A DNA stretch of 64,000 nt, taken from NCBI GenBank assembly GCA_018260615.1, contig JAGWDQ010000060.1, forward strand, positions 1,981 to 65,980. The letters are read 5' to 3'. Of the stretch, positions 1 to 64,000 are shown piece after piece (positions within the stretch are counted from its first letter, which is position 1; every line of letters begins with the position of its first letter). Both the position numbers and the translations under genes were made by a program. The notes under the pieces were generated by a model. It did not search any database. It had not been told where the DNA came from and was given only the letters and a program-made list of their open reading frames with translations. The stretch comes from Candidatus Altarchaeum sp. (lineage in GTDB: Archaea; Altiarchaeota; Altiarchaeia; Altiarchaeales; Altiarchaeaceae).

Positions 1-2
1 GT

Positions 3-434
3 GCAAATATCTTTGCTTATGACCCGCTGATTACGGATGAAAAAATTTATGAAAATTTAAACGCAAAACACTGCAAAAATATAGATGAAATTTTAAAACA
101 ATGTGATTTCATTTCTATTCATGTTCCTTTGCTCAATGAAACTAGAAATTTAATAAATGGGAATAATATAAAGATACTAAAGAAGGATGCAATTATGATA
201 AATACTTCAAGGGGAGGTATAATCAACGAATCCACACTGATAGAAGCGTTAAAGAACAAATTAACAGGAGGTGCATGCTTAGATGTTTTTGAGAACGAAC
301 CAAATCCGAATCCGGAATTTAGAAATTTGGAAAATGTGATTCTTACTCCACATATCGCAAGTGCAACGGAAGAAGCGCAGAAGAGGGCGGGAATGGATGT
401 TGTTATGCAAATTGAAAAATTTTTTAAGGGATAA
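3..434 (+). CDS. D-isomer-specific 2-hydroxyacid dehydrogenase (phosphoglycerate dehydrogenase/glyoxylate reductase-like), C-terminal part; 5' end outside window
   Basis: Frame is open from the window edge. Translation carries family motifs: SIHVPL, INTSRGG, ACLDVFENEP, LTPHIASAT. Confidence 0.8.
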   Translation, partial: ANIFAYDPLITDEKIYENLNAKHCKNIDEILKQCDFISIHVPLLNETRNLINGNNIKILKKDAIMINTSRGGIINESTLIEALKNKLTGGACLDVFENEPNPNPEFRNLENVILTPHIASATEEAQKRAGMDVVMQIEKFFKG

Positions 435-758
435 TTTTAAATTTTTTCTATTTTTTGAGACCGTCTGACAATATAAATTTAACAACAGGCCAGTTATGAA
501 AAAACAAAAATTTTATGCTTATTCGGTTAAAGGAAAAACAGGTATTGTGAATACAAGAGTAACACAAATGAGGTTGATTTGTATCAGATGTATCCGGAGA
601 TAAACAAGAGAGAGATTGGCAAATGTGACAAAAATTGGGTAATTTTGTCAAACTTGTCAAAAATACCGTAAAATTGATAAGTTTGAAAAGTTTATAAAGC
701 AAGCAAAACAAGAAAGACAAAAAGGATAAGGTGGATTCATGACACTAAAACAAAGGAA

Positions 759-1064
759 TTGCTAGCAAGTGTCAGGGCAAGTGACCATTTCATTATTCCT
801 CATAAAATGCTGGCATTGGAACTGCATAAATTTTTCAAATTTCCAAAGTTGCGAATTGCTATTAACGATGAAGCGGTTCCTTTTGTTAAGGAAGGAAGAA
901 ATGTATTTGCAAAATTTGTTATTAATGCGGATAAAAATTTAAGGGCGGGAGATGAATGTTTAGTTGTTGATAAGGATGATAATTTAATTGCTACGGGAAC
1001 ATTGATGCTTGCTCCGGGAGAATGCACGAGTTTTAAGAGGGGAGTTGCTGTCAGAGTAAGGTAA
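759..1064 (+). CDS. PUA-domain protein, possibly a truncated remnant of an archaeosine-TGT/ArcS-like gene
   Basis: C-terminal FVKEGRNVFAKFV...LRAGDECLVVD...LIATGTLMLAPGE...KRGVAVRVR is a typical PUA domain. The frame is open from 687, but the first start candidates are only TTG at 759 and ATG at 804. There is no convincing N-terminal domain upstream. Confidence 0.5.
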   Translation: MLASVRASDHFIIPHKMLALELHKFFKFPKLRIAINDEAVPFVKEGRNVFAKFVINADKNLRAGDECLVVDKDDNLIATGTLMLAPGECTSFKRGVAVRVR

Positions 1065-1954
1065 TAGTAAGATAATCCGGGAAAATTTAAATTTACTGAT
1101 TTATCTTCACCCCCACTATTTGCGAGACCCCGTTTTGCATTGAAACACCAATTGCAGCATCTGAATTAAATGAAATAAAGAAACATAAGGACAACCCAAT
1201 AAAGAAATATAAAAAATCCAATGTTTCTGAATCTTTGACTTTTTCTGCATTTTTCAGAGTACGAATAAAGGATAATATAAACAAAGATTGGTAAAAAAAG
1301 CAAATATGCTAAAAAAGGTGAAGTGATGCTTATAAACAAGCACAACAATAATCCAAGCGGACCAAAAAATTTACCCAATTTAGCAAAAAATTTTCCTATG
1401 CTTGTATCTACGAGGGGGTAGTCCTTTTTTATATCTGCCAGATCTATCAGGGGTAGTTTTTTGCTTTCGCTTTCAGGAACTTCAGGAAAAAGAGATATGT
1501 CTGCAACATATCCGCACCGCATACATCTCCATGAATTTAGCGCACCAAAATTTATTCCAGCAGTGTTTGAAAAGTCGGGAGATGTATTTTCGCTGTGACA
1601 TTTTGGACATATATTTATAAATTTTTCCTCTGTTTTGTCCTTTTTTTCTTTTTCGTTAATAGTCATTTTGATAGATTTATTCTAATTTGTAAAGATATTA
1701 TTAATGCGGATAAAAATTTAAGGGCGGGAGATGAATGTTTAGTTGTTGATAAGGATGATAATTTAATTGCTACGGGAACATTGATGCTTGCTCCGGGAGA
1801 ATGCACGAGTTTTAAGAGGGGAGTTGCTGTCAGAGTAAGGTAATAGTAAGATAATCCGGGAAAATTTAAATTTACTGATTTATTTACTGATTTATCTTCA
1901 CCCCCACTATTTGCGATATGCCATTCTGCATTGAAACACCGATTGCAGCATCTG
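921..1954. mobile_element. Cassette bracketed by about 245-bp direct repeats (921-1163 and 1700-1954) that duplicate the convergent 3' ends of the PUA gene and smc
   Basis: About 185 bp (921-1105 vs 1700-1884) look identical by eye. The smc-derived part is diverged. Copy 2 has an extra 11-bp duplication, tttactgattt. The interior carries the zinc-ribbon membrane ORF. Confidence 0.6.
1166..1666 (-). CDS. Zinc-ribbon membrane protein (hypothetical)
   Basis: N-terminal CPKC...CMRC zinc-ribbon pair followed by C-terminal hydrophobic helices. The ORF lies exactly between the two direct-repeat copies. Confidence 0.55.
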   Translation of the reverse strand: MTINEKEKKDKTEEKFINICPKCHSENTSPDFSNTAGINFGALNSWRCMRCGYVADISLFPEVPESESKKLPLIDLADIKKDYPLVDTSIGKFFAKLGKFFGPLGLLLCLFISITSPFLAYLLFLPIFVYIILYSYSEKCRKSQRFRNIGFFIFLYWVVLMFLYFI

Positions 1955-4900
1955 CGTATTTCATTACATTTTCATTATGGGTTATCATTATAAATTGTCC
2001 GTCGCTCTCTTTTAGTAATCTGGCGATTTTTACCGAATTTTCAGAGTCCAAGGATGCGTCCATTTCATCAAGAACATAAAACGGTGCCGGAGAGTACTGC
2101 TGAATTGCCAGCAAAAATGCCGCACATGTTAATGCCTTCTCTCCGCCGGACATCGCATCAAGTTTTGAGACCTTTTTTCCTTTCGGAGATGCGTGAATGT
2201 TCAGGCCCGATATTGAAATATCCCTCGGATTATCTAATGTCAGGGTTCCGTAACCATCAGTAAGTTTTTTAAAAATTTCTTCAAAATTAGTCCTTATTTT
2301 TTCAAAGGCATCCATAAAGACCTCTCTCCTTCTCCTTTCAACAGATGCAATAAAATCATAGATTGCCTGTCTTTCATTCTTCAAAGTTTCAACCCTGTTA
2401 AAAATTTCATCGTGGCTTTTCTTTGCTTCGTCATAATTCTCAATTGCCCTCTGGTTGATATTTCCCATTGCCTTCAGTTTTTCATTTAGTCCGTTTATTC
2501 TGTCCATAACACTTTCTTTGCTATCTTGAGCATCAGTTATAATTTTATTGAGCTCTTCATCTGTCGTGTTCTCCGCATCCGCCGGACTTTTATTCGTTTC
2601 CTTATTCATTTTTTCAATATTCTCCGAGATCATTTTCTTGTGCTCTTCCAATTTTCCCTTCTCAATCAAAATTTTCTCAATTTGAGCCCTTACTTCTTCC
2701 TTCGCATTTAAAATTTTCTCTAATTCTATATTCAATTTTGCGATTTCTTCTTCAACATTTTTCCGTTCACCCTCTTGTCTTTGAATTGCCAGTGTCAGTT
2801 CTTTATTTTCTTCCTCTTTTTTCTTCAACTCCGCTCTTATTTTCTCTATTCTTTCGGATGTCTCTCTAATCACATCTTCGGACTGCTTTCTTTCAGCAGA
2901 CAGTTCATCAATTTTCAAATCCGAAATTTGTGTATTTGCAAAATCAGCATCCTTCTCTTTCTTCGCAAGTTCAATCTCTAAATTTTTCTTTTCATTTTTT
3001 AAATTTTCAAGCCGCTTATATTCTTCGCCCTTTATTTCCTTTTCCTGCCTTTCTAAATTTTTTCCCAGAACTTTCAGGTCATTTTCCACTCTTTCAATTT
3101 CCAGTAATAATTTTTTTCCTTCCTCCTCACTCGCTTTAATTTCACTTTCAAGGACTTTGATTTCATCTTCTTTTTCTTCCCGGTCTGCAGTCAGTGTCTT
3201 TTTTTCAATCTTTAATTTTTCAATCCCAATCTGAGCATTCGTGAGGTCTTTTTCCAAATCATCCGCACTTGCATTTTTTCTTTCCCTTACTCTTTCAATT
3301 TCTTCTTCAATTGCACTTAACTTTCCTTCAAGGGCTTTGATTTCATCGGAAATTTCGTTAAAATTTAATGTTTCTTTTATAAATCCGCCGCTTATGCTTC
3401 CTTCTCTTTCGGCAATGTCCCCGTCAAGGGAAACCATTCTGTATCTTCCGATTAGCGGTTTAAAGTCATCGGGATTTTCCACAATGATAGTATTTCGCAG
3501 TATGTATGCAATTATATTTTCAAATTTTTCATCATAAATTAAAAAGTCCCTCGCAAAGCCCAGGCCATCGGGGTTTTCATTGGGTAAATTTATATTTATT
3601 TTATTAATCGGCAGAAATGTTGCTCTTCCAATTCTTCCGGTTTTTAACAGATTTACACATTTTACCGCTGTATTTTCGTTTTCAACAACGATATTTTCCA
3701 TACGGTTTCCCGCAGCAGCATATATTGCTTTCCTGTATTTTGCATCCGAAACCCTGCACAATTCAGAAACAGTTCCATAAATACCATTCGTTGCTTTTTT
3801 CAGATAATCCGCAATTAAATTTTTTCGTAAATTTTTTAAAATTTCCTTCTTTCGCACATACTCACTCTTTATTTTTTCATAGTTCTCAATTAATTGTTCA
3901 TACTCCTTCTCTGCATTAAATTTTTCCTTTCGTATCCGTGAAAGTTTCTCAAAAATTTCTTTATATGCATAACTCTGGGCATCTATTCCTCTTGCTAATT
4001 CCTGCTCTCTCGCAAGGTATTTGGAAATTTCCGTATTATTCAGTTCAATTTTTTTGTGCTTTTGAGCAATGAATTTTGTCTGATTTTCGTATTTATTTCT
4101 CGCATCGCTGCCAGCTATTTTTTGGTCATAAATTTTGTCCTTCAGTTCCATAACATTGCTTTCAATTTCGGAAATTTTTGTGTCTTTCAATATCCGGGCA
4201 ATTTGTTCTATTCGCCCGGAAAAATTTTTTATTTGCAGAGATGAGGAAGTGAATATATTATTTAACTCGTCCTTTCTTTGGACTGCAAAATTTATTTTTT
4301 GCTCAATTTCCGACAGTTTTTTATTTTCTGCTTTTAAATACCTTTGTTCGGCATTCAGCAAAGACGCTCCATCCGATTCGCCGCGCTTTTTTTCGTTTTC
4401 AATAAGCTGTTTATTGAGGTATGAAATTTTTGTTTCAAGTTCTGTCTTCTTTGTTTTAATGTTGCTTTCACTGACTTTATACGAATCACGAACACTACAC
4501 AATTCCCTGGCTGACATCTCGCAGTCGTTAATTTTCGCCTCCGCCCCTCTTAAATTTATGTAATTAAACACTCGCTCAAGCGTCCAAATTTCCTTTTTGA
4601 TTTCTTTAAATTTTATTGCATCCTCTTTTTCTTTTTCTAAAATTTTTAAATTTTCCAGCCGCTCGTTGAGCTGGACATTTGCCCCGGAAATTTTTTCTTC
4701 AACAGATGCAAGTTCCTTAATCGCTTCGCTTTTCTTTTCATCGTAGTCGGAAATTCCGCAAATTTCATCAATAGCACCTCTCCGTTCTTTGGGACTCATT
4801 TCAATAAAATTTGTTATATCATTCTGGAGAAGTACATTATACTCATTGTCACCTATTGTTTCAAGGACTTTTTCTTTTGAGATATTTTTGTCATTTTTGG

Positions 4901-5258
4901 ATAAAATAGGGTCGTTCAGCGATGACTTGTAATTTATTTTATATTGTGTTTTTCCGTCACGCCGGACAATGCGGGTTATTTTTACAATTTGTTTTTGTTC
5001 ATCATCCGTTGAAAAATATGCAGAAACAATTGCTTCATCGGATGGTTTTCCATCTGTTCCGCCGTTATAAATAAGTTCCGCTAATCGGTCCGTTCTCATT
5101 CCTCTTGACCGGCCAATTACAAAACATAATGCATCAATTAAATTACTTTTACCGCTTCCGTTTGGGCCTACAATGGCAGTATATTTATACGGCAGCTCAA
5201 TATTTTGTCTGTTTTTGAATGTTTTAAATCCTTCAACAGAGACCTTTTCTAATCTCAT
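1884..5258 (-). CDS. smc: Chromosome segregation protein SMC
   Basis: 1124 aa with N-terminal Walker A GPNGSGKSN, long coiled-coil K/E-rich arms, a hinge, and the C-terminal LSGGEKALTCAAF signature plus Walker B VLDEMDASLD. Confidence 0.95.
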   Translation of the reverse strand: MRLEKVSVEGFKTFKNRQNIELPYKYTAIVGPNGSGKSNLIDALCFVIGRSRGMRTDRLAELIYNGGTDGKPSDEAIVSAYFSTDDEQKQIVKITRIVRRDGKTQYKINYKSSLNDPILSKNDKNISKEKVLETIGDNEYNVLLQNDITNFIEMSPKERRGAIDEICGISDYDEKKSEAIKELASVEEKISGANVQLNERLENLKILEKEKEDAIKFKEIKKEIWTLERVFNYINLRGAEAKINDCEMSARELCSVRDSYKVSESNIKTKKTELETKISYLNKQLIENEKKRGESDGASLLNAEQRYLKAENKKLSEIEQKINFAVQRKDELNNIFTSSSLQIKNFSGRIEQIARILKDTKISEIESNVMELKDKIYDQKIAGSDARNKYENQTKFIAQKHKKIELNNTEISKYLAREQELARGIDAQSYAYKEIFEKLSRIRKEKFNAEKEYEQLIENYEKIKSEYVRKKEILKNLRKNLIADYLKKATNGIYGTVSELCRVSDAKYRKAIYAAAGNRMENIVVENENTAVKCVNLLKTGRIGRATFLPINKININLPNENPDGLGFARDFLIYDEKFENIIAYILRNTIIVENPDDFKPLIGRYRMVSLDGDIAEREGSISGGFIKETLNFNEISDEIKALEGKLSAIEEEIERVRERKNASADDLEKDLTNAQIGIEKLKIEKKTLTADREEKEDEIKVLESEIKASEEEGKKLLLEIERVENDLKVLGKNLERQEKEIKGEEYKRLENLKNEKKNLEIELAKKEKDADFANTQISDLKIDELSAERKQSEDVIRETSERIEKIRAELKKKEEENKELTLAIQRQEGERKNVEEEIAKLNIELEKILNAKEEVRAQIEKILIEKGKLEEHKKMISENIEKMNKETNKSPADAENTTDEELNKIITDAQDSKESVMDRINGLNEKLKAMGNINQRAIENYDEAKKSHDEIFNRVETLKNERQAIYDFIASVERRRREVFMDAFEKIRTNFEEIFKKLTDGYGTLTLDNPRDISISGLNIHASPKGKKVSKLDAMSGGEKALTCAAFLLAIQQYSPAPFYVLDEMDASLDSENSVKIARLLKESDGQFIMITHNENVMKYADAAIGVSMQNGISQIVGVKINQ

Positions 5259-5339
5259 ATTAAAATGAATAATGAATTATTAAAGTGAATTTTTAACTTT
5301 TGGTTATTTGTTTTGAATTATACTTTGAGATGAATTTTT

Positions 5340-5870
5340 GTTTTATCAAAAATGCTTCAAGCATTTTTAAATTGTAGAGATTTGAAATACTGAAAATCTG
5401 CAAGATTTTCAATCTTACAAAATGTTCTGAACATTTTGTAAATCTCCGAACGATAGCGAGGTGATTTTTGAATATCTCAAAAATCTTGTAGATTTTTGCG
5501 ATGAATGAAGTAAATTAACTAAAATGGTAAATTTGTTTTTAAATTTCTGAGGTTTAAAATTTCTGTGAGAAATTTTAAATAAAGGTAAAATCTCTGAAAT
5601 TTTATGGTAATTTGTAAAATTTTAGGAGGTGATTTTTGAAATTTTTCGGATAACTCTTTGTCACCTCATTTTTCAAACGATTTTCAAATTGCAGAGATTT
5701 GAAAATTTCCGAACGAAGTGAGGTAAAGTTTGAAAAATTCACGAACGATATCAAAAATGCTTGAAACATTTTTGAATATCCTAAAAACCTTGAAGGTTTT
5801 TACGAAAGTGAGCGGACTTCGTTCGGAGATTTAAAACAAAGTTTTAAATACCCTTCAAATAGTTACTTAA
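5340..5870. repeat. Array of short hairpin-plus-tail repeats (REP/BIME-like)
   Basis: Perfect hairpins with different stems: aaaaatgc/gcattttt (5348-5368), gaaaatct/agattttc (5392-5410), acaaaatgtt/aacattttgt (5417-5439), caaaaatct/agatttttg (5478-5498). They are interleaved with the tail motif ccgaacga[at]ag[ct]gaggt. Confidence 0.7.
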
Positions 5871-6009
5871 AAATTTTGATTACATTTAAAAATTTGTGTA
5901 TTTGATTTTGTCTTTGACCTCAACATTACAATAACAATTCTTGTAGTTATGTTCTTTTATGTTCTTTTTTATTTTTATTTGTATATTTAATTATATTTAA
6001 TGTCTTAAT

Positions 6010-6160
6010 TATTTAATTTATTTATATGAATATCTAATTTATTTATATGAATATCTAATTTATTTATATGAATATCTAATTTATTTATATGAATATCTAA
6101 TTTATTTATATGAATATCTAATTTATTTATATGAATATCTAATTTATTTATATGAATTCC
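6010..6160. repeat. Tandem repeat, 21-bp unit (tatctaatttatttatatgaa), about 6 perfect copies plus degenerate ends
   Basis: Unit starts at 6031, 6052, 6073, 6094, 6115 and 6136. Located in the 1.3-kb divergent smc/ftsZ intergenic region. Confidence 0.9.
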
Positions 6161-6282
6161 AAATTATTTAAGTTTATATAAGTTCATTAGAATATTTAAA
6201 TTCATAATTTAAATTAATAATATATGAAACATAATTTATTACAAAATTTAAAAAAAACAATCAAAAATATAAAAAAGGTAAA

Positions 6283-6453
6283 ATGGGGTTGCAAACACAG
6301 TTATATTTTACGGATGAGGACTCATTAAAAACGCACGAGGCATGGGGCAAGGCGTTAAAGGACTTGGGTAAAGAAGGGTCACAATATGCATTGGCACAAT
6401 TTATTAAAGATGTGTTTTTTTTTCGTCATAAAGGACGAGAAGAAAATTGCTGA
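6283..6453 (+). pseudogene. Small-protein family member (MGLQTQ...), probably frameshifted copy
   Basis: The first 47 codons match the 66-aa ORF at 26845-27045. After the T9 run (6415-6423) there is one extra c relative to the other copy, which shifts the frame and gives an early stop. The alternative frame restores VIKDEKKIAEFTGTQKTKQE. Confidence 0.45.
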
Positions 6454-6597
6454 ATTTACAGGAACACAAAAAACAAAGCAGGAATAAACAACAAATTTAC
6501 TAATTTTAAGAGGCATGAATTAATGTATAGGTACATAATCAATCATTACAAACTATCAGAATAAATATATAATAAACGATAAAATAATAAACAAATT

Positions 6598-9096
6598 TTG
6601 AAAATGGAACCTTTTGTTTACGGAAATAGTGAAGAAGTATTTAAAATGGGAAACCAAAGCAGCAATAAAAATATTGGACAACAAAGATCTACAATTTTGG
6701 GTGCTGAAGGAGTATCTACCGAAAACCCGAAAATATGCGTAGTTGGTGTCGGGGGCGGAGGATGTAATACTATTAGAAGATTATCTGAAATGGGGGTTGC
6801 ACATGAGGTTGAGTTAATAGCAATAAATACTGACATAAAACAATTGCGGATGATAGATGATTTGAGAATAAAGAAAATTTTAATAGGTGCAAAATTAACA
6901 GGGGGACAAGGTGCAGGTGGTTATCCTAATATTGGTGAAGAAGCAGCAGTAGCAAGCAATCAGGATATTGTACAAGCACTTGAAGGGGCACGAATTGTAT
7001 TTATCTCTGCAGGTATGGGAGGCGGAACAGGAACAGGTGGAGCACCCATAGTAGCAAAAATTGCAAGAAATATCGGAGCAATAGTTATAAGTGTTGTAAC
7101 ATTTCCTTTCAAACTTGAGCGTGCAAGGGTTATAAAGGGAAGAGAAGGTATTGATAAGTTAAAGCAGGTCTCACACACAGTCATTGTTTTGGATAATAAC
7201 CTGTTAGTTCAGTATGCACCGAATTTACCGATGGATGAAGCATTTAAAATTGCAGATGATGTTATCGGAAAGGCAATAGACGGAATAACTCATTCTATAC
7301 TTGTTCCAAGTTTAATAAATCTTGATCTTGCTGACTTTATGGCAATAATGAAAACAGGTGGAATGGCAATGATAAGTGTGGGCCGGGGAAGAGGTCCAAA
7401 GAAGATTGAGGATGCAGTAGCAGCAGTTAAAAACCAGCCTTTACTGGAAGTCGATACTATGGGTGCAACAGGTGCTTTGATTCACATTACGGGAGGTTCA
7501 ACGCTTTCGCTGAATGATGCAAATAAAGCAGGAACTAATCTTACAGAAAATGTAAGTCAAAATGCTCCTGTGATATGGGGTGCAAGAGTAAATGAAAAAA
7601 TGGGGGACGAAGTGGAGATTGTTTTAATTATGACAGGAATAAAGAGTAATCTCCTGTCAGGAGAAAGTAATGTTCCAATAGGGAGAAGTAGAATTAATGT
7701 ACAATCCCAACCGGCACAGCAGCAATTTCAACCGCAGCAAACACAGCCAAAAAAAGTATATGAACCAGCATGGCCAGCAGGTGGAGCCGGAAGCTACTCT
7801 CAACCGGAACAACAACAGCCTGGTTATCAGCCACAGAATCAGGGTTATACGCAACCGGAACAGGGATATGGAGTTCAACAAACACAGCCTGGTTATCAGC
7901 AACCCCATGGAAATATCCCTCAACCGCAGCAGGAATATGTACAACTACCAGAAGCACAAACAAGGCAAAGGCCGGTTTTAATTGAAGATGCAGAAGCACT
8001 TGCGAGGGAACAGGAAGCGTTGAAAAATATTTTGGGTGCAGAAGGTATTGAACTTGAAGATCCAAAGATTGATGTAATAGGTGTTGGTGGAGGAGGATGT
8101 AATAGTATTACCCGTCTTTCAGAAGCAGGACTTTCGCCAACATGTAAGAAAAGTACCCGGTTGATTGCTATAAATACGGATAAAAGGGCATTAGTTGAGA
8201 TGGTTAAAGAAGGCAAAGTACCTATTACAAAGGTATTGATAGGGGGAAAGATGACAAGAGGCATGGGAGCAGGCGGTTATCCCGAGGTTGGTGAAAAAGC
8301 AGCAGAAGAGTCCTTTAATCTTATACAGCAAGCAGTGGGAAAGCCCAATCTTGTGTTTTTGGGAATAGGTATGGGCGGTGGAACAGGAACAGGTGCGGGA
8401 CCTGTAGTAGCTAAGATAGCAAAACAGGCAGGTGCAATCGTTGTAGGAATAGTAACCTATCCGTTTAATCTTGAAAGAGCAAGAAAAGAGAAGGCGAAAG
8501 AAGGGATAGCACGACTAATGCAATACTGCGATACTGTTGTTGTAATAGACAATGAGAAATTGCGTACTGTTGTGCCAAATATGCCGATGAATGAGGCATT
8601 TATGTTCGCAGACAAAGTGATTCAGGATGCTGTTCAGGGCATTACAGAGACAATTATGACTCCGAGCTTAATAAATCTGGACTTTGCAGATATAAGATCA
8701 ACAATGGGAAATAAAGAAATTTCTTTGATTTGTGTCGGTGAAGGTGATGGTCCGGATAAGGTCAAGCAGGCAATCTCATCAACATTGAACAGGCCTTTGC
8801 TTGATGTGGATTACAGTGATATTAAAGGTGCATTAATTCACATAACCGGAGGAGCAAATATGACTCTGAATGAAGCACATGCTATTGGAGATGGCATAAG
8901 TAAGAGTGTCAAAAAGGACGCAAATGTTGTATGGGGCGCAAGAATTGATGAAAAACTTGGAGACAAAATTAAAGTAGTAGCAATACTTACGGGTGTAAAA
9001 GGGCTGAGTATTCCTGTTGCAGGAAGTGGGAAGGGCAGTAGATATGCCTCTTCACCAATAAGTATTTTTGATGATCTGGGAATAACCTACTTATAA
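6598..9096 (+). CDS. ftsZ: Tandem-fused double FtsZ (two complete FtsZ cores joined by a Q/P-rich linker)
   Basis: Core 1 has GVGGGGCN, AGMGGGTGTGGAP and SLINLDLAD. Core 2 has GVGGGGCN, IGMGGGTGTGAGP and SLINLDFAD. The low-complexity linker spans about nt 7650-7990. The real start is probably ATG at 6604 or 6646. Confidence 0.9.
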   Translation: MKMEPFVYGNSEEVFKMGNQSSNKNIGQQRSTILGAEGVSTENPKICVVGVGGGGCNTIRRLSEMGVAHEVELIAINTDIKQLRMIDDLRIKKILIGAKLTGGQGAGGYPNIGEEAAVASNQDIVQALEGARIVFISAGMGGGTGTGGAPIVAKIARNIGAIVISVVTFPFKLERARVIKGREGIDKLKQVSHTVIVLDNNLLVQYAPNLPMDEAFKIADDVIGKAIDGITHSILVPSLINLDLADFMAIMKTGGMAMISVGRGRGPKKIEDAVAAVKNQPLLEVDTMGATGALIHITGGSTLSLNDANKAGTNLTENVSQNAPVIWGARVNEKMGDEVEIVLIMTGIKSNLLSGESNVPIGRSRINVQSQPAQQQFQPQQTQPKKVYEPAWPAGGAGSYSQPEQQQPGYQPQNQGYTQPEQGYGVQQTQPGYQQPHGNIPQPQQEYVQLPEAQTRQRPVLIEDAEALAREQEALKNILGAEGIELEDPKIDVIGVGGGGCNSITRLSEAGLSPTCKKSTRLIAINTDKRALVEMVKEGKVPITKVLIGGKMTRGMGAGGYPEVGEKAAEESFNLIQQAVGKPNLVFLGIGMGGGTGTGAGPVVAKIAKQAGAIVVGIVTYPFNLERARKEKAKEGIARLMQYCDTVVVIDNEKLRTVVPNMPMNEAFMFADKVIQDAVQGITETIMTPSLINLDFADIRSTMGNKEISLICVGEGDGPDKVKQAISSTLNRPLLDVDYSDIKGALIHITGGANMTLNEAHAIGDGISKSVKKDANVVWGARIDEKLGDKIKVVAILTGVKGLSIPVAGSGKGSRYASSPISIFDDLGITYL

Positions 9097-9220
9097 GAAC
9101 CACGGGTAATAACAATAAAGGCAGCAAAACCAAAGAAAAATTTATTTTTTAATTTTTTTAATCTTTTTTAATTTTAAATTAACATACTAGTATAAAACAA
9201 ATAACATTAAATTTATAAAA

Positions 9221-10282
9221 ATGGCAGAAGAAATATTTAAAGGACAAGGAATAATCGGAGATATCGGGACTTATGCGGCTCCAAAAATTATGGTAGTTGG
9301 TGCAGGGGGCGCAGGAAGTAATAATATTGAACGACTGGCAATTGCAGGTCTTGGAAATGAAGGAGTAAAGTTAATAGCAACAAACACGGACAAAGTTCAC
9401 CTGATGAATTTAAAAGGAAACATGACGAGGATTTTAATCGGAGCAAAGACCACGGGAGGAATGGGTGCAGGAGGATTTCCTGATGTCGGGGAAGCAGCGG
9501 CAATAGAGAGCAACCAGTTACTTGCCCAACAGATGGAAGGGGTTGATTTGTTATTTTTGACAGCTGGAATGGGTGGAGGAACAGGTACGGGTGCAGCACC
9601 CGTAATAGCAAAAATTGCAAAAGATATGGGTGCTTTGGTTGTTGCAGTTATAACCTTTCCGTTTAAATTAGAAAGAGCAAGAACACAAAAAGCAAGAGAA
9701 GGGATAGAAAACCTGAGAAAGTATGCAGATACGGTTGTTATAATAGATAATAATAAGCTTTTGGAATATGCACCAAATGTTCCCATCAATGATGCATTTG
9801 CAGCTGCGGACAAGATAACAGCTACTTCGGTTAGAGGAATCTCAAAGACAATTTTAGAACCAAGTTTGATTAATATGGATTTCGCCGACCTTAAAGCAGT
9901 TATGACAAACGGAGATATATCAACAATCAGCGTCGGAAGAGGAGCAGGTCCCGATAAGATCAACCAGGCAACAGATGGTGTCTTATATCACCCGCTTCTA
10001 AATATGGAAATTAACAAAGGGCGGGGAGCGTTAATTCATATAACCGGAGGCCCAAATACAAGTTTAAACGATGTTACAAAAGTTGGAGAACTTATAACTC
10101 AAAATTTCCCGCAGGATGCAAATGTAGTATTCGGAGCAAGAGTTGAGCAGGGAATGGGTGACGAGCTGGAAGCAATAGCAATTTTAACAGGTATTTCAGC
10201 GCCGGATATGGTCAAAAGCCCATCGTTCCATGGACAAACAGGTTATGAAAAGAGCAATATAGGTAATATAAGGATGATATAA
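9221..10282 (+). CDS. ftsZ: Cell division protein FtsZ (third FtsZ core in the locus)
   Basis: 353 aa with GAGGAGSN, AGMGGGTGTGAAP and the T7 loop SLINMDFAD. Confidence 0.92.
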   Translation: MAEEIFKGQGIIGDIGTYAAPKIMVVGAGGAGSNNIERLAIAGLGNEGVKLIATNTDKVHLMNLKGNMTRILIGAKTTGGMGAGGFPDVGEAAAIESNQLLAQQMEGVDLLFLTAGMGGGTGTGAAPVIAKIAKDMGALVVAVITFPFKLERARTQKAREGIENLRKYADTVVIIDNNKLLEYAPNVPINDAFAAADKITATSVRGISKTILEPSLINMDFADLKAVMTNGDISTISVGRGAGPDKINQATDGVLYHPLLNMEINKGRGALIHITGGPNTSLNDVTKVGELITQNFPQDANVVFGARVEQGMGDELEAIAILTGISAPDMVKSPSFHGQTGYEKSNIGNIRMI

Positions 10283-10450
10283 AGATATGCAGAATGTTAT
10301 ATGGCTAACCATAACTGACTTTAAATTTTTTATTTTATTTTTTTAAATTTTTATTTTTACCTCTTATTTTTGATTTGTGACATCAGTATGAAATTTTAGA
10401 AAATTTTGCTGCACAAATTTCAACATAATATTTTTCTAATAGGTGAATAA

Positions 10451-11506
<1,056 letters not shown>

Positions 11507-11557
11507 GACCGCCTTTTTTTGAGTCATGATTGGTAAAAAAATGCAGGCGAAAAAAGA

Positions 11558-12057
11558 TGCAAAAATCTATGATTTTACTGAAAACTACAAGTTTTCAATC
11601 TTTAAAAATCTACAAGATTTTTAAATTGGAAATTTTTCCAGTATAAGTAAATTTAATAACTAAAAAAGTAAAACGCAAGACATCAGTTAACAATATAATT
11701 ATGGATTTTTTGAAAATTTTAGAGGAATACCGGGAAAGGGTCTTTGCTCATTTAATAAAGGAGATTCAACACCCACCTTTTTTTAGATTACATAAGTAAA
11801 AAAGTTGGACCAAAAAAAGATCACCTCGCTGACGTTCGGAGATATTCAAAAATTCCTTTTGAATATGCAAAAATCTACGATTTTACTGAAAATCTACAAG
11901 ATTTTCAATCTTTAAAAATCTACAAGATTTTTAAATTGGAAATTTTGAAATTTTTTATCTGCTACACAAAAAACTATAAATTTATAACTATGGATTTTTT
12001 GAAAATTTTAGAGGAATACCGGGAAAAGGTCTTTGATAAGTTAATAGAGGAGATTCC
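11558..12057. repeat. Imperfect tandem duplication of about 300 bp covering the promoter region and first 23 codons of the prenyl synthase gene
   Basis: 11558-11636 resembles 11867-11945 (hairpin-rich). 11701-11768 resembles 11990-12057. The upstream copy reads as a 32-codon decoy ORF, MDFLKILEEYRERVFAHLIKEIQHPPFFRLHK*. Confidence 0.7.
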
Positions 12058-13003
12058 GCAAAAAGAACCTGCTGACCACTATAAAATTTTAATGGAATAT
12101 CCGCTACGAAAAGGAAAATATCTGCGTCCGTTTCTGGTTTTAAGTACAAATGAGATGTTCGGAGGAGATGCAGACAAAGCAATAAATACCGCTGTTGCGA
12201 TGCAACTGAGCGAGGAATGGATTTTGATTCACGACGACATTGAAGATGATTCCGATATACGGAGAGGAAAACCTGCATTGCATAAAATTTACGGAATCCC
12301 GATTGCAGTGAATGCAGGCGACGCATTGTACTTAATAATGATGAATGTGCTTCGTAAAAACCGGGAAATTTTAGGCGACGATATGACTTTTGAAATAATA
12401 GATATTATGTACAACTCGCTTGAAAGGACTGCCGCCGGACAGTATCTGGAAATTTACTGGACGGAAAATGTCAAAGAGGACTTTTCAGATGGTGACTTCT
12501 ACAATATTGTTGAAGGCAAGACATGTCTTTATTCAATTATAACTCCTATGATTTTAGGCGCCAAAATTGCGGGTGTTGATGCGGAAATGACTAAATTTAT
12601 TCAGCCATTCGGAGATGCAATCGGCAAGGCATTCCAGATACAGGACGATGTTTTAAATTTAACCGGAGATGAAAAAATTTACGGAAAGGAAATTGCAGGA
12701 GACATAAGAGAGGGAAAGCTTACTCTGATATTCGCCGATGTTATAAGAAAATGCACTGCGAGTGAGAAAAAGAAAGTCATAGAAATATACCGAAAAAAAA
12801 GAACCGATAAGACGGATGATGATGTCAGATATGTTTTAAATTTAATGAAAAAGTACAAGTCCATTGATTATGCAAGGGAAAAGGCAAATGAATTCGCAAA
12901 CAAAGCAAGAGAAATTTTTACGGGAGCAACGGCAGATATTAACAACGATAGCAAGAATGTGCTTCTGAATTTAATTGATTTTATAATTACGAGAAAGGTG
13001 TGA
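11990..13003 (+). CDS. idsA: Polyprenyl (geranylgeranyl) diphosphate synthase
   Basis: First aspartate-rich motif is LIHDDIEDDSDIRRG and the second is FQIQDDVLN. I chose the ATG at 11990 (MDFLKILEEY) rather than the ORF-track start at 11936 because the duplicated upstream copy also begins at this ATG. Confidence 0.88.
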   Translation: MDFLKILEEYREKVFDKLIEEIPQKEPADHYKILMEYPLRKGKYLRPFLVLSTNEMFGGDADKAINTAVAMQLSEEWILIHDDIEDDSDIRRGKPALHKIYGIPIAVNAGDALYLIMMNVLRKNREILGDDMTFEIIDIMYNSLERTAAGQYLEIYWTENVKEDFSDGDFYNIVEGKTCLYSIITPMILGAKIAGVDAEMTKFIQPFGDAIGKAFQIQDDVLNLTGDEKIYGKEIAGDIREGKLTLIFADVIRKCTASEKKKVIEIYRKKRTDKTDDDVRYVLNLMKKYKSIDYAREKANEFANKAREIFTGATADINNDSKNVLLNLIDFIITRKV

Positions 13004-13065
13004 CCTGCTGCATCATTTGCAAAATTTAATGTTTTTGGAAATTTTTATTTAAAAACAAGAAGACA

Positions 13066-13680
13066 ATGACTGTTTATAAGTTGATACCCACGGATGATTA
13101 TCCCGCACTGATGATTGACGGAATTCTTATGCACTGCATAAAATGGACATCTCCGAAAAGGGACGCCGAAAACAAGGTAAAAATTTTAGGGATTAAGAAA
13201 GGAAGGGTTCTGGATATATGTACCGGACTGGGATATACGACAATTGCGGCATCACACTGTGCGGAGGGAGTTGTTACGATAGAAAAAGATGAAAATGTAA
13301 TTGAAATTGCGAAGAATAATGAATATTCAGCGGAATTATTTACCGGTAAAAACATAAAATCAATTATGGGTGAGGCATACGATGAAATAGAAAAATTTGA
13401 TGACGAATGTTTTGATTACATTATTCATGACCCTCCCACACTTTCAAGGGCGGGAGAGTTGTACGGAGAAAAATTTTATAAAAATTTATATCGCGTATTA
13501 AAGTCAGGCGGAAAATTATTTCATTATGTTTCTAAACCAGGCAGCAAATACAGAAATAAATCAGTTGAAAAAGGAATAATGAACAGGTTGAGAAATGTCG
13601 GGTTTGAGGTTAAATTTTATGAAAAGGTAAGCGGGGTTGTTTGTGTAAAGGAGAAAAAGAATATAAAAAGCAGAGCATAA
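13066..13680 (+). CDS. Class I SAM-dependent methyltransferase (DPPT motif, N-methylase/RNA methylase-like)
   Basis: Motif I is VLDICTGLGYTTI and motif IV is IIHDPPT. Confidence 0.7.
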   Translation: MTVYKLIPTDDYPALMIDGILMHCIKWTSPKRDAENKVKILGIKKGRVLDICTGLGYTTIAASHCAEGVVTIEKDENVIEIAKNNEYSAELFTGKNIKSIMGEAYDEIEKFDDECFDYIIHDPPTLSRAGELYGEKFYKNLYRVLKSGGKLFHYVSKPGSKYRNKSVEKGIMNRLRNVGFEVKFYEKVSGVVCVKEKKNIKSRA

Positions 13681-13715
13681 AAACATAATTGCAATTCCAT
13701 AGAAATTTATAAAAT

Positions 13716-14168
13716 TTATTCGTGAAAATTTTGTAAAATCAAAAATTTATATAATTTTATATTCTGTATTAAGTCATAAGTTGAAAACACAGGTATTTTG
13801 TTTTGTTTCTTAAATGATTTTTCTTCCGACCAGACAGGACACTTAAATTTTACTGCAAGAGCAAAATATTGTATATCTTTTATATGCGGAGACAATTCCT
13901 CCGCTTCTTTTACACATTCGTTGAACTCGTTAAATGGTATAAAGTCAATTTGGTCTTTAATAAATTTAAATGTCTCGCCAAGCACTTCTGAAGATAACTT
14001 GCTTCTTGTGACAATTTCTCCAAAATTTCTGCCGATTTCAAAAAACATAAATTCCGGGGCAATGAATTCGTATCTTTTAAAAGAAGCATTTGATAAAAAT
14101 ACATCAAATGACCCGCTTTTTGATAATAATGCAGAAAGCACTTCATTGGTATCAACCACTAATAACAT
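13716..14168 (-). CDS. PIN-domain protein (VapC-like toxin)
   Basis: N-terminal LLVVDTNEVLSALL and a PIN-like acidic residue pattern. It sits directly downstream of a small antitoxin-like ORF. Confidence 0.7.
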   Translation of the reverse strand: MLLVVDTNEVLSALLSKSGSFDVFLSNASFKRYEFIAPEFMFFEIGRNFGEIVTRSKLSSEVLGETFKFIKDQIDFIPFNEFNECVKEAEELSPHIKDIQYFALAVKFKCPVWSEEKSFKKQNKIPVFSTYDLIQNIKLYKFLILQNFHE

Positions 14169-14174
14169 TTTAAT

Positions 14175-14411
14175 TTATCCTGATTGTATGGATTCTATAA
14201 ATCTCCTGGAGAGGTCTTTATTGATTTTATCAGATAGTTCCTTTACATCACATTCTGTAAATTTACTCCCTGATAATTTTTCCTTTAACTCCAACATTTT
14301 TTCTATTTCTGACTTGAGCAGCCTTCTTACAACCAGATTCCAGTTTACTCCTGAAAATTCTTTCATATCCTGTTCCAGTTCTTCGGGGATAGCCACAACT
14401 AATTCGGCCAT
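14175..14411 (-). CDS. Putative antitoxin partner of the PIN protein
   Basis: 78-aa charged helical protein 6 nt upstream of the PIN gene and co-directional with it. Confidence 0.55.
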   Translation of the reverse strand: MAELVVAIPEELEQDMKEFSGVNWNLVVRRLLKSEIEKMLELKEKLSGSKFTECDVKELSDKINKDLSRRFIESIQSG

Positions 14412-14804
14412 GTTAAGTAATCAGATTAAGTTAGATTATAAATAATTAAATTGTCATTAATTAAGAATAACTAATATTGAATTACTAAAACAGGAAGTTC
14501 CATATTTATATTTTAATGTTAATTTTTTAATGTTAATTTGACAATGGATTAATAAAATTTTCAAAACGCAAGACATCAGTTTGTAATAGAAAATAACTTA
14601 TCTTTATATCAAAAATGACGGATATTAACAAGATCGAAAAACAAAAGTGATTGAACAACAACAAGAAATTTATGCCGATGAGGAAATTTATGAAATTTTG
14701 CACCCCGCAGTTAAGGAATTGTTTAATTAAAAATGCCAAATATCAAAATTCATATATGGTTAACACAATCTAATTTATAGCCCAAATACAAAAAATAGGG
14801 AAAG

Positions 14805-15290
14805 ATGAAAAATAAAACTAAAAACAGGTTGGAGCGAAAGTGGCAGAATTTGCCATTACATCATATAGATGCGTGTGTTGTAATAGAAGTTTTAATACAA
14901 CAAAAAGAATGCGAAGATTGTAAAAATTATTTGAACAAGGTTGGCTACAAATGCAGGAGTGCTTTATCTGTTTCTGCTCTTGGTGAAATAGTTATGTGTT
15001 CAATCAAAAAATTTGAGGAAGAAACAGAAGGCGGCAAAGTATCACTTTTTATTACTGACTTAGTAAATAAAAGAAAAATTGATTTTTCAGCACCGCAATT
15101 TGAGACATATGCAATAGTTGAAAAAATAAAAAAAATTGAAAGCAGAGTAGAACCAATGGATGCTTTAAATCTCGCAACTGCAATAACAGAAAACGCTGAT
15201 GTGTTTGTAACAATGGATAGCAAACTCGTGGGAAATAAGAAACTTGAATCCGCGTTTAAAATCAAAATTAAACACCCGCGCGATGTGTAG
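14805..15290 (+). CDS. PIN-domain protein
   Basis: Shows the PIN acidic quartet pattern: HHIDACVVIE, GEIV, MDALNLATAI, FVTMDSKL. Confidence 0.65.
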   Translation: MKNKTKNRLERKWQNLPLHHIDACVVIEVLIQQKECEDCKNYLNKVGYKCRSALSVSALGEIVMCSIKKFEEETEGGKVSLFITDLVNKRKIDFSAPQFETYAIVEKIKKIESRVEPMDALNLATAITENADVFVTMDSKLVGNKKLESAFKIKIKHPRDV

Positions 15291-15584
15291 TTTCTCTCCT
15301 CATTCTTTTTATAAGTTCTACTGCACTTTCATCTTTGTATTCGTCTTGTTTGATGCTTTTGTGAATGCTTTCCAACAGATCATCCAGTTTGGGATCTCCA
15401 AATCCTGTTTTTTTGTGTTCCATTTTATAAAATTGATGAAAAAATTTGATATTAATTAAGATTGAACTTAAATATAGAAATAAAAAACCTGAATTTGCCT
15501 TTGTAACAAGAAAAGCCCTTCGGGCAAATCTTACTGAAATCTTTGAGATTTCAATCTTTAAAAATCTGTAAGATTTTGAAATAA

Positions 15585-15745
15585 CTAAAATTGTATCCTC
15601 TCAAAATTTCAGGGCAATTTTAAATTTATAATTTAAAATACACGAAGAAAGTGAGCGTAAATATAAAAATTTAGTATTTTTCACTCGTAAAGTAGATATA
15701 GATAATTCAATTTACCTTGTTTTATTGAGAGGATACTAAAATTGT
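15585..15745. repeat. MITE-like element with terminal inverted repeats (gtatcctctcaa / ttgagaggatac)
   Basis: Left TIR at 15593-15604 and right TIR at 15725-15736. Only one copy in the window. Confidence 0.45.
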
Positions 15746-15905
15746 TATTTTCAAAACGTAGAGTTTTGAAAATATCTGAGCAACAGCGAGGTGATTTTCA
15801 AAAACGAAGTTTTTGAAAATATGAGAGCGAAGCGATTTCAAACTTGTTTGAAATACGGGAACGAAGTGAACGTAACTTATTTTCAAAACGCAGAGATTTG
15901 GAAAT
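15745..15905. repeat. Hairpin-plus-tail repeat array (four units)
   Basis: Hairpin units are attttcaaaa..ttttgaaaat, attttcaaaaac..gtttttgaaaat and atttcaaac..gtttgaaat. Each is followed by a tail such as gagcaacagcgaggtg, gagcgaagcg or gaacgaagtgaacg. Confidence 0.7.
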
Positions 15906-16024
15906 ATCCAAATGAAATGGGGTTATACTTTCCAGATAAGAGAATCTTATACTTTCCCGATAAGTAAATCGCATACTATTTATAATACTATAAAAACATA
16001 AATCTTTAAGATTGAAAAACAAAA

Positions 16025-18664
16025 GTGATTGAACAACAGCAGGAAATTTATACTGACGAGGAAATTTATAAAATTTTGCACACGATAGTAAGGGAATGGT
16101 TTATGGCTAAATTTGGTAAATTTTCCGTTCCCCAGAAGTATGCCGTAATGGATATCCATAATCGGCAAAATGTTTTGATTTCTTCTCCGACCGGAAGCGG
16201 GAAAACACTTGCAGCATTTCTTTCAATTTTAAATGAATTAATCAAACTTGCAGACAGGAACGAACTGGAAGATAAGGTCTATTGTATTTATATTTCTCCG
16301 TTAAAAGCACTTGATAATGATGTTGAGAAAAATTTAAATGAGCCGTTAAATGAGCTTGAAAAAATTTCGGGAAAAAAATTTGGCATCAGGGTTGCAGTAA
16401 GGACAGGAGATACAACGCAAACAAAGAGAACTGAAATGTTAAAAAAGACCCCCCACATATTAATAACAACTCCTGAAACGCTTGCAATAGTTCTTTGTGC
16501 CCCTAAATTTAAGGAGAAATTAAAAGATGTAAAGTATGTTGTCGTTGATGAAATTCATTCTCTTGCGGAAAACAAAAGAGGAGTACACTTAACTCTAACA
16601 CTTGAACGACTGCAAAATTTAGCCGGAAGATGGACAAGAATCGGATTAAGTGCAACGGTTGCACCGCTTGAAAAAATAGCCGAATTTTTGGCCGGATATG
16701 AAAGAGGAAAACCAAGGGACTGCAAGATTGTTGATGTAAATTTTTTAAAGCAGATGGATATTAAGGTTGTTTGTCCGGTTGAAAATATAATGGAGTCCAC
16801 TCCGGAAGAGTTAAGTAATGCCACTTATTCCCTGCTGCACCGCCTGATTCAGGAACACAAAACAACATTAGTATTCACAAATACAAGAAGCGGGACAGAA
16901 AGCGTTATATTTCATTTAAAGGAGAAATTTAAAAATTTTTACAATGACAATATAATGGCTCATCATTCCTCGCTTTCAAAGGAACTGCGATTGGAAGCTG
17001 AAAATAAATTAAAGGAAGGAAAATTAAAGGCGATTGTCAGCAGCACATCACTCGAACTTGGCATTGATATTGGCTATATTGATTTGGTTGTTCTTATAAG
17101 TTCTCCGAAATCAGTTGCGAGGGCACTCCAGCGAATCGGACGAAGTGGACATCGTTTGCATGAAAAATCAAATGGAATAATTATCGTTATTGACAGGGAT
17201 GACCTTGTTGAATGCGCAGTAATACTTAAAAACGCCGTTGAAGGAAGGATTGACGAAATTGATATTCCTCAAAATTGTCTTGATGTTCTTTCGCAGCAAA
17301 TTTTCGGGATGGCAATTGAAGATGACTGGGATATTGATAATGCTTATGATTTAATAAAGAGAAGTTACTGCTACAAAAATTTATCAAAAGACGATTTTAT
17401 GGGCGTGATGAGTTATCTTGCCGGAGAGTACAGCAGTTTAGAAGAAAGATATGTTTACGGAAAAATCTGGCTCAATTACGAAAAAAATTTATTCGGGAGA
17501 AGGGGAAAATTAGCAAGGGTTCTGTACTCAACAAATATTGGCACGATTCCCGATGAGTCATTCGTTCTCGTTAAATTAGCAAGTGAAAATAAAGTAATCG
17601 GAAAGATTGATGAGGACTTTCTTGAAAAATTAAAGAGCAAGGATATATTTGTTCTTGGCGGAAAAATTTACAGATTTGAATATACTCGGGGAATGATTGC
17701 TTATGTTAATAATTGCTCTGGACCTCCGACAATTCCGTCATGGTTTTCAGAACAATTGCCGTTATCTTTCGGACTCGCACTTGAAATTCAGAAATTTCGC
17801 TCGCTTTTAGAGGAAAAATTTAAAACATCGGATAAAAATTTAATAATAAAATTTATCGCCGACTATTTATATGTTGATTTCAATGCGGCAAATTCGGTCT
17901 ATGAATATTTCAGGGAGCAGTTTTTATACGCAAAAATTCCGCATGCCAGTCGTCTGCTCATTGAGTTTTACACCGGCTACGGAAACCGGAAATTTGTTAT
18001 ATTTCATTCATTATTCGGAAAAAGGGTCAATGATGCTTTATCAAGGGCGATTGCTTATATCATTTCAAAGACGGAAAGAAAGGACATAGGTATTTCAATA
18101 TCTGATAATGGATTCTATTTAAGTGCTGAGGGAAAGATTAAGGCGCTGCAGGCATTTGAAAATTTAAATCCGGAAAATCTGGTGGAAATTTTAATTAAGG
18201 CAATTGACAAAACAGAGGTATTGACGAGAAGATTCAGGCACTGTGCGGGTCGTTCTCTGATGATTTTGAGACAGTATAAAGGAGTGCGAAAGAGCGTGGG
18301 GAAGCAGCAGTTTAGCAGTAAAATTTTGCTGAATTTTGTGAAGGAACTGAATGAAAATTTTCCCATTTTGAAGGAAGCGAGGAGAGAGGTTATTGAGGAT
18401 TTTATGGATGTGAAAAATGCAGGTAAAATACTAAGGTGGATCGGGGAAGGAAGGATTAAAGTTGAATATATTAATACGACAATTCCTTCGCCGTTTGCAT
18501 TTAATTTAGTTGCACAGGGATATATGGATGTTCTGAAGTATGAAGAGCGGATTGAGTTTATAAGGAGGATGCATAAGGCAATACTTGAAGCGATAAAGTA
18601 TAAGGATAACGAATATAAGGATAACGAAATGAATAATTCAGAAGAAAATTTTGGTTTGGGATAA
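16025..18664 (+). CDS. lhr: Lhr-type ATP-dependent DEAD/DEAH-box helicase
   Basis: 879 aa with PTGSGKT (motif I), VVVDEIH (motif II), [11 protein letters not shown] and QRIGRSGH (motif VI), plus a long Lhr-like C-terminal extension. GTG start. Confidence 0.9.
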
Positions 18665-18770
18665 ATTTTAAAATTTTTAGTAATTTGGCTTATACATACT
18701 CTGCCAATACTAGCACTTCTATCTCTTTAATCCTCTTTAACTCCTTATCATTTGTTATAAAAAGAGTTGC

Positions 18771-18903
18771 ATTATAGTAAATTTATCAACTTTAAGTTCG
18801 CTTCGCTCTCATATTTCAAATTCTCTGCGAATTTGAAATTGCTTAAATTTACTATACTCGTGAATTCACTTCAAAGGTATCAAAAGTTAGTGAATTCACT
18901 ATA
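18771..18903 (+). repeat. 133-bp structured interspersed repeat (family R2), copy a
   Basis: Near-identical to 61625-61757. It contains nested palindromes: atttcaaattc..gaatttgaaat, tagtgaattcacta, and tatagtaaattt..aaatttactata. Confidence 0.85.
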
Positions 18904-19268
18904 TTTTCTATTGCCACTGCAAGTTGAATGGCATCCGGTGTCTTTATCGCATATTGTGCTCTCAGTTCTGCCGCTTTTTCTGCAACTATCGGATCTATGG
19001 AATAGATTGTAAAATTACTTGCATTCAGAAGAAACTCCCTATATTTTTTCACCAGATCCATTCTTGATTTTTTAAAGGGTTGTGTCAGAACTTCTATGAG
19101 CGTAATTACTGATGAAAAGGGATAATAATAGCCATGGGAGTCATTTATTAATTTGAATATTTCATCAGTGATATTGCTAAAATCTTTATTCTCCTCAATG
19201 AAGTACACAATCGGAGCAGTATCAAACATTATCCTTCTGTGTTTCCCAATTACACTTTTTATTTCCAT
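18852..19268 (-). CDS. vapC: PIN-domain toxin VapC (C-terminus replaced by repeat R2 sequence)
   Basis: N-terminal MFDTAPIVYFIEE and the DAIQLAVAIE motif. The last 17 codons and the stop lie inside repeat R2. Confidence 0.75.
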   Translation of the reverse strand: MEIKSVIGKHRRIMFDTAPIVYFIEENKDFSNITDEIFKLINDSHGYYYPFSSVITLIEVLTQPFKKSRMDLVKKYREFLLNASNFTIYSIDPIVAEKAAELRAQYAIKTPDAIQLAVAIENIVNSLTFDTFEVNSRV

Positions 19269-19495
19269 GATTCCCTTTGTTCATTAACATATTCCTGGGC
19301 ATCAATACCTTCCCATATTTCCTTACCCACTCCTTTTATGTCATAGATATTGATTTTTTTACCTCGCTCCAAATGTCCATAAATATCCAACGCTAATTTA
19401 TAGAGAACGAGTATCTTTTCGTTATGTGTAAGCTGTGAAATTCCTGCATATATCGTTTGAATGTTTGTATTAATCATTTTTACACAGTATAACAA
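19259..19495 (-). CDS. VapB-like antitoxin
   Basis: Overlaps vapC by 10 nt. Its C-terminal KGVGKEIWEGIDAQEYVNEQRESW is typical of small PIN-partner antitoxins. The real start may be the internal MINTN. Confidence 0.6.
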   Translation of the reverse strand: MLYCVKMINTNIQTIYAGISQLTHNEKILVLYKLALDIYGHLERGKKINIYDIKGVGKEIWEGIDAQEYVNEQRESWK

Positions 19496-19681
19496 ATTTA
19501 TTTAGATATTATATTGGTTAAATTAATTGAGATTTAAAGATATTAAATGGATGTTCTGAAATATGAATAACGGATTGAATTTATAAGGAGGATGCATAAG
19601 GCAATACTTGAAGCGATAAAGTATAAGGATACGAGTGATGCTGATGCAAATAATGATGCAGATGCTGATATGGAAGAAAAT

Positions 19682-20338
19682 TTATAAATCCAGCATTTCA
19701 TAAAATTTTCCTTTTTTCAATATCATCCCGTTTTTTTCCATAACTATTTTCTTTATCTGTTTGGGTGCATTGTATGTTACAACCGGAACATCTGCGTATT
19801 TTAAAATTTCAACATCGCTGTTTCCATTGCCGAGCACAATCAATTTTCCGCAGTCCTCTCTGTTGCAGATTTCCTTCAATTTCATTAATTTATCGTTTGC
19901 AGTCATTATGTCTCTTCTTATTTTCCACCGGTTTTTGCTTCTTTCAAGTAAATTTCCATAGACATTAATTTCATAGTCCTTTAAGGCAATTTTTATTAAA
20001 TTTTCAATCCCTCTGCTTATGATAATCTTATTTTCTAAATTTTTTAATGTCTGAGCAACATCTTCCGGAACCGAAAATTTATCCGATGATTTTTTCATAC
20101 ATTTTTCAATCTCTGCTTCCTTCAAATTCAGGGTATTAAGGCAGTCCTCAAAAACATTATAAATTTCGCTCAAATCGTCTTTTTTTTTGTGAATGTACAT
20201 ATCTGCCAGACGCAAAAACAGTTCCGCCTTTATCTTTAGACCTTTGTTTGCAAAAATTTCCTGATAAAATTTATATTCCAGATCATAGCCCTTTACGATT
20301 GTGCCGTGAAAGTCAATTATGTATGTTTTTGTTTTCAT
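19682..20338 (-). CDS. HAD-superfamily hydrolase-like protein (atypical motif I)
   Basis: Motif I-like IIDFHGT and motif IV-like GNGNSDVE. Size and helical cap are consistent with a phosphoserine-phosphatase-like HAD. Confidence 0.5.
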   Translation of the reverse strand: MKTKTYIIDFHGTIVKGYDLEYKFYQEIFANKGLKIKAELFLRLADMYIHKKKDDLSEIYNVFEDCLNTLNLKEAEIEKCMKKSSDKFSVPEDVAQTLKNLENKIIISRGIENLIKIALKDYEINVYGNLLERSKNRWKIRRDIMTANDKLMKLKEICNREDCGKLIVLGNGNSDVEILKYADVPVVTYNAPKQIKKIVMEKNGMILKKGKFYEMLDL

Positions 20339-20365
20339 TTTAAATTTTAAAATTTTTATTTAAAT

Positions 20366-20977
20366 TTAATTTTTCCACCTTTTGACAATATTGTGTTCAA
20401 TATCCAGATTGTCCAAAATTTTTCCTATTGTAAAGTTAATCATATCTTCTATTGTTTTCGGCTCGTGATAAAATGTCAGCACAGGCGGAATAATCACTAT
20501 ATTCAGTCCTTTCAGTTTTAACAAATTTTCCAGATGGTTGTAATTAAGAGGGCATTCTCTTGGAACAACAATTACCTTTTTGTTTTCTTTAAGCATAACA
20601 TCACATGTCCTTAAAATCAGGTTATCTGAAATCCCGCCGGCAAGTTTTGCAACTGTATTCATTGAACATGGAATTATAACGAGCGCATCCCTTTTGTTTT
20701 TTCCATAACAATTAGAACCGCTCGCAATATCTGCTGAAAAATCATTTATGTTAAAAATTTTTGCTGCCAGATTTTCAATTTCTTTTAGTGCTTCATTGCT
20801 GGTTGTTTCATTTCTTATTTCATTCCCTGTCTCATTGTTTATTTCATCTTTTATTACTGCTCTGCCCTCATCCGTGATGATCAAATCCGTTTCTATTTTT
20901 AAATTTTTCAAAATTTCCAAAAATCGCTTGGCGAGTATTGCCCCGCTTGCTCCCGTAATTCCAACTATGATGCGCAT
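20366..20977 (-). CDS. ubiX: Flavin prenyltransferase UbiX
   Basis: N-terminal MRIIVGITGASGAILA and IIPCSMNTVAKLAGGISDNLILR. There is a low-complexity insertion, NNETGNEIRNETTSNE. Confidence 0.88.
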   Translation of the reverse strand: MRIIVGITGASGAILAKRFLEILKNLKIETDLIITDEGRAVIKDEINNETGNEIRNETTSNEALKEIENLAAKIFNINDFSADIASGSNCYGKNKRDALVIIPCSMNTVAKLAGGISDNLILRTCDVMLKENKKVIVVPRECPLNYNHLENLLKLKGLNIVIIPPVLTFYHEPKTIEDMINFTIGKILDNLDIEHNIVKRWKN

Positions 20978-21572
20978 TTTATGTAATATTTTAAATTTTA
21001 TAAATTTATTCCGGGGTTTACTTTTTTTCTAAAAAAGCATTTCCAAAAATCGCATAGCGAGGATTAATCCGGTAATCCCGATCATAGTGGTACGCTTTCT
21101 TTTATTACACTTTTAATTATACTGCCAATCACATTTTTTCGTTCCTCTACTTCCTTTTCCGATCTAACCAACACATCACAAGGCATATAAAATTCTGCGA
21201 GGCGTTTTCTTATCTTGTGTGCTACCTCTCTTTTTCTCGTTAATGTCATGTTTTCTTTAACGACAATTAAAAAATCCCAATCACTATATTTATCATATTT
21301 GCCCGTTGCCCTTGAACCAAAAAGGAGTATATTTTTTACATTTGTTCCCATTTCATTAAGGCATTTTAAAATTTCTGCTTTTATATCTTTATCTTCAATA
21401 GTTTTTTCTTCCATGGTTATGATTTGATTGAATAATTATAAATTTTAATCTGTAATTAGGATTTAATAAAATTTAATATTGTGTTTAAATTTTTAAAAAT
21501 TTCCAAAAATCGCATGGCAATGACTGCTCCGCTTGTCCTGTAATTCCAACCGTTATACGCATTTTAAATTTT
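20901..21572. mobile_element. MNT cassette upstream of ubiX, bracketed by degenerate copies of the ubiX 5' end
   Basis: Resident ubiX 5' end is 20901-20985. Degenerate copies lie at 21037-21095 and 21487-21572. The MNT stop and last codons (VPL*) fall inside the 21037-21095 copy. Confidence 0.55.
21082..21414 (-). CDS. Minimal nucleotidyltransferase (MNT-type, usual partner of HEPN)
   Basis: LLFGSRATGKYDKYSDWDFLIVV matches the GS-x10-DxD pol-beta nucleotidyltransferase motif. No HEPN ORF is adjacent. Confidence 0.85.
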   Translation of the reverse strand: MEEKTIEDKDIKAEILKCLNEMGTNVKNILLFGSRATGKYDKYSDWDFLIVVKENMTLTRKREVAHKIRKRLAEFYMPCDVLVRSEKEVEERKNVIGSIIKSVIKESVPL

Positions 21573-21598
21573 TAGACAATAAATTTTAAATTATAACC

Positions 21599-21753
21599 TA
21601 TATCCTACATTCCGCACATCCGATCAAATTTTTTTAATTTAATCTCATTTTTTGGAATAATTTTACAAACTTTTGACTTTTTTGAAAATAATCTGCGAAA
21701 TCTTACAGGTAAATCCAATTTTTAATTTAAAAGTGCGGAATGTATGCTATATA
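21599..21753. repeat. MITE-like element with about 20-bp terminal inverted repeats (tatatcctacattccgcac / gtgcggaatgtatgctatata)
   Basis: TIRs at 21599-21617 and 21733-21753. The interior shares cttacaggtaaat with family R3. The right TIR contains the stop codon of the AAA ATPase ORF. Confidence 0.55.
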
Positions 21754-23234
21754 AATGAAAATATTGTAAACGGAATATATACAAGATTGCCGTCTTTTTT
21801 GATTCTCTGACATTCGCTGACGATTACTCCCCATTTTGAATTATATTTTTCAATTGCCATTTCAATCTGACGTTTATCTTTTTTTCCGTAACCGACTTCT
21901 ATTGGAATTATGTTTCCTTCTCCATCCTGAATCAAAAAGTCAACTCCTTCTTCATCAGGATCATAAAATATTCCTATAAATGAATTTGATGTTTCTTTCA
22001 TTCTTATTAAGGATGAAGCAACAAGGGTCTCAAGAAATATCCCAAACATGTGCCCATCAGTTATATCAAAATGTCCAAGTTTAGACCTTATTGCAACATT
22101 TATTGAAGGAGAAAGAAAATAATATTTCCACGGCTTTCTTATTGTTTTGCCAGCTCCACCATAGGGTTTAATACTAAAAATGAGGTGGGTCTTTTCAATA
22201 GCGTTCAATATACTCTGCACTAATGTTGGTGACACACCAAGATATTTGGAAAGTTTAGCATCAGATGTTCCCCCCGGAGATTGTAATGCCAAAAAACTTA
22301 ATATTCTAAAGACGGTATTTCGTGTGTTTGTATTAAAGGACTGTATAGAAAATACATCTTTTTCTACAACTCTTTCAATCATAGCATATATTTTTTCATG
22401 CGATTCAGTTTGAGTCATATTTAAAGTAAATGGAAATCCATTAAAGCAAACAAAATCATCCCATTCCTTCTCTATCGGTTTCCTTATTTTTAAAGATAAG
22501 AGTTTTTTTATGAGTTCTGTTTCTTTTAGAATAACGTTTTCAACAAAAAGGTCATCATTGCTGTGAAAAATCAGGTCCATAATACTTTCAGATGTGTTTT
22601 TCGGTAAAACCAATCCGTACTTTAATATCAAATATTCTGAGAAGTTCATTGGAAAGACCATTTCTTTCGTTGCTCGTCTGGCTGCATCCACATTTAATTC
22701 TAAACTTAATGCAGATGATCCTGTAAAAATCATAAAAATTTTCCTGCTTTTATCAAATAAGACCTTTGCGGTTTCGCTCCATTCAGGATCATAATGCGCC
22801 TCATCAACAAAAATAAATAACTTTTCTTCCAGATACGTAGGAGAAGTTCTATGAATGTCACGAATAAATGTGTCAATAACATCAAGAATTTTTTTACCCA
22901 AATATGCTTTTAACTCATCAGCTGAAAAATACAAGATTCTATCGTGAGAGATTTTTTTCTCAGTTGTCAGATAATCGTAAATCTGAAAAACCATAGTAGT
23001 TTTCCCAACACCTCTTAAGCCAGGCAACACAATGATCCTTTCGGCATTCTCTGAGTTTTCGTCCTTCATAAAGTTATCTGTATACCTCTTGAGTTCAAAG
23101 TAGGCATTCCTGTGTCCATGTATATGTTTCAAATAGGTTTCAACAAGCTTCGGTGCTTCAGCTAACTTTTCAAATGTATATTTCAACAAATGTTCTTTTT
23201 CATCTATGTTCATTTTGTTGTTAACTTTATACAA
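21747..23234 (-). CDS. AAA+ ATPase (DUF4143-type archaeal ATPase)
   Basis: Walker A PGLRGVGKTT and Walker B IFVDEAH. The 495-aa architecture with a C-terminal nuclease-like or wHTH region is typical of this family. Confidence 0.8.
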   Translation of the reverse strand: MYKVNNKMNIDEKEHLLKYTFEKLAEAPKLVETYLKHIHGHRNAYFELKRYTDNFMKDENSENAERIIVLPGLRGVGKTTMVFQIYDYLTTEKKISHDRILYFSADELKAYLGKKILDVIDTFIRDIHRTSPTYLEEKLFIFVDEAHYDPEWSETAKVLFDKSRKIFMIFTGSSALSLELNVDAARRATKEMVFPMNFSEYLILKYGLVLPKNTSESIMDLIFHSNDDLFVENVILKETELIKKLLSLKIRKPIEKEWDDFVCFNGFPFTLNMTQTESHEKIYAMIERVVEKDVFSIQSFNTNTRNTVFRILSFLALQSPGGTSDAKLSKYLGVSPTLVQSILNAIEKTHLIFSIKPYGGAGKTIRKPWKYYFLSPSINVAIRSKLGHFDITDGHMFGIFLETLVASSLIRMKETSNSFIGIFYDPDEEGVDFLIQDGEGNIIPIEVGYGKKDKRQIEMAIEKYNSKWGVIVSECQRIKKDGNLVYIPFTIFSFI

Positions 23235-23249
23235 TTACGAGTATATGTA

Positions 23250-23350
23250 TTTATATCTTTATACTCTAAAATGTATAAGCACATCTGTATTCTTATATTC
23301 TAAAATGTATAAGCATTTGCCTATCCTTATACTGTTAAATGTATAAGCAT
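23250..23350. repeat. Tandem repeat, about 34-bp unit x 3 (..cttatact.taaaatgtataagca..)
   Basis: The core aaatgtataagca recurs with a 34-bp period (g at 23273, 23307, 23341). It lies immediately upstream of the AAA ATPase start. Confidence 0.8.
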
Positions 23351-23364
23351 TCATCCAATTTTTC

Positions 23365-24576
23365 TCAAAATAAATGGACATCAACTTCTTCAGACATTTC
23401 AATCACCTTTTTATCTGTTGGAATCTCAATGAAACCATCCGCCTCGCTCATACTCGTTATTGCCCCCGATGTTTTATAGACCGCTTTTGCATATCCGTTT
23501 TCCAGTTTTACGGTAACAAATAAGTGCCTGTCTGATTTTGAAATAAATTTTTCAGACATTTTTGCCTTTACGATTTTTCTTTCAAAAGGAAGATGAGCAA
23601 TTTTTCGCAATGCCGGAAGTAAAAATATATAAGCATTCATCAGGCATGATGTGGGATTTCCAGGCATTCCGAAAACCGGTCTGCCATTCACATTCCCAAA
23701 TAATGTCGGCTTTCCGGGTTTAATATTGACGCCGTGAAATAAAATTTTTCCATTACCTTCAACAATTTTGCTTAATAAGTCCTTTTCACCGACAGAACTC
23801 CCTCCGGAAATTATGACAACATCGTATTGTAGTGCTTCCTCAAGCCGTTTTTGTAAAATTTCTTCTTTATCTCCTGCAATTTTAAGCACAACGGGAATAC
23901 AACCTGCTTTTTTAATAACGGCTGCGAGCGTATAAGAATTTATATCATAAATTTTTCCGGGCGTTAAATTTTTTCCGACATCAATAATTTCATTGCCTGT
24001 TCCGAATATTGCCACTTTCGGGATTGAATAGACCTCTATATTTTTAACTCCGATTGCCGCCAATACGCCGATTTTTGCAGGTGTTAAAATTTCCCCTTTT
24101 CTTAACACAACAGTGCTTTTTTTTATATCTTCTCCTTCTTTTCCTATATTTTCCAATAATTTCAACGATTTAAAAATTGAGACATTATTTCCATCTCTTT
24201 TTGTATCTTCTATCATAACAACTGCATTGGCGTTAACCGGAAGCACAGAACCGGTTGTAACATACATGCACTCTCCGTTTTTTAATGCTGTTGAAATTCT
24301 TTGTCCTGCAAAAATGCTCGCGATAAATTTTAACTCTGCGGGATTTTCTAAACCTGCTTTTTGTGTATCCTCAGACATGACAGCATATCCGTCCATTGCT
24401 GCTCTATCAAAAGGAGGAATATTAAGGCATGCAACAACATCATCTGCTAAAACTCTGTCTGCAAATACATTAAATTTGAGCATGTCTTTTATTTTTAAAA
24501 TTTCAGTTCTTTGAATCGGAGTAATATTTGCACCTGTAATTTTTTTTGCTTCTTCCAATGAAATAATTTTTGACAT
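23365..24576 (-). CDS. moeA: Molybdopterin molybdenumtransferase MoeA
   Basis: 403 aa with the MoeA N-terminal, MoCF-binding (SGGSSVGEKD) and C-terminal domains. Confidence 0.9.
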   Translation of the reverse strand: MSKIISLEEAKKITGANITPIQRTEILKIKDMLKFNVFADRVLADDVVACLNIPPFDRAAMDGYAVMSEDTQKAGLENPAELKFIASIFAGQRISTALKNGECMYVTTGSVLPVNANAVVMIEDTKRDGNNVSIFKSLKLLENIGKEGEDIKKSTVVLRKGEILTPAKIGVLAAIGVKNIEVYSIPKVAIFGTGNEIIDVGKNLTPGKIYDINSYTLAAVIKKAGCIPVVLKIAGDKEEILQKRLEEALQYDVVIISGGSSVGEKDLLSKIVEGNGKILFHGVNIKPGKPTLFGNVNGRPVFGMPGNPTSCLMNAYIFLLPALRKIAHLPFERKIVKAKMSEKFISKSDRHLFVTVKLENGYAKAVYKTSGAITSMSEADGFIEIPTDKKVIEMSEEVDVHLF

Positions 24577-24698
24577 TTTGAGTTTTAAAATTTGAGGTTG
24601 AATAAATTAAATTAATATCAAATAAATTTAAATTAACAACAGAGTGTAACGGTATCCATTCGGAATTACGACCCAGAAAATTTAGCCCGATAGTCATG

Positions 24699-25562
24699 TT
24701 ATTTTAATTTTGCCGGATTTCCACAGCATTTTTTATATTTTTTCCCGCTTCCGCAAGGACAGGGATCGTTTCTTCCTGTTTTTTCTCTCTTTTTGTTTTT
24801 CTCGTCGCTCACAACATCAGGGTATTTTTCTGTCTTTCGTCCACCATAATATCTTTCAAAATAATAGTTCAGATTTTTATCCGAGAAATGATCCCACAGA
24901 TTACTTGTGCATCGAATATACTCTTTATGTGTGCCTGTTCCTTCATAAAGATCCTTCAGATCATCCATATCACATATTCGGAATGGTCCCGTGTCACATC
25001 GTTCGTGTGATTCCTTTACCAATTCAAATAATTCCTTATTTCTTATCTCGGCTATATCTGGCAGAGCAAGAGATATTAGAAGTTTATCTTCCTCCTCTCT
25101 TAAAAATTGTTTGCACAATTCAACAGTTCTCTCCTTAACATCCGGATTTAAAATTGCCTTTGCACACAATGTTTCAATTGCGGCAATTCTAACATACATA
25201 TCCGAAGATTTATCCAGTGCGATACTTTTGATGTTGTCATAATATCCCAGACCAAAAGAATACAATATAGCCGATAAATGTTCTGTAATCCAGTCATCCA
25301 ATTCTTCGGTTCTCTGACTTATCATATATTTCAATATTTCAAAGGACTTTTCATCTCCCTTCAAACCCAGTATAAAAAATACATGATACGGACACCATGA
25401 GTCTCCTGGTCCATCTCGCTTCCAGTAATCATCTTTTTGCACTATCTCAAACAATCCTTTATAAATTTCATCATCTTCTCGTTTTACAATTTCTTCTATT
25501 ATTTCTCTATCAACCATAAGTCCGGATTTTATAAATTTTCCAATTAATTGTTTTGTGTCCAT
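24699..25562 (-). CDS. SEC-C motif protein (hypothetical)
   Basis: C-terminal [16 protein letters not shown] is the SEC-C metal-binding motif. Confidence 0.6.
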
Positions 25563-25614
25563 CTTGCTTTAATTTTTAACAGCAAATATTTCATAATTCG
25601 TTCAAATAACTTTC

Positions 25615-26832
25615 TTATTTAACAACCCATTTCACAATCTCACCGGCGTTTATTCTCGCATTTGGATAAATAACAGTTCCGGGAAGAATTGTGGTATTTA
25701 TTCCCGTCTTTACATTATCTCCGATTATTGCCCCCAGCTTAATTCTTCCGCTGTCTATTACTTTGTCATTGAGCGTAACCTTTATGCATGCATTATCGTG
25801 CCGTAAATTTGCGATGTTTGTTCCCGCCCCCAAATTGCAGTGTTCTCCGATTATTGAATCTCCTACATAACTTAAATGAGGGACATTTGTATTGCTCATA
25901 ATTACTGAATTTTTGATTTCAACTGCGTTTCCGATGTGGCAGTTGTTTCCGACTGAAGTATAAGGCCTTATAAATGTATTAGGCCCTATTTTACAGTTCT
26001 TTCCAATGTAACAGGGTCCGATAATATAACTTCCATTCAAAATTTCCGTGCCTTCACCAACGATGATGTTGCCTTTAATTGTTACTCTTTCTTCAATATT
26101 TCCGTAAATTTCGCTTTTAATATTTTTAAGTAAAATTTCGTTTGCAGCAAGTAAATCCCACGGCTTTCCAACATCCATCCAGAATTCATTATTGTCCATC
26201 GCATAGCCATAAATTTCCTTGTTTTTTATTAAAATTTTTATTGCGTCTGTGATTTCGTATTCCGCTCTTTCACTTTTTCCCAGATTTTCTGTTAAATGAA
26301 AAATTTCCTCGTCAAATAAGTAAATTCCAGCATTGATGAGATTGCTTTTCGGGTTTTTCGGTTTCTCTTCAATGAGCGATATTCGGTGACTTTCGTTTTC
26401 AATTTCAACGACACCGTAATCAGAAGGGTTTTCAACTTTTGTCAGGCACATTGCATTTTTTTTGTTGCCTTCATCTGCGAAATTTATAAAATTTTTTATT
26501 ACATTTTCACTTACAACAATATCTCCGTTCATAACGATAAATTTGTTCTTTATTTTCTCCTTTAAGGTTAATATAGCATTTGCGGTTCCGAGCTGTTCTT
26601 TTTGTTCAATGTATTCGAGCTCTGCATTATTAAATTTATTTCCGAAGTGCTGCATAACAACTTCTTTTTTATATCCGACGACAACATAAATTTTTTTGAA
26701 AAATTTTGAAAGGACTTCCAAATTTCTCTCTAAAATCGGCTTTCCTGCAACGGGAAGCATTGGTTTTGGTTTCGTTAATGTTAATGGTCGCATTCTTTTG
26801 CCCTCTCCGCCTGCTAATAATACGCATTCCAT
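25615..26832 (-). CDS. Bifunctional sugar-1-phosphate nucleotidylyltransferase/acetyltransferase (archaeal GlmU-like)
   Basis: N-terminal LLAGGEGKRMRPLTLTKPKPMLPV, with C-terminal left-handed beta-helix hexapeptide repeats. Confidence 0.85.
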   Translation of the reverse strand: MECVLLAGGEGKRMRPLTLTKPKPMLPVAGKPILERNLEVLSKFFKKIYVVVGYKKEVVMQHFGNKFNNAELEYIEQKEQLGTANAILTLKEKIKNKFIVMNGDIVVSENVIKNFINFADEGNKKNAMCLTKVENPSDYGVVEIENESHRISLIEEKPKNPKSNLINAGIYLFDEEIFHLTENLGKSERAEYEITDAIKILIKNKEIYGYAMDNNEFWMDVGKPWDLLAANEILLKNIKSEIYGNIEERVTIKGNIIVGEGTEILNGSYIIGPCYIGKNCKIGPNTFIRPYTSVGNNCHIGNAVEIKNSVIMSNTNVPHLSYVGDSIIGEHCNLGAGTNIANLRHDNACIKVTLNDKVIDSGRIKLGAIIGDNVKTGINTTILPGTVIYPNARINAGEIVKWVVK

Positions 26833-27091
26833 TTTGATAATTTTTTATTTTTTTGTTTTTTGTATCTCTGTAAATTCTTCAATTTTTTTATTATCTTTTA
26901 TGACAAAAAAAAACACATCTTTAATAAATTGTGCCAATGCATATTGTGACCCTTCTTTACCCAAATATCTTAATGTCTTACCCCATGCTTCGTGTGTTTT
27001 TAATGACTCTTCATCCGTAAAATATATCTGTGTTTGCAACCCCATTTTGTTTTTGTTTTTTTGATTCTGCTAATAATACGCATTCCATTTT
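26811..27091. mobile_element. Micro-cassette bounded by a perfect 25-bp direct repeat (26811-26835 and 27067-27091) duplicating the first 7 codons of the GlmU-like gene
   Basis: ctgctaataatacgcattccatttt occurs twice, 256 bp apart. The interior is essentially only the 66-aa ORF. Confidence 0.65.
26845..27045 (-). CDS. Small protein, 66 aa (MGLQTQIYFTDEESLKTHEAWGK... family)
   Basis: A paralog lies at 6283-6453. It is co-directional with and immediately upstream of the GlmU-like gene. Confidence 0.45.
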   Translation of the reverse strand: MGLQTQIYFTDEESLKTHEAWGKTLRYLGKEGSQYALAQFIKDVFFFVIKDNKKIEEFTEIQKTKK

Positions 27092-27116
27092 TCTGTATAT
27101 AATTTGTTTTTTAAAT

Positions 27117-27172
27117 TTATTTGTTTATTTTATTTGTTTATTTTATTTGTTTATTTTATTTGTTTATTTATT
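27117..27172. repeat. Tandem repeat, 13-bp unit (atttgtttatttt) x about 4
   Basis: A g recurs at 27123, 27136, 27149 and 27162. The array lies upstream of the paralog array. Confidence 0.8.
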
Positions 27173-27268
27173 TTAAATCTTATTTATATAATAACAACTT
27201 TAATCTGATTAAAGTAGGTTTTTAAAATTTAAATTTAAAATTTAATAAAAATTTAAGAGGTGAAAAAA

Positions 27269-28192
27269 ATGAATGAAACGAAAAGCAACAAAACAATAAC
27301 GGAAAATTTTTTTGAATATTTAAGGTATCATCCGATAAGCAGTAAATCGTTTATCTTATATTTTTTGGGTTTGCTGGGGGCAATTATTATTTTCTTTTTA
27401 ACAGGAGAAACATACATTTTTAGTATTGTTCAGATTACCTGTACTCTATTATTATTTTGGTTTTTGGTTGTTCCAATCGCATTAAAAACGAGAAGTAAGT
27501 ATATGGTTTATTCTACTCTCTTTCCGTTTGTGTTTTTAGGTTTGTTCATTGTTGCGTACCTATTTTTCATGCTCATCAACATAAACATCGCTGAACTGAT
27601 TAAGTTATTGGTAAGAGAACAGCCATTAGTCGGTGCATTTGTTATGTTAGCAATAATTCTCGGCTCTGTTGCATTTTTTATTTACCTTTTGATAAAATAC
27701 CAAAAATCAGATGTGTGGTTTCAGAGTTTATGGATACAAGAAGGAGGAGTTATTGTAAAGACCGCTGATAAAATTTATTCGACACAGGACGGATACAGCG
27801 AAAGACCTTATTCCTGTCAAATGAAAATTTCTAATTTAAATTTTTCAGATATTGAAAATTTTGCGAAATTGCTCGCTAAAAATTTAATAATTATCAACTG
27901 GAAAAACCGGGAAAATTCGGTTAAGATGTGGCTTCTTGTGAGGAGAAGTTTCATTACCTATTTTGATGTATTCTATTCGGAAAATCTCGGCTCGTGGATT
28001 GAAATAAACAAGGATTGAAAACTTGTGGTTTTTATTGCAAAGCCAGATTATAAAATCATCGGAAAAGAGATAACTTATCATATACTTTGCAGTAATATTG
28101 CAGAAAAATTTGAACAGTCATTTACTGAATTTGCGAAAGGAAGCAACGATAGCAAAATTAATTCAATTAAAATTTTAAAAGGTGAAAAATGA
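27269..28192 (+). pseudogene. Membrane-protein paralog 1 of the five-gene array, interrupted by an in-frame TGA
   Basis: TGA at 28016-28018 is in frame. Downstream, the same frame continues KLVVFIAKPDYKIIGKEITYHILCSNIAEKFEQSFTEFAKGSNDSKINSIKILKGEK*, matching the family C-terminus. The start at ATG 27269 is chosen by homology to paralog 2. Confidence 0.6.
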
Positions 28193-29124
28193 ATGAAACA
28201 GGAAAAAGCAACAAAACAATAACGGAAAATTTTTTTGAATACTTAAGGTATCATCCGATAAGCAGTAAATTACAGATATTATTTTTTGTTGGATGTTTGG
28301 GCATACTTATTGCTTCTTTCTTATTCCCAAATATTTCCTCTTTTATGTCATTTCCTATTTGGATAGTATATTTCTTTTTGATGTGGCTTCCTATTGTTCC
28401 GATTGCATTGAAAACGAGAAGTAAATATGCCATTTCTCTCGCTATTGCTATAATTGGCTTTTTGTTGTTGTTTATCTTATTATCTGTCATACAATATTTG
28501 TTTCCGGATATTATATCTGCCATAATTTCAAAAGCAATTATATTAATGACAAGGGAACAGCCGTTATTTGGTGCATTGCTTATCACAGCAGTAATTGTTG
28601 GATTTTTTGGGCTTTGGATGAAATACAGTAAATCAGAGTTTGGGATTCAGGATGTATGGATACAAAAAGGAGGTGTTATTGGAAATGCAGCCAGTCAAAT
28701 TTATTCAACCCAGGATGGATATAGTGAAAGACCATATTCATATCAAATGAAAATTTCCGGTTTAAATTTTTCCGATATTGAAAATTTTGCGAAATTTCTT
28801 GCGAAAAATTTGATAATCATCAACTGGAAAAACCGGGAAAATTCGGTTAAGATGTGGCTTTTTGTAACGAGAAGCTTCATTAGTTATTTTGATATATTTT
28901 ACTCTAAAAATGAAAATCTTGGCACATGGATTGAAATAAACAAAGAGGGAAAAATAATCGTTTTCATAGCGAAGCCGGATTATAAAAATATTTATCGGGA
29001 AGTAACTTATCACACATTATGCAAAAATTTAGCAGAAAAATTTGAACAGTCATTTATTGAATTTGCGAAAGGAAGCAAGGATGATAAAATTAATTCAGTT
29101 AAAATTTTAAAAGGTGAAAAATGA
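28189..29124 (+). CDS. Membrane-protein paralog 2 (unrecognised family)
   Basis: About 4 hydrophobic helices followed by the conserved C-terminal domain. ATGA overlaps with both neighbours. Confidence 0.75.
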   Translation: MNETGKSNKTITENFFEYLRYHPISSKLQILFFVGCLGILIASFLFPNISSFMSFPIWIVYFFLMWLPIVPIALKTRSKYAISLAIAIIGFLLLFILLSVIQYLFPDIISAIISKAIILMTREQPLFGALLITAVIVGFFGLWMKYSKSEFGIQDVWIQKGGVIGNAASQIYSTQDGYSERPYSYQMKISGLNFSDIENFAKFLAKNLIIINWKNRENSVKMWLFVTRSFISYFDIFYSKNENLGTWIEINKEGKIIVFIAKPDYKNIYREVTYHTLCKNLAEKFEQSFIEFAKGSKDDKINSVKILKGEK

Positions 29125-30128
29125 ACGAAACAACATTTTTGTATTTATTTGTAGGGGCAATAATAATATTAATTATAATTATGACTGTAATAATCGGATG
29201 GAAATTTAATCTGTGGAGAAGACAAAAATTTGTAAAAAATTTGAATGAAAGGGAAAAGAAAAGATGGCAACGACTTGAAAAATACCGAGTATCCAAGGGA
29301 GGTTATAAAAAAGGTTTTGTAATTTTGTTTGCTGCTATGATTATTCCCTGGATATTGATGTTGGTTTTTCACATATCTTTTAAAACAACGATGTTGTTTG
29401 GGGCAGTAATATTTATTCCGGTTCTCATTCCTCATCTTTGGTTTGTATTTAAAAGAAAGAACAGGGACGAAATAATAACTGTTATTTTTTTATTTGGGAT
29501 ATATATGGGTGTATGTGTGTGGTATCTCGGATATGAATTTGTTAAATACTTTTTACAAATTACCCTTTTCATTTTTATTTTTTACTGGCAGCTATTCAAA
29601 ATGAAAGGTGAACAGGAACAAATGGCAATATACTGTAATCTGATTGTAAGTGCCGGATTGGATATGGACTCACAACTTGACGGCTATTCTCAAAGACCAT
29701 TCAGTAAAGAATCTGCTGCGATAAAAGAAATATTCAAAGCAGGCGAAAATAATTTAAATTTAAATTTCAAAAAAATCGCGGATGATTTTGGAAAAACAAC
29801 AGGTAAAAAAATGATATTGATGGACTGGAAAATTAATGATAATGAAGCGGTGTTTTATCCGGTTACTGCTTATCTGCTTATCGCGCAAATTTATTTAATA
29901 TTGCCGTCACTTGGAAAAGATAAAATTTCGTGGATTAAATTAAGTAGTGATGGAAGAATAACTGTTTTTGTATCAAAAGGCGATTATGATAGAATTCTGG
30001 AGAAAGTAACTTATCACACTCTATGCCAAATCCTCATAGAAAGATTTGAACGAGCATTCATTGAATTTGCGAAAGGAAGCAATGATGATAAAATTAATGC
30101 AATTAAAATTTTAAAAGGCGAAAAATGA
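29121..30128 (+). CDS. Membrane-protein paralog 3 (unrecognised family)
   Basis: Same architecture, with the basic loop REKKRWQRLEKYR after the first TM helix. ATGA overlaps. Confidence 0.75.
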   Translation: MNETTFLYLFVGAIIILIIIMTVIIGWKFNLWRRQKFVKNLNEREKKRWQRLEKYRVSKGGYKKGFVILFAAMIIPWILMLVFHISFKTTMLFGAVIFIPVLIPHLWFVFKRKNRDEIITVIFLFGIYMGVCVWYLGYEFVKYFLQITLFIFIFYWQLFKMKGEQEQMAIYCNLIVSAGLDMDSQLDGYSQRPFSKESAAIKEIFKAGENNLNLNFKKIADDFGKTTGKKMILMDWKINDNEAVFYPVTAYLLIAQIYLILPSLGKDKISWIKLSSDGRITVFVSKGDYDRILEKVTYHTLCQILIERFERAFIEFAKGSNDDKINAIKILKGEK

Positions 30129-31123
30129 ACGAACAAATATCCGAAATTATTTTATCTGTCGTATTGCAGATAGTATTTGCAGGACTTATTGTCGGAATGG
30201 TGTTGCTAATGATATATTATTATGACAAAAGAGAGAAATGGATAAAAAGTATGAATGATTCGGAGAGAAAGAAATGGGAACAATATCAAAAATATAAAAA
30301 ATCTCAAGGGGGCGGATTGAAGGGAATAATATTTGTTTTCTCTTTTATTGCAGTTATTGTTTTGGGGGCAGTTTTCCTGGATATCAAAATAATAATGCTT
30401 TTCCTCGCAATAATTTATACACTCTTCTTTCTTATCCATGTGCGATTTGTATTAAAAACAAGAAACAAGGACGGGGTTATCTTGATTATAGGGATAATAT
30501 TTATGTTGATTTGGATTGTGTCTTTCCTATTTGAAAAACATTCTGGTGATGCGTTATTTATGTCGATAGGAATGCTTCTGCTAATGTATGGGAATAGTGG
30601 TGTAAAGGCGGAAAAAAGAAATATGAATTTGCATCATAATCTCGTTGTAACCTCAGGGTGTGAAATTGATTCGCATTTAGACGGTTATTCTCAAAGACCT
30701 TTCAGTATGGAATCCAATGCCATAAAAGAAATTTTTAGGGATGATAAAAACACATTGAAATTAAATTTTATGAAAATTTCAGAAAATTTTGCAAAAACAA
30801 TGGGAAAGGACTTAATTTTTATGGACTGGAAGGTTAGCGAAAATGAAGCATTATTTTATCCTGTTGTGTTTCCCATGTCCCAGATATATTTGATGTTTCA
30901 CTCGCTCAGGAAAAACAAACTTTCCTGGATAAAGATAAATAACGAAGGAAGGATAACTGTTTTTGTGTCAAAAGATGACTATAAAAAAATTTTAGAGCAG
31001 GTAACTTATCACGCATTGTGCAGGAATATTGCAGAAAAATTTGAACGAGCATTTATTGAATTTGCGAAAGGAAGCAAAGATAATAAATTTAATGCAATTA
31101 AAATTTTAAGAGGTGAAAAATGA
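30125..31123 (+). CDS. Membrane-protein paralog 4 (unrecognised family)
   Basis: Same architecture and closest to paralog 3. ATGA overlaps. Confidence 0.75.
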   Translation: MNEQISEIILSVVLQIVFAGLIVGMVLLMIYYYDKREKWIKSMNDSERKKWEQYQKYKKSQGGGLKGIIFVFSFIAVIVLGAVFLDIKIIMLFLAIIYTLFFLIHVRFVLKTRNKDGVILIIGIIFMLIWIVSFLFEKHSGDALFMSIGMLLLMYGNSGVKAEKRNMNLHHNLVVTSGCEIDSHLDGYSQRPFSMESNAIKEIFRDDKNTLKLNFMKISENFAKTMGKDLIFMDWKVSENEALFYPVVFPMSQIYLMFHSLRKNKLSWIKINNEGRITVFVSKDDYKKILEQVTYHALCRNIAEKFERAFIEFAKGSKDNKFNAIKILRGEK

Positions 31124-32046
31124 ACGAAATCAATAAAAAACAAAAGGAACTTGAAACAAATTATGAAATTTACAGACAGAATAAATCTTTGAGGTCAGGT
31201 GCGTTACTTTTTCTCTTCATATCATTTCTTTGTATTGGGATGTGTGTTTTATTATATTTTGTATTTCACATTTCAATTAATCCCGTTTATGGAATGATGT
31301 TTCTATTGATTTTGGCGATGGGGTCTATGTCAATCATCGCTGGAAAAATTGCGTTAAAAACAAGAAATGTTGTTGGGATTATGCTGTTTATTATATCATT
31401 TGCAACGACAATTGAGTTGATACTTCTTATGTATTTTTCTGAACTTAATGAATGGGAGATGGTGGTAAGAGCATACATTCTGTTCGCTGTAATCATAATA
31501 TTTGTGCTTTATATTGCCAAGAAAAAATTTAATATAAAAATGTATGGAAGTCAAGCAATGCTCCTTGATTATAGAAATGTGATAATCAAAGAAGGCGAGC
31601 AAATTGATATTCTGACAGACGGATATTCCCAGAGGCCATTTAGCAAGGAAAGTGAAGCAATAAAAAATGTGGAAAATTTTAAAAATAACGCAGAAAATTT
31701 TGCAAAAATTTTAGGAAAAGAAGGGATAATTATGGACTGGAATACAAAGGAAAATTCAATAACTTTATTTCCGCCAATATTTATGGAAGATTTATTCGTA
31801 TCTGTCTTATATCTGATTCAATTAACATTCCGAAAAAAGAAACTTTCTATGGTTAAAATATCTTCTGACGGGCAAATAACTGTATTCATATCAGATGATG
31901 ACTATAAAAGAATAACAAGACCTGTTGCTTATCATCTCCTGTGCAGAGGATTGGCGGAGAAATTTGAACGAGCATTTGTTGAATTTGCGAAAGGAAATAA
32001 AGATAGCAAAATTAATACATTAAAAATTTTGAAAGGTGAAAAATAA
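31120..32046 (+). CDS. Membrane-protein paralog 5 (unrecognised family, most divergent)
   Basis: Retains DGYSQRPFSKESEAIK, MDW, ITVFISDDDY, AYHLLC and AEKFERAFVEFAKGNKDSKINTLKILKGEK. Confidence 0.75.
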   Translation: MNEINKKQKELETNYEIYRQNKSLRSGALLFLFISFLCIGMCVLLYFVFHISINPVYGMMFLLILAMGSMSIIAGKIALKTRNVVGIMLFIISFATTIELILLMYFSELNEWEMVVRAYILFAVIIIFVLYIAKKKFNIKMYGSQAMLLDYRNVIIKEGEQIDILTDGYSQRPFSKESEAIKNVENFKNNAENFAKILGKEGIIMDWNTKENSITLFPPIFMEDLFVSVLYLIQLTFRKKKLSMVKISSDGQITVFISDDDYKRITRPVAYHLLCRGLAEKFERAFVEFAKGNKDSKINTLKILKGEK

Positions 32047-32065
32047 AAATTGTTAAAATGTTAAA

Positions 32066-33361
32066 ATGGACAAACTAAAAAAGTATGCTACATTGATGTT
32101 GACCTGCCTAAAAGAATATGAAACAACGGGGCAAAAGATGCCCTGCATTTTGAACTATGCGGACTGCGCCAGAGAGATGGGATATTTACATTTTTCAATC
32201 AGAGTATACGAATGGCTGCTTGACGAATATCCTGATAATATGGAAGTAAAAAAATCCCATAAAAAAGCAAAAGATATGCTGGAGTTAGACAGCGCTGGTG
32301 CATTTATGCAAAAATCTGGTTTTCCGGAACCAGATCTTTTGATAAGGGAAAATTTTCACGGGATAACGCTCAGTTTGTGTATGATCGCCAAAAACGAGGA
32401 AAATAACATCAAACGGGCGATAGAAAGCGTGCGTCTGATAGCAGACGAAATGATTGTAGTAGATACCGGATCTACTGATAATACCCCTAAAATCGCGAAG
32501 GCGTATGGCGCAAAAGTGTTTGATTACAAATGGAATGATAATTTCAGCGAAGCCAGAAATTTTTCCCTTGAACAGGCAGGTATGGAATGGATTTTAGTTC
32601 TCGATGCTGATGAGACGATAGCGTATGAAGATCTGTTCTATATAAAAGAGACCATAAAAGAAATGGAAATAGCAAAGAAATCGGGAAAGCTCGAAGGTAA
32701 AAGAGCTGATGGATTCGCACTCGCCATAAGAGAATACACTTATTTTAATATGCTTGGTGGGTTTGACACGAAAGATGACTTTTATGCAGAGAGCAAACCC
32801 TACAAATCATGGATAGAACAACGGCTCGTTCGTCTCTTTCGCAATATGCCTCACATAAGGTATATGTATCCGGTCTATGAAATAATTGAGGAATCGATAT
32901 GCACAAATGGGGGTACTTTTTATCATGTAGGCATTCCCATACATCATTTTGGACGCACCGTCAGCATGGAAAAACAGCGGAGCAAAAGGAGGTACTACAT
33001 CAAAATTTTAGAGGAACATTTGAAGATATCGGAGGAATGCGATAACTATAAGGCAGTTTATTGCACCAATCTGGGCAACGCATACACTTTTATGGGCGAA
33101 CTTGAGAATGCTATGAAATACTTCAAAAAGGCGCTGGAATACGATGATAGTATATCCGTTACTTATGTTTGTATCGGTAAGAATGCGATGATGAGGAAAA
33201 ATATCATTGAAGCAATCAAATATTTTGAGAAAGCCATTGAAATGGAGAAGAACAACCCCGAGCCGTTTCGTCTTCTCGTCCAATGTTACAATAGTTGTTA
33301 TAAGTTTAGTGAAGCCAAACGTGTAATGGAGGAAGCACATCGCGAGGGGCACGAAATTTAA
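32066..33361 (+). CDS. Family 2 glycosyltransferase with flanking TPR-like regions
   Basis: GT2 core: SLCMIAKNEENNI...VVDTGSTDNT...NFSEARN...LDADE. C-terminal TPR repeats: LGNAYTFMGELENAMKYFKKALEYD... Confidence 0.8.
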   Translation: MDKLKKYATLMLTCLKEYETTGQKMPCILNYADCAREMGYLHFSIRVYEWLLDEYPDNMEVKKSHKKAKDMLELDSAGAFMQKSGFPEPDLLIRENFHGITLSLCMIAKNEENNIKRAIESVRLIADEMIVVDTGSTDNTPKIAKAYGAKVFDYKWNDNFSEARNFSLEQAGMEWILVLDADETIAYEDLFYIKETIKEMEIAKKSGKLEGKRADGFALAIREYTYFNMLGGFDTKDDFYAESKPYKSWIEQRLVRLFRNMPHIRYMYPVYEIIEESICTNGGTFYHVGIPIHHFGRTVSMEKQRSKRRYYIKILEEHLKISEECDNYKAVYCTNLGNAYTFMGELENAMKYFKKALEYDDSISVTYVCIGKNAMMRKNIIEAIKYFEKAIEMEKNNPEPFRLLVQCYNSCYKFSEAKRVMEEAHREGHEI

Positions 33362-33417
33362 ACGAATTCCAAAAATTAGCGAATAAGCACGAAATAAAAA
33401 AAAGAAAAATAAAAAGA

Positions 33418-33981
33418 ATGAACTACATAATCATAGATTTGGAAGCAACATGCGACGATAAAGTTAAGAACATGGTGCATGAAATAATTGAAATCGGGGC
33501 TGTAAAAATAAACGAAAACGGAGAAATTATTGATGCATTTGACGAATTTGTCAAGCCAATTATCAATCCGACATTAAGCGAATTTTGCAAAAATCTTACC
33601 CAAATAAACCAGTCGCAAACAGATAAAGCGGAAAATTTTTTAACAGTTATTGAAAAATTTAAAAGGTGGCTCAATGATGATTATTTCCTTTGCTCCTGGG
33701 GACATTATGATAGAAAGCAACTGATAAATGATTGTTCATTGCACAATCTTGACAGCAAATGGACAGAAAGGCACATAAGCATTAAGCACGAGTATGCAAA
33801 AATCAATAAATGCAAACCATGCGGCATGTCAAAGGCATTAGAAAAAGAACACATAACGCTGACAGGAACACATCACAGGGGCATTGATGATGCAAAAAAT
33901 ATTGCAAAAATTTTTATAAAGTATTTTGAGGTATTCAAGAAAATCATAAATGAACAGGTCTCACAAAATAAAGAAATTTAA
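33418..33981 (+). CDS. DEDDh 3'-5' exonuclease (KapD/ERI-1-like)
   Basis: Exo I is IIIDLEAT, Exo II is SWGHYD and Exo III is HRGIDDAKN. Confidence 0.8.
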   Translation: MNYIIIDLEATCDDKVKNMVHEIIEIGAVKINENGEIIDAFDEFVKPIINPTLSEFCKNLTQINQSQTDKAENFLTVIEKFKRWLNDDYFLCSWGHYDRKQLINDCSLHNLDSKWTERHISIKHEYAKINKCKPCGMSKALEKEHITLTGTHHRGIDDAKNIAKIFIKYFEVFKKIINEQVSQNKEI

Positions 33982-33995
33982 TAAAAAAATTTCCA

Positions 33996-34604
33996 ATGAA
34001 TAAAGAACAATTTGCCCGGACATTATCTATATTGGGCAAGGAACACTGCATTGATGTAATTGAAACATTATACATTAAGGAATGGTGCACTGCAACCGAA
34101 ATTTCAGAGGAATTGAAAATTCACACGGCAACAGCAGTAAGTTATTTATCTGACCTGCACGATATTGGGCTTGCGGAAAGGAGAATAAGGGGGGGAAAAT
34201 ATAAGGATGCTTATGAATATTCCTTAAAAAGCACATCAATAAATTTAAATCTAAATTTTAAGGAAATAGTTGAAGAGGAAGGTAAGGGCATAACCGAAAG
34301 AGCAGGACTTATAAAAGTGAAAGAAATCGTGAGTGATAATTTGAATTATGAATGGGATGATGAGAAGCAAAAAATTTTAAAGATCAATATTGTCAGTGCA
34401 GGAATCAGGCGGGGTGTCCAGGAATCAATTGAATTAAATACATTAGAAGGAAGGTTTTTGTGGTGTGTGCCTTACCCGTCTGAAGAAGGTCTGTCGGTAG
34501 AACAAATTTGCGAAAATGCGGGAATAAAAAATCCGATAGAAATTAAAAAGATTTTGAAATTTGTTGAGATTTTGAAAGAAAAAAGAGTTATTGAAATTTT
34601 ATAA
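33996..34604 (+). CDS. Winged-helix (ArsR/TrmB-like) DNA-binding protein
   Basis: The N-terminal IDVIETL...CTATEISEELKIHTATAVSYLSDLHDIGLAERR region is wHTH-like. The function of the C-terminal half is unknown. Confidence 0.6.
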   Translation: MNKEQFARTLSILGKEHCIDVIETLYIKEWCTATEISEELKIHTATAVSYLSDLHDIGLAERRIRGGKYKDAYEYSLKSTSINLNLNFKEIVEEEGKGITERAGLIKVKEIVSDNLNYEWDDEKQKILKINIVSAGIRRGVQESIELNTLEGRFLWCVPYPSEEGLSVEQICENAGIKNPIEIKKILKFVEILKEKRVIEIL

Positions 34605-34639
34605 ATTTTTGTGCATATCGGGTTGATTTTATGAAGCCA

Positions 34640-35608
34640 TCAAATTCTTTCAATAACTGATATTAATTTTGTATAAAACATCCTGTTTACAACCAAAGGA
34701 GAGACCTCTTTAGGTAAAGCGTGTATGTAATCAGAATACTTTTTCTTTATGATGAAAACATCTATTGTTTTTATTATCGTCTTTGTTATTTCATGAGTCC
34801 TGTTTTCCTCACCTAAAATATGTTTCATTTTTAATCTGCAACTTTCAATGTCCTCATCGGTAATTATTACGGATAACATACCAAGGTCATATAAATCCTT
34901 AAACTTTTCTCTATTCCTAAAAGCAATTAATTTATCTGCAAATAAATCTCCAACAGACAAACATTTAAATTGTAATTCCTTCTTATATTCCTGATATTTA
35001 TAAATTTTCAACCTAATATCCTGCATATTCCACTTTAATGCAGGTGGTTTATGTTTTATATTTATCTGAACAAGAATGTGATTAAAAATGCCTGACAAAT
35101 ACTCTTTGTTTACAAGGTCCTTTCTATAAGCAATTCTTAAATTTCTTGCTACGACTTTGGATGGAAACACTCTTGCAAAAGTTATAGTTCCTGAAATTTT
35201 ATCAAAATACATAGGATAAAATTTTCCATAGATTAAATTTTTCGAACTCCTGTTTTTATACTTCGAATCAATGGAGGAAATTAACAAATCCATTTCCTTT
35301 AATTTCTCATTTAATTCATCAAACTTCTCCAAAACAAATTTGTTTGTTCTGCTCTCTGTTTCTATGTTAAAATCCAAATCTACCGAAAACCTCTGAAGAT
35401 TTAATGGCAAGAGGGATTGTATGCATGTGCCTCCTTTAAAGAATAAATCCATATTTGAGAATTCTTTTAAAATGAACATTGTATCATATTCAAATATTTG
35501 TTTTTCAAAATCCATGTGATTTATTCCTTCACGATTAGAATATTCTCTTATTTTTGCCCCGTTAAATGCCTCTTTTCCCCAAAATAACGACTTAATATCC
35601 TCTGACAT
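34640..35608 (-). CDS. Nucleotidyltransferase AbiEii/AbiGii-family toxin (DUF1814-like)
   Basis: The motif FFKGGTCIQSL...QRFSVDLDFNIE matches the family pattern GGTAL...R.S.DiDF. Confidence 0.72.
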   Translation of the reverse strand: MSEDIKSLFWGKEAFNGAKIREYSNREGINHMDFEKQIFEYDTMFILKEFSNMDLFFKGGTCIQSLLPLNLQRFSVDLDFNIETESRTNKFVLEKFDELNEKLKEMDLLISSIDSKYKNRSSKNLIYGKFYPMYFDKISGTITFARVFPSKVVARNLRIAYRKDLVNKEYLSGIFNHILVQINIKHKPPALKWNMQDIRLKIYKYQEYKKELQFKCLSVGDLFADKLIAFRNREKFKDLYDLGMLSVIITDEDIESCRLKMKHILGEENRTHEITKTIIKTIDVFIIKKKYSDYIHALPKEVSPLVVNRMFYTKLISVIERI

Positions 35609-36371
35609 TTTTTCCGGATTTTTTTATAATTTTCAAAATATTTACAGGAATATTTTTATCCCCATCAAAATATTTTTTTAAATAATACAGATTAGGTTTC
35701 TTTTCACATAACTTTTCAAATTCATCATTTGTCATGCCATAGTCAAGTGCTTTCATAGTATATTCAAACAGGTCATTTTTTGGAAAATCAATTTCTTCCA
35801 ATATGATTTCTATGTCAGGTAAATTTAAATCACCATTAAATTTTAATTTTCGGATATTATGTGAAGATTTTCTTATAATTATCGCATATCCTCTTGTTAG
35901 TGCGTCAGTTATAATTTTGTTTTTATTACAATGTTTTGGAATTTCATAAGGTAAAATTGTCGCAAATTTACTTAAATTTTCAACTATTCTCCCAGCCAAC
36001 ATGTTATATTTGTTTTTTGGCAGAGCAATATCTATTTTTCTTTGATACATCGCATGATCAGTTAACCCGTGCAAAAACAGGGCAGATTCTCCGGTTATAT
36101 AGTAATTCCTCATAAGGAGCTTGTCTATCCCGGAAAGTATATTCACCTCTTTCTTTTTTATAGTTTGTCTATTGTATTTAAACAACTGTTGTCTTTCTTT
36201 GCCGGGCTTCCATAAAAGGATATCTTTACCGGCTAATGTCCAGCACACCCTTTCTGCTTTTGGATAAGTGATTCTAAGAGATAAAGCTATTTTTCCCAAA
36301 CTGGTCCATTCTGTAAAGTGTTCTAATCCGTTTACAATTTCCTCATCTATTTTTATAGGGATGAAGTCCAT
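35592..36371 (-). CDS. Putative AbiEi-like antitoxin/transcriptional regulator
   Basis: Overlaps the AbiEii gene by 17 nt and lies upstream and co-directional. It is 259 aa with a wHTH-like N-terminal region. The assignment is based on context. Confidence 0.5.
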   Translation of the reverse strand: MDFIPIKIDEEIVNGLEHFTEWTSLGKIALSLRITYPKAERVCWTLAGKDILLWKPGKERQQLFKYNRQTIKKKEVNILSGIDKLLMRNYYITGESALFLHGLTDHAMYQRKIDIALPKNKYNMLAGRIVENLSKFATILPYEIPKHCNKNKIITDALTRGYAIIIRKSSHNIRKLKFNGDLNLPDIEIILEEIDFPKNDLFEYTMKALDYGMTNDEFEKLCEKKPNLYYLKKYFDGDKNIPVNILKIIKKSGKNVRGY

Positions 36372-36758
36372 GGTAAAAATTTATCAAAATTATTATAAAA
36401 TTAAGAATGTATTATAAAATTACATGCATAGCAATTAATAATTTTCGTTAATTGCCTGTATATGTATGTGCTTCATTTTATTAAATCTATAATTATGTTT
36501 CCTCCATTATTTTATAAATTAAGCAGAGTTCATATAAAGGAGAACATAAGGGATGATGTGAATGTAAATCAATTTATCAGCAGAACAAATTTGCGAAAAT
36601 GCGGGAATAAAAAATCCGATAGAAATTAAAAAGATGTTGAAATTTGTTGATGTTTTGAAAGAAAAAAGAGTTATTGAAATTTTATAAATTTTTGTGTCTA
36701 AATTTAATTCTTTAAATTCAAATTTTAAATATTGTAAAAACAAAAATATAAAAGCAAA

Positions 36759-37022
36759 ATGTATTATGATGTTGTTATTGTCGGAGCAGGTCCCGGTGGC
36801 TCAATTGCAGCAAAAACATTAGACGATTCAAATTTATCCGTATGTCTGATAGACGCAAAACCAAAAGAAAAAATCGGTGAAAAGGTCTGCGGTGATGCTG
36901 TCGGAAAAGAATTCTTTGACTTTTTACATGAAAAGATAAATTTGGACTATCCTGATGAAGAGGTAAAAGACAGAATAGACGGAATAAAGGTGGTTGTGTT
37001 TGGGTTTGAATGCTTTAAATAG
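36759..37022 (+). pseudogene. Truncated N-terminal fragment of a geranylgeranyl-reductase-family flavoprotein
   Basis: Has the YDVVIVGAGPGGSIAAK FAD-binding fold and KVCGDAVG but stops after 87 codons. Full-length relatives are about 400 aa. Confidence 0.65.
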
Positions 37023-37210
37023 TTTCAATGTTAAGTATATAAATGAAAAAAAATTTTGTTCCAATTGAGGGGCAATAATTAATTCGGTTAATTTTTTGGA
37101 TTAGCCGATGGTCCGGTAATAAAAATAATTAAATTACATACTTTTGTCAACAATAATCATTTTGTTATAAAATCTTAATCAATTCAATAGTTGTCTATTT
37201 AAATTTAAAG

Positions 37211-37378
37211 ATGAAAGTAAATTATAATAAGTGTTGTTACTGTGGTGGGTGTGTTGGGGTATGTCCACAAAATGCACTAGAATTACAAGAAACAGTTTTA
37301 GTGGTGGATAATGATAAATGTACTAACTGTGGAATTTGCACAAAATTTTGTCCAATGGGAGCAATAAAAAACGAATGA
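37211..37378 (+). CDS. 2x[4Fe-4S] ferredoxin (55 aa), not in the supplied ORF track
   Basis: My translation is MKVNYNKCCYCGGCVGVCPQNALELQETVLVVDNDKCTNCGICTKFCPMGAIKNE*, with two CxxCxxCxxxCP motifs. It ends 4 nt before the GGR gene. Confidence 0.8.
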   Translation: MKVNYNKCCYCGGCVGVCPQNALELQETVLVVDNDKCTNCGICTKFCPMGAIKNE

Positions 37379-37382
37379 AAAA

Positions 37383-38582
37383 ATGAATGAGAAATATGAT
37401 TATGATGTCGTGATAGTAGGAGCAGGACCTGCTGGAAGCATATGCGCGAGATATTTAGCAGAGAAAGGTGTTAAGGTATTGGTAGTTGAAAAACGACAGG
37501 AGATTGGTGCGCCCAAAAGATGCGGAGAGGGCATTGTTGTGGAAAGTTTAGAAGGTTTTAATTTCGATCCAAATGCAAACTGGATTACAAACAAGATTCA
37601 TGGCTTTTCTATATATTCCCCAAATAGAAAAAGAGTTAGTATGAGTTGGAACGAACCTAAAGGATGGATCGTTGAAAGAAAAATCTTTGAGAAATACTTG
37701 GCAGTTGATGCAATAAACGCGGGCGCACGATATATGGTCAAAACCAGAGCAATTGAGATAATGAAAGAAGGTGAAAAAATTTATGGAGTAAAGGTAGAAA
37801 ATATGGGTGACAAATTTGAGATAAGATCAAAGATAGTCATTGCGGCGGATGGTGTTGATTCAAAGATCGCAAAGAGCGCTGGTATCAATACAGTGAACAA
37901 GTTGTCAGATTACCATTCAGGTTTTCAGTATGAAATGGCAGGAGTAAAAAATTGTGATTCAAAACAAATTCATATATATGTCGGCAATACGGTCGCACCA
38001 AAAGGTTATATATGGATATTTCCAAAGGGGGAAAGAGTTGCTAATGTAGGCATTGTAATTTTAGCAAAAGAGTCTTCTGACAAGAGACGAGCGAAGGACT
38101 ATCTTGATAAATTTATAGAAACGCATTCCGAAATTTTTGAGGGCGCTAGTCCTATTGAAATTAATGCAGGAGGCGTTCCCGTAAGTGGAGCTGTTGAAAC
38201 ATTTGTCCATGATAATTTTATGATAATTGGTGATGCGGCACAACTTGTAAATCCCATACACGGCGGAGGGATTGTCCTTGCTATGAACTCTGGAAATATC
38301 GCCGCAGAGGTCGCTTCTGAGGCGTTAAAAGAAGGTAACACATCAAAAGAGAAACTTTATAGATATGAAAAAATATGGCGTGAAACTATAGGTGTTAAGA
38401 TGCAAAAGCTTCTGCAGATAAGAATGGTAATTGAAAAACTGTCTGATGATGATTTCAACCTTCTTGGAGATATCCTTTCTGGCGAAGATGTTACAAAATT
38501 GATAGGGGGGAAATACAAGTTCGTGTTGAATATGCTTGTAAAGAACCCGAAGGCAATGCTTTTATTAAACAAATTTATGTAA
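37383..38582 (+). CDS. Geranylgeranyl reductase (digeranylgeranylglycerophospholipid reductase family)
   Basis: YDVVIVGAGPAGS, KRCGEG, AADGVDSKIAK, GYIWIFPKG and IGDAAQLVNPIHGGGI. Confidence 0.9.
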   Translation: MNEKYDYDVVIVGAGPAGSICARYLAEKGVKVLVVEKRQEIGAPKRCGEGIVVESLEGFNFDPNANWITNKIHGFSIYSPNRKRVSMSWNEPKGWIVERKIFEKYLAVDAINAGARYMVKTRAIEIMKEGEKIYGVKVENMGDKFEIRSKIVIAADGVDSKIAKSAGINTVNKLSDYHSGFQYEMAGVKNCDSKQIHIYVGNTVAPKGYIWIFPKGERVANVGIVILAKESSDKRRAKDYLDKFIETHSEIFEGASPIEINAGGVPVSGAVETFVHDNFMIIGDAAQLVNPIHGGGIVLAMNSGNIAAEVASEALKEGNTSKEKLYRYEKIWRETIGVKMQKLLQIRMVIEKLSDDDFNLLGDILSGEDVTKLIGGKYKFVLNMLVKNPKAMLLLNKFM

Positions 38583-38589
38583 TAAAATT

Positions 38590-39657
38590 ATGGTCAAAAT
38601 ACTTGGCGCAGGATTGAGTGGATTAAGTGCGGGGATAAATCTTCTAAAAAAAGGATTGCTAGTTACCTTTTATGAAAAAAGAAAAGACGTTGGAGAACAG
38701 ATATTGCCTAATTACCAAGGGCTGTTGAACATAGAGGGAGATATAAAAAAATACTTAAATTCCTTGAATTTAAATCCTGATTTTGACATGCAGGTATTTT
38801 CAAAAGCATATATCTGCACAAGGAAAAGAGACATACCCGTAAAGTTAGCAGAATCCATTCCTTTTGTTCTGAGAGGCGGTAAAAATTCACTTGAATACGG
38901 ATTATATAAAGAAGCACTTCAACTGGGCGCCAAATTTGAGTTCAATTCAAATAAAAAAGATAAGGATGTAGACATTGTTGCAACAGGGCATACAAGGTGT
39001 GATATGGTTGCATTTGGAGCAGTATACGAAAATCTAAATTTCGAAAGAGATTGTTTTCTTTATATGCATGACGACAGATTATCGCCAATTGGATGGTATT
39101 TATATCTCATACCATATACAGACGGAAAGTTTGAAATTGTTAATTGCGTATCACAGCCATATTGTAATCAAGCAAAAAAATTATTTTTCAAAGGAATAAA
39201 AGAGAGAAAAATTTTAAGGGAAATAGTTGGCCAAAACAAACCCCTTCATTATTTTGGTGGCTTTGGGGGCGTAGATATACCTAACTCTGCAATTAAAGCG
39301 AATAAAATATATTATGTTGGGGAAGCTGCTGGGTTCCAAGATATCTGTAGGGGTTTTGGGATGAAGTATGCTCTTGAATCAGGACATCTGGCCGCGAGGT
39401 CACTACTTTTTCATAAAGAATCCTATGATAATATGTGGAAAGAGAAATTCAAAAGACAATTTAAAAAGGATTTTTCTATAAGGTTTGCGATGACATTGCT
39501 TAAAGACAAACTCCCTGAATGGTATTTTAGAAATGTTAAAGATAACGACATAGTAGATTTTAATAAAATAACGCCCAAAGGAGTAATTATAGAATTGTTA
39601 GAGGAAATTTGTTATGAGTTGGAATTTGTTAGAAAGAAATTTACTGGACATTGGTAA
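38590..39657 (+). CDS. Divergent FAD-dependent oxidoreductase of the geranylgeranyl-reductase superfamily
   Basis: N-terminal ILGAGLSGLSAG with EKR, and C-terminal VGEAAGFQD...GFGMKYALESGHLAA. It starts 8 nt after the GGR stop. Confidence 0.65.
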   Translation: MVKILGAGLSGLSAGINLLKKGLLVTFYEKRKDVGEQILPNYQGLLNIEGDIKKYLNSLNLNPDFDMQVFSKAYICTRKRDIPVKLAESIPFVLRGGKNSLEYGLYKEALQLGAKFEFNSNKKDKDVDIVATGHTRCDMVAFGAVYENLNFERDCFLYMHDDRLSPIGWYLYLIPYTDGKFEIVNCVSQPYCNQAKKLFFKGIKERKILREIVGQNKPLHYFGGFGGVDIPNSAIKANKIYYVGEAAGFQDICRGFGMKYALESGHLAARSLLFHKESYDNMWKEKFKRQFKKDFSIRFAMTLLKDKLPEWYFRNVKDNDIVDFNKITPKGVIIELLEEICYELEFVRKKFTGHW

Positions 39658-39956
39658 AAATTAGTAGTAATTGACACCTTATATATGAATAGAAATATTA
39701 AAAGGAAAGCGTTTGCATCTATTTGTTTAAGATGTTGAACCCTGATACTAAAGGTGTTGATAATATAATTATAATGCTAATATGTCTCTAAAAAGGTAAA
39801 ATTTAGAACACCTGATAAATATTCAAAAATTGGTTTATTTGGTTTTCAATTGATATATTTCGAATATTTAATCTTTTAAGTTAAATTTAATAATTGGAAT
39901 CTAAAAAAATTATTAATACAACTACAATCACAAACATATAACATACTTTTATTAAT

Positions 39957-41135
39957 ATGATCACAGAAGCAGTTATTATTTCACTTGCAATCCTTTTTTT
40001 ATTTGTGGGATTCTTGTACCTTATATATAAAGACAAAATAGATAAGGACTCTTATTTGTATGAAAGTATTCATGTTTACTTACTTGATAAAATTGAGGAA
40101 TTATTTAAGAAAATTAGTATTAATATCAGTATTAAAGAACATTATACTTTTGGTGTGATTCTCTTATGGTTCTTAATATTGTGGGGCGGCGGATTTATTA
40201 TTTCACTAATTGAAGGATATGTAGAAGGTTATGTGATGGATCTCAGGTGGTACATGGGATTTATTAGTTTTGGCATTGCTTTTTTGTTTATCGGCGAAGC
40301 ATCAAAATATATTAAACGGTCAATAAATAAACTAAACGATATAATGGCTGAAGACATTGAACTGAAACTGAACATATCGGATATCATAAACAATAAAATG
40401 GGTTTTTGGGTAATTTGGATCTTGTTGTCCCTAATTCCAATTGGTAAGTTTCTTATAGGTGGTGATATTCGAACTGTTTGTTGCGGAGAGTACGGTTCCT
40501 CGTATTTATTATCTTTTTGGGCAATGTTGATGTGGATATGCTCTTGCTTTTTTACTGCAACATGGGTCTATTTCAACATAAGATTTATTCAAAAGTATGT
40601 TTGGAGATTGCCTAAACTGAAATATAAATATGTATACGCTCCCGCCAGAGTATCTCAGATGTTTTTGCCAACCTCTAACATATCATTCGGAATTCCACTT
40701 CTATGGGCGATTGGAATGTTTTATGTATTTATTATCTTTACTGAAAATACATTTAATCCTGGTTACATTGATGCTATTGAAAGTATTATTTTTATTATTG
40801 GTACTTTATTATCTCTCTTGGCTGTTTTCATTCCTTTTTTGAAGATCCATGAGACAATAGAAAAAATTAAAAACACATCTATAGAAGAATTTTCTAATCT
40901 TTATGAAAAAGAGATTGTTTCAACCATTAAAGAAAAAAAAGAAAATAGTACGAAAGCAATTGTGTACAGAAACCACATCATTGATATTCAATCAGTGCCT
41001 GATATTACAATCCGTTTTTCATCCTCTATAATCGTGATATCTTTGACTATTTTGATAAATATTGTCAATTCTCTAAATGTAATTAGAATTTTAATAAATA
41101 CGTTGTCAATTCTCGTAACTACTCCCCTATCCTAA
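39957..41135 (+). CDS. Polytopic membrane protein (hypothetical)
   Basis: Multiple hydrophobic helices and no recognisable motif. The last codons and the stop lie in the left end of repeat R3. Confidence 0.5.
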   Translation: MITEAVIISLAILFLFVGFLYLIYKDKIDKDSYLYESIHVYLLDKIEELFKKISINISIKEHYTFGVILLWFLILWGGGFIISLIEGYVEGYVMDLRWYMGFISFGIAFLFIGEASKYIKRSINKLNDIMAEDIELKLNISDIINNKMGFWVIWILLSLIPIGKFLIGGDIRTVCCGEYGSSYLLSFWAMLMWICSCFFTATWVYFNIRFIQKYVWRLPKLKYKYVYAPARVSQMFLPTSNISFGIPLLWAIGMFYVFIIFTENTFNPGYIDAIESIIFIIGTLLSLLAVFIPFLKIHETIEKIKNTSIEEFSNLYEKEIVSTIKEKKENSTKAIVYRNHIIDIQSVPDITIRFSSSIIVISLTILINIVNSLNVIRILINTLSILVTTPLS

Positions 41136-41218
41136 AAAATTACAGGTAAATTTTTGATTTTTTGTATTTTTTTTAAAATTTTTACAGGTAAATTTCCTAC
41201 CCAATGAGTAGTTACCAA
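41115..41218. repeat. MITE-like repeat family R3, copy a (TIR gtaactactc / gagtagttac)
   Basis: Matches 55418-55523, with a shared core cctaaaaaattacaggtaaatttttgattttttgtatttttttt...acaggtaaattt. Confidence 0.8.
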
Positions 41219-41222
41219 TTCT

Positions 41223-42431
41223 CTAAATCAAAAATTTCTTGACGAGCGGTAAAAAATGTGGCGCTTTTGTCAACATCGTTTTGGGAAGGAATCCATAATC
41301 CCCGTCTGCCAATTTCATTATCTCCTCTGGAGTAAGAATATCTGCAAGCATGTTGAGTTCATTATCGTTCAATTTCTCAAAGAACATCCTTACTTTAAGA
41401 GCCATATTTATCTTCTTTTTAAACATATCATCCCACTTCCTCTTATATTCGTGTAATCTTTCCTCAGATAAATCCCCTTCCTTTAATGCTCTCGTTCCGA
41501 CTTCTGCAGCAAGTATTCCTGATTTAAGTGCAATCGCAATACCTCCCCCATGTATAGGACTCACATGCTGCGCGGCATCACCGATGGCTATTAGACCACC
41601 ATATACAAATTTATTTACGCCGCCACTTAATGGTATTCCGCCAGCATTGACCTCAATTGGACTCGCATATTCAAAAATTGTCTTGTGTTCTTTTATAAAA
41701 GCATCAAGATATTCTTTTGTTCTTTTTCCATTAGAATTTATGTTGTTTGTGTTAATGCCAATACCAACATTTGCGATACCTTTACCTTTAGGAAAAATCC
41801 ATATATATCCCTTCGGGGCAATATCGTTTCCAAAATATAAATGAACGCAACTAAAATCCAAATTTTTGAGTCCAGCCATCTCGTATTGAAACCCGGATAC
41901 ATAATCTTCCAATTTGTTTGTCGTATTTAAACCAGCAGATTTTGCGATCTTTGAATCAACTCCGTCTGCCGCGATAACCAATTTTGATCGTATTATAATC
42001 TCTTCATCCATATATTCTGCGCGAATGCCAGAAACTATGCCCTCATCCTTTATGACTTCAATCGCCCTTGTTTTTACCATATATTTTGCACCAGCATTGA
42101 TAGCTTCAATTGCCAGATGTTTTTCAAATATTTTCCTTTCAAGTATATAGCTTGTTGCTTTGTTCCACTTTACATTGATACTTTTCTTGCCGTTTGGCGC
42201 GTACAATGTAGTTCCATAAATCTCACTATCCACCCATGCACGATTTGGTTTTATTTGTGCTTCTGTGAGAGATTCACACGCAACCATTTCACCACACCGT
42301 TTTGGTGCCCCAATTTCTTGTTTCTTTTCAACAACAAGAACACAGTTACCTGCAAAGGCAAAATCTCGTGCTGATATGCTTCCTGCCGGACCAGCACCAA
42401 CTATAACAACATCTACATGTTTTTCTTTCAT
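41223..42431 (-). CDS. Geranylgeranyl reductase, inverted paralog of 37383-38582
   Basis: Same motif set: VDVVIVGAGPAGS, KRCGE, AADGVDSKIAK, GYIWIFPKG, IGDAAQHVSPIHGGGI. Long identical peptide stretches are shared with the other copy. Confidence 0.9.
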   Translation of the reverse strand: MKEKHVDVVIVGAGPAGSISARDFAFAGNCVLVVEKKQEIGAPKRCGEMVACESLTEAQIKPNRAWVDSEIYGTTLYAPNGKKSINVKWNKATSYILERKIFEKHLAIEAINAGAKYMVKTRAIEVIKDEGIVSGIRAEYMDEEIIIRSKLVIAADGVDSKIAKSAGLNTTNKLEDYVSGFQYEMAGLKNLDFSCVHLYFGNDIAPKGYIWIFPKGKGIANVGIGINTNNINSNGKRTKEYLDAFIKEHKTIFEYASPIEVNAGGIPLSGGVNKFVYGGLIAIGDAAQHVSPIHGGGIAIALKSGILAAEVGTRALKEGDLSEERLHEYKRKWDDMFKKKINMALKVRMFFEKLNDNELNMLADILTPEEIMKLADGDYGFLPKTMLTKAPHFLPLVKKFLI

Positions 42432-43074
42432 TTTGTTATGAATTTAGTATCTACTTAGATAATTACATTTTTATTTTATTATGCTTGATTTTGTTTTAAC
42501 ATTGAAATTGCTTTGATAGTATTTACACTTATGTCTTTGTATTTCCCTTATAAATCCTCAAAGTAATGTTTCCATAATACTGCTCTGTATTGCGAATTTC
42601 CTTTGCAAGTTTGGCTTGATATTTGCCGAACATTAATTTATTCTTGTGTGCTTAAAATTAAATTGACCTGTTTATTAGCGATGTTGTCTTTGACATTGCC
42701 CCCCCATAAAAATACATGGCATTTATTTACTTGTGTGTAATTAATTATTTTATGGAAGTTTATTCATTCAATTTTCTGTTTCATTGCTTACGACTCTTTT
42801 TGATTTGCAATATCACATCACATCGTTCGGAGATTTTTCAATAAAATTGAAAAAAGTGCAAAAAACGCCATTTTTCATCATCTTTGCTGTAACTTCTCAC
42901 TACAATCTTTTTCTGCAAGATTAAATATGCTTTTTTTTGCATTTTTATTTTCAAATATAATTTTATAAAAGTTATAATTAACTATTGAAGTTATAAATTA
43001 ATTACGAATTAAAGCAAGAACCAAAAATTAAATTTATTTTAAAATATCAAAGATTTTAACATTATAATGTAAAA

Positions 43075-43494
43075 ATGGTCGTAATCACAAAATTTCTGGA
43101 ATTTCACACAAAAGGAGAGAATGACATTAAAAACATCACGGAAGATGTCCGAAATGCCCTGAATGAAACAAATTTAGAGAACGGAATAATTCTGGTCTTT
43201 GCTGTTGGTGCAACAGGTGCAATTACAACAATTGAATATGAAAACGGATTATTAAACGATTTCGGGGATGCTTTGGCGAGGATTGCTCCGAAAGATATTG
43301 ACTATGAACACGGCAAAAGATGGAATGACGACAATGGAAGAAGCCATGTTAAAGCAAGTTTATTAAAACCGGATTTAACTGTTCCGTTCAAAGATAAAAA
43401 TTTAATTCTCGGCACTTGGCAGCAGATTGTTTTTGTGGAATTGGATACGAAAGCAAGGGAAAGAAAAATTGTTGTGCAGATTATGGGAGAATAA
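43075..43494 (+). CDS. YjbQ/UPF0047 family protein (secondary thiamine-phosphate synthase-like)
   Basis: 139 aa with HVKASLL...TVPF...LGTWQQI.FVELD, typical of the family. Confidence 0.85.
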   Translation: MVVITKFLEFHTKGENDIKNITEDVRNALNETNLENGIILVFAVGATGAITTIEYENGLLNDFGDALARIAPKDIDYEHGKRWNDDNGRSHVKASLLKPDLTVPFKDKNLILGTWQQIVFVELDTKARERKIVVQIMGE

Positions 43495-43518
43495 ATTTTT
43501 ATAAATTTTAAATTTAAA

Positions 43519-44085
43519 ATGATTTTAATCATAGATAACAAAGAACAATATGTCCATCGTATAAAGACAACTTTAAGGGATATTGATGTCCGGGCAGAGA
43601 TTGTTGCTAATACAATTGACATAGATGAAATTTTAAAAAAATCACCGGACGGAATAATATTAAGCAGAGGTCCGAATTCCGCATGGGAGGAAAAAGAAAT
43701 CGGAAATTGCGGAAAAATTTTGAACATGGACTTTCCAATATTGGGAATATGTCTGGGACACCAGATAATTGCCTGTCATTTTGGCGGAAAGGTAAAGATA
43801 TCAGGAACTGCCGAATACAGAAATACGGAAATTTTTGTTGATAAAGATGATGAAATTTTTAGAAGTATGAACAAGCGATTTACTGCGTGGGCATCACACA
43901 GGGACGAGGTCTGTGAAATTCCGCAAAATTTTGAAATTCTGGCACATTCGGAAATATGTAAATGCGAAGCAATGAAGCATAAAACCAGGCCGATTTATGG
44001 TGTTCAGTTCCATCCGGAGGTTGTGCATACGGAAGAAGGATATAAAATTTTTGAAAATTTTGTGAATGTGTGCAAAAAAATATAA
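43519..44085 (+). CDS. guaA: GMP synthase subunit A (glutamine amidotransferase)
   Basis: Class I GATase triad context: ILGICLGHQ and QFHPEV. At 188 aa it has the size of the archaeal split subunit. Confidence 0.88.
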   Translation: MILIIDNKEQYVHRIKTTLRDIDVRAEIVANTIDIDEILKKSPDGIILSRGPNSAWEEKEIGNCGKILNMDFPILGICLGHQIIACHFGGKVKISGTAEYRNTEIFVDKDDEIFRSMNKRFTAWASHRDEVCEIPQNFEILAHSEICKCEAMKHKTRPIYGVQFHPEVVHTEEGYKIFENFVNVCKKI

Positions 44086-44092
44086 AAAAATG

Positions 44093-44191
44093 CTCACACA
44101 AAGCCACAAAGTCACAGAGTGTATTTCCCCTTTGTGTCTCGGTGTCTCCGTGTGAGGATAATAAAACGAACTTTCCTGTACTATAAAAAAT
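44093..44191 (+). repeat. Structured interspersed repeat family R1, copy a
   Basis: ctcacacaaagccacaaagtcacagag...ctttgtgtctcggtgtctccgtgtgagg followed by ataataaaacgaactttcctgtactataaaaaat. It starts 8 nt after the guaA stop. Confidence 0.85.
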
Positions 44192-44356
44192 TTGACAACA
44201 AAAAAGGTATGGCTTAGTCCTGCGTAGTAGAATATCGTTTTGGCTGATTGTAATATAACATCTGCACAAAACCAAACCCTACCGATAAAAATAAGGAATG
44301 CAAATAAATATCTTTAAAATTCGGAAAAATTTAAATTTCCAATAGCTTACTCCAAC

Positions 44357-46222
44357 CTATTCCACTGTAACGCTTTTTGCCAAATTTCTCGGCTTGTCAA
44401 CATTTCTTCCTAATTTTAACGCACAAAAATACGCAAATAACTGTAGCGGAACGACTGTTAAGAAAGGATAAAAGAGCGGGTGCGTTTTAGGAACGGATAT
44501 TACCTTGTTTTTATCATCTCCTTTCAAAATTTTTTTAACTTCTTCGTCTCCTTCAGTTATAATTGCTATAAATCTTCCGTGCCTTGCTTTTATCTCCTCC
44601 ACATTACTCATTATTTTATTATAAACATTATCTTTGACCAGTATCGCCATCGTCGGAAAATTTTCATCTATCATCGCTATCGGCCCGTGCTTCATCTCTC
44701 CTGCGGGATAACCCTCTGCATGTATGTATGAAATTTCCTTTAACTTTAATGCCCCTTCCAGGGCAATCGGAAAATTATAGCCCCTTCCGAGATATAAAAA
44801 GTCCCCGTAATTATAAAACTCATCCGCAATATCTTTTATGACATCTGCATCATCTAAAATTTTTGAGACCTTCCCGGGAATTCTCGCGAATTCTTCAACG
44901 AGTTCTCTTAATGCAAAGCCGGAAATCGTATTTCTTATCCTTCCGAAATACATGGAAAGCAAATACAAAGCAGTGATTTGTGCGGTAAATGCCTTTGTTG
45001 ATGCAACGCCAATTTCAGGGCCTGCATAAACATAGACACCTTTTTCTGCTTCTCTTGCTATTGTACTACCGACAACATTGACAATTCCAAGGGTATTTGC
45101 ACCTCTTTCCTTTGCTTCTCTTAACGATGCAATCGTATCTGCTGTTTCTCCCGACTGACTTATCGCTATAACTAATGTGCCTTTGTCTATCACGGGAAAT
45201 TTATATTTAAACTCAGATGCATACTCTACTTCCGTGGGAATTCTGGCGATTTCTTCCATTAAATACTTGCCCAACATTCCGGCATGTAAAGAAGTTCCGC
45301 AGGCAATAAACACGATTCTGTTTATATTTCTTATTTCTTCCTTCTTCATTCTCACTCCTCCAAGTTTCGCAATTCCTTCTTCAAGTCGCAATCTTCCCCG
45401 CATTGTTTCATTTATCACTCTTGGCTGTTCAAAAATTTCTTTTAGCATGTAATGTGCATATTCACCCTTTTCCGCCGACTGTAAATCATGTAAAATTTTT
45501 TCTATTTTCTTTTGTACCGGAAGTGCGTCTTTATTTATAATCTTATAGTCATTTTTTGTTAATATTGCTATTTCTCCGTCATTCAAAGGAATTGTTGAAT
45601 TTGTATATGGAAGTAAAGCATTTGTATCCGAAGAAATAAAATATTCATCTTCGTCCTTTCCGATTCCTATGATAATGGGACTTCCCAATCGTGCCGCCAC
45701 AATCTTTTCCTCTTTACTGCTTATTACCGCAATTCCGTAACTTCCTCTTAATAATGCAATCGCCTGCCTGATTGCTTCTTCTAAATTTAAGACATCGTCT
45801 TTATTATAAAATTCTTCTATCAAATGTGATAACACTTCGCTGTCTGTTGCAGAGATAAATTTATGCCCTTTTTCTTCAAGTATCTCCTTTAAAGAAACAT
45901 AATTCTCTATAATGCCGTTATGTACAACTGCTATCTCCTGCTTACAGTCAAGATGCGGATGAGCATTTATCTTTGACGATTCTCCGTGTGTTGCCCATCT
46001 TGTATGTCCGATACATAAATCAGAATGCTCGGGAGTATATTGTTTTTTTACATCCTCAACCATTCCTTTGTCCTTGACAACGAAAATTTTATCCTGTTTT
46101 CCTTCCTTTACATAAGCAATACCTGCCGAATCATAGCCCCTGTATTCCAGACGGGAAAGCATATTAAATACGATTTCCGCTGCATTATTTTCCTTTCCTA
46201 TATAAGCACTTATTCCGCACAT
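44357..46222 (-). CDS. glmS: Glutamine--fructose-6-phosphate aminotransferase
   Basis: Begins with MCGI (N-terminal nucleophile Cys), contains two SIS domains, and ends with the KSVTVE terminus. Confidence 0.95.
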   Translation of the reverse strand: MCGISAYIGKENNAAEIVFNMLSRLEYRGYDSAGIAYVKEGKQDKIFVVKDKGMVEDVKKQYTPEHSDLCIGHTRWATHGESSKINAHPHLDCKQEIAVVHNGIIENYVSLKEILEEKGHKFISATDSEVLSHLIEEFYNKDDVLNLEEAIRQAIALLRGSYGIAVISSKEEKIVAARLGSPIIIGIGKDEDEYFISSDTNALLPYTNSTIPLNDGEIAILTKNDYKIINKDALPVQKKIEKILHDLQSAEKGEYAHYMLKEIFEQPRVINETMRGRLRLEEGIAKLGGVRMKKEEIRNINRIVFIACGTSLHAGMLGKYLMEEIARIPTEVEYASEFKYKFPVIDKGTLVIAISQSGETADTIASLREAKERGANTLGIVNVVGSTIAREAEKGVYVYAGPEIGVASTKAFTAQITALYLLSMYFGRIRNTISGFALRELVEEFARIPGKVSKILDDADVIKDIADEFYNYGDFLYLGRGYNFPIALEGALKLKEISYIHAEGYPAGEMKHGPIAMIDENFPTMAILVKDNVYNKIMSNVEEIKARHGRFIAIITEGDEEVKKILKGDDKNKVISVPKTHPLFYPFLTVVPLQLFAYFCALKLGRNVDKPRNLAKSVTVE

Positions 46223-46289
46223 TTTTTACGCTGATTTTAAATTTTTTGTTGGTATCACAAAATTAAAAATGAGATTTAAATAATTAAAA

Positions 46290-46694
46290 CTACCATTTCT
46301 CAATATTCAATCCCTCAATCCTGCTGTAGTGTTTCACATTTCGGGTTATTATAGTTGCATTATTTACTATACAGATTGCTCCGATTAGAACATCTCTTAA
46401 TCCGATATTCAGACCTGATATTTCTAATTTGGAATAAATTTCTCCTGCCGCTTTAGAGGACTTCTTGTCAAAATTGATAATGGAATAAGAAGAAAGCAAA
46501 CTGTCAACTTCCTTAATATTTTCTGATGCCCGTTCCGATTTAAATGCCCCATAATATAGTTCAAATGCTGTGATGGATGTTGTGGTAATATCCTCGCTGC
46601 TTAAATAATCAAGTAAATCCTGTGTGTCTTTCTTTCCCCTCAAAATAGCAACTAAAATATCAGTGTCTAAAATTTTCATCTTGTTGTTAATCAA
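46290..46694 (-). CDS. vapC: PIN-domain toxin VapC
   Basis: ILDTDILVAIL, FELYYGA, DVLIGAICIVNNATIITRNVKHY. Confidence 0.85.
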   Translation of the reverse strand: MINNKMKILDTDILVAILRGKKDTQDLLDYLSSEDITTTSITAFELYYGAFKSERASENIKEVDSLLSSYSIINFDKKSSKAAGEIYSKLEISGLNIGLRDVLIGAICIVNNATIITRNVKHYSRIEGLNIEKW

Positions 46695-46926
46695 TTTTCC
46701 AATTATCCCACAAGATATTTATGTTTTTGAAGATGCGTTCTTCTTCTTTATCGCTCATTTTCCATTTTCCATAGAAATTGCTTAATTTTGGTTTCGGTTT
46801 TTCTCTTTTTATGATTCTTAAAAACAAATCTGAGAATGATTCATTTCTTTTCTTTAATGCGAAAAGGTTTAAGTAAACTTCCTCTGATATACTTATTGTT
46901 TTGTATGCCATTTTTAATTTTTTCAA
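46687..46926 (-). CDS. Antitoxin-like small protein (TISISEEVY...ESFSD type)
   Basis: Overlaps vapC by 8 nt. The motif KTISISEEVYLNL...ESFSDLFLRI is typical of archaeal VapC partners. Confidence 0.6.
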   Translation of the reverse strand: MKKLKMAYKTISISEEVYLNLFALKKRNESFSDLFLRIIKREKPKPKLSNFYGKWKMSDKEEERIFKNINILWDNWKID

Positions 46927-47159
46927 TCATCTTTGAGCACATCTTCCTGTGTTATTCCCTTCTCTTTTGCAAATTTTATTCCAAAGTCAACGAGTTTCTC
47001 AAAGTCATCGGATAATTGTGGTTTGTATATTCTCTTCAATGTCAAAGAGTCCTCACTCTCAAGAATAATAAACTTCGTGTTTGGGTTTAAATACATTCTC
47101 TGCCTTATTTTTTTTGGAATTTCAATGCTGCCTTTTTTATTTAGAGTTACGGTTTGCAT
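46923..47159 (-). CDS. AbrB/MazE/SpoVT-family antitoxin-like protein
   Basis: The N-terminal TLNKKGSIEIPKKIRQRM is a swapped-hairpin AbrB motif. It overlaps the next gene by 4 nt. Confidence 0.7.
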   Translation of the reverse strand: MQTVTLNKKGSIEIPKKIRQRMYLNPNTKFIILESEDSLTLKRIYKPQLSDDFEKLVDFGIKFAKEKGITQEDVLKDD

Positions 47160-47200
47160 CTTTATTTTTTCATTATTTTTTTAAATTATTGTGTCAGTTT

Positions 47201-47890
47201 TTATTTTAAAATTTTTGTCTCAACATCCCCTTTTGTTAATGCACTCAGTTTTCCAAGCACTTCGGTCTGTATCCCTGCAGGAACTTCCACCATAATCAAT
47301 ACACTGTCAGAAGTATATTCTTCTTTTAAAATTTTTATATCTTTTAAAGTATAATGTATTCCTCCCGCATATTGAAACGGAATTTTTGCCGCAATCTTTA
47401 CCTTTTCAAACCTTATCGGAACAAATTCCCTTATTTTCTTCAGCACACCTTCAATCTGCTGTTCTGCCGTCTTCTCAAATTTTATTTCAGCTCTTGCCTG
47501 TTCAATTGCAGCTTCAATCCTCGCCGGCGGATTCGGAGCATTTGTCTGCGGATTCATAGAATTTCGGACAATGTATTCAATGATTTGTCTTTTTCGTTCT
47601 TCAAGCATATTTCTCTTTTGTGCCGTTGTCAGCTCAATTTCACCTTTCTTTATAATTTCTCCGGCAATAAAACCTACATCTTCTGTCTTAAAGACCTTTT
47701 GTAAATTTGATGTTGCTGCTTTCTCGGCTTTTTTTGCATCTTTAAAAATAAATTCGCTTGCTATTACTTCTGTTGCATCTGTTATTTCATCCTGTTTATA
47801 TTTAAATGCCAAATCCGGATCTACTAAAATTTCAAAATTTTCTCCCTGTATTTTTAACCGGGCTGTAACCGCTTTATCCAAACTTATCAT
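47201..47890 (-). CDS. Ribosome maturation protein SBDS/Sdo1
   Basis: 229 aa. The N-terminal AVTARLKIQGENFEILVDPDLAFKYK FYSH domain is typical of archaeal SBDS. Confidence 0.9.
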   Translation of the reverse strand: MISLDKAVTARLKIQGENFEILVDPDLAFKYKQDEITDATEVIASEFIFKDAKKAEKAATSNLQKVFKTEDVGFIAGEIIKKGEIELTTAQKRNMLEERKRQIIEYIVRNSMNPQTNAPNPPARIEAAIEQARAEIKFEKTAEQQIEGVLKKIREFVPIRFEKVKIAAKIPFQYAGGIHYTLKDIKILKEEYTSDSVLIMVEVPAGIQTEVLGKLSALTKGDVETKILK

Positions 47891-47961
47891 TTTAGACCTT
47901 TTAGGAAAATTATTTTAAAATTTAAAATTTTTGTAATTGTTTAGATAATTAAAATGTAATT

Positions 47962-48017
47962 CCTCACATGGAGACACAAAGAACTATGAGATATATGCTC
48001 TGCGACTTTGTGTGAGG
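47962..48017 (-). repeat. Repeat family R1, partial copy d (reverse orientation)
   Basis: The reverse complement reads cctcacacaaagtcgcagag...ctttgtgtctccatgtgagg. Confidence 0.6.
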
Positions 48018-48220
48018 TTTTTTTAAAGGACTAATAAAGACAAAAATTAGACATAAAATTATTTTCTCTGTGCCTCTGTGGTGCTAAACAAATACAAATT
48101 TTTGTTTAAAATTTTTCTTTTCGCCCGTGTTTTCTTTATAAGAAAAGGCGGATTTTAATATCGGAGTGGGTCAGGATAAATTTATTTTAAAAATGAAAAT
48201 TTATGAATTTTCTTATTTTC

Positions 48221-49006
48221 TTACTTCTTTCCTTCCCTCTCCTTATTTTTTTCCTCTTTATCTTTTCCTTCCTTCTCTTTTGCTTCTTTGAGCTCTTTCT
48301 TTACCTCTTCTAAAATTTTACTTATATCTTCTTTGTTTATCTTTTCAACCTTTCTTTCTATTATAGTTATATCTACATTTTCTGCTTTTGTCTTTCCGTC
48401 TGCAACAGAATTTAAAGCAAACAAAGCCAGCTTCATCGCCTCGTCTTTACTCATGCCGGATTCATGCTTTTTCTCAAAAATTTCTTCAACTTCTTTTTTT
48501 TTCATTCCTATTGCCGTGGCGTAACACTGGGTAAATGCACCGCTCGGGTCTGTCTCAAATAGATGCCATTCATTATTCACAACACCGGCAATTAACAAAG
48601 AGATTCCGAATGGTCTTGCACCGCCCCATTGCGTATATATCTGCTTTTCTTCACAAATCTGGGATGTTAATGAAAACGGCGTTATCGGTTCACTATAGAG
48701 CATACGGTGTCTTTGCGACATCAGTCGTGCATCGGAGACCAGTTTTCTCGCGTCTGCAACTAATCCCGAAACAGCAACTGTGATATGTTCATCAATCATA
48801 AAAATTTTTTCTATTGAACTCGGAACTATTAATTTAGACATTATATTTTTATCAACTGCCAACAAAACTCCTTCTTTAAAACAAATTCCAAGCGTTGTCG
48901 TTCCTCTTCTGACTGCCTCTCTTGCATACTCAACCTGAAATAACCTTCCATCCGGGCTAAAGATGGTAATTCCTCTGTCATAAGCCGACGGTCCCTGCGG
49001 GTACAT
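48221..49006 (-). CDS. psmA: Proteasome subunit alpha
   Basis: N-terminal YDRGITIFSPDGRLFQVEYA, with a K/E-rich C-terminal tail. Confidence 0.95.
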   Translation of the reverse strand: MYPQGPSAYDRGITIFSPDGRLFQVEYAREAVRRGTTTLGICFKEGVLLAVDKNIMSKLIVPSSIEKIFMIDEHITVAVSGLVADARKLVSDARLMSQRHRMLYSEPITPFSLTSQICEEKQIYTQWGGARPFGISLLIAGVVNNEWHLFETDPSGAFTQCYATAIGMKKKEVEEIFEKKHESGMSKDEAMKLALFALNSVADGKTKAENVDITIIERKVEKINKEDISKILEEVKKELKEAKEKEGKDKEEKNKEREGKK

Positions 49007-49023
49007 TTTTAAATTAAATTTTA

Positions 49024-49071
49024 TAATAAGTTTATATTACAATAAGTTTATATTACAATAAGTTTATAAAT
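49024..49071. repeat. Tandem repeat, 16-bp unit (ataagtttatattaca) x 3
   Basis: Lies directly upstream of the psmA start, between the aIF2-alpha stop and psmA. Each unit contains a TATA-like core. Confidence 0.75.
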
Positions 49072-49089
49072 TTGATTTGTTTAATAAAT

Positions 49090-49869
49090 TTATTTTTCGT
49101 GCTGTAATAATTCAGTCACTTCCTTTGCGTATCTTGCGGTGCAGTTCATTTCTTTTGCAGCATTTAAAATTTTTTCGGATATTGTTTTCAGTTTTTTTTC
49201 TGCTGTTTTGTATTCATCTGAAATTACATCTATTTTATAAACCGGCGCTCCGATATAGGTTATAGTTACATTCTTTGCATCGGCCATTTTAAAAATTTTC
49301 TTTATTCGTTCAACTCCGTCGGCATCGTAACTTTTTAACATAACAAATCCGCTTACTTCAACCTTTTTAGCCTTTACATTTTTGTTTATTAATCCGACTA
49401 AATTTTCCAGCAGTGTATCTTCGCAACTCAAAATTTCTACATTTGTATTATCGCTGGCTATTTTCTCAATTCCTTCATAAATTGTTCCGTATTTATCTTC
49501 AAGCGGTTTTAAAATTTCTCTTATTTTGTCCCCGTTTATTTTCAGTTCATTGCTTACGAACCCGATAAATTTTTCCTCTTTTTGAACTCTCTTGATATCT
49601 TCTGTTTTTGCCTTTCTTTCGGCATCAGAGACACTTCGTAAGGATAAATTTATTGCTCCTCTCTCCCGGTCAACCCTGATTACCTTTAAAACGACCTTTT
49701 GTTCCTCTCTGACATAATCGTGAATATTTTTTATCCACTTAAGCGAAATTTCTTTTAAGGAAAGATAACCTTCCCTGTTATACTCGTCAAGGGTAACATA
49801 TGCCCCCTGGTCAAATGTTTTTTTTATAGTGCATAAAACGAGTTCGCCTTCCTCCGGAAAATTTTCCAT
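49090..49869 (-). CDS. eif2a: Translation initiation factor aIF2 alpha subunit
   Basis: N-terminal S1 domain (PEEGELVLCTIKKTFDQGAYVTLDEY...GYLSLKEIS), a helical domain and a C-terminal alpha-beta domain. 259 aa. Confidence 0.9.
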   Translation of the reverse strand: MENFPEEGELVLCTIKKTFDQGAYVTLDEYNREGYLSLKEISLKWIKNIHDYVREEQKVVLKVIRVDRERGAINLSLRSVSDAERKAKTEDIKRVQKEEKFIGFVSNELKINGDKIREILKPLEDKYGTIYEGIEKIASDNTNVEILSCEDTLLENLVGLINKNVKAKKVEVSGFVMLKSYDADGVERIKKIFKMADAKNVTITYIGAPVYKIDVISDEYKTAEKKLKTISEKILNAAKEMNCTARYAKEVTELLQHEK

Positions 49870-50001
49870 TATGATTATTTTGTAAATTATGGTTCTAATT
49901 ATGATTTATACATAATACTTTTTGTATTATTTTAGTTTTCAAGTAATTTCAGGAATTTTTTAAATAATTCAACTGACTTTAACTTATTAAATTTTAATTC
50001 T

Positions 50002-50226
50002 TTAACCCTCTTCTCTATGGTCAGATACAACATTCCTGTATCCCCACCACTCTGTAAACGGATTATCAGCCCTTTCAACATAAATCTTCTTTAATAATTT
50101 AAAAATTTCCACTAAATTTGACTTTCCGCTTGCATTTGGTCCGACAACAACATTAAATTTTCCTAATTTAATCCTGCACTTTTTCAGCGACTTAAAATTT
50201 TCAACATAAATTTCCCTCAATTCCAT
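50002..50226 (-). pseudogene. N-terminal fragment of an AAA/ABC-type (RecF/OLD-like) ATPase
   Basis: IYVENFKSLK...VVVGPNASGKSNLVE contains a Walker A motif, but the ORF ends after 74 codons. Confidence 0.5.
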
Positions 50227-50235
50227 TTTAAATTT

Positions 50236-51321
50236 TTACTTCTCAACAATCGTCTCATCAACCTTTGTCCCGAAATGCCTCCCTCCTTTTTCAAGATAGC
50301 CAACAACTTCGTCTCCGACCTTTAACTCTGTAATAGAAACCGGCTTTCCATCTTTATCAACTAATCGTATTGTTTCTGCATTCTGAAGTAAAATTTTTAT
50401 TGTCCTTTCTTCAGTCAAACCATTTTCTTCTATCTTTCCAACCGCTTCAACCAGCATTAACGGCCTGCTTTCAATCTTTGACCTTACAACATACGCTTTT
50501 CGGGTATTTCCATTCAGGTCAACAACCAGCATCTCATCACCCGCACTTACTTCGCTTAAATATTTTGTTTTTCCGCCGGGACATAAAATGTATGAGCCGA
50601 CTGCACCCGCATTTACCCTGAAAGGTCTTGAATTTACATATTCCGATTCAAGTGTTTCGCTGTGAATCAAAAACAATCCGTTACTTTGCGAACCAATAAG
50701 CATTCCCTCTCCGACTTTGAGCATTGATGCCGTATCAATACATACCCTGTCACCCATATCTAATTTCTTTATATTTTTAATCTTTACAAGAGTTAAAGGC
50801 ATTGCTGCGGTTGTTTTGTATGTTTCGTTTACATAGTCAGCGATTTTTTTAATTTCATTTATATCAAGGGTATTTATTGCTATTCCGTCGCATCCCTTTT
50901 CAAGAGTGCGTAAAGCAGTCATTGCGTCATCAAAATTTCCAACTTCAACTATTATTCCGCTCTTAATCTCCGAAATTAAATTTTCCAGCGGAATAACCTT
51001 CCAGTTACTTGTTTCAATCAAAAAATATTCGGCAAAATTTTTCATAAATACAACTTCTCTTTCGTCATCCTTATTTTCTATCCTTTTGTAAAATGCCCTC
51101 TTTTTATCCAGCCGCTTCAAAATTTCCGCATCCGATGTAAGCACATAATCGGAGTTTAAATTTTCCGAAATCACATTTATTTTTCCTAATTTTCTTATCT
51201 TTTCCAGGTCATCCGAATCGCCAATAATTCCGTCAAAATTTTTCTCAATTGCGTAAGTTATGTATCTCTTCTTTACATCCCATTCAATGCCCCTTAAATC
51301 TATAAAAATTTGCTTGGTCAT
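50236..51321 (-). CDS. 3-dehydroquinate synthase II (archaeal type)
   Basis: 361 aa. Overall similarity to the archaeal AroB-prime family, with a TIM-barrel-like N-terminal half and the C-terminal GDEVVGYLEKGGRHFG. Confidence 0.85.
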   Translation of the reverse strand: MTKQIFIDLRGIEWDVKKRYITYAIEKNFDGIIGDSDDLEKIRKLGKINVISENLNSDYVLTSDAEILKRLDKKRAFYKRIENKDDEREVVFMKNFAEYFLIETSNWKVIPLENLISEIKSGIIVEVGNFDDAMTALRTLEKGCDGIAINTLDINEIKKIADYVNETYKTTAAMPLTLVKIKNIKKLDMGDRVCIDTASMLKVGEGMLIGSQSNGLFLIHSETLESEYVNSRPFRVNAGAVGSYILCPGGKTKYLSEVSAGDEMLVVDLNGNTRKAYVVRSKIESRPLMLVEAVGKIEENGLTEERTIKILLQNAETIRLVDKDGKPVSITELKVGDEVVGYLEKGGRHFGTKVDETIVEK

Positions 51322-51381
51322 TTTAAAATTTATTAAAATTTGGTTAAATTTAAGTTAAAATTTAAATTAGAAGACAAAATT

Positions 51382-53736
51382 TCAAAAGTGCTTCTTACAA
51401 ACATAAGTTAATTTTCCCGGATCACCCTGCACCTCTTCGGGAAAGTATATTGCATTTATTTCATTCATATCAACAAAAACATCATCTCCTTTTTCTTTGC
51501 TACACATATCACATCTGATTTTGAGATCTGGCAATAAAATTTTCATTCCTATATCACCGGGAATACATCTTTTTGTTCTCCTGTCTTTAACAACGCCTTC
51601 AATTGCTTTTGATATATCTACTCTTAAACTTCCAAGTTCTTCCCCGAATTCCGAAATAACTGCAAGTTTTGGAGACGCATCTTTGATAATTTTCGTTGTT
51701 CCTATCAGGCCAAGGTGATTTTTATAAAGCCGTTCATTTAAATTTAAATTCAGGTCAAATTCTTTCTCCTTTATTGAACCGATATGTGCAATTAAAATAT
51801 CACTGTCCTTAAATTGTGCCCCTATTTCGCCAGTATAGCCGGTATCTACTGTCATTCCCAGCCGAAATTTTTTCTTATTATTTTCTATAAGGTCAAATAT
51901 TAGTCCTACTGAATATTCATCCCCCCACAACTCCCTGTGTTTTGCCTTTGTCGGCGTAAGAACAAAACCGTATTTCCCGCTCATGTCAACAGGAATTCCG
52001 GGCTGGATTATATAAATTTTTCTTACCGCCGACTTATCAAGGGACAGCAAATTCGCAAATTTATTCAGCGATGAAAAATTTAAAAACAAATCAATTTGTT
52101 TCTTTTCCTCCGGCGGAAGATTATCATTACGTTCAAAAATCAGAGTCATTAACGATTCAAAATCACTCGTATGGTCAAGGTGGCTGTGAGAAATGAATAT
52201 TGCATCTATATCCGAAATGTTGAACCCGTTCGCAAAAAAATTTTCTATAAAGTTAAATCCCGGGTCTATAACAAATCCCTGCCCGTTCCATGACAGAAAA
52301 TAACCGCCTCCTTTCCTTCGTTCAATATCAGACGACAGTGCAGGAGTGTAAGAATTCCACCTTCTTAAAACAACTACGAAATTTTGGGTCTTTGTTATTG
52401 TCTTTTTTGCAGAAACAAAATTTTTAAATTTGCCTTCTTTTTCGTTAATGTAGCGGAATAACCGCTCTTTTCTGTCCCTCAAATCCTCAACAATTACCTC
52501 AATAACATTTTCTTCCGCACTTCTTACTGTCTCGTTATCTTTGCCCCCGATATTTTGTATCCACCAGTTTGCATCAATTGCCCGTGAATAATTTGTCTTT
52601 TCATAAAATTCAAGTGATTTTTTAAAATTCTCAATTGCCCCGGTTAAATTTCCAATATTTCTTAATGCCACCCCCATGTCAAAATACGCATCGGCAAAAT
52701 TTTTATCTATTTCTATACATTTTGTAAATTCTTCCTTTGCGGCAGGGTAGTATTTTAACTCATTATATATAAATCCGAGAACATAATGCGCAAATAAAAA
52801 ATTTTCCTCCCTTTTTATTGCTTCTTTTAAGAAGTCAATCGCATCTTTTTTTTCTTTATATATTTTTAGCCGGTTGTTCTCTTCTTCTAAAAGGTACTCG
52901 TATGTCTTATGATCGGCGGTCTTTAGAGTCACTTTCTTTTTTGTTTTGTTAAGTTTGAATACGAGCGAGTTGCTATCGTTCATGATATTTATTGTCCGGT
53001 TATTATTGTCTTTACTGATTGCCGCATTTTTGTATATTTTGAGCTTGCCTTCCTCTTCTTTTAGAATAAGGATATATTCATAAATTTTTCCGCCCGTAAT
53101 TTCCAAACTTACCTTCTTTTTTGCTTTGTCAGCCCTTAACAGGAGTGAATTATTTCCATTTGTAACAGTTATTGTTTCATTATTATCACTTTTTTTGATT
53201 GTCGTACTCCCGAGCTCGTTTTTGGAGTCCTTGAACAAAGTAGGTTGATTTTCTATCCAGTCCGTTTTTAAGTCGTCCTTCAAAAATTTTATGAATTCCG
53301 CATTGTTTTCAGGAACATCCTCCCAGCAAAACAAATACTCCTCCACCCGGTCCGTTTTTAAGTCGTCCTTCAAAAATTTTATGAATTCCGCATTGTTTTC
53401 AGGAACATCCTCCCAGCAAAACAAATACTCCTCCACCCGGTCCGTTTTTAAGTCGTCCTTCAAAAATTTTATGAATTCCGCATTGTTTTCAGGAACATCC
53501 TCCCAGCAAAACAAATACTTGTCTTTCTTAGTGTCTGCACAATAATTAAGAACACCTTTAAAAAAATCTATATCTGCATTCTCTTTAGCACTTTCGGCCA
53601 TAAGAATTCCTTCCATGCAAAGTTTTTCAATACCTTTAATATCCTTATGGTCTTTATATTCTTTTGCCTGTAATTTGGCTATGGCTTTTTTTTCTAATTC
53701 AATAAGATTACTGTCTTTAAATGGATTAATTGGCAT
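51382..53736 (-). CDS. Multidomain protein: TPR, 3 x 30-aa perfect repeats, 2 x about 58-aa beta-rich modules, TPR, MBL-fold hydrolase and a C-terminal zinc ribbon
   Basis: The repeat is YLFCWEDVPENNAEFIKFLKDDLKTDRVEE x3. The MBL motif is ISHSHLDH. The C-terminal cysteine pair is CDMC...CKKH. Confidence 0.75.
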   Translation of the reverse strand: MPINPFKDSNLIELEKKAIAKLQAKEYKDHKDIKGIEKLCMEGILMAESAKENADIDFFKGVLNYCADTKKDKYLFCWEDVPENNAEFIKFLKDDLKTDRVEEYLFCWEDVPENNAEFIKFLKDDLKTDRVEEYLFCWEDVPENNAEFIKFLKDDLKTDWIENQPTLFKDSKNELGSTTIKKSDNNETITVTNGNNSLLLRADKAKKKVSLEITGGKIYEYILILKEEEGKLKIYKNAAISKDNNNRTINIMNDSNSLVFKLNKTKKKVTLKTADHKTYEYLLEEENNRLKIYKEKKDAIDFLKEAIKREENFLFAHYVLGFIYNELKYYPAAKEEFTKCIEIDKNFADAYFDMGVALRNIGNLTGAIENFKKSLEFYEKTNYSRAIDANWWIQNIGGKDNETVRSAEENVIEVIVEDLRDRKERLFRYINEKEGKFKNFVSAKKTITKTQNFVVVLRRWNSYTPALSSDIERRKGGGYFLSWNGQGFVIDPGFNFIENFFANGFNISDIDAIFISHSHLDHTSDFESLMTLIFERNDNLPPEEKKQIDLFLNFSSLNKFANLLSLDKSAVRKIYIIQPGIPVDMSGKYGFVLTPTKAKHRELWGDEYSVGLIFDLIENNKKKFRLGMTVDTGYTGEIGAQFKDSDILIAHIGSIKEKEFDLNLNLNERLYKNHLGLIGTTKIIKDASPKLAVISEFGEELGSLRVDISKAIEGVVKDRRTKRCIPGDIGMKILLPDLKIRCDMCSKEKGDDVFVDMNEINAIYFPEEVQGDPGKLTYVCKKHF
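53261..53520. repeat. Perfect intragenic tandem repeat, 90-bp unit x about 2.9
   Basis: tccgtttttaagtcgtcctt recurs at 53261, 53351 and 53441, and the units look identical by eye. Confidence 0.9.
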
Positions 53737-53868
53737 TTGGAAATTTATTTAAAAATTTAAAAATTTTTGTTTAAAAATAAATTAATATTTAGTAAAAAAA
53801 TTATAATTATTATGTATAAAAATTTAACAAAATAAAAAATTTATCCGTTTAAATTTAAATCTGTCTAA

Positions 53869-54039
53869 ATGGCGAAATTACGAAAAATGGGGAGGGAGGG
53901 ACCACCAGGTGTTGCCGGACTTGTCCGATATTTTGATGTTGATGAAGGAGGACCAAAGTTAGAGCCAATGCTTATTATAGGGGTAATTGTGGTTATTATA
54001 GTTGTGGAGGTGGCATTGGGGACATTGCTGAAGGTTTAA
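53869..54039 (+). CDS. secG: Preprotein translocase subunit Sec61-beta (SecG), 56 aa, not in the supplied ORF track
   Basis: My translation is MAKLRKMGREGPPGVAGLVRYFDVDEGGPKLEPMLIIGVIVVIIVVEVALGTLLKV*. The AGLVRYFDE...GPK motif plus a single C-terminal TM helix is characteristic. Confidence 0.8.
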   Translation: MAKLRKMGREGPPGVAGLVRYFDVDEGGPKLEPMLIIGVIVVIIVVEVALGTLLKV

Positions 54040-54055
54040 AAAAATCAGAAGAATA

Positions 54056-54204
54056 CTCACACAAAGCCACAAAGTCACCAAGTTACAGAATATAACTTCT
54101 TTGTGTCTCGGTGCGATTTTCAAAACGCAGAGTTTTGAAAATATCCGAGCAACAGCGAGGTTAGAGACCAAAAATAAAACGAACTTTCCTGTACTATAAA
54201 AAAT
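54056..54204 (+). repeat. Repeat family R1, copy b, with a hairpin-plus-tail unit nested inside
   Basis: The R1 left half runs up to cggtg. Then comes cgattttcaaaacgcagagttttgaaaatatccgagcaacagcgaggtt (about 54113-54162). The R1 right part, ataaaacgaactttcctgtactataaaaaat, follows. Confidence 0.8.
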
Positions 54205-54418
54205 TTTGACATTTTTTCACTTTTGAATTTGTGATATTCTACCTTCCCCGATTTTAAAAATTAATAACAAATTTGGAAATATATTTTAGGTAAGCAATGC
54301 GACTGGCGGACTAATTGAAAATTCAAAGCCACCCCTGCTCAAATGCCGCCCTTTAAAAAGAGGGTGATGGTTTTAACTACCTCCAACCTGAATTCCTATT
54401 TGCCGTCAAAAAGGAGTT

Positions 54419-55393
54419 TCATTTGCAAATAGAAACAATCTTTTTAGTAAGTGTTTCAAAATCATCATAACATTTTTGAACAGCATATAAATGCATGCCG
54501 ATTGCTCCATCTGCCTGCCTGAGCATAAACATGGGCTTATGAGTTTCCATTGACATTGGTGCCAAGCTGTGATAATGCTTTAATAATCCTATACAATTAT
54601 TGTCTTCTTCAACTGTTTGAGATGACGGTTGATTGTTGTTTAAAACATATCTAGAATAAAAATATGGAATCCTATTTGCCCATTTTAAATATGATTGTAC
54701 AGGTCTGCTTTGTTTTGCCGTATATTGCATAATAATATATCCCGCAGGCGATGCTTTCCCTTTCGGAATTTCAAAATTTGATGATTGTGGCTTTCTGTCA
54801 ATTCTGTCTTGCCAGTCCTTTTTCCATGTGTTTAATGTTATGCCAAGGTTTTTTATCCCCTGAAGTGAAAACAAATCAGATGCTACGGGCATTATTATAT
54901 AATCGGAACTTATCGTAACCGCTCTGTTTATTGCCCCTAAATTCGGACCTACATCAATTAGAATTACTTCTGCATTTTGCTGTCTGGCAGCATCATTTAT
55001 AATTGTATTAAAAATGCCCGTAATCTTAAATGAATAAATATCACTCCCCAAACACTCTAACCACGCTTTACTTAATTTGTCTTCAAATGTTGATAAGGAT
55101 AAATTGCCAATAATTAAACCGAGATTTTCAGTAATCTGTTCAACATGTACGGGAATGTAAGGGTCACCCGATACTACCGGAGTTATTGACTCTAAAACAG
55201 TTAGCTTTGATTCATTTTCATATATCTCTTCAAGTCGTTCTTCATTAAGAAACATGGATGTAAGATTTGATTGCGGGTCTAAATCTACGGCAACTGTTTT
55301 TACCCCCAATTGCGACAACATCCATGCAACATGATATACGGTTGTAGTTTTACCCACTCCACCTTTGTTATTAAAAAAAGTTATTGTTCTCAT
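54419..55393 (-). CDS. ParA/Soj-family ATPase (orphan)
   Basis: Deviant Walker A NNKGGVGKTT and DLDPQSN. 324 aa with a C-terminal extension. No parB-like gene is adjacent. Confidence 0.85.
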   Translation of the reverse strand: MRTITFFNNKGGVGKTTTVYHVAWMLSQLGVKTVAVDLDPQSNLTSMFLNEERLEEIYENESKLTVLESITPVVSGDPYIPVHVEQITENLGLIIGNLSLSTFEDKLSKAWLECLGSDIYSFKITGIFNTIINDAARQQNAEVILIDVGPNLGAINRAVTISSDYIIMPVASDLFSLQGIKNLGITLNTWKKDWQDRIDRKPQSSNFEIPKGKASPAGYIIMQYTAKQSRPVQSYLKWANRIPYFYSRYVLNNNQPSSQTVEEDNNCIGLLKHYHSLAPMSMETHKPMFMLRQADGAIGMHLYAVQKCYDDFETLTKKIVSICK

Positions 55394-55417
55394 ATTACCA
55401 CTCTTTATTTATTAGAA

Positions 55418-55523
55418 TTGGTAATTACTCAGCCATCCTAAAAAATTACAGGTAAATTTTTGATTTTTTGTATTTTTTTTGAAATTTTCGCAGGTAAATT
55501 TCTTGCCCCTGAGTAGTTACCAA
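55418..55523. repeat. MITE-like repeat family R3, copy b (TIR ttggtaattactcag / ctgagtagttaccaa)
   Basis: Matches 41115-41218. The 15-bp imperfect TIRs are visible. Confidence 0.8.
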
Positions 55524-55605
55524 AAATTTTAAAATATTGAATTAATCTGTTTGATTAATATTTAATCATTATGTAATTGGAAGATTGAAAACAATGTTTT
55601 TCTTT

Positions 55606-57288
55606 TTATTTCTTTTCAATCATTTCAAATAATTTCCCTCCCGGCCTCACCATAGGAAGAATATGCTCTTCTCTGTCAACAGCAACATCTATTATTGTCG
55701 GCTTTCCACACTCCATTGCATCCTTAAAAGCAGGTCTTATTTCATCCGGTTTTTCAACCCTGATTCCTTTTGCGCTGAATGCCTCTGCAAATTTCACAAA
55801 GTCAGGAACCTCTCCGAGATAAGTTGCAGAATATCTTTTATCATAAAACAAATTTTGCCACTGCTTTACCATTCCAAGCCATCTGTTATCAAGCAATAAA
55901 ACAACAACGGGAATTTTTTCAACAACACATGTTGCCAAATCCTGACAAGTCATTAAAAAAGAACCCTCGCTTCCGACATCTATCACATTACATTCGGGTC
56001 TTGCAACCTTTGCACCGATAGATGCGGGAAATCCGAATCCCATCGTTCCCAAGCCCCCTGAACTTATGAACTGTCTCGGATTTTTAACATTCAGATAATG
56101 CGCCGCCCACATCTGACACTGGCCAACTTCTGTGACAATTATTGTTTTATCATCAATTAATTCATTTAATTCCTTCATAACCCTTTGCTGTTTTACCGGA
56201 ACATTGTCATAGTCATAAAAAGGAGCATATTCCTGCTTATATTTCTTTACTTTTTCGCTCCATGCATATTTCTCTTTACTTTTTAACTTACCGACAACTT
56301 CCGTAATCTTTTGCAATACATTTTTTGCATCGCCGACTATTGGCACATCCGCTCTTACATTTTTGCCTATTTCTGCTGCGTCAATGTCCGCATGAATAAT
56401 CTTTGCATAAGGAGCAAAGGACTTAATATCTCCGGTAACCCTGTCACTGAATCGGCATCCGACGGCAAATAAAACATCGCACTCGCTGATTAAGTAATTT
56501 GCCGCCTTTCTTCCGTGCATTCCAACCATTCCCAAAGCAAGAGGATGTGTTTCAGGAATTGCTCCCTTCCCCATTAATGTTGTTGCTATCGGAATATTAA
56601 GCGATTCGGCAAATCGTATTAATTCGGATGATGCATTTGATGATATGACTCCTCCTCCGGCGAGAATTAAAGGCATTTCCGCATTCAAAAGCAATTCCGA
56701 GGCGGCTTTTACGGGACCGGGATGAATTTCTGATTTTATATCTTTATAACCTCGCAAATCAACATCATTCGGATAAAGAAATTTATTTGTTAGTTCCTTT
56801 CTTTGCATATCTTTTGGAAAGTCAATTAAAACAGGACCCTGTCTTCTCGTTGATGCAATTTTAAAAGCCGACTTCACAACAGTTGGAATTGTCTCAGGAT
56901 CTCTTATCTGAAAATTATGTTTTGATATTGGCATTGTGATTCCCATGATGTCGGCTTCCTGAAAAGCATCCTTCCCTATCATATATGTCGGAACCTGCCC
57001 GGTTACTGCAACAACAGGTACGGAGTCCAGAAATGCGTCTGCAATTCCCGTAACTAAATTTGTTCCTCCGGGTCCGGATGTGGCAAAACAAACACCTGTC
57101 TTTCCGGATGCCCGTGCATAACCCTCTGCTGCGTGTGCGGCAACCTGCTCGTGCCTGACTAAAATATGCCTTATATTTGAGTCCAGAATTTTGTCATAAA
57201 CATCCAAAATTGACCCGCCCAATATTCCAAATATATTTTTAACTCCTTCACTTTCAAGTGATTTTATAAGTGCTTCCGCTCCATTCAT
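55606..57288 (-). CDS. ilvB: Acetolactate synthase large (catalytic) subunit
   Basis: 560-aa ThDP enzyme with GILGGSILDVYD, the TPP-binding motif GLGTMGFGFPASIGA...DG and the N-terminal MNGAEALIKSLE. Confidence 0.93.
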   Translation of the reverse strand: MNGAEALIKSLESEGVKNIFGILGGSILDVYDKILDSNIRHILVRHEQVAAHAAEGYARASGKTGVCFATSGPGGTNLVTGIADAFLDSVPVVAVTGQVPTYMIGKDAFQEADIMGITMPISKHNFQIRDPETIPTVVKSAFKIASTRRQGPVLIDFPKDMQRKELTNKFLYPNDVDLRGYKDIKSEIHPGPVKAASELLLNAEMPLILAGGGVISSNASSELIRFAESLNIPIATTLMGKGAIPETHPLALGMVGMHGRKAANYLISECDVLFAVGCRFSDRVTGDIKSFAPYAKIIHADIDAAEIGKNVRADVPIVGDAKNVLQKITEVVGKLKSKEKYAWSEKVKKYKQEYAPFYDYDNVPVKQQRVMKELNELIDDKTIIVTEVGQCQMWAAHYLNVKNPRQFISSGGLGTMGFGFPASIGAKVARPECNVIDVGSEGSFLMTCQDLATCVVEKIPVVVLLLDNRWLGMVKQWQNLFYDKRYSATYLGEVPDFVKFAEAFSAKGIRVEKPDEIRPAFKDAMECGKPTIIDVAVDREEHILPMVRPGGKLFEMIEKK

Positions 57289-57402
57289 TTTATGTTTGGT
57301 TATTTTAAATTTTCTTATTTTATAGATTTCTAATTAGGATTATAAATTTTCAATTATAATTAAAATTTTGAATAAAAAACTAAATTTATAAAAAACTTAA
57401 AA

Positions 57403-58185
57403 ATGTTAAATTTAGGTATCATCGGATGCGGAAATATCGGGAGAACGATAATTAGGGCAATTTACGAAGGAAAGATTGACTGCAAAGTTATCGGTGTTTT
57501 TGATGCAAATAAAGACGGATATAATGCACTTTCAGACGAAATAAAAAGGCAGCTCAAATTTTTTGATGACTTTGATAAATTTATTAAAGAGGATGCAAAT
57601 TTAATATTAGAGGCGGCATCACAGCAGGCGGTAAAGGAGTATGCGGTTAATGTCCTGAATCACGATAAAAATTTAATGCTCATGAGTGTTGGGGCATTGG
57701 TTGACAAAAATTTATCTGATGAAATAAGGCGAATTGCAAAAACAAAAAATTTAAAAATTTACATTCCGTCGGGAGCAGTTGTAGGCATTGACGGAGTTAA
57801 GGCGGCGATGCTCGGAGGTATTGAAAGCGTCACGCTTACAACAAGAAAAAACCCGAAAGGTTTAGGAGTTACCGCAGACAATGAAAAAATTTTGTTTGAC
57901 GGGAATACGAATGAAGCAGTTGTTAAATTTCCGAAAAATATCAATGTAGCGGCAACTTTGAGTTTGGCGGGAATCGGATTTGAAAAAACAAAGGTTAAGA
58001 TTATTGCAAACCCGAATGTTAGTGAAAACATCCACGAGATTCGTATCAAGGGAAATTTCGGGGAAATTTTAACAGTTGCAAGAAATTTACCTTCTCCGGA
58101 TAATCCGAAGACATCTTATCTTGCTTCACTGGCGGCGATGGCGTGCCTTAAACGGATAACGTCTGAAATTGAGATTGGGACATAA
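57403..58185 (+). CDS. nadX: L-aspartate dehydrogenase
   Basis: GIIGCGNIG, IPSGAVVGIDG and NPKTSYLASLAA. 260 aa. Confidence 0.88.
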   Translation: MLNLGIIGCGNIGRTIIRAIYEGKIDCKVIGVFDANKDGYNALSDEIKRQLKFFDDFDKFIKEDANLILEAASQQAVKEYAVNVLNHDKNLMLMSVGALVDKNLSDEIRRIAKTKNLKIYIPSGAVVGIDGVKAAMLGGIESVTLTTRKNPKGLGVTADNEKILFDGNTNEAVVKFPKNINVAATLSLAGIGFEKTKVKIIANPNVSENIHEIRIKGNFGEILTVARNLPSPDNPKTSYLASLAAMACLKRITSEIEIGT

Positions 58186-58191
58186 AAAATG

Positions 58192-58290
58192 CTCACACAA
58201 AGTCACAAAGTCACAGAGTGTATTTCCTCTTTGTGTCTCGGTGTCTCCATGTGAGGATAATAAAACGAACTTTCCTGTATTATAAAAAAT
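58192..58290 (+). repeat. Repeat family R1, copy c
   Basis: Starts 7 nt after the nadX stop and is near-identical to copy a. Confidence 0.85.
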
Positions 58291-58519
58291 ATATAAAAAA
58301 TATATAAAAATGCCAGATTCATTAATTGAAGAACTACCTAAAACAGTAGCACAAGGAAAAAAAGAAACGCAGAGGATATTAGATAATATCTCAACAAGAA
58401 ACAGAATTTAATTATTTGTATTCTAAATAGTAATTTGTTATAACTTTAAAAATTTATTTTGTTTGTCATCAAAATTATTTGTATGATTTAGAAATTTTCA
58501 TTTTAAAAAAATAGAGATA

Positions 58520-59116
58520 ATGAATAATTTGTTTAATGATTTGGAAGATGACGAAAGAATCGTGATTTATGCACTTGGAGCTTTAAATAACACTCCTATA
58601 AGAAGTAAAATAAAAATTCAAAAATTACTTTTCCTGATTTCAAATGTATTTAAGAAATATAAAGACCTTCTTGAATTTGAGCCACACTTATTTGGTCCAT
58701 ATAGTGAGAGATTAGAATATATTGTCCAGGATATTCAAAAATTAGGACTGATTGAAATTGAAGGCAGTAAATATAAATTAACTCAAAAGGGCTTTGATTT
58801 ATACCTGCATCTAAAACCAAAGAAAGACTTATTGAAGGTTATAGAAGACTTCAAGGACTTTTTAAATGATCTGCCAGATGATGAGATATTAGCATTTATA
58901 TATGTTTCCTATCCCAAATATATTGGAGAGTCAGCTAAATGGGATGATCTAAAAAAAGACTGCGTTGAAATTGCAATCTCTTTGTTAAAAAAGGAAAAGG
59001 TTAGCTTTGGAAAAGCTGTGGAAATTTCCGGATTATCTTCTTTTGACTTTGAAGAGTTGCTGAAAAAAAAGAATATAAAATGGAAAAAAATAACCTCACT
59101 TTGTTCGGATATTTAA
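58520..59116 (+). CDS. Fusion protein: SocA/Panacea-like N-terminal region, wHTH-like segment and UPF0175-like antitoxin C-terminus
   Basis: KIQKLLFLISNVF...FEPHLFGPYSE is Panacea-like. KLGLIEIEGSKYKLTQKG is wHTH-like. VSFGKAVEISGLSSFDFEELLKKKNI is UPF0175-like. Confidence 0.6.
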   Translation: MNNLFNDLEDDERIVIYALGALNNTPIRSKIKIQKLLFLISNVFKKYKDLLEFEPHLFGPYSERLEYIVQDIQKLGLIEIEGSKYKLTQKGFDLYLHLKPKKDLLKVIEDFKDFLNDLPDDEILAFIYVSYPKYIGESAKWDDLKKDCVEIAISLLKKEKVSFGKAVEISGLSSFDFEELLKKKNIKWKKITSLCSDI

Positions 59117-59130
59117 AAATAAATTTTTAA

Positions 59131-59691
59131 ATGACTACCAAGATTTTTGATAATACTGTAATTAGTTCAAGCATAAATGAAATTGAAAGTATAAATCTAA
59201 TAGAGAAATGTTTAGAACGATATTCGATAGTTACCTCTATTGAAGTATATGAGGAGACAAAAAAAGGATTTCCTGAACAATCCAAAGAGAGTTATAAAAA
59301 AATAAGTATTTTTGATTTGAAGGATAACAAGTTGTTTGCTATTTTAATAGAATACTTATCAGATAGATATCCTTACTTGCATAAAGGCGAACTATCCTCT
59401 TTTTTAGTATCTCTTATTGAGTATGAAATGAAGGATAAAGAATACTATTTTGTAACAGATGACAACAGGATGAGAAAAGCAATTTCAAAGATATTTGAGG
59501 ATAACTTATTTGTCTCTAAACTAACTCATAAACCTTTAAAATTTAATATGACGGGAACGGTTGGATTACTAAAAAGGCTTTGCCAACGAAATATTCTAAC
59601 AAAAAAGGATGTTGAAAAAGTAATAGCTGATTTAGAAAATAGTTCATTTTATATAACTCCGGAACTAATCAAATATTTAAAAGCGTGTTAA
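59131..59691 (+). CDS. DUF3368-type PIN-domain protein (usual partner of UPF0175)
   Basis: IFDNTVISSSIN...LIEK, SIEVYEETKKG, HKGELSSF, VTDDNRMRKAI and GTVGLLKRLCQRNILTKKD follow the DUF3368 pattern. Confidence 0.7.
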   Translation: MTTKIFDNTVISSSINEIESINLIEKCLERYSIVTSIEVYEETKKGFPEQSKESYKKISIFDLKDNKLFAILIEYLSDRYPYLHKGELSSFLVSLIEYEMKDKEYYFVTDDNRMRKAISKIFEDNLFVSKLTHKPLKFNMTGTVGLLKRLCQRNILTKKDVEKVIADLENSSFYITPELIKYLKAC

Positions 59692-59692
59692 T

Positions 59693-60775
59693 ATGAAAAT
59701 AAATGTAAAACTTGACAATTTTGATGAAGAATTGATGTTTAAAAGATTTAATTTAAAAGTAGGAGATAAACAAATAGTTACTCCAATAAAGGCAAGTTAC
59801 AAACTAAATCCTGTAAGCAGTATAAATGAGATATACAAAAAGTTTGATTTCAATAAAATAAACAAGTGTATTACTAATGAAGGATTTGAAAGGATGGTTA
59901 ATGCGGATGTCAAAAAAGATATGACTTCTGGAATTAATATTTGCTTAATTGAATATAATGCTTTTGAAATGCCTGATGATAAGCAAATTGAAGTTTTATC
60001 AGACTTACAATATGAACATAGTGATATTGTTGTAACGCCAATTTTATCAAAAATAACTCGTGAATTAACAGAAGATAAACTTTTGAACTCTTTCAATACA
60101 ATCACAAATAAATATATGGAGATAGTTGAAACATTAAATCATAAAAGCATAGTGGGGATTATACCTTCCAGGATGCCAAGACAATTTTTAGAACCCATAA
60201 TAAAGAATTACAAATCAAAAAACATTACTTCATTCGTTATAGATTTTGATGGAAGATCTGTTGACACAAATGAAAGTTGGATAAGAAAGCTTTTCAGGTT
60301 ACTGAAAGATAATGATTTACTGGAAGAATCTTTTCTTTATTCTATCAATGCTAACACAGGTAAATTTATGAAACAAACAAACGAAATATTAGCAAAGGAT
60401 TTTATTTGCAGCGGTTTCGGGATAGATATTTTAGGGCTGAATCATATTCCGCCAAGAATGCCTTCCGAAGCATGGACTAAAATTAAACAACAAAGAAGAG
60501 AAAATACATTTAGAATGTTTAATAGAAATTCTTATGGCTATTTGAAAAGAACAGAAACAGAACTAAAAAACGAGGGAATAAACAATCGTGAGGATAGAAA
60601 TAATTTCAATATTACTGAACAATTCAATGAATCAAAAGTCCTGCAATTAAAATTAAAAGAAGAGAATAGCATAGAGCCATATATAAGAACAAAATCACAA
60701 GTTACAGAAAATATTATAAAGCAGATTAAAAAAATCAGAAAGGACGTATTCAAAGGAACTAATTTATATTTTTAA
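59693..60775 (+). CDS. Hypothetical protein, 360 aa, no family recognised
   Basis: The start is 1 nt after the PIN stop. An alternating strand/helix pattern (IVVTPIL, VGIIPSR, TSFVIDFDGRS, LYSINAN, SGFGIDILG) suggests an alpha/beta barrel-like fold. Confidence 0.6.
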   Translation: MKINVKLDNFDEELMFKRFNLKVGDKQIVTPIKASYKLNPVSSINEIYKKFDFNKINKCITNEGFERMVNADVKKDMTSGINICLIEYNAFEMPDDKQIEVLSDLQYEHSDIVVTPILSKITRELTEDKLLNSFNTITNKYMEIVETLNHKSIVGIIPSRMPRQFLEPIIKNYKSKNITSFVIDFDGRSVDTNESWIRKLFRLLKDNDLLEESFLYSINANTGKFMKQTNEILAKDFICSGFGIDILGLNHIPPRMPSEAWTKIKQQRRENTFRMFNRNSYGYLKRTETELKNEGINNREDRNNFNITEQFNESKVLQLKLKEENSIEPYIRTKSQVTENIIKQIKKIRKDVFKGTNLYF

Positions 60776-60781
60776 TCTAAA

Positions 60782-60991
60782 ATGAACGACAAACAAAAGG
60801 AAATTTTATACTGGGCTTTGGGAATAGTATTTGCAATTGCATTTGTTGTAGTATTTGTTTATATTTTATATCACCCCGAAATTGACTTTTTGATCCAGAT
60901 TTTTCTTATGGTTATAACATCTCTTATATCTTCGTATTTTTTGAGTTTGGCATATCAGTATCACAAAATAAATAAAATTTCAAAGAAATGA
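60782..60991 (+). CDS. Small two-TM membrane protein (69 aa)
   Basis: Two hydrophobic helices. It lies 6 nt after the previous gene, and its stop overlaps the next start in ATGA. Confidence 0.5.
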   Translation: MNDKQKEILYWALGIVFAIAFVVVFVYILYHPEIDFLIQIFLMVITSLISSYFLSLAYQYHKINKISKK

Positions 60992-61482
60992 AAATTTTAT
61001 GGTGCATTACAGGTGCGGGGCAGTTTTTAAAGGAATGTGTTGAAATTTTGGACAAAAACAATGATGTAAAGACGGTGGCAATTTCGGAAGCGGGAGAGGA
61101 TGTCCTGAAAATGTATGGAATTAAACCAAAGACAGAACATAAAATTTTGGAAAAAGAGCAGGGTAAGGCATTTCCATTTTGCGGAAAGGTTTGTAAAGGC
61201 GATTATGATTTGATTATTGCCGCTCCTGTTACATCAAATACCGTTGCAAAACTTGCTTACGGGATTTCCGATTCTTTGATTACCGTAATAATTACGCAGG
61301 CAATAAAATCGGCAATTCCGGTTTATTTGTTGCCCACAGATATTTCGGAGGGGTATTCAATAACGCCAAAGGGGAGGAAAATTTATGTGAAAGTAAGGGA
61401 AATAGATAAAAAGAATATTGAAAGAATAGCAAAACAGGGAATTAAAATTTTAAAAAGTCCGGAAGAAATTAAAAATTTGTAA
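60988..61482 (+). CDS. Flavoprotein-family protein (AfpA/HFCD-like)
   Basis: MKILWCITGAGQFL and APVTSNTVAKLAYGISDSLIT are typical of the PF02441-type flavoprotein fold. Confidence 0.7.
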   Translation: MKILWCITGAGQFLKECVEILDKNNDVKTVAISEAGEDVLKMYGIKPKTEHKILEKEQGKAFPFCGKVCKGDYDLIIAAPVTSNTVAKLAYGISDSLITVIITQAIKSAIPVYLLPTDISEGYSITPKGRKIYVKVREIDKKNIERIAKQGIKILKSPEEIKNL

Positions 61483-61499
61483 TTGTTTAGATAATATTA

Positions 61500-61620
61500 T
61501 CAAAAATTCACCGCAGAGGCGCGGAGAACGCAGAGGAATTTTTAAATCTATAAGATCTAAAATCTCATAGCAACAGCGAGGTGACCGCTCTGTCTCTGCG
61601 GTGCTAAACAAATATAAAAA
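61500..61620. repeat. GC-richer long hairpin (caccgcagag ... ctctgcggtg) with a hairpin-tail unit in its loop, plus the shared tail ggtgctaaacaaata
   Basis: A 10-bp perfect inverted repeat flanks ..atagcaacagcgaggtgac... The right half recurs at about 48066-48100. Confidence 0.6.
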
Positions 61621-61624
61621 TTTA

Positions 61625-61757
61625 ATTATAGTAAATTTATCAACTTTAAGTTCGCTTCGCTCTCATATTTCAAATTCTCTGCGAATTTGAAATTGCTTAA
61701 ATTTACTATACTCGTGAATTCACTTCAAAGGTATCAAAAGTTAGTGAATTCACTATA
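61625..61757 (+). repeat. 133-bp structured interspersed repeat (family R2), copy b
   Basis: Near-identical to 18771-18903. It ends 3 nt before the K+ channel start codon. Confidence 0.85.
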
Positions 61758-61760
61758 AAA

Positions 61761-62114
61761 ATGAATAACGAGGTTAAAAGTGAAAGAATAAGAATATTTG
61801 TTGTAGTCTTTTTAATCGGAATTTTGTTGATTATAGGAACCTTTACATATCATGATCTGGAGGGTTGGGATTATGTTGATTCGTTTTATTTTTCAGTAGT
61901 GTCTTTAACTTCCGCAGGTTACGGAGATATTTGCCCGACAACAGAAATTAGTAAAATTTTTACATCGTTTTATCTTTTATTTGGTGTTTCAATATTCTTT
62001 TACAGGCTTTTTATAATCGGAGAACATGTAATCAACAAGAGAATGGGCAGATTAGAGAAAATGATGCAAAGAAAGGTAAAGGAAGAAAATGAGGAAAGTA
62101 AAAATAAGATATAA
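61761..62114 (+). CDS. Two-TM potassium channel (pore-only, KcsA-like)
   Basis: Selectivity filter TSAGYGD between two hydrophobic helices. 117 aa. Confidence 0.8.
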   Translation: MNNEVKSERIRIFVVVFLIGILLIIGTFTYHDLEGWDYVDSFYFSVVSLTSAGYGDICPTTEISKIFTSFYLLFGVSIFFYRLFIIGEHVINKRMGRLEKMMQRKVKEENEESKNKI

Positions 62115-62160
62115 TGGAGTTGAATTGCATTTTTAACTACACATTTCTCCGTTCTGATTT

Positions 62161-62565
62161 TTATTTACTCCAATTTTGTATCTCTAATTCTTCAATTTGT
62201 TGAAAATGCTTCTCATTTCCTGTGACCAAAACAAGATTATTGGCCAATGCTATGCCGGCAATTAAAATGTCAATATCATCAATCAAATATCCGGTTTTGC
62301 GTAAATTTGCATAAATATCACCGGAAATTGAAATGGACTGAATAGTTAAAGGTAAAATATTGCTGTAATTAGCAAAATTTAAAAAATGATTGAGTTGCTT
62401 ATGGGCATCTCTGTATTTTAACCCGGATAGGATTTCATAATAGGTGACAATACTAAAATTGATGCTTTCGTATTCTTTAAGGTATTTTTTGAACTTATCT
62501 ACTACCTGATGATGTTCCCGAAAAAACAAGGACAAAATATCCGTATCAACTAAAACATGTTTCAT
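62161..62565 (-). CDS. vapC: PIN-domain toxin VapC
   Basis: VLVDTDILSLFF, YYEILSG, DILIAGIALANNLVLVTGNEKHF. Confidence 0.85.
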   Translation of the reverse strand: MKHVLVDTDILSLFFREHHQVVDKFKKYLKEYESINFSIVTYYEILSGLKYRDAHKQLNHFLNFANYSNILPLTIQSISISGDIYANLRKTGYLIDDIDILIAGIALANNLVLVTGNEKHFQQIEELEIQNWSK

Positions 62566-62807
62566 CTTTCTCTGCTTAAAAATGCCTGTTTACGGCGTTC
62601 TCCTATTTCTTTGGTAAAACTATTAAATTTTTCATCAGGCATATCTTTCCAGCAACCTGCAAATTCCAGGATTTTATTCGTGTCTGACTTAGATCTTTCT
62701 AATCCTACCCTGAAAAAATGAATAATATCATAAACAGCATTTAGTTTCTCCAAAGGAATAAGGCAGATTTCATTCATAACCTTTTCCTGTAATGGATATG
62801 ATTCCAT
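62562..62807 (-). CDS. VapC-partner antitoxin
   Basis: 4-nt overlap with vapC. The FAGCWKDMPDEKFNSF...RRKQAF motif is typical of this antitoxin family. Confidence 0.65.
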   Translation of the reverse strand: MESYPLQEKVMNEICLIPLEKLNAVYDIIHFFRVGLERSKSDTNKILEFAGCWKDMPDEKFNSFTKEIGERRKQAFLSRER

Positions 62808-62890
62808 TCTTTTTAATTTAATTAATAAATAGGAAAATTAAATTAAGATATTAAGTAAATTAAAAACCAATAAATAACAAAGTTGATAAA

Positions 62891-63910
62891 ATGAAAGAAG
62901 CGATGCTTTATGAAAAATTAGCGAAAGGAAAAAATTTGGTAAAATGTAATTTGTGCAATCATCATTGTGTAATTGCCGATGGAAAAAGAGGAATCTGTGG
63001 CGTGAGAGAAAACAAAAACGGAACTTTATATTCTTTAAATTATGGAAAAATTATTGCTCATAATGTTGACCCGATTGAGAAGAAGCCGTTTTTTCACTTT
63101 TTTCCCGGAAGTGAGGCACTTTCAATTTCAGGCGAGGGATGTAATTTTTCCTGCAAACACTGTCAGAACTGGGAAATTTCGCAATTAGTCAGGGAAAGGA
63201 AAGAAATTTACGGGGAAAATTTTAAGCCAGAAGAAATTGTTGAGATGGCAAAAAAATATAACTGCAAAAGCATTTCATATACTTATACCTCACCCACGAT
63301 ATTTTTTGAATTTGCCTATGAGACAGCAAAAATAGCAAAAAAAGAAAAAATTTATAATAATTTTGTGTCAAACGGATATATGAGCGAGCAAACGATAAAT
63401 TTAATGAGCGGACTGATTGATGCGGTAAATGTTGATATTAAGGGATTTACCGAAAAATTTTACAGAGAAATTTGCGGTGCTTCACTTGAAAAATTGCTGA
63501 ATTCGGTTAAATTGCTGAAGAAAACAGGAATGTGGATTGAAATTACAACATTGCTCATTCCGACCTTAAACGATGGTGAGGAACAAATTAAAGGAGTTAT
63601 TGAGTTTGTTAAAGATGAACTTGGGAAGGAAACACCTTTGCACTTTTCGCTGTTTTATCCTTACTATAAACTGGTACATCTTCCTCCGACACCAGTTGAA
63701 ACGGCAAGAAAGGCGAGAGAGATGGCTTTGGAATCCGGTTTGAGATATGTTTATACGGGAAATTATCCTGGTGATGAAGGTGAAAATACTTATTGCTATA
63801 ATTGTAAAAATTTACTTATAAAGCGATGCGGATTTATGGTTGAGAAAAATTTAACTGAAAAAGGAAGGTGTCCTCACTGCGGGGCAAAGATTGACGGGAT
63901 TTTTGAATAA
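62891..63910 (+). CDS. amrS: AmmeMemoRadiSam system radical SAM enzyme
   Basis: CNFSCKHCQNWEIS radical-SAM cluster, N-terminal CNLCNHHC...CGVR, and a C-terminal CYNC...CPHCG zinc ribbon. Confidence 0.88.
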   Translation: MKEAMLYEKLAKGKNLVKCNLCNHHCVIADGKRGICGVRENKNGTLYSLNYGKIIAHNVDPIEKKPFFHFFPGSEALSISGEGCNFSCKHCQNWEISQLVRERKEIYGENFKPEEIVEMAKKYNCKSISYTYTSPTIFFEFAYETAKIAKKEKIYNNFVSNGYMSEQTINLMSGLIDAVNVDIKGFTEKFYREICGASLEKLLNSVKLLKKTGMWIEITTLLIPTLNDGEEQIKGVIEFVKDELGKETPLHFSLFYPYYKLVHLPPTPVETARKAREMALESGLRYVYTGNYPGDEGENTYCYNCKNLLIKRCGFMVEKNLTEKGRCPHCGAKIDGIFE

Positions 63911-64000
63911 TATGAAATCACTTTGAAAATACTAAAATATAAAATAAGATATGGTGCAGATACCGCAGAATATTTTGGATGTTGTTGTTTTCACAGTTTA

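What the first reader, a model, noticed from the sequence alone, without database searches (positions are those of the whole stretch)
921..36697. Recurrent architecture: small accessory cassettes inserted exactly at ends of housekeeping genes and bracketed by a diverged duplicate of that gene end
Seen at seven loci:
- PUA/smc 3' ends: 921-1163 vs 1700-1954.
- Prenyl synthase 5' end: 11701-11768 vs 11990-12057.
- lhr 5' end: about 14630-14730 vs 16009-16108.
- lhr 3' end: 18524-18612 vs 19547-19635.
- ubiX 5' end: 20901-20985 vs 21037-21095 and 21487-21572.
- GlmU-like 5' end: 26811-26835 vs 27067-27091.
- wHTH gene 3' end: 34500-34615 vs 36582-36697.
In each case the host gene stays intact. 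The intervening 0.2-2 kb carries a PIN, VapBC, MNT, AbiE, zinc-ribbon or tiny ORF. No cassette has an integrase or transposase. The 5' insertions are co-directional with the host gene (PIN before lhr, MNT before ubiX, 66-aa ORF before the GlmU-like gene). They therefore sit between promoter and start codon, much like integron cassettes. The 3' insertions are convergent with the gene they abut. The redundant copies do not look like random decay. The smc fragment keeps its frame but differs mostly at synonymous sites (QNGVSQ caaaacggggtctcgcaa vs resident QNGISQ cagaatggcatatcgcaa). The lhr 5' fragment keeps 27 codons. The lhr 3' fragment has a different acidic tail. They look like alleles from a diverged relative. 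Inference: one possibility is that cassettes move between related genomes using gene termini as homology arms, since a single crossover of a circular intermediate gives arm-cassette-arm. The other is an unknown gene-end-targeting recombination system. A partial precedent is prophages that integrate into a protein gene and carry a substitute 3' end (the icd case in E. coli), but those encode integrases and are far larger.
Basis: partly seen in the sequence, partly recalled or inferred. Interest (0 to 1): 0.75.

Follow-up and report, generated by a model that had tools for sequence, protein, structure and literature searches.

The report
Displaced gene ends flanking archaeal cassettes
In a groundwater archaeon (Candidatus Altiarchaeum), small toxin-antitoxin and defence genes were inserted at the ends of housekeeping genes together with a replacement gene end, and the old end was left behind as a fossil copy. 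This pattern is already known from bacterial Rhs/T6SS toxin loci, but I found no report of it at ordinary core genes or in archaea.

Summary
All seven direct-repeat pairs exist at the stated coordinates (25-257 bp, 79-100% identical) and score far above chance. The same junctions occur in three assemblies of the same strain. Six of the seven also occur in a 95-98% identical sister strain, so this is not an assembly artefact.

The window is Ca. Altiarchaeales HGW-Altiarchaeales-1 (Horonobe groundwater). Relatives supply empty sites: L001 and L083 have a compact, cassette-free layout, and the sister strain lacks the AbiE insertion.

The redundant copy usually continues into the ancestral flank, while the working gene end next to the cargo carries a different allele. 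Examples are the Lhr tail, the ubiX upstream region and a 3-substitution patch in wHTH. Differences between arms sit mainly at third codon positions (34 of 56; P=2.5e-5), as expected for alleles that evolved inside working genes. The junctions share no motif, and the window encodes no recombinase.

Best explanation: insertion-type, one-ended homologous recombination with DNA from diverged relatives. This is the mechanism proposed for Rhs "C-terminal displacement". I rate it a new variant of a known kind. Only 6 of 15 cassettes in the window have arms, and no donor genome was found.

The parts
919..1163 (.). L1 arm A: working PUA 3' end (to 1064), 28-bp spacer, and a redundant smc 3' fragment (1093-1163, 23 codons, in frame).
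   Evidence: The same redundant smc allele is present in the sister strain (L101).
1164..1697 (-). L1 cargo: 166-aa zinc-ribbon ORFan (1166-1666). Its stop codon lies 2 nt from arm A.
   Evidence: the only cluster found holds 2 sequences. A 166-aa ORF at the same position in the sister matches at about 97% nt.
1698..1954 (.). L1 arm B: redundant PUA 3' fragment (1698-1843), spacer with a 12-bp duplication, and the working smc 3' end (1884-1954).
   Evidence: NCBI annotated the PUA fragment as a gene (P0183).
11554..11767 (+). L2 displaced copy: hairpin elements, upstream region and the first 22 codons of polyprenyl synthase (ATG 11701).
   Evidence: There is a single copy in L001, L042 and L083.
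11768..11861 (.). L2 inter-arm DNA: 94 bp, non-coding, no protein cargo.
   Evidence: It recurs downstream of prenyl synthase in the sister (L092 7951-8185).
11862..12056 (+). L2 working copy: upstream region and the 5' end of polyprenyl synthase (ATG 11990).
13716..14411 (-). PIN_2 toxin (13716-14168) and RHH antitoxin (14175-14411). This is an arm-less insertion at the same MTase-lhr junction.
   Evidence: Absent from L001, L042, L002 and L083.
14540..14563 (+). Oldest relic of the lhr 5' coding sequence. It is shared with L004 and L081, where it is longer.
14630..14725 (+). L3 displaced lhr 5' end: 17 nt upstream plus 26-27 codons. It carries the consensus residues YEILHPAVKE.
14726..16007 (+). 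L3 cargo: PIN protein (14805-15290, +), a 51-aa ORF (15268-15423, -) and a run of small hairpin repeats.
   Evidence: Present in the sister (L092). Absent from L001, L083 and L042.
16008..16103 (+). L3 working lhr 5' end (GTG 16025).
   Evidence: The same allele and cassette-side flank are in the sister contig L088.
18521..18608 (+). L4 arm A, inside working lhr. It ends where Lhr tails become hypervariable between lineages (...KYKD).
18609..19543 (-). L4 imported segment: Lhr tail1 (18609-18664, [18 protein letters not shown]), spacer, VapC (18852-19268) and VapB (19259-19495). A 126-bp MITE-like element lies at 18776-18901.
19544..19689 (+). L4 displaced lhr 3' end: arm B (19544-19631, two in-frame stops) plus the ancestral tail2, running into the HAD gene end as in L001, L042 and L083.
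20898..20981 (-). L5 working ubiX 5' end (ATG 20977) with a non-ancestral upstream sequence.
20982..21483 (-). L5 cargo: MNT nucleotidyltransferase (21082-21414), plus a third, decayed ubiX 5' relic at about 21016-21118.
21484..21566 (-). L5 displaced ubiX 5' end (1-nt frameshift). It is contiguous with the ancestral upstream region seen in L001 and L083.
26811..26835 (-). L6 working start of the GlmU-like gene. The 25-bp repeat contains the ATG.
26836..27066 (-). L6 cargo: 66-aa ORF (26845-27045). A second, arm-less copy lies at 6259-6477.
   Evidence: Absent from L001.
27067..27091 (-). L6 displaced copy of the GlmU-like start (25 bp, exact).
34499..34613 (+). L7 arm A: working wHTH 3' end, with three private substitutions clustered in 17 nt (M>I, D>E, V>I).
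34614..36581 (-). L7 cargo: AbiEii (34640-35608) and a putative AbiEi (35592-36371).
   Evidence: The putative AbiEi has no Pfam or PADLOC hit; its assignment rests on position alone. Absent from the sister strain.
36582..36722 (+). L7 displaced wHTH 3' end (36582-36696) plus the ancestral downstream flank. It matches the sister's single copy at all three positions where A and B differ.

Best explanation
These are gene-terminus displacements produced by insertion-type, one-ended homologous recombination.

DNA from a diverged Altiarchaeum lineage, in which an accessory gene already sits next to the same conserved core gene, enters the cell. The only usable homology is the conserved end of that core gene. 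Recombination in that stretch, as a single crossover of a circularised fragment or as an 'ends-in'/homology-facilitated illegitimate event, inserts the cargo together with the donor's version of the gene end. The resident gene end is pushed outward as a redundant fragment.

The outer edge of the repeat is where homology between lineages stops: a start or stop codon, the hypervariable Lhr tail, or a variable spacer. The inner edge is the end of the incoming fragment.

In this compact genome neighbouring genes abut or overlap (in L083, lhr and HAD overlap by 6 nt). Only insertions that bring or keep a complete gene end would survive selection. This selection step is inferred.

Afterwards the arms can gene-convert each other (window L1), decay (stops in L4, frameshift in L5), or be displaced again, leaving stacked relics at lhr 5' and ubiX 5'.

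Shown: insertion polymorphism, which copy is ancestral, allele-like divergence of the arms, and the absence of a common junction motif. Inferred: the recombination pathway, the form of the intermediate, and the route of DNA entry.
For: 1. The junctions are real. They are identical in three assemblies of the strain. L1-L6 are also present in a 95-98% identical sister strain from another sample.
2. Empty sites exist. L001 and L083 have MTase-lhr-HAD-ubiX contiguous with single gene ends. The sister lacks AbiE and has one wHTH end. L001 lacks the 66-aa ORF.
3. The redundant copy is the ancestral one. L4 copy B continues into tail2 and the HAD overlap exactly as in L001 and L042, while the working tail1 is a different Lhr tail that still carries the family's EEN[LYF] ending. 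L5 copy C continues into the L001-type upstream region. L7 copy B equals the sister and L004 at all three A/B differences.
4. The arms are allele-like. The L3 arms are 83.5% identical to each other but 91-92% to L001, with no shared derived sites. The L5 arms are 84.8% identical to each other against 87.5-88.6% to L001.
5. Differences sit at third codon positions. The sister's unconverted L1 arms show 13 of 18 differences at third positions, with 10 of 15 changed codons synonymous and no stops (P=8.5e-4). Pooled over six loci the count is 34 of 56 (P=2.5e-5).
6. The sister's L1 arms are chimeric in the way a Campbell crossover in the spacer predicts. Arm A is the resident PUA end plus the foreign-type smc end. 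Arm B is the foreign-type PUA end plus the resident smc end.
7. The arms do recombine. The window's 190-nt, 100%-identical PUA part is a gene-conversion tract relative to the sister.
8. The junctions share no motif and the window has no recombinase.
9. The same mechanism was proposed for Rhs tip displacement and for T6SS effector arrays (PMC2935791; PMC5361080).
Against: - No donor genome carrying any of these cassettes in a duplication-free 'native' position was found. The cargo protein clusters contain only the two Horonobe strains.
- At L1 both repeat edges lie inside coding sequence, so the first unit cannot come from a simple fragment of a genome with intact genes.
- The L2, L4 and L7 arms are each other's closest relatives (5-8 shared derived sites). 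That fits a very close donor or later gene conversion, but equally an in situ duplication.
- The codon-position bias is only marginal against a stricter null, in which a neutral fossil sits beside a constrained gene (P=0.013 at 45% expected, 0.07 at 50%).
- Nine of 15 cassette-like insertions in the window have no arms, as does an independent VapBC insertion at the same junction in L087. The mechanism is therefore not the only route.
- Natural competence and recombination proficiency are unknown for this uncultivated archaeon.
Confidence: 0.6

Rival explanations
1. In situ origin. A local duplication of the gene end forms a harmless new spacer, by tandem duplication, template switching, or fill-in of a widely staggered break during illegitimate capture of DNA. 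The cargo lands in that spacer. The arms start identical. They later diverge because the working gene keeps evolving under constraint, or is replaced by an allele through ordinary homologous recombination, while the fragment is a fossil.
For: - The L2, L4 and L7 arms are sister copies with 5-8 shared derived sites.
- L2 looks almost like a plain 308-bp tandem duplication, with only 94 bp between the copies.
- L1 has both edges inside genes, which a duplication explains directly.
- Stops and a frameshift show that the fossil copies do decay.
- The codon bias gives only P=0.013-0.07 against this kind of null.
Against: - The L4 working tail1 differs completely from tail2, while the fossil tail2 still matches L001 and L042. 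A working tail would have had to evolve faster than a neutral fossil.
- The L5 working copy has a non-ancestral upstream region.
- In L7 the three changes are all in the working copy, clustered in 17 nt, and none are in the neutral copy.
- The L3 and L5 arms share 0-2 derived sites and are further from each other than from L001, even though L001 has the empty site.
- The L1 redundant fragments (71 codons) have no stop or frameshift despite 13% divergence.
Confidence: 0.22
2. The cassettes are remnants of integrase-borne integrative elements. These elements targeted gene ends and carried substitute ends (att duplications). All but the addictive TA or defence module has since been deleted. Alternatively they are integrase-less elements mobilised in trans.
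For: Gene-end duplication is the classic signature of site-specific integration with a substitute end, as in the icd/e14 case (established knowledge). TA modules resist loss. IS elements are active in the sister strain.
Against: - There are seven different targets with no common core at the junctions.
- The repeats are long (up to 257 bp) and diverged, unlike identical short att cores.
- Cargo boundaries are tight, for example 2 nt from a stop codon to an arm.
- No integrase remnant was found in the window ORFs scanned.
- The recent AbiE insertion, absent from a 96% identical strain, already consists of only two genes.
Confidence: 0.06
3. A dedicated, still unknown recombination system recognises gene termini and inserts cassettes there.
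For: The pattern recurs at seven gene ends in 36 kb. Orientation is regular: 5' insertions are co-directional and 3' insertions are convergent. An exact 18-bp motif lies upstream of the displaced copy at both L2 and L3.
Against: - There is no shared junction sequence or structure and no candidate enzyme in the window.
- Repeat length varies from 25 to 257 bp.
- The outer edges coincide with where between-lineage homology ends, which homology-driven recombination explains without a new enzyme.
- The 18-bp motif overlaps a common hairpin-repeat family.
- Most cassettes (9 of 15) lack arms.
Confidence: 0.05
4. The pattern is an assembly artefact. Co-occurring strain variants were chained into one contig, creating false arm-cargo-arm structures.
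For: Two strains at 95-98% identity coexist at the site. One scaffold has a gap and another contig ends at the repeat near 18.5-18.9 kb.
Against: - JGI, NCBI-MAG and ENA assemblies of the strain give identical junctions.
- The L1-L6 architecture is found in the sister strain from a different sample, with 2-5% divergence spread through the arms, cargo and junctions.
- The arms show gene conversion and an IS insertion with its own target duplication, that is, an evolutionary history.
Confidence: 0.02

Closest known systems
Rhs / CDI / T6SS 'C-terminal displacement' with orphan tip arrays (Jackson et al. 2009, PMC2935791; Kirchberger et al. 2017, PMC5361080)
   Same: Incoming DNA anchors on the conserved part of a resident gene. 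It brings a new, non-homologous gene end plus a linked small gene. The old end is pushed downstream as a start-less fragment that keeps a direct repeat of the conserved part and slowly decays. Repeated events stack up relics. Circular intermediates with a single crossover, or HFIR, were proposed. No integrase is involved.
   Different: Here the hosts are ordinary housekeeping genes (smc, lhr, ubiX, prenyl synthase, a sugar nucleotidyltransferase), not polymorphic toxin genes. The new end is an allele of the same end, not a new toxin domain. 5' ends are displaced as well as 3' ends. The cargo is TA or defence genes rather than immunity genes. The organism is an archaeon. No selective logic like toxin diversification applies.
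Homology-facilitated illegitimate recombination in naturally transformable bacteria (de Vries & Wackernagel 2002 and Prudhomme et al. 2002, as cited in PMC5361080; PMC3240628)
   Same: Homology on one side anchors foreign DNA, and the other end joins without homology. No dedicated recombinase or specific site is needed.
   Different: From general knowledge (not checked in the cited abstract), laboratory HFIR typically deletes recipient DNA at the illegitimate joint rather than duplicating the anchor. It is demonstrated only in bacteria. Here the anchor is duplicated, which needs an ends-in or circular geometry or a second chromosome copy.
Campbell-type insertion-duplication (single crossover of a circular molecule; 'pop-in' in archaeal and bacterial genetics). 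Established knowledge.
   Same: It gives arm-cargo-arm with chimeric arms. The sister strain's L1 arms show exactly this make-up. Arm-by-arm recombination can follow; gene conversion is seen in the window.
   Different: It is known mainly as a laboratory tool or for plasmid integration at IS copies. I found no report of it as a recurrent natural route for 0.2-2 kb cassettes at many core-gene ends.
Integrative elements carrying a substitute gene end (e14 at icd; tRNA-targeting islands). Established knowledge.
   Same: The host gene stays intact because the insert supplies a replacement end, and a redundant copy of the end remains.
   Different: Those elements encode integrases, use one specific att core, are much larger, and target 3' ends only. 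Here no integrase was found, and there are seven unrelated sites with variable repeat length.
Integron gene cassettes. Established knowledge.
   Same: Small promoter-less cassettes accumulate at a fixed place, and TA genes are common cargo. The 5' insertions here are co-directional with a host promoter.
   Different: No IntI, attI or attC-like structure was seen. Each site has its own arms, made of host coding sequence.
Transformation-generated merodiploids in S. pneumoniae (Johnston et al. 2013, PMC3784515)
   Same: Uptake of a fragment that is partly repeated in the chromosome produces duplications by alternative pairing between chromosome copies. This shows that incoming DNA can create duplications without special enzymes.
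   Different: Those duplications are 100-900 kb, bordered by IS copies, and unstable. Here the duplicated unit is 25-257 bp of a gene end.

Membership tests
Gene-terminus displacement (Rhs-type C-terminal displacement) | A direct repeat of the conserved part of the host gene flanks the inserted DNA. | tested here: met
   All seven loci.
Gene-terminus displacement (Rhs-type C-terminal displacement) | The working gene carries a new end. The old end lies beyond the insert and continues into the ancestral flank. | tested here: met
   L4 tail1 vs tail2; L5 upstream region; L7. The test could not be made at L2 (sister arms), and L6 is ambiguous.
Gene-terminus displacement (Rhs-type C-terminal displacement) | Displaced ends are silent and decaying, and can be stacked by repeated events. 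| tested here: met
   Stops in L4, frameshift in L5. Stacked relics at ubiX 5' (three copies) and lhr 5'.
Gene-terminus displacement (Rhs-type C-terminal displacement) | The host is a polymorphic toxin gene, and the new tip is a different toxin domain with a cognate immunity gene. | tested here: not met
   The hosts are SMC, Lhr, UbiX, polyprenyl synthase, an NTP-transferase, PUA and wHTH proteins. The new ends are alleles of the same end.
Campbell-type / ends-in insertion-duplication | The arms are chimeric: each arm is part resident allele and part donor allele. | tested here: met
   Sister L1: arm A is resident PUA plus foreign-type smc, and arm B is foreign-type PUA plus resident smc. L7 arm A has a 17-nt foreign patch.
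Campbell-type / ends-in insertion-duplication | A circular (or linear ends-in) intermediate carrying one arm plus the cargo exists. | not testable with these tools
   This needs reads or PCR across a circle junction.
Homology-facilitated illegitimate recombination | One joint is homologous and the other is at microhomology or none. | tested here: inconclusive
   Short similarities occur at inner edges, such as GATAT at L4 and TC.G..AGAAC at L7. In 33% GC DNA these are not distinguishable from chance.
Homology-facilitated illegitimate recombination | The donor genome has the cargo natively next to the anchor gene. | tested here: inconclusive
   No donor was found for these cargoes. L087 shows that such a layout exists at the same junction with a different VapBC.
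Site-specific integrative element / att duplication | An integrase is encoded in or near the element. | tested here: not met
   No Pfam recombinase was found in the cassette ORFs or the other window ORFs scanned.
Site-specific integrative element / att duplication | A common core sequence lies at the junctions. | tested here: not met
   The junction table shows locus-specific sequences only.
Integron | An IntI integrase, an attI site and attC imperfect palindromes bound each cassette. | tested here: not met
   No integrase was found. The cassette edges are host-gene repeats, not a shared palindrome.
Transposon with target-site duplication | A transposase or terminal inverted repeats are present, with a short target duplication of fixed length. 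| tested here: not met
   The repeats are 25-257 bp and variable, and the cargo has no TIRs or transposase. By contrast, the true IS in the sister has TIRs and a 5-bp duplication.

The most novel reading that the evidence does not exclude
Gene-terminus displacement may be a general, previously unrecognised route by which small defence and TA genes spread through populations of compact-genome archaea. Once formed, the arm-cargo-arm unit would be a self-propagating, recombinase-free mobile unit. It would pop out as a circle by arm-by-arm recombination and pop into any relative that has the same core gene. Core-gene ends would then act as universal 'landing pads', playing the role that attC/attI play for integrons.
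Probability: 0.2. Interest if true: 0.75.

Novelty: new variant of a known kind. Interest (0 to 1): 0.55.

Why it matters
How small TA and defence genes with no mobility genes of their own get into chromosomes is poorly understood, especially in archaea and in uncultivated lineages.

This locus gives a dated series of such events: an old one with stacked relics, intermediate ones shared by two strains, and a recent one in a single strain. All left a diagnostic scar, the displaced gene end.

If the reading is right, ordinary homologous recombination with one-sided homology is enough to move accessory genes between related genomes. Conserved gene ends would act as landing sites, and the scars could be used to census such events and to recover fossil alleles of core genes.

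It also extends the Rhs 'tip displacement' idea beyond toxin genes. There is a practical annotation point as well: displaced fragments are being called as genes, for example CVT88_01845.

Tried and rejected
- **Assembly artefact:** rejected. The junctions are the same in three assemblies and in a diverged sister strain.
- **Common att or attC-like motif at junctions:** none found. The 18-bp motif shared by L2 and L3 overlaps a hairpin-repeat family.
- **Long replacement tract in lhr next to the cassettes:** not seen. The 5' end is 87.8% identical to L001 against a gene mean of 89.6%; only tail1 is aberrant.
- **Cassette homologs in other contexts among the fetched relatives:** none.
- **Homolog search with the L1 cargo:** it is an ORFan. 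The MNT, VapC and AbiEii clusters hold only the Horonobe strains, so no donor could be identified.
- **The 18756-18903 / 61613-61757 duplication as a cassette relic at a second site:** rejected. It is a 126-bp MITE-like insertion, absent from the sister.
- **The 41115/55421 and 44085/58184 duplications as further gene-end duplicates:** rejected. They are intergenic MITE or hairpin elements.
- **Sequence X after the sister's L1 cargo as evidence for a different left junction:** rejected. It is an IS with TIRs and a 5-bp target duplication.
- **A decayed arm around the sister's alternative cargo at wHTH:** not significant.
- **A possible parallel in the Crystal Geyser lineage (L045):** left as ambiguous, because the repeats share an IS-like motif.
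- **Weak arms around nine other cassettes:** none above the shuffled controls.

Full report

Yes. The repeat finder, a self-BLAST of the 64-kb window and pairwise alignments recover all seven pairs at the stated places:

| Locus | Copies | Length / identity |
|---|---|---|
| L1 | 919-1163 vs 1698-1954 | 257 bp, 93% |
| L2 | 11554-11767 vs 11862-12056 | 79% with indels |
| L3 | 14630-14725 vs 16008-16103 | 85% |
| L4 | 18521-18608 vs 19544-19631 | 94% |
| L5 | 20898-20981 vs 21484-21566 | 85% |
| L6 | 26811-26835 vs 27067-27091 | 25 bp, exact |
| L7 | 34499-34613 vs 36582-36696 | 97% |

Flank-to-flank alignment scores are 50-432, against shuffled maxima of 25-33. Pfam and PADLOC confirm the host genes (PUA, SMC, polyprenyl synthase, Lhr, UbiX-type flavoprotein, NTP-transferase/hexapeptide, a wHTH protein). 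They also confirm the cargo (PIN, PIN_2, VapC-type PIN, MNT, AbiEii, a zinc-ribbon ORFan). No integrase or transposase turned up in the ORFs scanned.

Several details need correcting:
- L2 has only 94 bp of non-coding DNA between its arms.
- L5 has a third, older relic at about 21016-21118.
- The redundant L4 copy has two in-frame stops, and the redundant L5 copy has a frameshift.
- Nine other accessory insertions in the same window have no arms. The architecture is therefore frequent (6 of 15 cassettes) but not universal.

**2. Whose genome is it, and are the junctions genuine?**

Lhr relatives identify the organism as Candidatus Altiarchaeum. Exact-protein look-ups show the window is 99.99-100% identical to contigs of Ca. 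Altiarchaeales archaeon HGW-Altiarchaeales-1. These come from JGI, NCBI and ENA assemblies and share the same junctions. The HGW genomes are from Horonobe groundwater (PMC5520028).

A sister strain, 95-98% identical and from another sample, carries the L1-L6 architecture with divergence spread through the arms, cargo and junctions. This rules out an assembly artefact.

**3. Comparative anatomy.**

L083 (a Logan assembly) and L001 (isolate GA_1_1) show a compact, cassette-free order: GAPDH, prenyl synthase, MTase, lhr, HAD, ubiX. Each gene end is present once, and lhr and HAD overlap by 6 nt at their 3' ends. L1 could not be checked in these lineages.

Relative to that layout, the window carries inserts at almost every junction. 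The sister strain lacks the AbiE pair: its single wHTH 3' end runs straight into the flank that follows copy B in the window. L7 is thus the youngest event.

L087 has a different VapBC pair at the same MTase-lhr junction and no duplication. L004 and L081 carry an older relic of lhr codons about 30-41 upstream of lhr, part of which is also in the window at 14540-14563. So lhr 5' and ubiX 5' have each been hit more than once.

**4. Which copy is the original?**

- **L4:** the redundant copy B continues into tail2 and the HAD overlap exactly as in L001 and L042. The working gene ends in a different tail ([18 protein letters not shown]) that still has the EEN[LYF] ending typical of Lhr tails. The repeat stops at ...KYKD, exactly where Lhr tails become hypervariable between lineages.
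- **L5:** the redundant copy C continues into the L001-type upstream region, and the working copy has a different upstream sequence.
- **L7:** copy B matches the sister and L004 at all three positions where A and B differ. The three changes in the working copy A cluster within 17 nt and are conservative: M>I, D>E, V>I.

So the old end was pushed outward, and a new end arrived with the cargo.

**5. Are the arms alleles or decaying duplicates?**

The L3 arms are 83.5% identical to each other but 91-92% identical to L001, with no shared derived sites. The L5 arms behave similarly. The L2, L4 and L7 arms are sister copies.

The most informative locus is L1 in the sister strain, where the arms are 87% identical over all 257 bp. 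Of 18 differences between working and redundant coding parts, 13 are at third codon positions. Ten of 15 changed codons are synonymous, and there is no stop or frameshift (P=8.5e-4).

Pooled over six loci, 34 of 56 differences are at third positions. That gives P=2.5e-5 against uniform decay. Against stricter nulls, in which a neutral fossil sits beside a constrained gene, it gives P=0.013 (45% expected) and P=0.07 (50% expected).

The sister's L1 arms are also chimeric in the way a single crossover in the spacer predicts. Arm A is the resident PUA end plus a foreign-type smc end. Arm B is a foreign-type PUA end plus the resident smc end. In the window, the PUA part of the two arms is 100% identical over 190 nt and carries the arm-B allele, so the arms have since gene-converted each other.

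**6. What it is not.**

The junctions share no sequence and repeat length varies tenfold, unlike att sites, attC sites or transposon target duplications. A true IS in the sister strain shows what a transposon looks like here: terminal inverted repeats (CACCGATTTTCGCA) and a 5-bp duplication.

The long-range duplications elsewhere in the window (41115/55421, 44085/58184, 18756/61613) are small MITE-like or hairpin elements, not gene ends.

**7. Most likely mechanism (confidence 0.6).**

The best fit is insertion-type, one-ended homologous recombination with DNA from diverged Altiarchaeum lineages in which the cargo already lies next to the same core gene. The conserved gene end is the only homology available. 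A single crossover of a circularised fragment, or an ends-in/HFIR-like event, inserts the cargo plus the donor's gene end and displaces the resident end.

Selection in a genome with abutting genes would keep only those events that leave both neighbours intact. This step is inferred.

What is shown: the insertion polymorphism, the polarity of the copies, allele-like divergence, gene conversion between arms, and the lack of any recombinase signature. What is inferred: the pathway, the form of the intermediate and the route of DNA entry.

Weak points: no donor genome was found. L1 has both edges inside coding sequence. Three loci have sister arms.

The main rival (0.22) is an in situ duplication with later allelic replacement of the working gene. 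Decayed integrative elements (0.06), a dedicated gene-end system (0.05) and artefact (0.02) are unlikely.

**8. Relation to known systems.**

The closest precedent is C-terminal displacement at rhs loci. There, direct repeats of the core sit beside non-homologous tips, and dissociated tips lacking starts decay downstream. [quoted passage not shown] The related model for T6SS effector-immunity arrays invokes HFIR (PMC5361080). Transformation can also create duplications through alternative pairing (PMC3784515).

The present case works like these but fails one defining feature: the hosts are housekeeping genes, not polymorphic toxins, and the incoming end is an allele of the same end. It also differs in affecting 5' ends, in carrying TA or defence cargo, and in occurring in an archaeon. 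Searches of the paper library found no description of this in Altiarchaeales.

**9. Verdict.**

I rate it a new variant of a known kind, of moderate interest (0.55). It offers a clean, multi-locus, time-layered natural example that makes recombinase-free cassette acquisition in an uncultivated archaeon testable.

Noticed in passing
window 41115-41218 and 55421-55523; L001 6111-6215: A MITE-like element of about 104 bp with terminal inverted repeats GGTAACTACTC...GAGTAGTTACC. In L001 a copy sits right after lhr.
   Followed up: partly
window 44085-44191, 58184-58290, 54038-54211: A long-hairpin element of about 107 bp (CTCACACAAAG...CTTTGTGTGAG) placed immediately after stop codons of unrelated genes. 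It may be a mobile terminator-like repeat.
   Followed up: no
window 18776-18901 and 61613-61757; L083 831-870: A 126-bp palindromic element (GTGAATTCAC...GTGAATTCAC) inserted in the 3' end of VapC, changing its C-terminus. It is absent at this site in the sister strain.
   Followed up: yes
window 5388, 11572, 11882, 15528 (one family); 5681, 15748, 15880, 54117 (another): Two families of small intergenic hairpin repeats, concentrated in and around the cassettes. An 18-bp exact motif AAACGCAAGACATCAGTT precedes the displaced 5' copies at 11671 and 14564.
   Followed up: partly
window 5974-6183; 27090-27188; 53252-53521: A 21-bp AT-rich tandem array and a 13/17-bp AT-rich array next to the L6 arm. 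There is also a 3 x 90-bp in-frame tandem repeat inside the 784-aa TPR/metallo-beta-lactamase gene.
   Followed up: no
window 26857-36673: A 10-kb island absent from L001. It holds five tandem paralogous membrane-protein genes (27260-32046), a GT2/TPR protein, an RNase_T-like exonuclease and the wHTH gene. No recombinase was found among the island ORFs that were scanned.
   Followed up: partly
window 6598-9096 and 9221-10282: An 832-aa ORF made of two fused FtsZ/tubulin units, followed by a third FtsZ gene.
   Followed up: no
window 36759-37022; L095 4847-6223: A geranylgeranyl-reductase-like gene truncated to 87 aa in the window. The sister strain has the full 458-aa gene, preceded by 197-aa and HEAT-repeat genes that are missing from the window.
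   Followed up: partly
window 50002-50226: A 74-aa N-terminal fragment of an AAA_15/OLD-type ATPase next to the dehydroquinate synthase II gene. It is probably the remnant of a lost defence gene.
   Followed up: no
L097 14081-14286, L101 6364-6484, L089 14947-16152: The sister strain carries active IS copies (DDE transposase; TIR CACCGATTTTCGCA; 5-bp TSD TTAAA). One lies exactly at the L1 cargo stop codon and another upstream of lhr. These explain the contig breaks.
   Followed up: yes
L099 11754-13072: One assembly of the sister sample has an extra 326-aa membrane or secreted protein gene between the smc stop and the redundant PUA fragment. It has no arms and is a within-population polymorphism at the L1 junction.
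   Followed up: partly
window 1595-1843 (P0183, CVT88_01845): The redundant PUA fragment is annotated as a protein-coding gene in the NCBI record. Displaced gene ends inflate gene counts.
   Followed up: yes
L045 9183-9304 vs 10464-10585; 4154-4244 vs 7075-7165: In the Crystal Geyser lineage, repeats flank a convergent CBS/ParB-like ORF at a nitroreductase 3' end and an IS-type transposase. Both start with TTATAGTCATTTT, so they may be IS-related rather than the same phenomenon.
   Followed up: partly
L092 5008-5470 vs window 10356-10498: A diacylglycerol-kinase-like gene lies between FtsZ and GAPDH in the sister strain and is absent from the window. It is another arm-less indel.
   Followed up: no

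Follow-up and report, generated by a model that had tools for sequence, protein, structure and literature searches.

The window analysed here is a 64,000-nucleotide stretch of the Candidatus Altarchaeum sp. contig JAGWDQ010000060.1. It carries a gene at nt 6604..9096 (+) in which two ftsZ sequences are fused in one reading frame. The frame is open from TTG 6598 (6598..9096, +; 832 codons). The ATG at 6604 is the likely start, as the orthologues begin with MEPF, and in the ORF list it gives 830 codons plus a stop; the predicted 830-residue product is 100% identical to GenBank PKP60843.1 (P0001). The initial annotation had described two complete FtsZ cores within the 832-codon ORF. Consistent with this, Pfam searches returned two Tubulin domains (PF00091; 4.7e-79, 265.5 bits against a cut-off of 33) and two FtsZ_C domains (PF12327; 8.1e-55, 183.6 bits against a cut-off of 27), and the NCBIfam model TIGR00065 (ftsZ) matched in two stretches with 678.7 bits (cut-off 295.2).

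Local HMM envelopes, in the numbering of the 832-codon frame, place core 1 at residues 41-351 (nt 6718..7650, +) and core 2 at residues 486-803 (nt 8053..9006, +). Core 1 carries the T1 loop GVGGGGCN, which is present twice in the fusion, the G-box GGGTGTG (nt 7018-7038, +) and the T7 loop SLINLDLAD (nt 7309-7335, +). The G-box of core 2 lies at nt 8374-8394 (+) and its T7 loop, SLINLDFAD, at nt 8665-8691 (+). Motif searches located all three signatures in each core, as had been noted initially: GGGTGTG at residues 141 and 593, and SLINLD(L/F)AD at 238 and 690, within which NLDLAD occupies residues 241-246 and NLDFAD residues 693-698. The similar lead that had been seen before each core was found as ILGAEG at residues 33 and 478. 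The G-box and T1 residues and those of T7 (N.D..D) show no variation in either core across all eight aligned fusions. Moreover, dN/dS values (NG86) are 0.17 for core 1, 0.14 for core 2 and 0.29 for the linker. The alignment shows that both cores keep a full GTP pocket together with a full T7 catalytic loop.

The two core envelopes are separated by a linker of 134 residues (nt 7651..8052, +). It starts with a short conserved segment (NLLSGESNVPIGRSRINV), passes through a Q/P/G/Y-rich low-complexity part (approximately nt 7711-7962) and closes with a helix that is likewise conserved, EDAEALAREQEALKN (nt 7993-8031), and the ILGAEG lead of core 2. A count over a 115-residue stretch (residues 356-470) gave 29 Q, 16 P, 10 G and 7 Y, in agreement with the original description of a Q/P/G/Y-rich linker containing QPGYQ twice. 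In an AlphaFold2 model the pLDDT of the linker is below 50 except for the helix at residues 466-478. Its length ranges from 56 to 138 residues across the orthologues, with indels exclusively in frame; its sequence is poorly conserved outside Altiarchaeum, and a search for a tandem DNA repeat within it found none. The variable length, low pLDDT and weak constraint agree with the earlier suggestion that the linker is the former disordered C-terminal linker of an FtsZ, and show that the tail of core 1 has become a disordered tether of 56-138 residues. Linker substitutions display an excess of third-position changes, which is a coding-type pattern, and the upkeep of the frame at a dN/dS of 0.29 argues that the linker is translated.

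The C-terminal tail of the fusion (nt 9007..9093, +), defined by tail alignment, ends in the conserved sequence IFDDLGITYL, and a tail of the form (I/L)F.(D/E)(L/M)GITYL is found in all Altiarchaeum orthologues. SepF is bound by the GID motif at the C-terminus of archaeal FtsZ (PMC8178401, PMC12583498). The fusion tail resembles this motif, with GIT apparently replacing GID; a GITYL-type tail was absent from the tail alignment for the more distant fusions P0009 and P0010. Within the fusion, the alignment shows that only core 2 keeps a GID-like peptide predicted to be free at its C-terminus. Downstream lies an AT-rich spacer (nt 9097..9220) in which T-runs followed by a TATA-like sequence can be read directly; the spacer may act as a putative terminator plus promoter. 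A sigma-70 and hairpin scan of the spacer, a type of scan that does not apply to archaea, returned fewer sites than in shuffled sequence. The stand-alone ftsZ3 follows (nt 9221..10282, +; 353 residues). The initial annotation had correctly placed a third ftsZ here, although at a distance of 125 nt, whereas the spacer measures 124 nt. FtsZ3 matches PF00091 (143.3 bits), PF12327 (70.3 bits) and TIGR00065 (335.7 bits), carries GGGTGTG and NMDFAD, and has a dN/dS of 0.11. It terminates in the peptide NIGNIRMI, of which the G(N/D)IR(M/Y)(I/L) end is conserved. An ftsZ3 orthologue lies directly 3' of the fusion in L001, L002 and L021-L026.

Upstream of the fusion is a small conserved ORF (nt 6283..6487, +) of a family of 66-68 residues. 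In the window an additional T within a T-run (9 T, compared with 8 T in other assemblies) shifts its frame, such that the ORF stops at 6453. The small ORF is called 5' of the fusion in L019/L020, L021-L023, L024, L025 and L002, and its family comprises 12 clusters, all of them Altiarchaeum-like. It occupies the position of cdrS/parD at archaeal ftsZ2 loci but is without RHH similarity: it had no Pfam match, including none to RHH at E<=10, whereas the Haloferax control matched RHH_1 at 2e-8, and BLASTP detected no similarity to Haloferax CdrS. Three helices are predicted in its AF2 model, with which a search of PDB folds gave no match.

The same fusion was found in related genomes, as the initial annotation had proposed to look for, both at several sites and in more distant lineages. 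Four contigs encode the identical 830-residue protein, and they derive from no fewer than two separate assemblies (JGI and NCBI). Orthologues of full length (790-834 residues) are present on dozens of contigs from several sites; Crystal Geyser, the MSI spring and A3 are among the sites that yielded orthologues at 76-86% identity, and distinct full-length variants of 826 and 816 residues each occur on several contigs (at most 25, 8, 7 and 6). The layout of a fusion and a third ftsZ recurs in L002 (P0009, 751 residues) and in WOR_SM1_79 (P0010, 744 residues), and a further fused protein (P0427, 781 residues) is present in WOR_SM1_86-2. The fused arrangement extends to lineages of only 40-55% identity. 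Reciprocal best hits between the window and L002 pair core 1 with core 1 (61%), core 2 with core 2 (57%) and FtsZ3 with FtsZ3 (66%), and these sequence comparisons show the fusion as predating the split of the Altiarchaeum group from this distant relative. Among 1.84 billion representative proteins, two full FtsZ cores were found in only four clusters, and FtsZ-FtsZ fusions of this type are very rare. A search of the literature found no paper describing one.

The three cores are approximately equidistant paralogues (∼ 52% identity; core 1 and core 2 share 51%), and each paralogue clade has 79-87% bootstrap support. A lead of the form (I/L)(I/L)G(A/D)(E/I)G is common to them and reads IIGDIGT in FtsZ3. 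This fits the idea, put forward initially, of tandem duplication followed by fusion; however, core 1 and core 2 are not mutual closest relatives, and the data therefore do not establish that a single gene was simply duplicated in tandem. The initial framing as FtsZ1 plus FtsZ2 was not supported. With H. volcanii HVO_0581 as the FtsZ2 reference and M. jannaschii MJ0370 / 1FSZ as the FtsZ1 reference, all cores scored higher against FtsZ2 (252/222, 265/238 and 254/211 bits for the three cores), and all carry a PF.LER(A/S)R motif in common with Haloferax FtsZ2 (PFNVERAR). A phylogeny of the cores against FtsZ1 and FtsZ2 had also been proposed; in the NJ trees the cores group with Haloferax FtsZ2, apart from the MjFtsZ1 group, with deep bootstraps of only 16-53%. 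On the bit scores, motif and trees together, a canonical FtsZ1-FtsZ2 fusion is not supported. In published ML trees, OIQ05591.1 (core 2) and OIQ05590.1 (FtsZ3), both from one Altiarchaeum genome, fall together in a Micrarchaeota/Altiarchaeota group discussed under FtsZ2, as does a chimeric fusion row from the genome of the window. All three cores are thus assigned to the FtsZ2 type with moderate confidence, because the deep nodes have low bootstrap support. A CetZ identity was rejected: all cores pass TIGR00065 and PF12327, and their best matches are solved FtsZ structures. The same genome encodes two CetZ-like proteins, PKP61415.1 and PKP60920.1, which are distinct and lie outside the window.

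The reading that we favour, with a probability of roughly 0.6, is that the locus encodes a covalent tandem of two FtsZ2-type subunits that would enter the ring already linked, plus a third FtsZ2-type paralogue. Cells of Ca. Altiarchaeum hamiconexum are reported to contain FtsZ rings (PMC4500143), and ftsZ transcripts have been detected (PMC12133352). The fusion would take its place in the division ring as a protomer of two subunits that are already linked, in which the tether would keep both cores at high local concentration and at a fixed 1:1 ratio, favouring head-to-tail contact between cores and so lowering the barrier to filament nucleation. The tandem would co-polymerise with itself and probably also with FtsZ3, and would bring a single membrane or SepF anchor for each pair of cores, with the FtsZ3 tail as an additional one. 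With an intact T7 loop and an intact GTP pocket in each core, both inter-subunit interfaces are expected to hydrolyse GTP, which would make the polymer dynamic at every interface. It is plausible that the order and stoichiometry of the cores in the polymer would be fixed. A stricter version is possible but decidedly tentative: core 1 and core 2 may dock intramolecularly head to tail, giving strictly alternating protofilaments that repeat every two subunits, with FtsZ3 dosed separately; the three-core, FtsZ2-only machinery may then be an adaptation to division of the unusual double-membrane envelope of these archaea. If true, the alternating tandem would parallel the tubulin heterodimer as its covalent equivalent in a prokaryote, and would be a natural experiment in the origin of subunit pairing. 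The whole-protein AlphaFold2 model is poor (mean pLDDT 58.8, pTM 0.42) and uninformative on core-core contacts, and a linker of at least 56 residues permits head-to-tail, tail-to-head or side-by-side arrangements, between which its length does not discriminate.

The length and disorder of the tether (56-138 residues), which leave nothing to force intramolecular contact, speak for the idea that the two cores of one molecule sit in different protofilaments, making the fusion a built-in bundler of paired or networked filaments. The two cores differ from one another (51% identity) as much as either does from FtsZ3, so that each could polymerise preferentially with its own kind. However, this arrangement is without positive evidence, the tether would also raise the local concentration for in-line contact, and the poor conservation of the linker outside Altiarchaeum does not point to a defined role in spacing; filament cross-linking is judged unlikely.

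It is less likely again that the ORF yields two proteins, through internal initiation before core 2 or proteolysis of the linker, with the fusion serving mainly for co-expression. The gap between the cores that had been noted as free of Met codons was confirmed between residues 345 and 535 (545 or so in the initial annotation), but its bearing on internal starts is limited by TTG codons just 5' of core 2, at the L of EALK and the L of NILGAEG in the window, and by an ATG at the ILGAEG Leu in several orthologues, those of the A. hamiconexum type. In addition, GenBank OIQ05591.1 (353 residues) and OQX20994.1 (358 residues) are annotated as core 2 alone. Neither the TTG nor the ATG is conserved as a start codon, however: six orthologues have TTG, ATG, TTG, ATG, TTA and TTA at one candidate site, and the other candidate site is TTA in L025. 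A sliding-window profile of synonymous rate over six orthologues showed no trough before core 2 (pS 0.40-0.49, mean 0.457). OIQ05591.1 derives from a 5.1-kb contig and is probably truncated, whereas a 5.7-kb A3 contig carries an 834-residue call at JGI. Finally, an operon would suffice for co-expression, as it does for ftsZ3, and the in-frame maintenance of the linker argues for its translation.

A slightly more improbable alternative makes one core a non-polymerising regulatory or capping module while the other core alone builds the filament. In bacteria, FtsZ paralogues that arose by duplication or are truncated are reported to act as modulators, and core 1 is without a free C-terminal peptide; against this, all GTP-binding and T7 residues are kept in both cores in all lineages, and both evolve at the same low rate. 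Lastly, although one or more homopolymer indels do distinguish the window from other assemblies of the species, as in the small ORF 5' of the fusion, the merging of two adjacent ftsZ genes by a lost stop codon or frameshift during assembly or annotation is effectively refuted by the same open frame in dozens of independent contigs, sites and species, by indels that are only in frame, by coding-type substitution patterns in the linker and by conservation of the fusion at only 40-55% identity; the covalent double FtsZ first proposed is a genuine, conserved fusion under purifying selection (dN/dS 0.11-0.17 in the cores and FtsZ3).

The pre-linked tandem can be set beside several known systems. 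As in archaeal FtsZ2 (Haloferax volcanii HVO_0581; Liao et al., 2021; Pende et al., 2021), each core is a full FtsZ, and the fusion ends in a GIT peptide that resembles GID; here, in contrast, two cores are covalently joined and three paralogues share one locus. Most archaea that use FtsZ have both FtsZ1 and FtsZ2 and thus likewise several FtsZ paralogues, presumably in one ring, with a C-terminal peptide that binds SepF, but there each paralogue is a polypeptide of its own and the genes are unlinked, whereas here a linked pair and a third copy are all FtsZ2-like. In bacterial long-linker FtsZs, which are the top non-Altiarchaeal matches of the full-length fusion query, the linker is also of low complexity, variable length and weak constraint; it ends there in a short partner-binding peptide and here in a second complete FtsZ. 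Gene models of 729-861 residues from the charophyte alga Closterium also have two full FtsZ cores per predicted protein, but these are eukaryotic models of the chloroplast/cyanobacterial type whose two cores look closely similar by eye, and they may be merged tandem genes. The 731-residue protein family P0363 has two FtsZ cores as well, but with degenerate G-box and T7 motifs. The Closterium and P0363 proteins are related to the Altiarchaeales fusion solely as FtsZ.

The α/β-tubulin and bacterial BtubA/B pairs likewise consist of two diverged paralogues at an obligate 1:1 ratio that form the unit of assembly, a functional analogy only: the tubulin dimer is non-covalent and built of tubulin cores, while here the cores are FtsZ and the ratio would be set by a covalent link. 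In the tubulin dimer one GTP site is non-hydrolysing, as the T7 loop of the partner is without the catalytic acid. There is no sign of such a site here, with N.D..D in both T7 loops in 8/8 fusions. The analogy to α/β-tubulin drawn initially thus stands for fixed stoichiometry and not for the catalytic asymmetry, given that both T7 loops are intact.

Public annotation of the fusion is inconsistent: some records name it 'hypothetical protein', others 'FtsZ', and others comprise only a core 2 fragment. At least one published FtsZ phylogeny includes it unknowingly, as a truncated tip and a chimeric alignment row. A misannotated fusion can distort trees of archaeal FtsZ1/FtsZ2 evolution. The Altiarchaeales are abundant subsurface carbon fixers with a double membrane and are not in stable laboratory culture, and therefore their division machinery is known solely from sequence and a few micrographs. 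Subunits of FtsZ and of tubulin alike polymerise head to tail, and only tubulin is known to use a fixed two-subunit building block. A natural fused pair of diverged FtsZs offers a test of the effect of a tether on nucleation, treadmilling and GTP turnover, and allows one to ask whether diverged paralogues alternate in one filament and how one membrane anchor per two subunits affects ring mechanics. Because the fusion is conserved and under selection, with both catalytic loops intact, such questions can be asked of it directly.

The double ftsZ gene lies within an ORF of 832 codons when read from a TTG (6598..9096, + strand). All orthologues start MEPF, so translation probably begins at the ATG at 6604; the resulting 830-aa product matches, at 100% identity, the GenBank entry PKP60843.1, which is annotated as a 'hypothetical protein' in Candidatus Altiarchaeales archaeon HGW-Altiarchaeales-1. 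Pfam assigns to the fusion two Tubulin/FtsZ GTPase domains and two FtsZ_C domains, and the ftsZ equivalog model NCBIfam TIGR00065 matches it over two stretches (678.7 bits). By a local HMM, core 1 spans residues 41-351 and core 2 spans residues 486-803 (numbered from the TTG). The motifs named in the initial annotation were all found where it had placed them: GVGGGGCN occurs twice, as does QPGYQ, while GGGTGTG lies at residues 141 and 593, SLINLD[LF]AD at residues 238 and 690, and the ILGAEG leads of the two cores at residues 33 and 478. The Met-free stretch that it described is likewise present (residues 345 to 535), as is the separate ftsZ downstream, FtsZ3, which encodes 353 aa (9221..10282, + strand) beyond a 124-nt spacer. 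No further tubulin-family ORF was found in the window, and tRNA and Rfam scans of the window gave no match. A scan for sigma-70 promoters and hairpin terminators, models not applicable to an archaeon, returned fewer sites than shuffled sequence.

Several independent lines of evidence establish that the fusion is genuine. The identical 830-aa protein is present on four contigs, of which the two shown belong to separate JGI and NCBI assemblies. The 826-aa A. hamiconexum-type and 816-aa MSI-type proteins are represented by many distinct full-length sequences, individual variants being found on as many as 25, 8, 7 and 6 contigs, and several sites yielded full-length orthologues of 790-834 aa with 76-86% identity. 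When eight fusions were aligned, all linker indels proved to be in frame. Comparison with A. hamiconexum revealed an excess of substitutions at third codon positions and Nei-Gojobori dN/dS values of 0.17 for core 1, 0.14 for core 2, 0.11 for FtsZ3 and 0.29 for the linker; a sliding-window analysis of six orthologues gave pN < pS over the whole linker. The few shorter database entries are explained by core 2 having been called alone, from an internal ATG in OIQ05591.1 (353 aa; 5.1-kb contig) and from an internal TTG in OQX20994.1 (358 aa; 5.7-kb contig). The JGI call on a contig likewise of 5.7 kb is 834 aa, as against the 358 aa of OQX20994.1.

A check of related genomes found a fused double FtsZ in the Altiarchaeum-type loci, in a locus of a more distant lineage (L002), and in WOR_SM1_79 and WOR_SM1_86-2. 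The double ftsZ is followed by the third ftsZ in all Altiarchaeum-type loci whose contig extends beyond the fusion; one contig (L027) stops 88 nt past the fusion gene. In L002 the fusion P0009 (751 aa) is followed downstream by P0131, and in WOR_SM1_79 the fusion P0010 (744 aa) is followed by a 328-aa FtsZ. The fused protein of WOR_SM1_86-2 is 781 aa long. Reciprocal best hits between the window and L002 pair core 1 with core 1 (61%), core 2 with core 2 (57%) and FtsZ3 with FtsZ3 (66%), which indicates that the triplication and the fusion are both older than that split. One-to-one orthology of the WOR_SM1 cores with those of Altiarchaeum is not clear: the two WOR_SM1 cores are not each other's closest relatives (40-47%), and a neighbour-joining (NJ) phylogeny did not settle the orthology of the WOR_SM1 fusion. 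Common synteny suggests that the WOR_SM1 and Altiarchaeum fusions are of single origin. Other members of the Altiarchaeota have just one ftsZ, standing by itself (P0140).

As to the wider gene context, ribosomal protein genes (S8, L6, L32e, L19e, L18/L5e, S5) directly follow the ftsZ cluster in L002 (13703-17162); such a context was reported by Pende et al. for ftsZ1, not ftsZ2. Downstream of the ftsZ locus, at a distance of a few kb, several toxin-antitoxin-type genes (PIN_2, RHH_12, PIN) occur in the window (~13716-15290) and in the Altiarchaeum-type locus L019 (17113-18687), where DUF433 and PIN_10 genes are also found upstream.

A small ORF of 66-68 aa (MGLQTQLYFTDEDSLKTHEAWGKALKDLGKEG...) is conserved upstream of the fusion in the Altiarchaeum-type loci and L002 (window 6283-6487, + strand; L019 9681-9884; L021 8710-8913; L002 9838-10044), in the same position as cdrS/parD relative to ftsZ2 in Euryarchaeota. 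Searches for ribbon-helix-helix (RHH) homology drew a blank in Pfam, with BLASTP and among PDB folds, giving no support to a CdrS/RHH identity; AlphaFold2 predicts three helices with a disordered N-terminus, which speaks neither for nor against an RHH fold. The family is confined to 12 Altiarchaeum-like clusters, and an unrelated 69-aa ORF occupies the position in WOR_SM1_79. At ~6415-6423 the window reads 9 consecutive T, as against 8 T in two other assemblies of the same species, so that its small ORF is frameshifted and ends at 6453 after 56 aa instead of 67 aa; the extra T is due either to misassembly of the homopolymer or to genuine strain or phase variation. The spacer separating smc from the small ORF contains a perfect 21-bp tandem repeat, TATCTAATTTATTTATATGAA, in ~7 copies (~5995-6165). 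L019 has two such arrays (9177-9328 and 9429-9568, of 7.2 and 6.7 copies), which accounts for a ~231-nt length difference between the assemblies. The array could be iteron-like or regulatory, or a collapsed repeat. Farther upstream, within ~1 kb lacking any ORF of at least 60 aa, repeats 15-38 nt long, some direct and some inverted, are dispersed in a cluster at 5335-5840. They include AAATCTCCGAACGA-like copies at 5440, 5703 and 5735, an arm at 5436-5453 that is inverted at 5819-5836, and a 38-nt repeat with copies at 5464 and 5768; Rfam at gathering thresholds found nothing in this cluster.

Within the proteins, a lead of the form (I/L)(I/L)G(A/D)(E/I)G precedes all three cores. At its C-terminus the fusion has a conserved (I/L)F.(D/E)(L/M)GITYL, alike in sequence to 'GID', the SepF-binding C-terminal motif of archaeal FtsZ (PMC8178401, PMC12583498), and FtsZ3 ends in G(N/D)IR(M/Y)(I/L). 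The sequence PIGRSRINV, conserved in Altiarchaeum ~18 residues past core 1, may, on the basis of a weak resemblance, be what remains of a C-terminal peptide that core 1 once had. The remaining linker is Q/P/G/Y-rich in Altiarchaeum and of quite different composition in P0009 (56 aa) and P0010 (98 aa); Tandem Repeats Finder detected no DNA repeat in the linker. An AlphaFold2 model of the full fusion (8-sequence alignment; mean pLDDT 58.8, pTM 0.42), usable for secondary structure and linker disorder only and not for core-core geometry, has the linker disordered except for a helix at residues 466-478 immediately ahead of core 2. The predicted disorder is consistent with the earlier proposal that the linker derives from what was once the disordered tail of core 1.

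Pairwise identities among the three cores are 51.5-52.6%, i.e. the cores are equidistant. They were scored against the Haloferax orthologue of HVO_0581, found by a genome scan with a peptide printed in Liao et al., as the FtsZ2 reference, and against M. jannaschii FtsZ1, taken from the solved-structure alignment. The FtsZ2 score was the higher each time (252/222, 265/238 and 254/211 bits for core 1, core 2 and FtsZ3). Behind strand S5 the three cores have PF.LER(A/S)R in common with Haloferax FtsZ2 and related DPANN single FtsZs; FtsZ1-side and bacterial sequences have PF..EG..R at the same site. In NJ trees, a distance method, of 395 cores and of a focused set of 54, the core 1, core 2 and FtsZ3 clades each received 73-87% bootstrap support and all fell on the FtsZ2 side, with weak deeper nodes. 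Bootstrap values were 47-50% for core 1 with FtsZ3 and 18-20% for monophyly of all three, and the order of duplication was not resolved by NJ. In the maximum-likelihood trees of the Santana-Molina et al. 2023 supplement (PMC9871819), core 2 and FtsZ3 of one Altiarchaeum genome pair as sisters (support of 60-100% in every tree file examined except one) and sit within a Micrarchaeota/Altiarchaeota group that those authors discuss under FtsZ2. A search of solved structures returned M. jannaschii FtsZ1 as the best match of all three cores and no match identifiable as FtsZ2 for any of them, so that FtsZ1 comes top by default and the structures cannot tell FtsZ1 from FtsZ2. The scores, the motif and the tree placement speak against a fusion of canonical FtsZ1 and FtsZ2; as judged from sequence, the fusion most probably joins two of the three paralogues that form a lineage-specific FtsZ2-type triplet.

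When 1.84 billion representative proteins were screened with a profile built on the fusion, 7,123 FtsZ-like proteins scored below 1e-30. Among the best 150 of these and the matches of two other protein searches, only four clusters have two near-complete cores: Altiarchaeum, WOR_SM1, Closterium algal gene models and a 731-aa family with degenerate motifs. P0009, from a word-indexed search, is a fifth fused protein. The gene models from several strains of Closterium spp., charophyte algae (P0242, P0385-P0388; 729-861 aa), have a proline-rich linker between two cores of chloroplast/cyanobacterial type that appear close to each other; they may represent a real plastid-division fusion, or merged tandem genes. 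The 731-aa family (P0363, P0389-P0394), from metagenome and assembly sources, whose two FtsZ-like cores have a degenerate G-box (GLGGGTGSG) and T7 motifs and whose variants occur on up to 19 and 15 contigs, looks like another double tubulin-fold protein, unrelated to the Altiarchaeales fusion. Two giant proteins, P0032 (1309 aa) and P0342 (1278 aa), combine a complete N-terminal FtsZ core with a long middle part, for which P0032 has a precomputed AAA-type PF13401 match; read by eye, their C-terminal stretch has a degenerate T7-like motif and recalls the C-terminal half of FtsZ. P0341 (733 aa), an archaeal FtsZ1-like protein, carries inside its G-box (GLGGG...TGTGSAP) an insertion of ~360 aa that ends in HN and looks like an intein.

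Across the eight aligned fusions, the GTP-pocket and T7 catalytic residues are fully retained in both cores, whatever the lineage, and core 1 and core 2 are under equally strong constraint. We infer from these sequences that the product would act as a pre-linked two-subunit protomer. The tether would set a 1:1 stoichiometry of core 1 and core 2 and, by raising local concentration, should make filaments easier to nucleate. Such a protomer would carry a single anchor peptide for its two cores and would assemble together with FtsZ3. The comparison with α/β-tubulin made in the initial annotation holds for stoichiometry; it does not extend to a silent nucleotide site, since both T7 loops are intact. 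Alternatively, the two complete cores might cross-link different filaments, which is unlikely while deserving some weight. It is distinctly improbable that core 2 is made separately, by internal initiation or cleavage. A two-species comparison gave low synonymous change in the 22 codons preceding core 2; the six-orthologue sliding-window profile showed nothing unusual there and candidate internal start codons are not conserved, and neither result lends support to internal initiation. An internal regulatory element before core 2 was rejected on the same two grounds. That one of the two cores is inert, a reading to be set beside the catalytic residues and constraint common to both, is less probable still. 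The linked protomer is the more likely reading.

The literature searched, which covered few subscription journals, contained no account of a naturally occurring tandem FtsZ, nor of the Altiarchaeales double protein, an earlier mention being possible. Altiarchaeum papers mention FtsZ merely as a ring or marker (including PMC4500143, PMC12133352), and Pende et al. entered the WOR_SM1 fusion simply as an FtsZ homologue. Published FtsZ datasets (PMC9871819) include the window's locus unknowingly: in the trimmed alignment of Santana-Molina et al. the PKP60843.1 row is a chimera, with core 1 at its start and core 2 from midway, and OIQ05591.1 represents core 2 only. Such chimeric and core-2-only rows could shift the placement of Altiarchaeota in FtsZ trees, and the fusion is of clear interest to specialists in the cytoskeleton and in archaeal cell biology.

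Follow-up and report, generated by a model that had tools for sequence, protein, structure and literature searches.

A tandem membrane-protein gene array in Altiarchaeales and its candidate link to a conserved unit of membrane protein, winged-helix protein and promoter dyad

The array and its promoter region

The window, i.e., the whole stretch of 64,000 nucleotides from Candidatus Altarchaeum sp. analyzed here, carries on its + strand five consecutive paralogous reading frames (P1–P5, 27269–32046), preceded by a putative promoter region and followed by three further genes on the same strand:

27116–27173, no strand assigned: 13-bp tandem repeat TTTATTTGTTTAT (4.5 copies), located 5′ of the promoter core
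27183–27190, + strand: TATA-like box tttatata, read from the sequence; putatively serves the array as archaeal core promoter
27197–27215, no strand assigned: dyad ACTTTAatctgatTAAAGT, consensus ACTT[CT]A-N7-T[GA]AAGT, putative operator of the winged-helix (wHTH) partner
27269–28192, + strand: P1, family copy interrupted by an in-frame TGA at 28016–28018; closest paralog P2, with mosaic near-identical tracts
28189–29124, + strand: P2, intact, 311 aa; about 4 transmembrane helices and a cytoplasmic C-terminal domain (predicted)
29121–30128, + strand: P3, intact, 335 aa; about 5 transmembrane helices and the C-terminal domain (predicted)
30125–31123, + strand: P4, intact, 332 aa; AF2 model of a transmembrane helical bundle and an alpha/beta domain
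31120–32046, + strand: P5, intact, 308 aa; final array member
32066–33361, + strand: GT2 glycosyltransferase with C-terminal TPR repeats (Pfam Glycos_transf_2, 1.6e-21; TPR_1, 1.3e-12)
33418–33981, + strand: DEDDh/RNase_T-type exonuclease (Pfam RNase_T, 4.8e-22)
33996–34604, + strand: wHTH partner, 202 aa; N-terminal ArsR/Lrs14/TFE-like winged helix and a conserved C-terminal half

The five frames had been described in an earlier note on this DNA and were found where it placed them, with the stop of one copy overlapping the start of the next in the tetranucleotide ATGA at all four junctions, again as reported. P1, which the note took for an intact reading frame, is not one: it contains a TGA stop that the note overlooked, at a position where P2 encodes Gly, so that only four copies of the array are intact. 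The open frame of P1 extends over 249 codons up to this stop, and the remaining 57 codons are in frame and conserved. P1 is probably a pseudogene or the source of a 249-aa truncated product; its stop codon, like the other split copies, could be an assembly error. The product of P4 is identical to CVT88_00345 of Altiarchaeales archaeon HGW-Altiarchaeales-1.

Comparison of the paralogs bore out the architecture proposed earlier, i.e., a variable transmembrane half joined to a conserved C-terminal domain: the former share 11–29% identity (52% for the P1/P2 pair), and the latter, of ~160 aa, 42–65% (81% for P1/P2). P1/P2 and P3/P4 form the closest pairs, and all of the motifs listed in the note were found (KTRN-type juxtamembrane, DGYSxRP, DY, YHxLC, and EKFE..F.EFAKG). 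The near-identical nucleotide tracts it described in P1 and P2, which are 74% identical overall, consist of exact runs of 38 and 28 nt (27281–27347) and of 42 nt (27893–27934). The note had further proposed a lost sixth copy upstream of P1; the basis for this is ~20 AT-rich bases that include a GGTGA ribosome-binding motif. Similar sequence also precedes the first array copy at another locus (L029), and a conserved 5′ leader with a ribosome-binding site accounts for the stretch equally well.

In the promoter region, the 13-bp tandem repeat noted earlier exists (TRF score 109, 97% matches), and its expansion is limited to this genome: exact copies number four in the window, one each in L029 and L033, and none in L001 and L003. 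The repeat is thus a lineage-specific expansion, found among the loci compared in the window genome only. The tttatata box, a putative core promoter of the array, is shared by the window, L029, and L003; L001 has the diverged form ttataact.

The membrane-protein family: fold, spread, and neighbors

In the AF2 model of P4 (pLDDT 80.5), a helical bundle whose outer loops measure ~2–6 residues is followed by the alpha/beta domain. Hydropathy and the positive-inside rule place the C-terminal domain together with the Lys/Arg-rich loops on one face of the membrane, and in this predicted topology the constant half would face the compartment of the DNA-binding partner. Long forms carry a fifth transmembrane helix as well as an additional domain that faces outward, which gives them a sensor-like layout.

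No named family was matched by the membrane proteins in Pfam, NCBIfam, PHROGs (E ≥ 0.04 at best), PADLOC (one chance-level transmembrane match, otherwise none), or a search of PDB sequences (best E for the family profile, 0.044). In Pfam, P1–P3 had zero matches at E ≤ 1, P4–P5 had spurious sub-threshold transmembrane matches only (E 0.19–0.99, 9.6–11.8 bits), and 10 distant relatives had zero matches at E ≤ 0.1 except spurious transmembrane ones. Foldseek likewise returned no named family for the C-terminal domain in PDB (best E = 0.084, TM ≤ 0.35) or BFVD (best E = 0.028, TM 0.27), and the best value for the full-length model in PDB was E = 0.56. The C-terminal domain shows no ligand or catalytic motif that could be recognized, and relatives of the membrane family were not found among the 2.9 million viral contigs of IMG/VR. 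Overall, these results agree with the earlier statement that the conserved domain matches no named family, and support the view of an undescribed system in which a constant soluble part is joined to a membrane part that varies.

The family extends beyond Altiarchaeales. A full HMMER scan recovered 283 representatives at E ≤ 1e-3, including 107 at E ≤ 1e-10, with matches spanning both the transmembrane region and the C-terminal domain. The carriers, all uncultivated, are bacterial and archaeal metagenome-assembled genomes (Aminicenantes, Acidobacteriota, Ignavibacteria, Bacteroidales, KSB1, and Methanobacteriota). Most bacterial loci hold a single copy, with two copies in L008/9, L032, L064, L080, and L110 and three in L105. 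In Altiarchaeales, copy number ranges from 2 to 5 and differs among close relatives.

This distribution bears on the model put forward in the earlier note, in which the five paralogs form a hetero-oligomeric membrane complex acting with the GT2-TPR protein in surface glycosylation. The ATGA overlaps, which couple the copies translationally, would suit such a complex, as would the position of the GT2-TPR gene, whose identity Pfam confirmed and which sits between the array and the partner gene, 19 nt downstream of the array; an archaeal GlmU gene lies divergently upstream of the array, and is also the neighbor in L029. However, an obligate hetero-oligomer of tandem paralogs was not supported, since most relatives are single-copy and the paralogs do not co-occur family-wide; in addition, one of the five copies is interrupted. 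Nor is the association with GT2-TPR conserved across loci: the gene follows the array in the window and L002, with a 5′-truncated copy in L001; the Altiarchaeal arrays L029, L033, and L003–L006 lack it, and it is not found among the recurrent neighbor families of the bacterial and other archaeal loci (including L007). Moreover, the window GT2-TPR is 91% identical to the L002 and L001 copies, compared to 73% for the flanking RNase_T gene and 64% for the wHTH gene, which suggests a recent insertion. GT2-TPR is a lineage-specific insert outside the conserved module, and the glycosylation model, largely refuted by this comparative context, now seems very improbable.

The wHTH partner and the dyad

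Two conserved parts of the locus, namely a family-wide wHTH partner and the dyad at 27197–27215, had been overlooked in the earlier note. An HMM built from bacterial partners matches the wHTH gene of the window with E = 6.8e-25 over profile positions 4–198. The same HMM picked out the gene adjoining that of the membrane protein in 19 of 20 bacterial loci, and further matches were obtained in L001, L002, L007 (directly upstream), L029 (immediately 3′ of the array), and L031 (upstream). In the reverse search, the membrane gene was found in 63 of 80 partner loci, nearly always directly upstream of the partner and on the same strand; among the remaining loci, 12 had flanks too short to judge and 4 matched the N-terminal wHTH only. 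Relatives that keep the N-terminal wHTH alone lack the membrane gene, which ties the C-terminal half of the partner to the membrane protein. The two genes overlap or are separated by gaps of a few nt, and this tight coupling suggests that both products may be made together in fixed proportion.

No third gene family recurred (at most 8 of 51 loci), and a search for fusions of the membrane protein with the wHTH protein found none. In several Altiarchaeal loci (the window, L001, L002, and L034), the RNase_T gene immediately precedes the wHTH gene. The arrays L003–L006 have the dyad and no partner within the 10–19 kb of contig examined, while L034 has the partner and no array, which indicates that the pair can be separated in a genome.

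Positioned 3′ of the TATA box and ahead of the expected transcription start, the dyad occurs once in the window, where 0.01 occurrences are expected; the Altiarchaeal array loci have one dyad each. Across 686 kb, the strict pattern was matched 45 times (0.3 expected), and 44 of these matches precede the first module gene by <250 nt. When ≤1 mismatch was allowed, 65 of 78 testable loci, bacterial as well as archaeal, had the dyad ahead of their first module gene; L007 and L030 are without it. A dyad-symmetric promoter site is thus co-conserved with the regulator, as looked for in an autoregulated wHTH operon. In L015, L050, L060, and L085, the half-sites are mixed (ACTTCA...TAAAGT), which would disrupt an RNA stem and instead fits a protein dimer recognizing half-sites.

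A possible membrane-linked switch and its known counterparts

Taken together, a module of operator dyad, membrane protein, and wHTH protein is well supported, given that the family, its distribution, the pairing of the two genes, and the dyad were all observed. As to its mechanism, we tentatively propose, with somewhat less than even confidence, that the array is the amplified membrane component of a conserved two-gene unit, probably autoregulated, which acts as a membrane-linked switch. A wHTH dimer would bind the dyad, which overlaps both the promoter and the expected start of transcription, and would autoregulate the operon, more likely through repression than activation. The membrane protein, with a predicted topology of 4–5 transmembrane helices, almost no extracytoplasmic loops, and a conserved cytoplasmic KTRN loop, would dock the regulator at the membrane through its constant cytoplasmic domain, while the variable transmembrane bundle may sense a signal within the membrane, altering docking and in turn transcription. 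Membrane sequestration of the wHTH regulator, functionally similar to SdpI/SdpR, is probable under this scheme. In Altiarchaeales, the membrane gene would have been duplicated to 3–5 copies and the transmembrane bundles would have diverged to provide several sensors or immunity specificities for one regulator, with copies being added, converted, and lost as the arrays evolved.

A plain local regulator with its cargo would account equally well for the dyad and the conserved gene pair. Here the wHTH protein would be a conventional dedicated repressor or activator that acts at the dyad and perceives a signal of its own via its C-terminal half, and the membrane proteins would be regulated effectors without feedback, e.g., in stress protection, transport, or immunity. 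The conserved non-wHTH middle and C-terminal half of the partner could bind a ligand, and the separability of the pair (L003–L006, L034) also favors this reading. We nonetheless consider it unlikely: conservation in the membrane protein is highest in a folded cytoplasmic domain without transport or catalytic signature, whereas the membrane part varies, and both the very close spacing of the two genes, which suggests products co-made in fixed proportion, and the missing membrane gene in relatives with the N-terminal wHTH only speak against simple cargo.

Less likely still is a toxin–antitoxin or abortive-infection-like system, in which a membrane-damaging toxin would be restrained by a wHTH protein that autorepresses via the dyad. 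Such a system could account for a stand-alone pair of genes with a palindromic operator, variable contexts, and a patchy distribution in bacteria and archaea, for toxin–antitoxin or defense genes near some loci (AbiEii adjoining the window module and also in L030; PIN/RHH and SIR2-TPR in the neighborhood of L003), and for the tandem and broken copies, which suggest rapid turnover. However, PADLOC, PHROGs, and the 2.9 million viral contigs are without the membrane family, the remainder of the window consists of housekeeping genes, and polytopic proteins of 255–330 aa with a structured cytoplasmic domain are atypical as toxins of this kind. Neutralization in fixed proportion is also hard to reconcile with 3–5 “toxins” per single or distant “antitoxin” (none near L003–L006).

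A bolder form of the membrane-linked switch, possible though on the whole doubtful, is that of an unrecognized bacterial and archaeal signaling or immunity system with in-membrane sensing, in which a domain of new fold captures and releases a double winged-helix regulator, a single operator is used across both domains of life, and the Altiarchaeales hold birth-and-death sensor arrays. Altiarchaeales have a double membrane; if this scenario is true, their arrays could represent a polymorphic immunity or sensor set against membrane-targeting agents.

The closest functional parallel is found in Bacillus subtilis, in which SdpI sequesters the ArsR-type autorepressor SdpR (PMC2910880). There too, a polytopic membrane protein is encoded beside a small wHTH regulator, although autoregulation is presumed from the dyad in our case, and one part of SdpI faces the signal while another faces the cytoplasm and captures the regulator, as we propose here. 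Transmembrane topology also varies among members of the SdpI family, whose homologs occur in bacteria and archaea (PMC2910880), as in the family described here. Membership in the SdpI family was rejected, as no SdpI sequence match was obtained (Pfam, E ≤ 1). In SdpI the cytoplasmic element consists of transmembrane segments and loops; here it is a folded domain of its own, ~160 aa in size. Unlike SdpR, the regulator is ~200 aa long with a second conserved half, is usually encoded 3′ of the membrane gene, and has a different operator.

The N-terminal wHTH of the partner, ArsR/Lrs14-like at sub-threshold level and in this respect possibly similar to SdpR, aligns with ArsR/SmtB, Lrs14/Sta1, TFE, and Csa3-type domains, all with scores below cut-offs. 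Sub-threshold matches to ArsR/SmtB and SdpR models were limited to HTH_metalloreg for 2 of 13 members and SdpR for 1 of 13 (0.0054); NCBIfam Lrs14 and Sta1 match 7–8 of 13 members and the wHTH part of PADLOC Csa3 also matches, in each case below curated cut-offs. Against PDB, the N-terminal ~90 residues matched 2d1h (3e-4), TFE 1q1h (6e-4), and Lrs14-like 6cmv (1.5e-3), while residues ~95–200 matched nothing. What sets the partner apart from these regulators is its specific link to the membrane family and to the ACTTYA-N7-TRAAGT dyad.

Among membrane proteins, the “tandem five-TM protein” family TIGR01218 of Gram-positive bacteria similarly comprises small multi-transmembrane proteins in tandem arrays. 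Membership was rejected here: the transmembrane region of P4 matches with E = 1.4e-4 and 21.7 bits, below the 35-bit cut-off, and the other four copies have no match. The P4 match covers transmembrane helices only, and the C-terminal domain that defines the present family has no counterpart in TIGR01218.

In BlaR1/BlaI, PadR-family regulators with adjacent membrane proteins, and Mlc-PtsG, a transcription factor is set by a membrane protein that is encoded beside it or acts on it. The resemblance to these systems is one of general logic alone, their domains being unrelated: no protease, PTS, or PadR signature appeared in any Pfam or NCBIfam scan. The unit of membrane family, wHTH protein, and dyad is widespread in uncultivated bacteria and archaea, and unnamed.

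Tandem paralogs and the extent of their family

The array was described in the earlier note as five plus-strand paralogs coupled by ATGA. All five frames, and the ATGA stop/start overlap at each of the four junctions, were recovered, but P1 is interrupted:

27269-28192 (+), P1, paralogous frame with an in-frame TGA
28189-29124 (+), P2, paralogous frame
29121-30128 (+), P3, paralogous frame
30125-31123 (+), P4, paralogous frame, 100% identical to CVT88_00345 of Candidatus Altiarchaeales archaeon HGW-Altiarchaeales-1
31120-32046 (+), P5, paralogous frame

The TGA of P1 (28016-28018) falls where P2 encodes Gly and is followed by 57 further codons that are in frame and conserved. Because TGA is also the codon that normally ends P1–P4, P1 may be a recent pseudogene, encode a truncated product, or reflect an assembly error. 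Split family copies, in two or three frames each, were also seen at three related loci (L002 1173-2167; L029 3249-4190; L086 166-1012), and together with P1 these broken copies may represent either recurrent pseudogenisation within arrays or errors in metagenome-assembled genomes (MAGs).

The contrast between a variable membrane half and a constant C-terminal half held up: identity among paralogs was 11–29% in the transmembrane (TM) half (P1/P2: 52%) and 42–65% in the C-terminal domain (P1/P2: 81%). The near-identical tracts reported for P1 and P2 were likewise found. The two genes form a nucleotide mosaic, with ~98% identity over roughly the first 70 nt, 33–52% across much of the TM region, 96% at 27881-27940, and exact runs of 38, 28 and 42 nt, a pattern compatible with gene conversion or with a partial duplication of recent date.

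No named family could be assigned, in agreement with the initial reading of the sequence. Searches of P1–P5 against Pfam, NCBIfam, PHROGs and PADLOC gave no significant match, nor did searches of 10 distant relatives against Pfam or NCBIfam. A profile of the C-terminal domain reached a best E-value of 0.044 against PDB sequences, with no match accepted. The full-length AlphaFold2 model of P4, built with the family alignment (pLDDT 80.5, pTM 0.73), predicts a bundle of membrane helices, joined on the outside by very short loops, and C-terminal to it an alpha/beta domain; modelled alone, the C-terminal domain had a pLDDT of 77.8 (>90 in its core). Best Foldseek E-values were 0.56 (full length) and 0.084 (domain) against PDB and 0.028 against BFVD, and no match to either database reached the acceptance threshold of E ≤ 0.001. 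The top matches (TRPV channels, an AMPK fragment, ArgR C-domains, and HHIV-2 VP16) were dismissed as chance similarities, with TM-scores ≤ 0.35. Among the resources searched (PDB and BFVD), the ~160-aa C-terminal domain as modelled has no known fold. Hydropathy and the positive-inside rule would place the Lys/Arg-rich loops, the KTRN loop, and the C-terminal domain on the cytoplasmic side; by hydropathy, P3 and P4 have one additional N-terminal helix.

Absence of the family outside the source genome, which the earlier note had named as part of a refuting condition, was not observed. A word-indexed search returned 15 clusters only, all Altiarchaeales-like, and the family profile, run through HMMER in full, retrieved 283 representatives at E ≤ 1e-3 (107 at E ≤ 1e-10) from bacteria and archaea, with alignments covering the TM region as well as the C-terminal domain. 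Every carrier is a MAG or metagenome contig. Bacterial carriers named from a genome scan with an alignment of 12 closer sequences were Aminicenantes, Acidobacteriota, Ignavibacteria, Bacteroidales, and KSB1 MAGs, and archaeal carriers also include Methanobacteriota MAGs. Most members are 255–300 aa long; the core common to the family is T.N after a TM helix, DG[YF][ST]xRP, [IV]S..DY, and [TS][FY][HD].LC. Long forms of 430–592 aa carry added TM helices and an extra domain, presumably outward-facing, and nothing was found when the extra domain of one of them was compared with the sequences of solved structures. Two IMG/VR scans recovered no family relatives on viral contigs, and a viral or mobile origin of the family was rejected on these grounds.

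Membrane-gene copies number five in the window (one broken) and at L001, three at L029 (one split) and at L003–L006, and two at L033. Bacterial loci mostly have one, with two or three at a few. This suggests that tandem amplification is a trait of Altiarchaeales and no requirement of the family.

A conserved dyad and the winged-helix partner of the family

Upstream of every Altiarchaeal array lies a conserved non-coding block, i.e., a TATA-like box followed by AATAACAACTTTAA-N5-TTAAAGTAG, which is kept even at L003, where the copies have only ~45% protein identity to P4. The dyad itself, a 19-bp site (ACTTTAATCTGATTAAAGT), occurs a single time in the window (27198-27214, inside the 19-bp span 27197-27215, vs 0.01 expected in 64 kb) and once per Altiarchaeal locus that contains the array start. 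Bacterial modules have the identical consensus, ACTT[CT]A-N7-T[GA]AAGT, mainly 35–60 nt 5' of the aligned membrane-gene start. The strict pattern had 45 matches in 686 kb, at 45 separate loci (0.3 expected), and all but one of these (44/45) are <250 nt 5' of the first gene of the module. With ≤1 mismatch, the dyad was present in 65 of 78 testable loci; 80 such matches were found overall, vs ~12.6 expected for the whole dataset, and 67 of them fall inside upstream windows that make up 2.8% of bases. The arms are conserved in sequence without covarying, and mixed half-sites are present, which favours a protein-bound DNA operator and makes an RNA hairpin the less likely reading. The centre of the window's dyad lies ~20 nt 3' of the TATA box centre, and the site would thus overlap the expected transcription start, the usual place for an archaeal repressor. 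The 13-bp tandem repeat noticed in the putative promoter is also present, at 27116-27173, with four full copies, compared with one at L029 and L033 and none at L001 and L003. Since relatives do not conserve it, the repeat was rejected as an operator and is best read as a local expansion, not as a conserved signal.

At bacterial loci, the conserved neighbour is a gene right after the membrane gene, frequently overlapping it, for a ~200-aa protein with sub-threshold winged-helix (wHTH) matches (HVO_A0114, TrmB). An HMM made from nine bacterial copies found this partner at 19 of 20 bacterial loci and in the window at 33996-34604 (+) (E = 6.8e-25, profile positions 4-198). It was also detected at L001, L002, L007 (just 5' of the membrane gene), L029 (right after the array), and L031 (upstream). 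Conversely, a reverse metagenome scan with the partner alignment yielded 258 relatives, and among the loci of the best 80, 63 had a membrane gene, almost always immediately upstream of the partner and on the same strand, while 12 had flanks too short to judge. The remaining five had sufficient flank and no membrane gene: four match the N-terminal wHTH alone, and the fifth is L034, an Altiarchaeal partner without an array. Neighbour clustering of 51 loci ≥ 4 kb gave no third component, with the module's two genes in 46 and 42 loci and other families in at most 8. We are highly confident that the wHTH protein, one or more membrane proteins, and the dyad form a self-contained module, which is conserved in bacteria and archaea with otherwise unrelated neighbourhoods, and we consider it probable that the candidate dyad is bound by the wHTH protein.

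The N-terminal half of the partner is an ArsR/Lrs14/TFE/Csa3-like winged helix, and its conserved second half had no match in the libraries or structures searched. No membrane–partner fusion was found among 183 proteins examined, and apparent overlaps at L081, L084, and L086 are open frames reaching upstream of the partner start. A separate group of ~250-aa proteins (L038–L047, L082) has only the N-terminal wHTH in common with the partner (residues 1–95 or fewer, 40–50% identity) and no membrane-family gene in the neighbourhood. One of these loci, L045, has an ACTTCA-N7-TAAAGT dyad upstream, which hints that the N-terminal wHTH may be the dyad-reading part.

Array and wHTH gene do not always adjoin: L003–L006 have dyad-bearing arrays without an adjoining wHTH gene, and L034 has the wHTH gene without an array. 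This separation in some Altiarchaeal genomes suggests that the module may be workable with its regulator encoded elsewhere.

Neighbouring genes and competing explanations

Genes flanking the array in the window include:

24699-25562 (-), DUF1186 protein with a C-terminal SEC-C metal-binding motif (SEC-C 1.5e-10)
25615-26832, archaeal GlmU gene, adjoining the DUF1186 gene (TIGR03992, 1.8e-162)
32066-33361 (+), GT2-TPR glycosyltransferase gene
33418-33981 (+), RNase_T exonuclease gene, directly upstream of the wHTH gene
34640-35608 (-), AbiEii-type nucleotidyltransferase toxin (Pfam AbiEii 1.2e-18)
35592-36371 (-), 259-aa gene upstream of AbiEii and overlapping it, faint AbiEi match (PADLOC 0.007)
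37383-38582 (+), geranylgeranyl-reductase paralog (GGR_cat 2.4e-26)
41223-42431 (-), geranylgeranyl-reductase paralog (GGR_cat 4.8e-25)

The two geranylgeranyl-reductase paralogs are <5 kb apart, with an FAD/NAD-binding protein and a 392-aa ORF without Pfam match between them.

GT2-TPR does sit next to the array, as reported, but is not conserved with it, being found only in the window, at L002, and, lacking its first ~150 codons, at L001. L029 has the divergent GlmU neighbour seen in the window, but another gene directly 3' of its array. The GT2-TPR proteins (window 32066-33361, L001 6742-7587, L002 2234-3523) share 91% identity, vs 73% for RNase_T and 64% for the wHTH protein between the same lineages, which points to a recent insertion and would be explained by lateral movement in the recent past or by unusually strong constraint. 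We regard GT2-TPR as a passenger beside the module. The proposed hetero-oligomer of paralogs tied to surface glycosylation is contradicted by this comparative context and is highly improbable.

A DEDDh/RNase_T exonuclease gene lies immediately 5' of the wHTH gene at four Altiarchaeal loci (window; L001 10501-11049; L002 6437-6985; L034 5913-6431), the last of them array-free, and is absent from L029 and L033. P1–P5, GT2-TPR, RNase_T, and the wHTH gene share a strand and may form a single operon; the three successive gaps after P5 measure 19, 56, and 14 nt.

AbiEii and the 259-aa gene are a probable type IV toxin–antitoxin pair, convergent with the wHTH gene. At L003, a defence-like neighbourhood 3' of the three-copy array (12366-17967 (+), 11659-12330 (-)) comprises two large TPR proteins, one of 1205 aa and the other a SIR2-TPR protein of 663 aa, in addition to a PIN/RHH toxin–antitoxin pair. 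Such genes close by in the window, at L030, and at L003 would suit a module that is itself a toxin–antitoxin or abortive-infection-like pair. However, there were no PADLOC, PHROGs, or viral matches, and the copy numbers are at odds with one-to-one neutralisation, which leaves this explanation quite improbable.

A possible membrane-to-DNA circuit

We propose that a dimer of the wHTH protein would bind the dyad and thereby regulate its own module, and that this regulator would dock on the membrane protein's constant cytoplasmic domain. The variable TM bundle would sense a signal and alter docking, presumably within the membrane because the bundle has almost no exposed loops. In Altiarchaeal arrays, where copies would be gained, converted, and lost over time, one regulator could then be served by several sensors or by several immunity specificities. 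Docking or sequestration of the regulator is put forward tentatively, as a possibility short of probable. It is fitted by the conserved membrane-protein surfaces, all predicted on the cytoplasmic side, by the tight coupling of the two genes, by relatives that have only the N-terminal wHTH and lack a membrane gene, and by long forms with an added outward-facing domain. The pair could instead be a plain regulator with a regulated membrane cargo and no feedback, which we consider unlikely.

The conserved pair and its DNA site span very distant uncultivated bacteria and archaea, and the concrete unit, i.e., a 19-bp site, a ~200-aa DNA-binding protein, and a ~160-aa cytoplasmic domain, makes function experimentally approachable. 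To our knowledge, gene regulation in Altiarchaeales is almost unexplored. If true, sequestration would add a new family to the few one-step membrane-to-DNA signalling devices, and open a first way into the study of how membrane or envelope responses are regulated in this order. The annotation of the window is also corrected, with the glycosyltransferase as a likely passenger, one array copy broken, and the 13-bp repeat as an apparent local expansion.

Neither of the two protein families nor the operator has a description in the resources searched: the membrane and wHTH proteins are "hypothetical" in all libraries searched, and literature searches on HVO_A0114 and Altiarchaeales paralog arrays returned no earlier description. 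That they form a system of their own, for signalling or immunity and with a new fold, is less likely than not but a serious possibility. Membrane proteins that are paired with a wHTH autoregulator are, as a general kind, already known. The proposed circuit would follow the logic of SdpI/SdpR (PMC2910880), in which a membrane protein docks a wHTH regulator in a signal-dependent manner, although the SdpI/SdpR proteins are unrelated to the membrane family and wHTH partner considered here.
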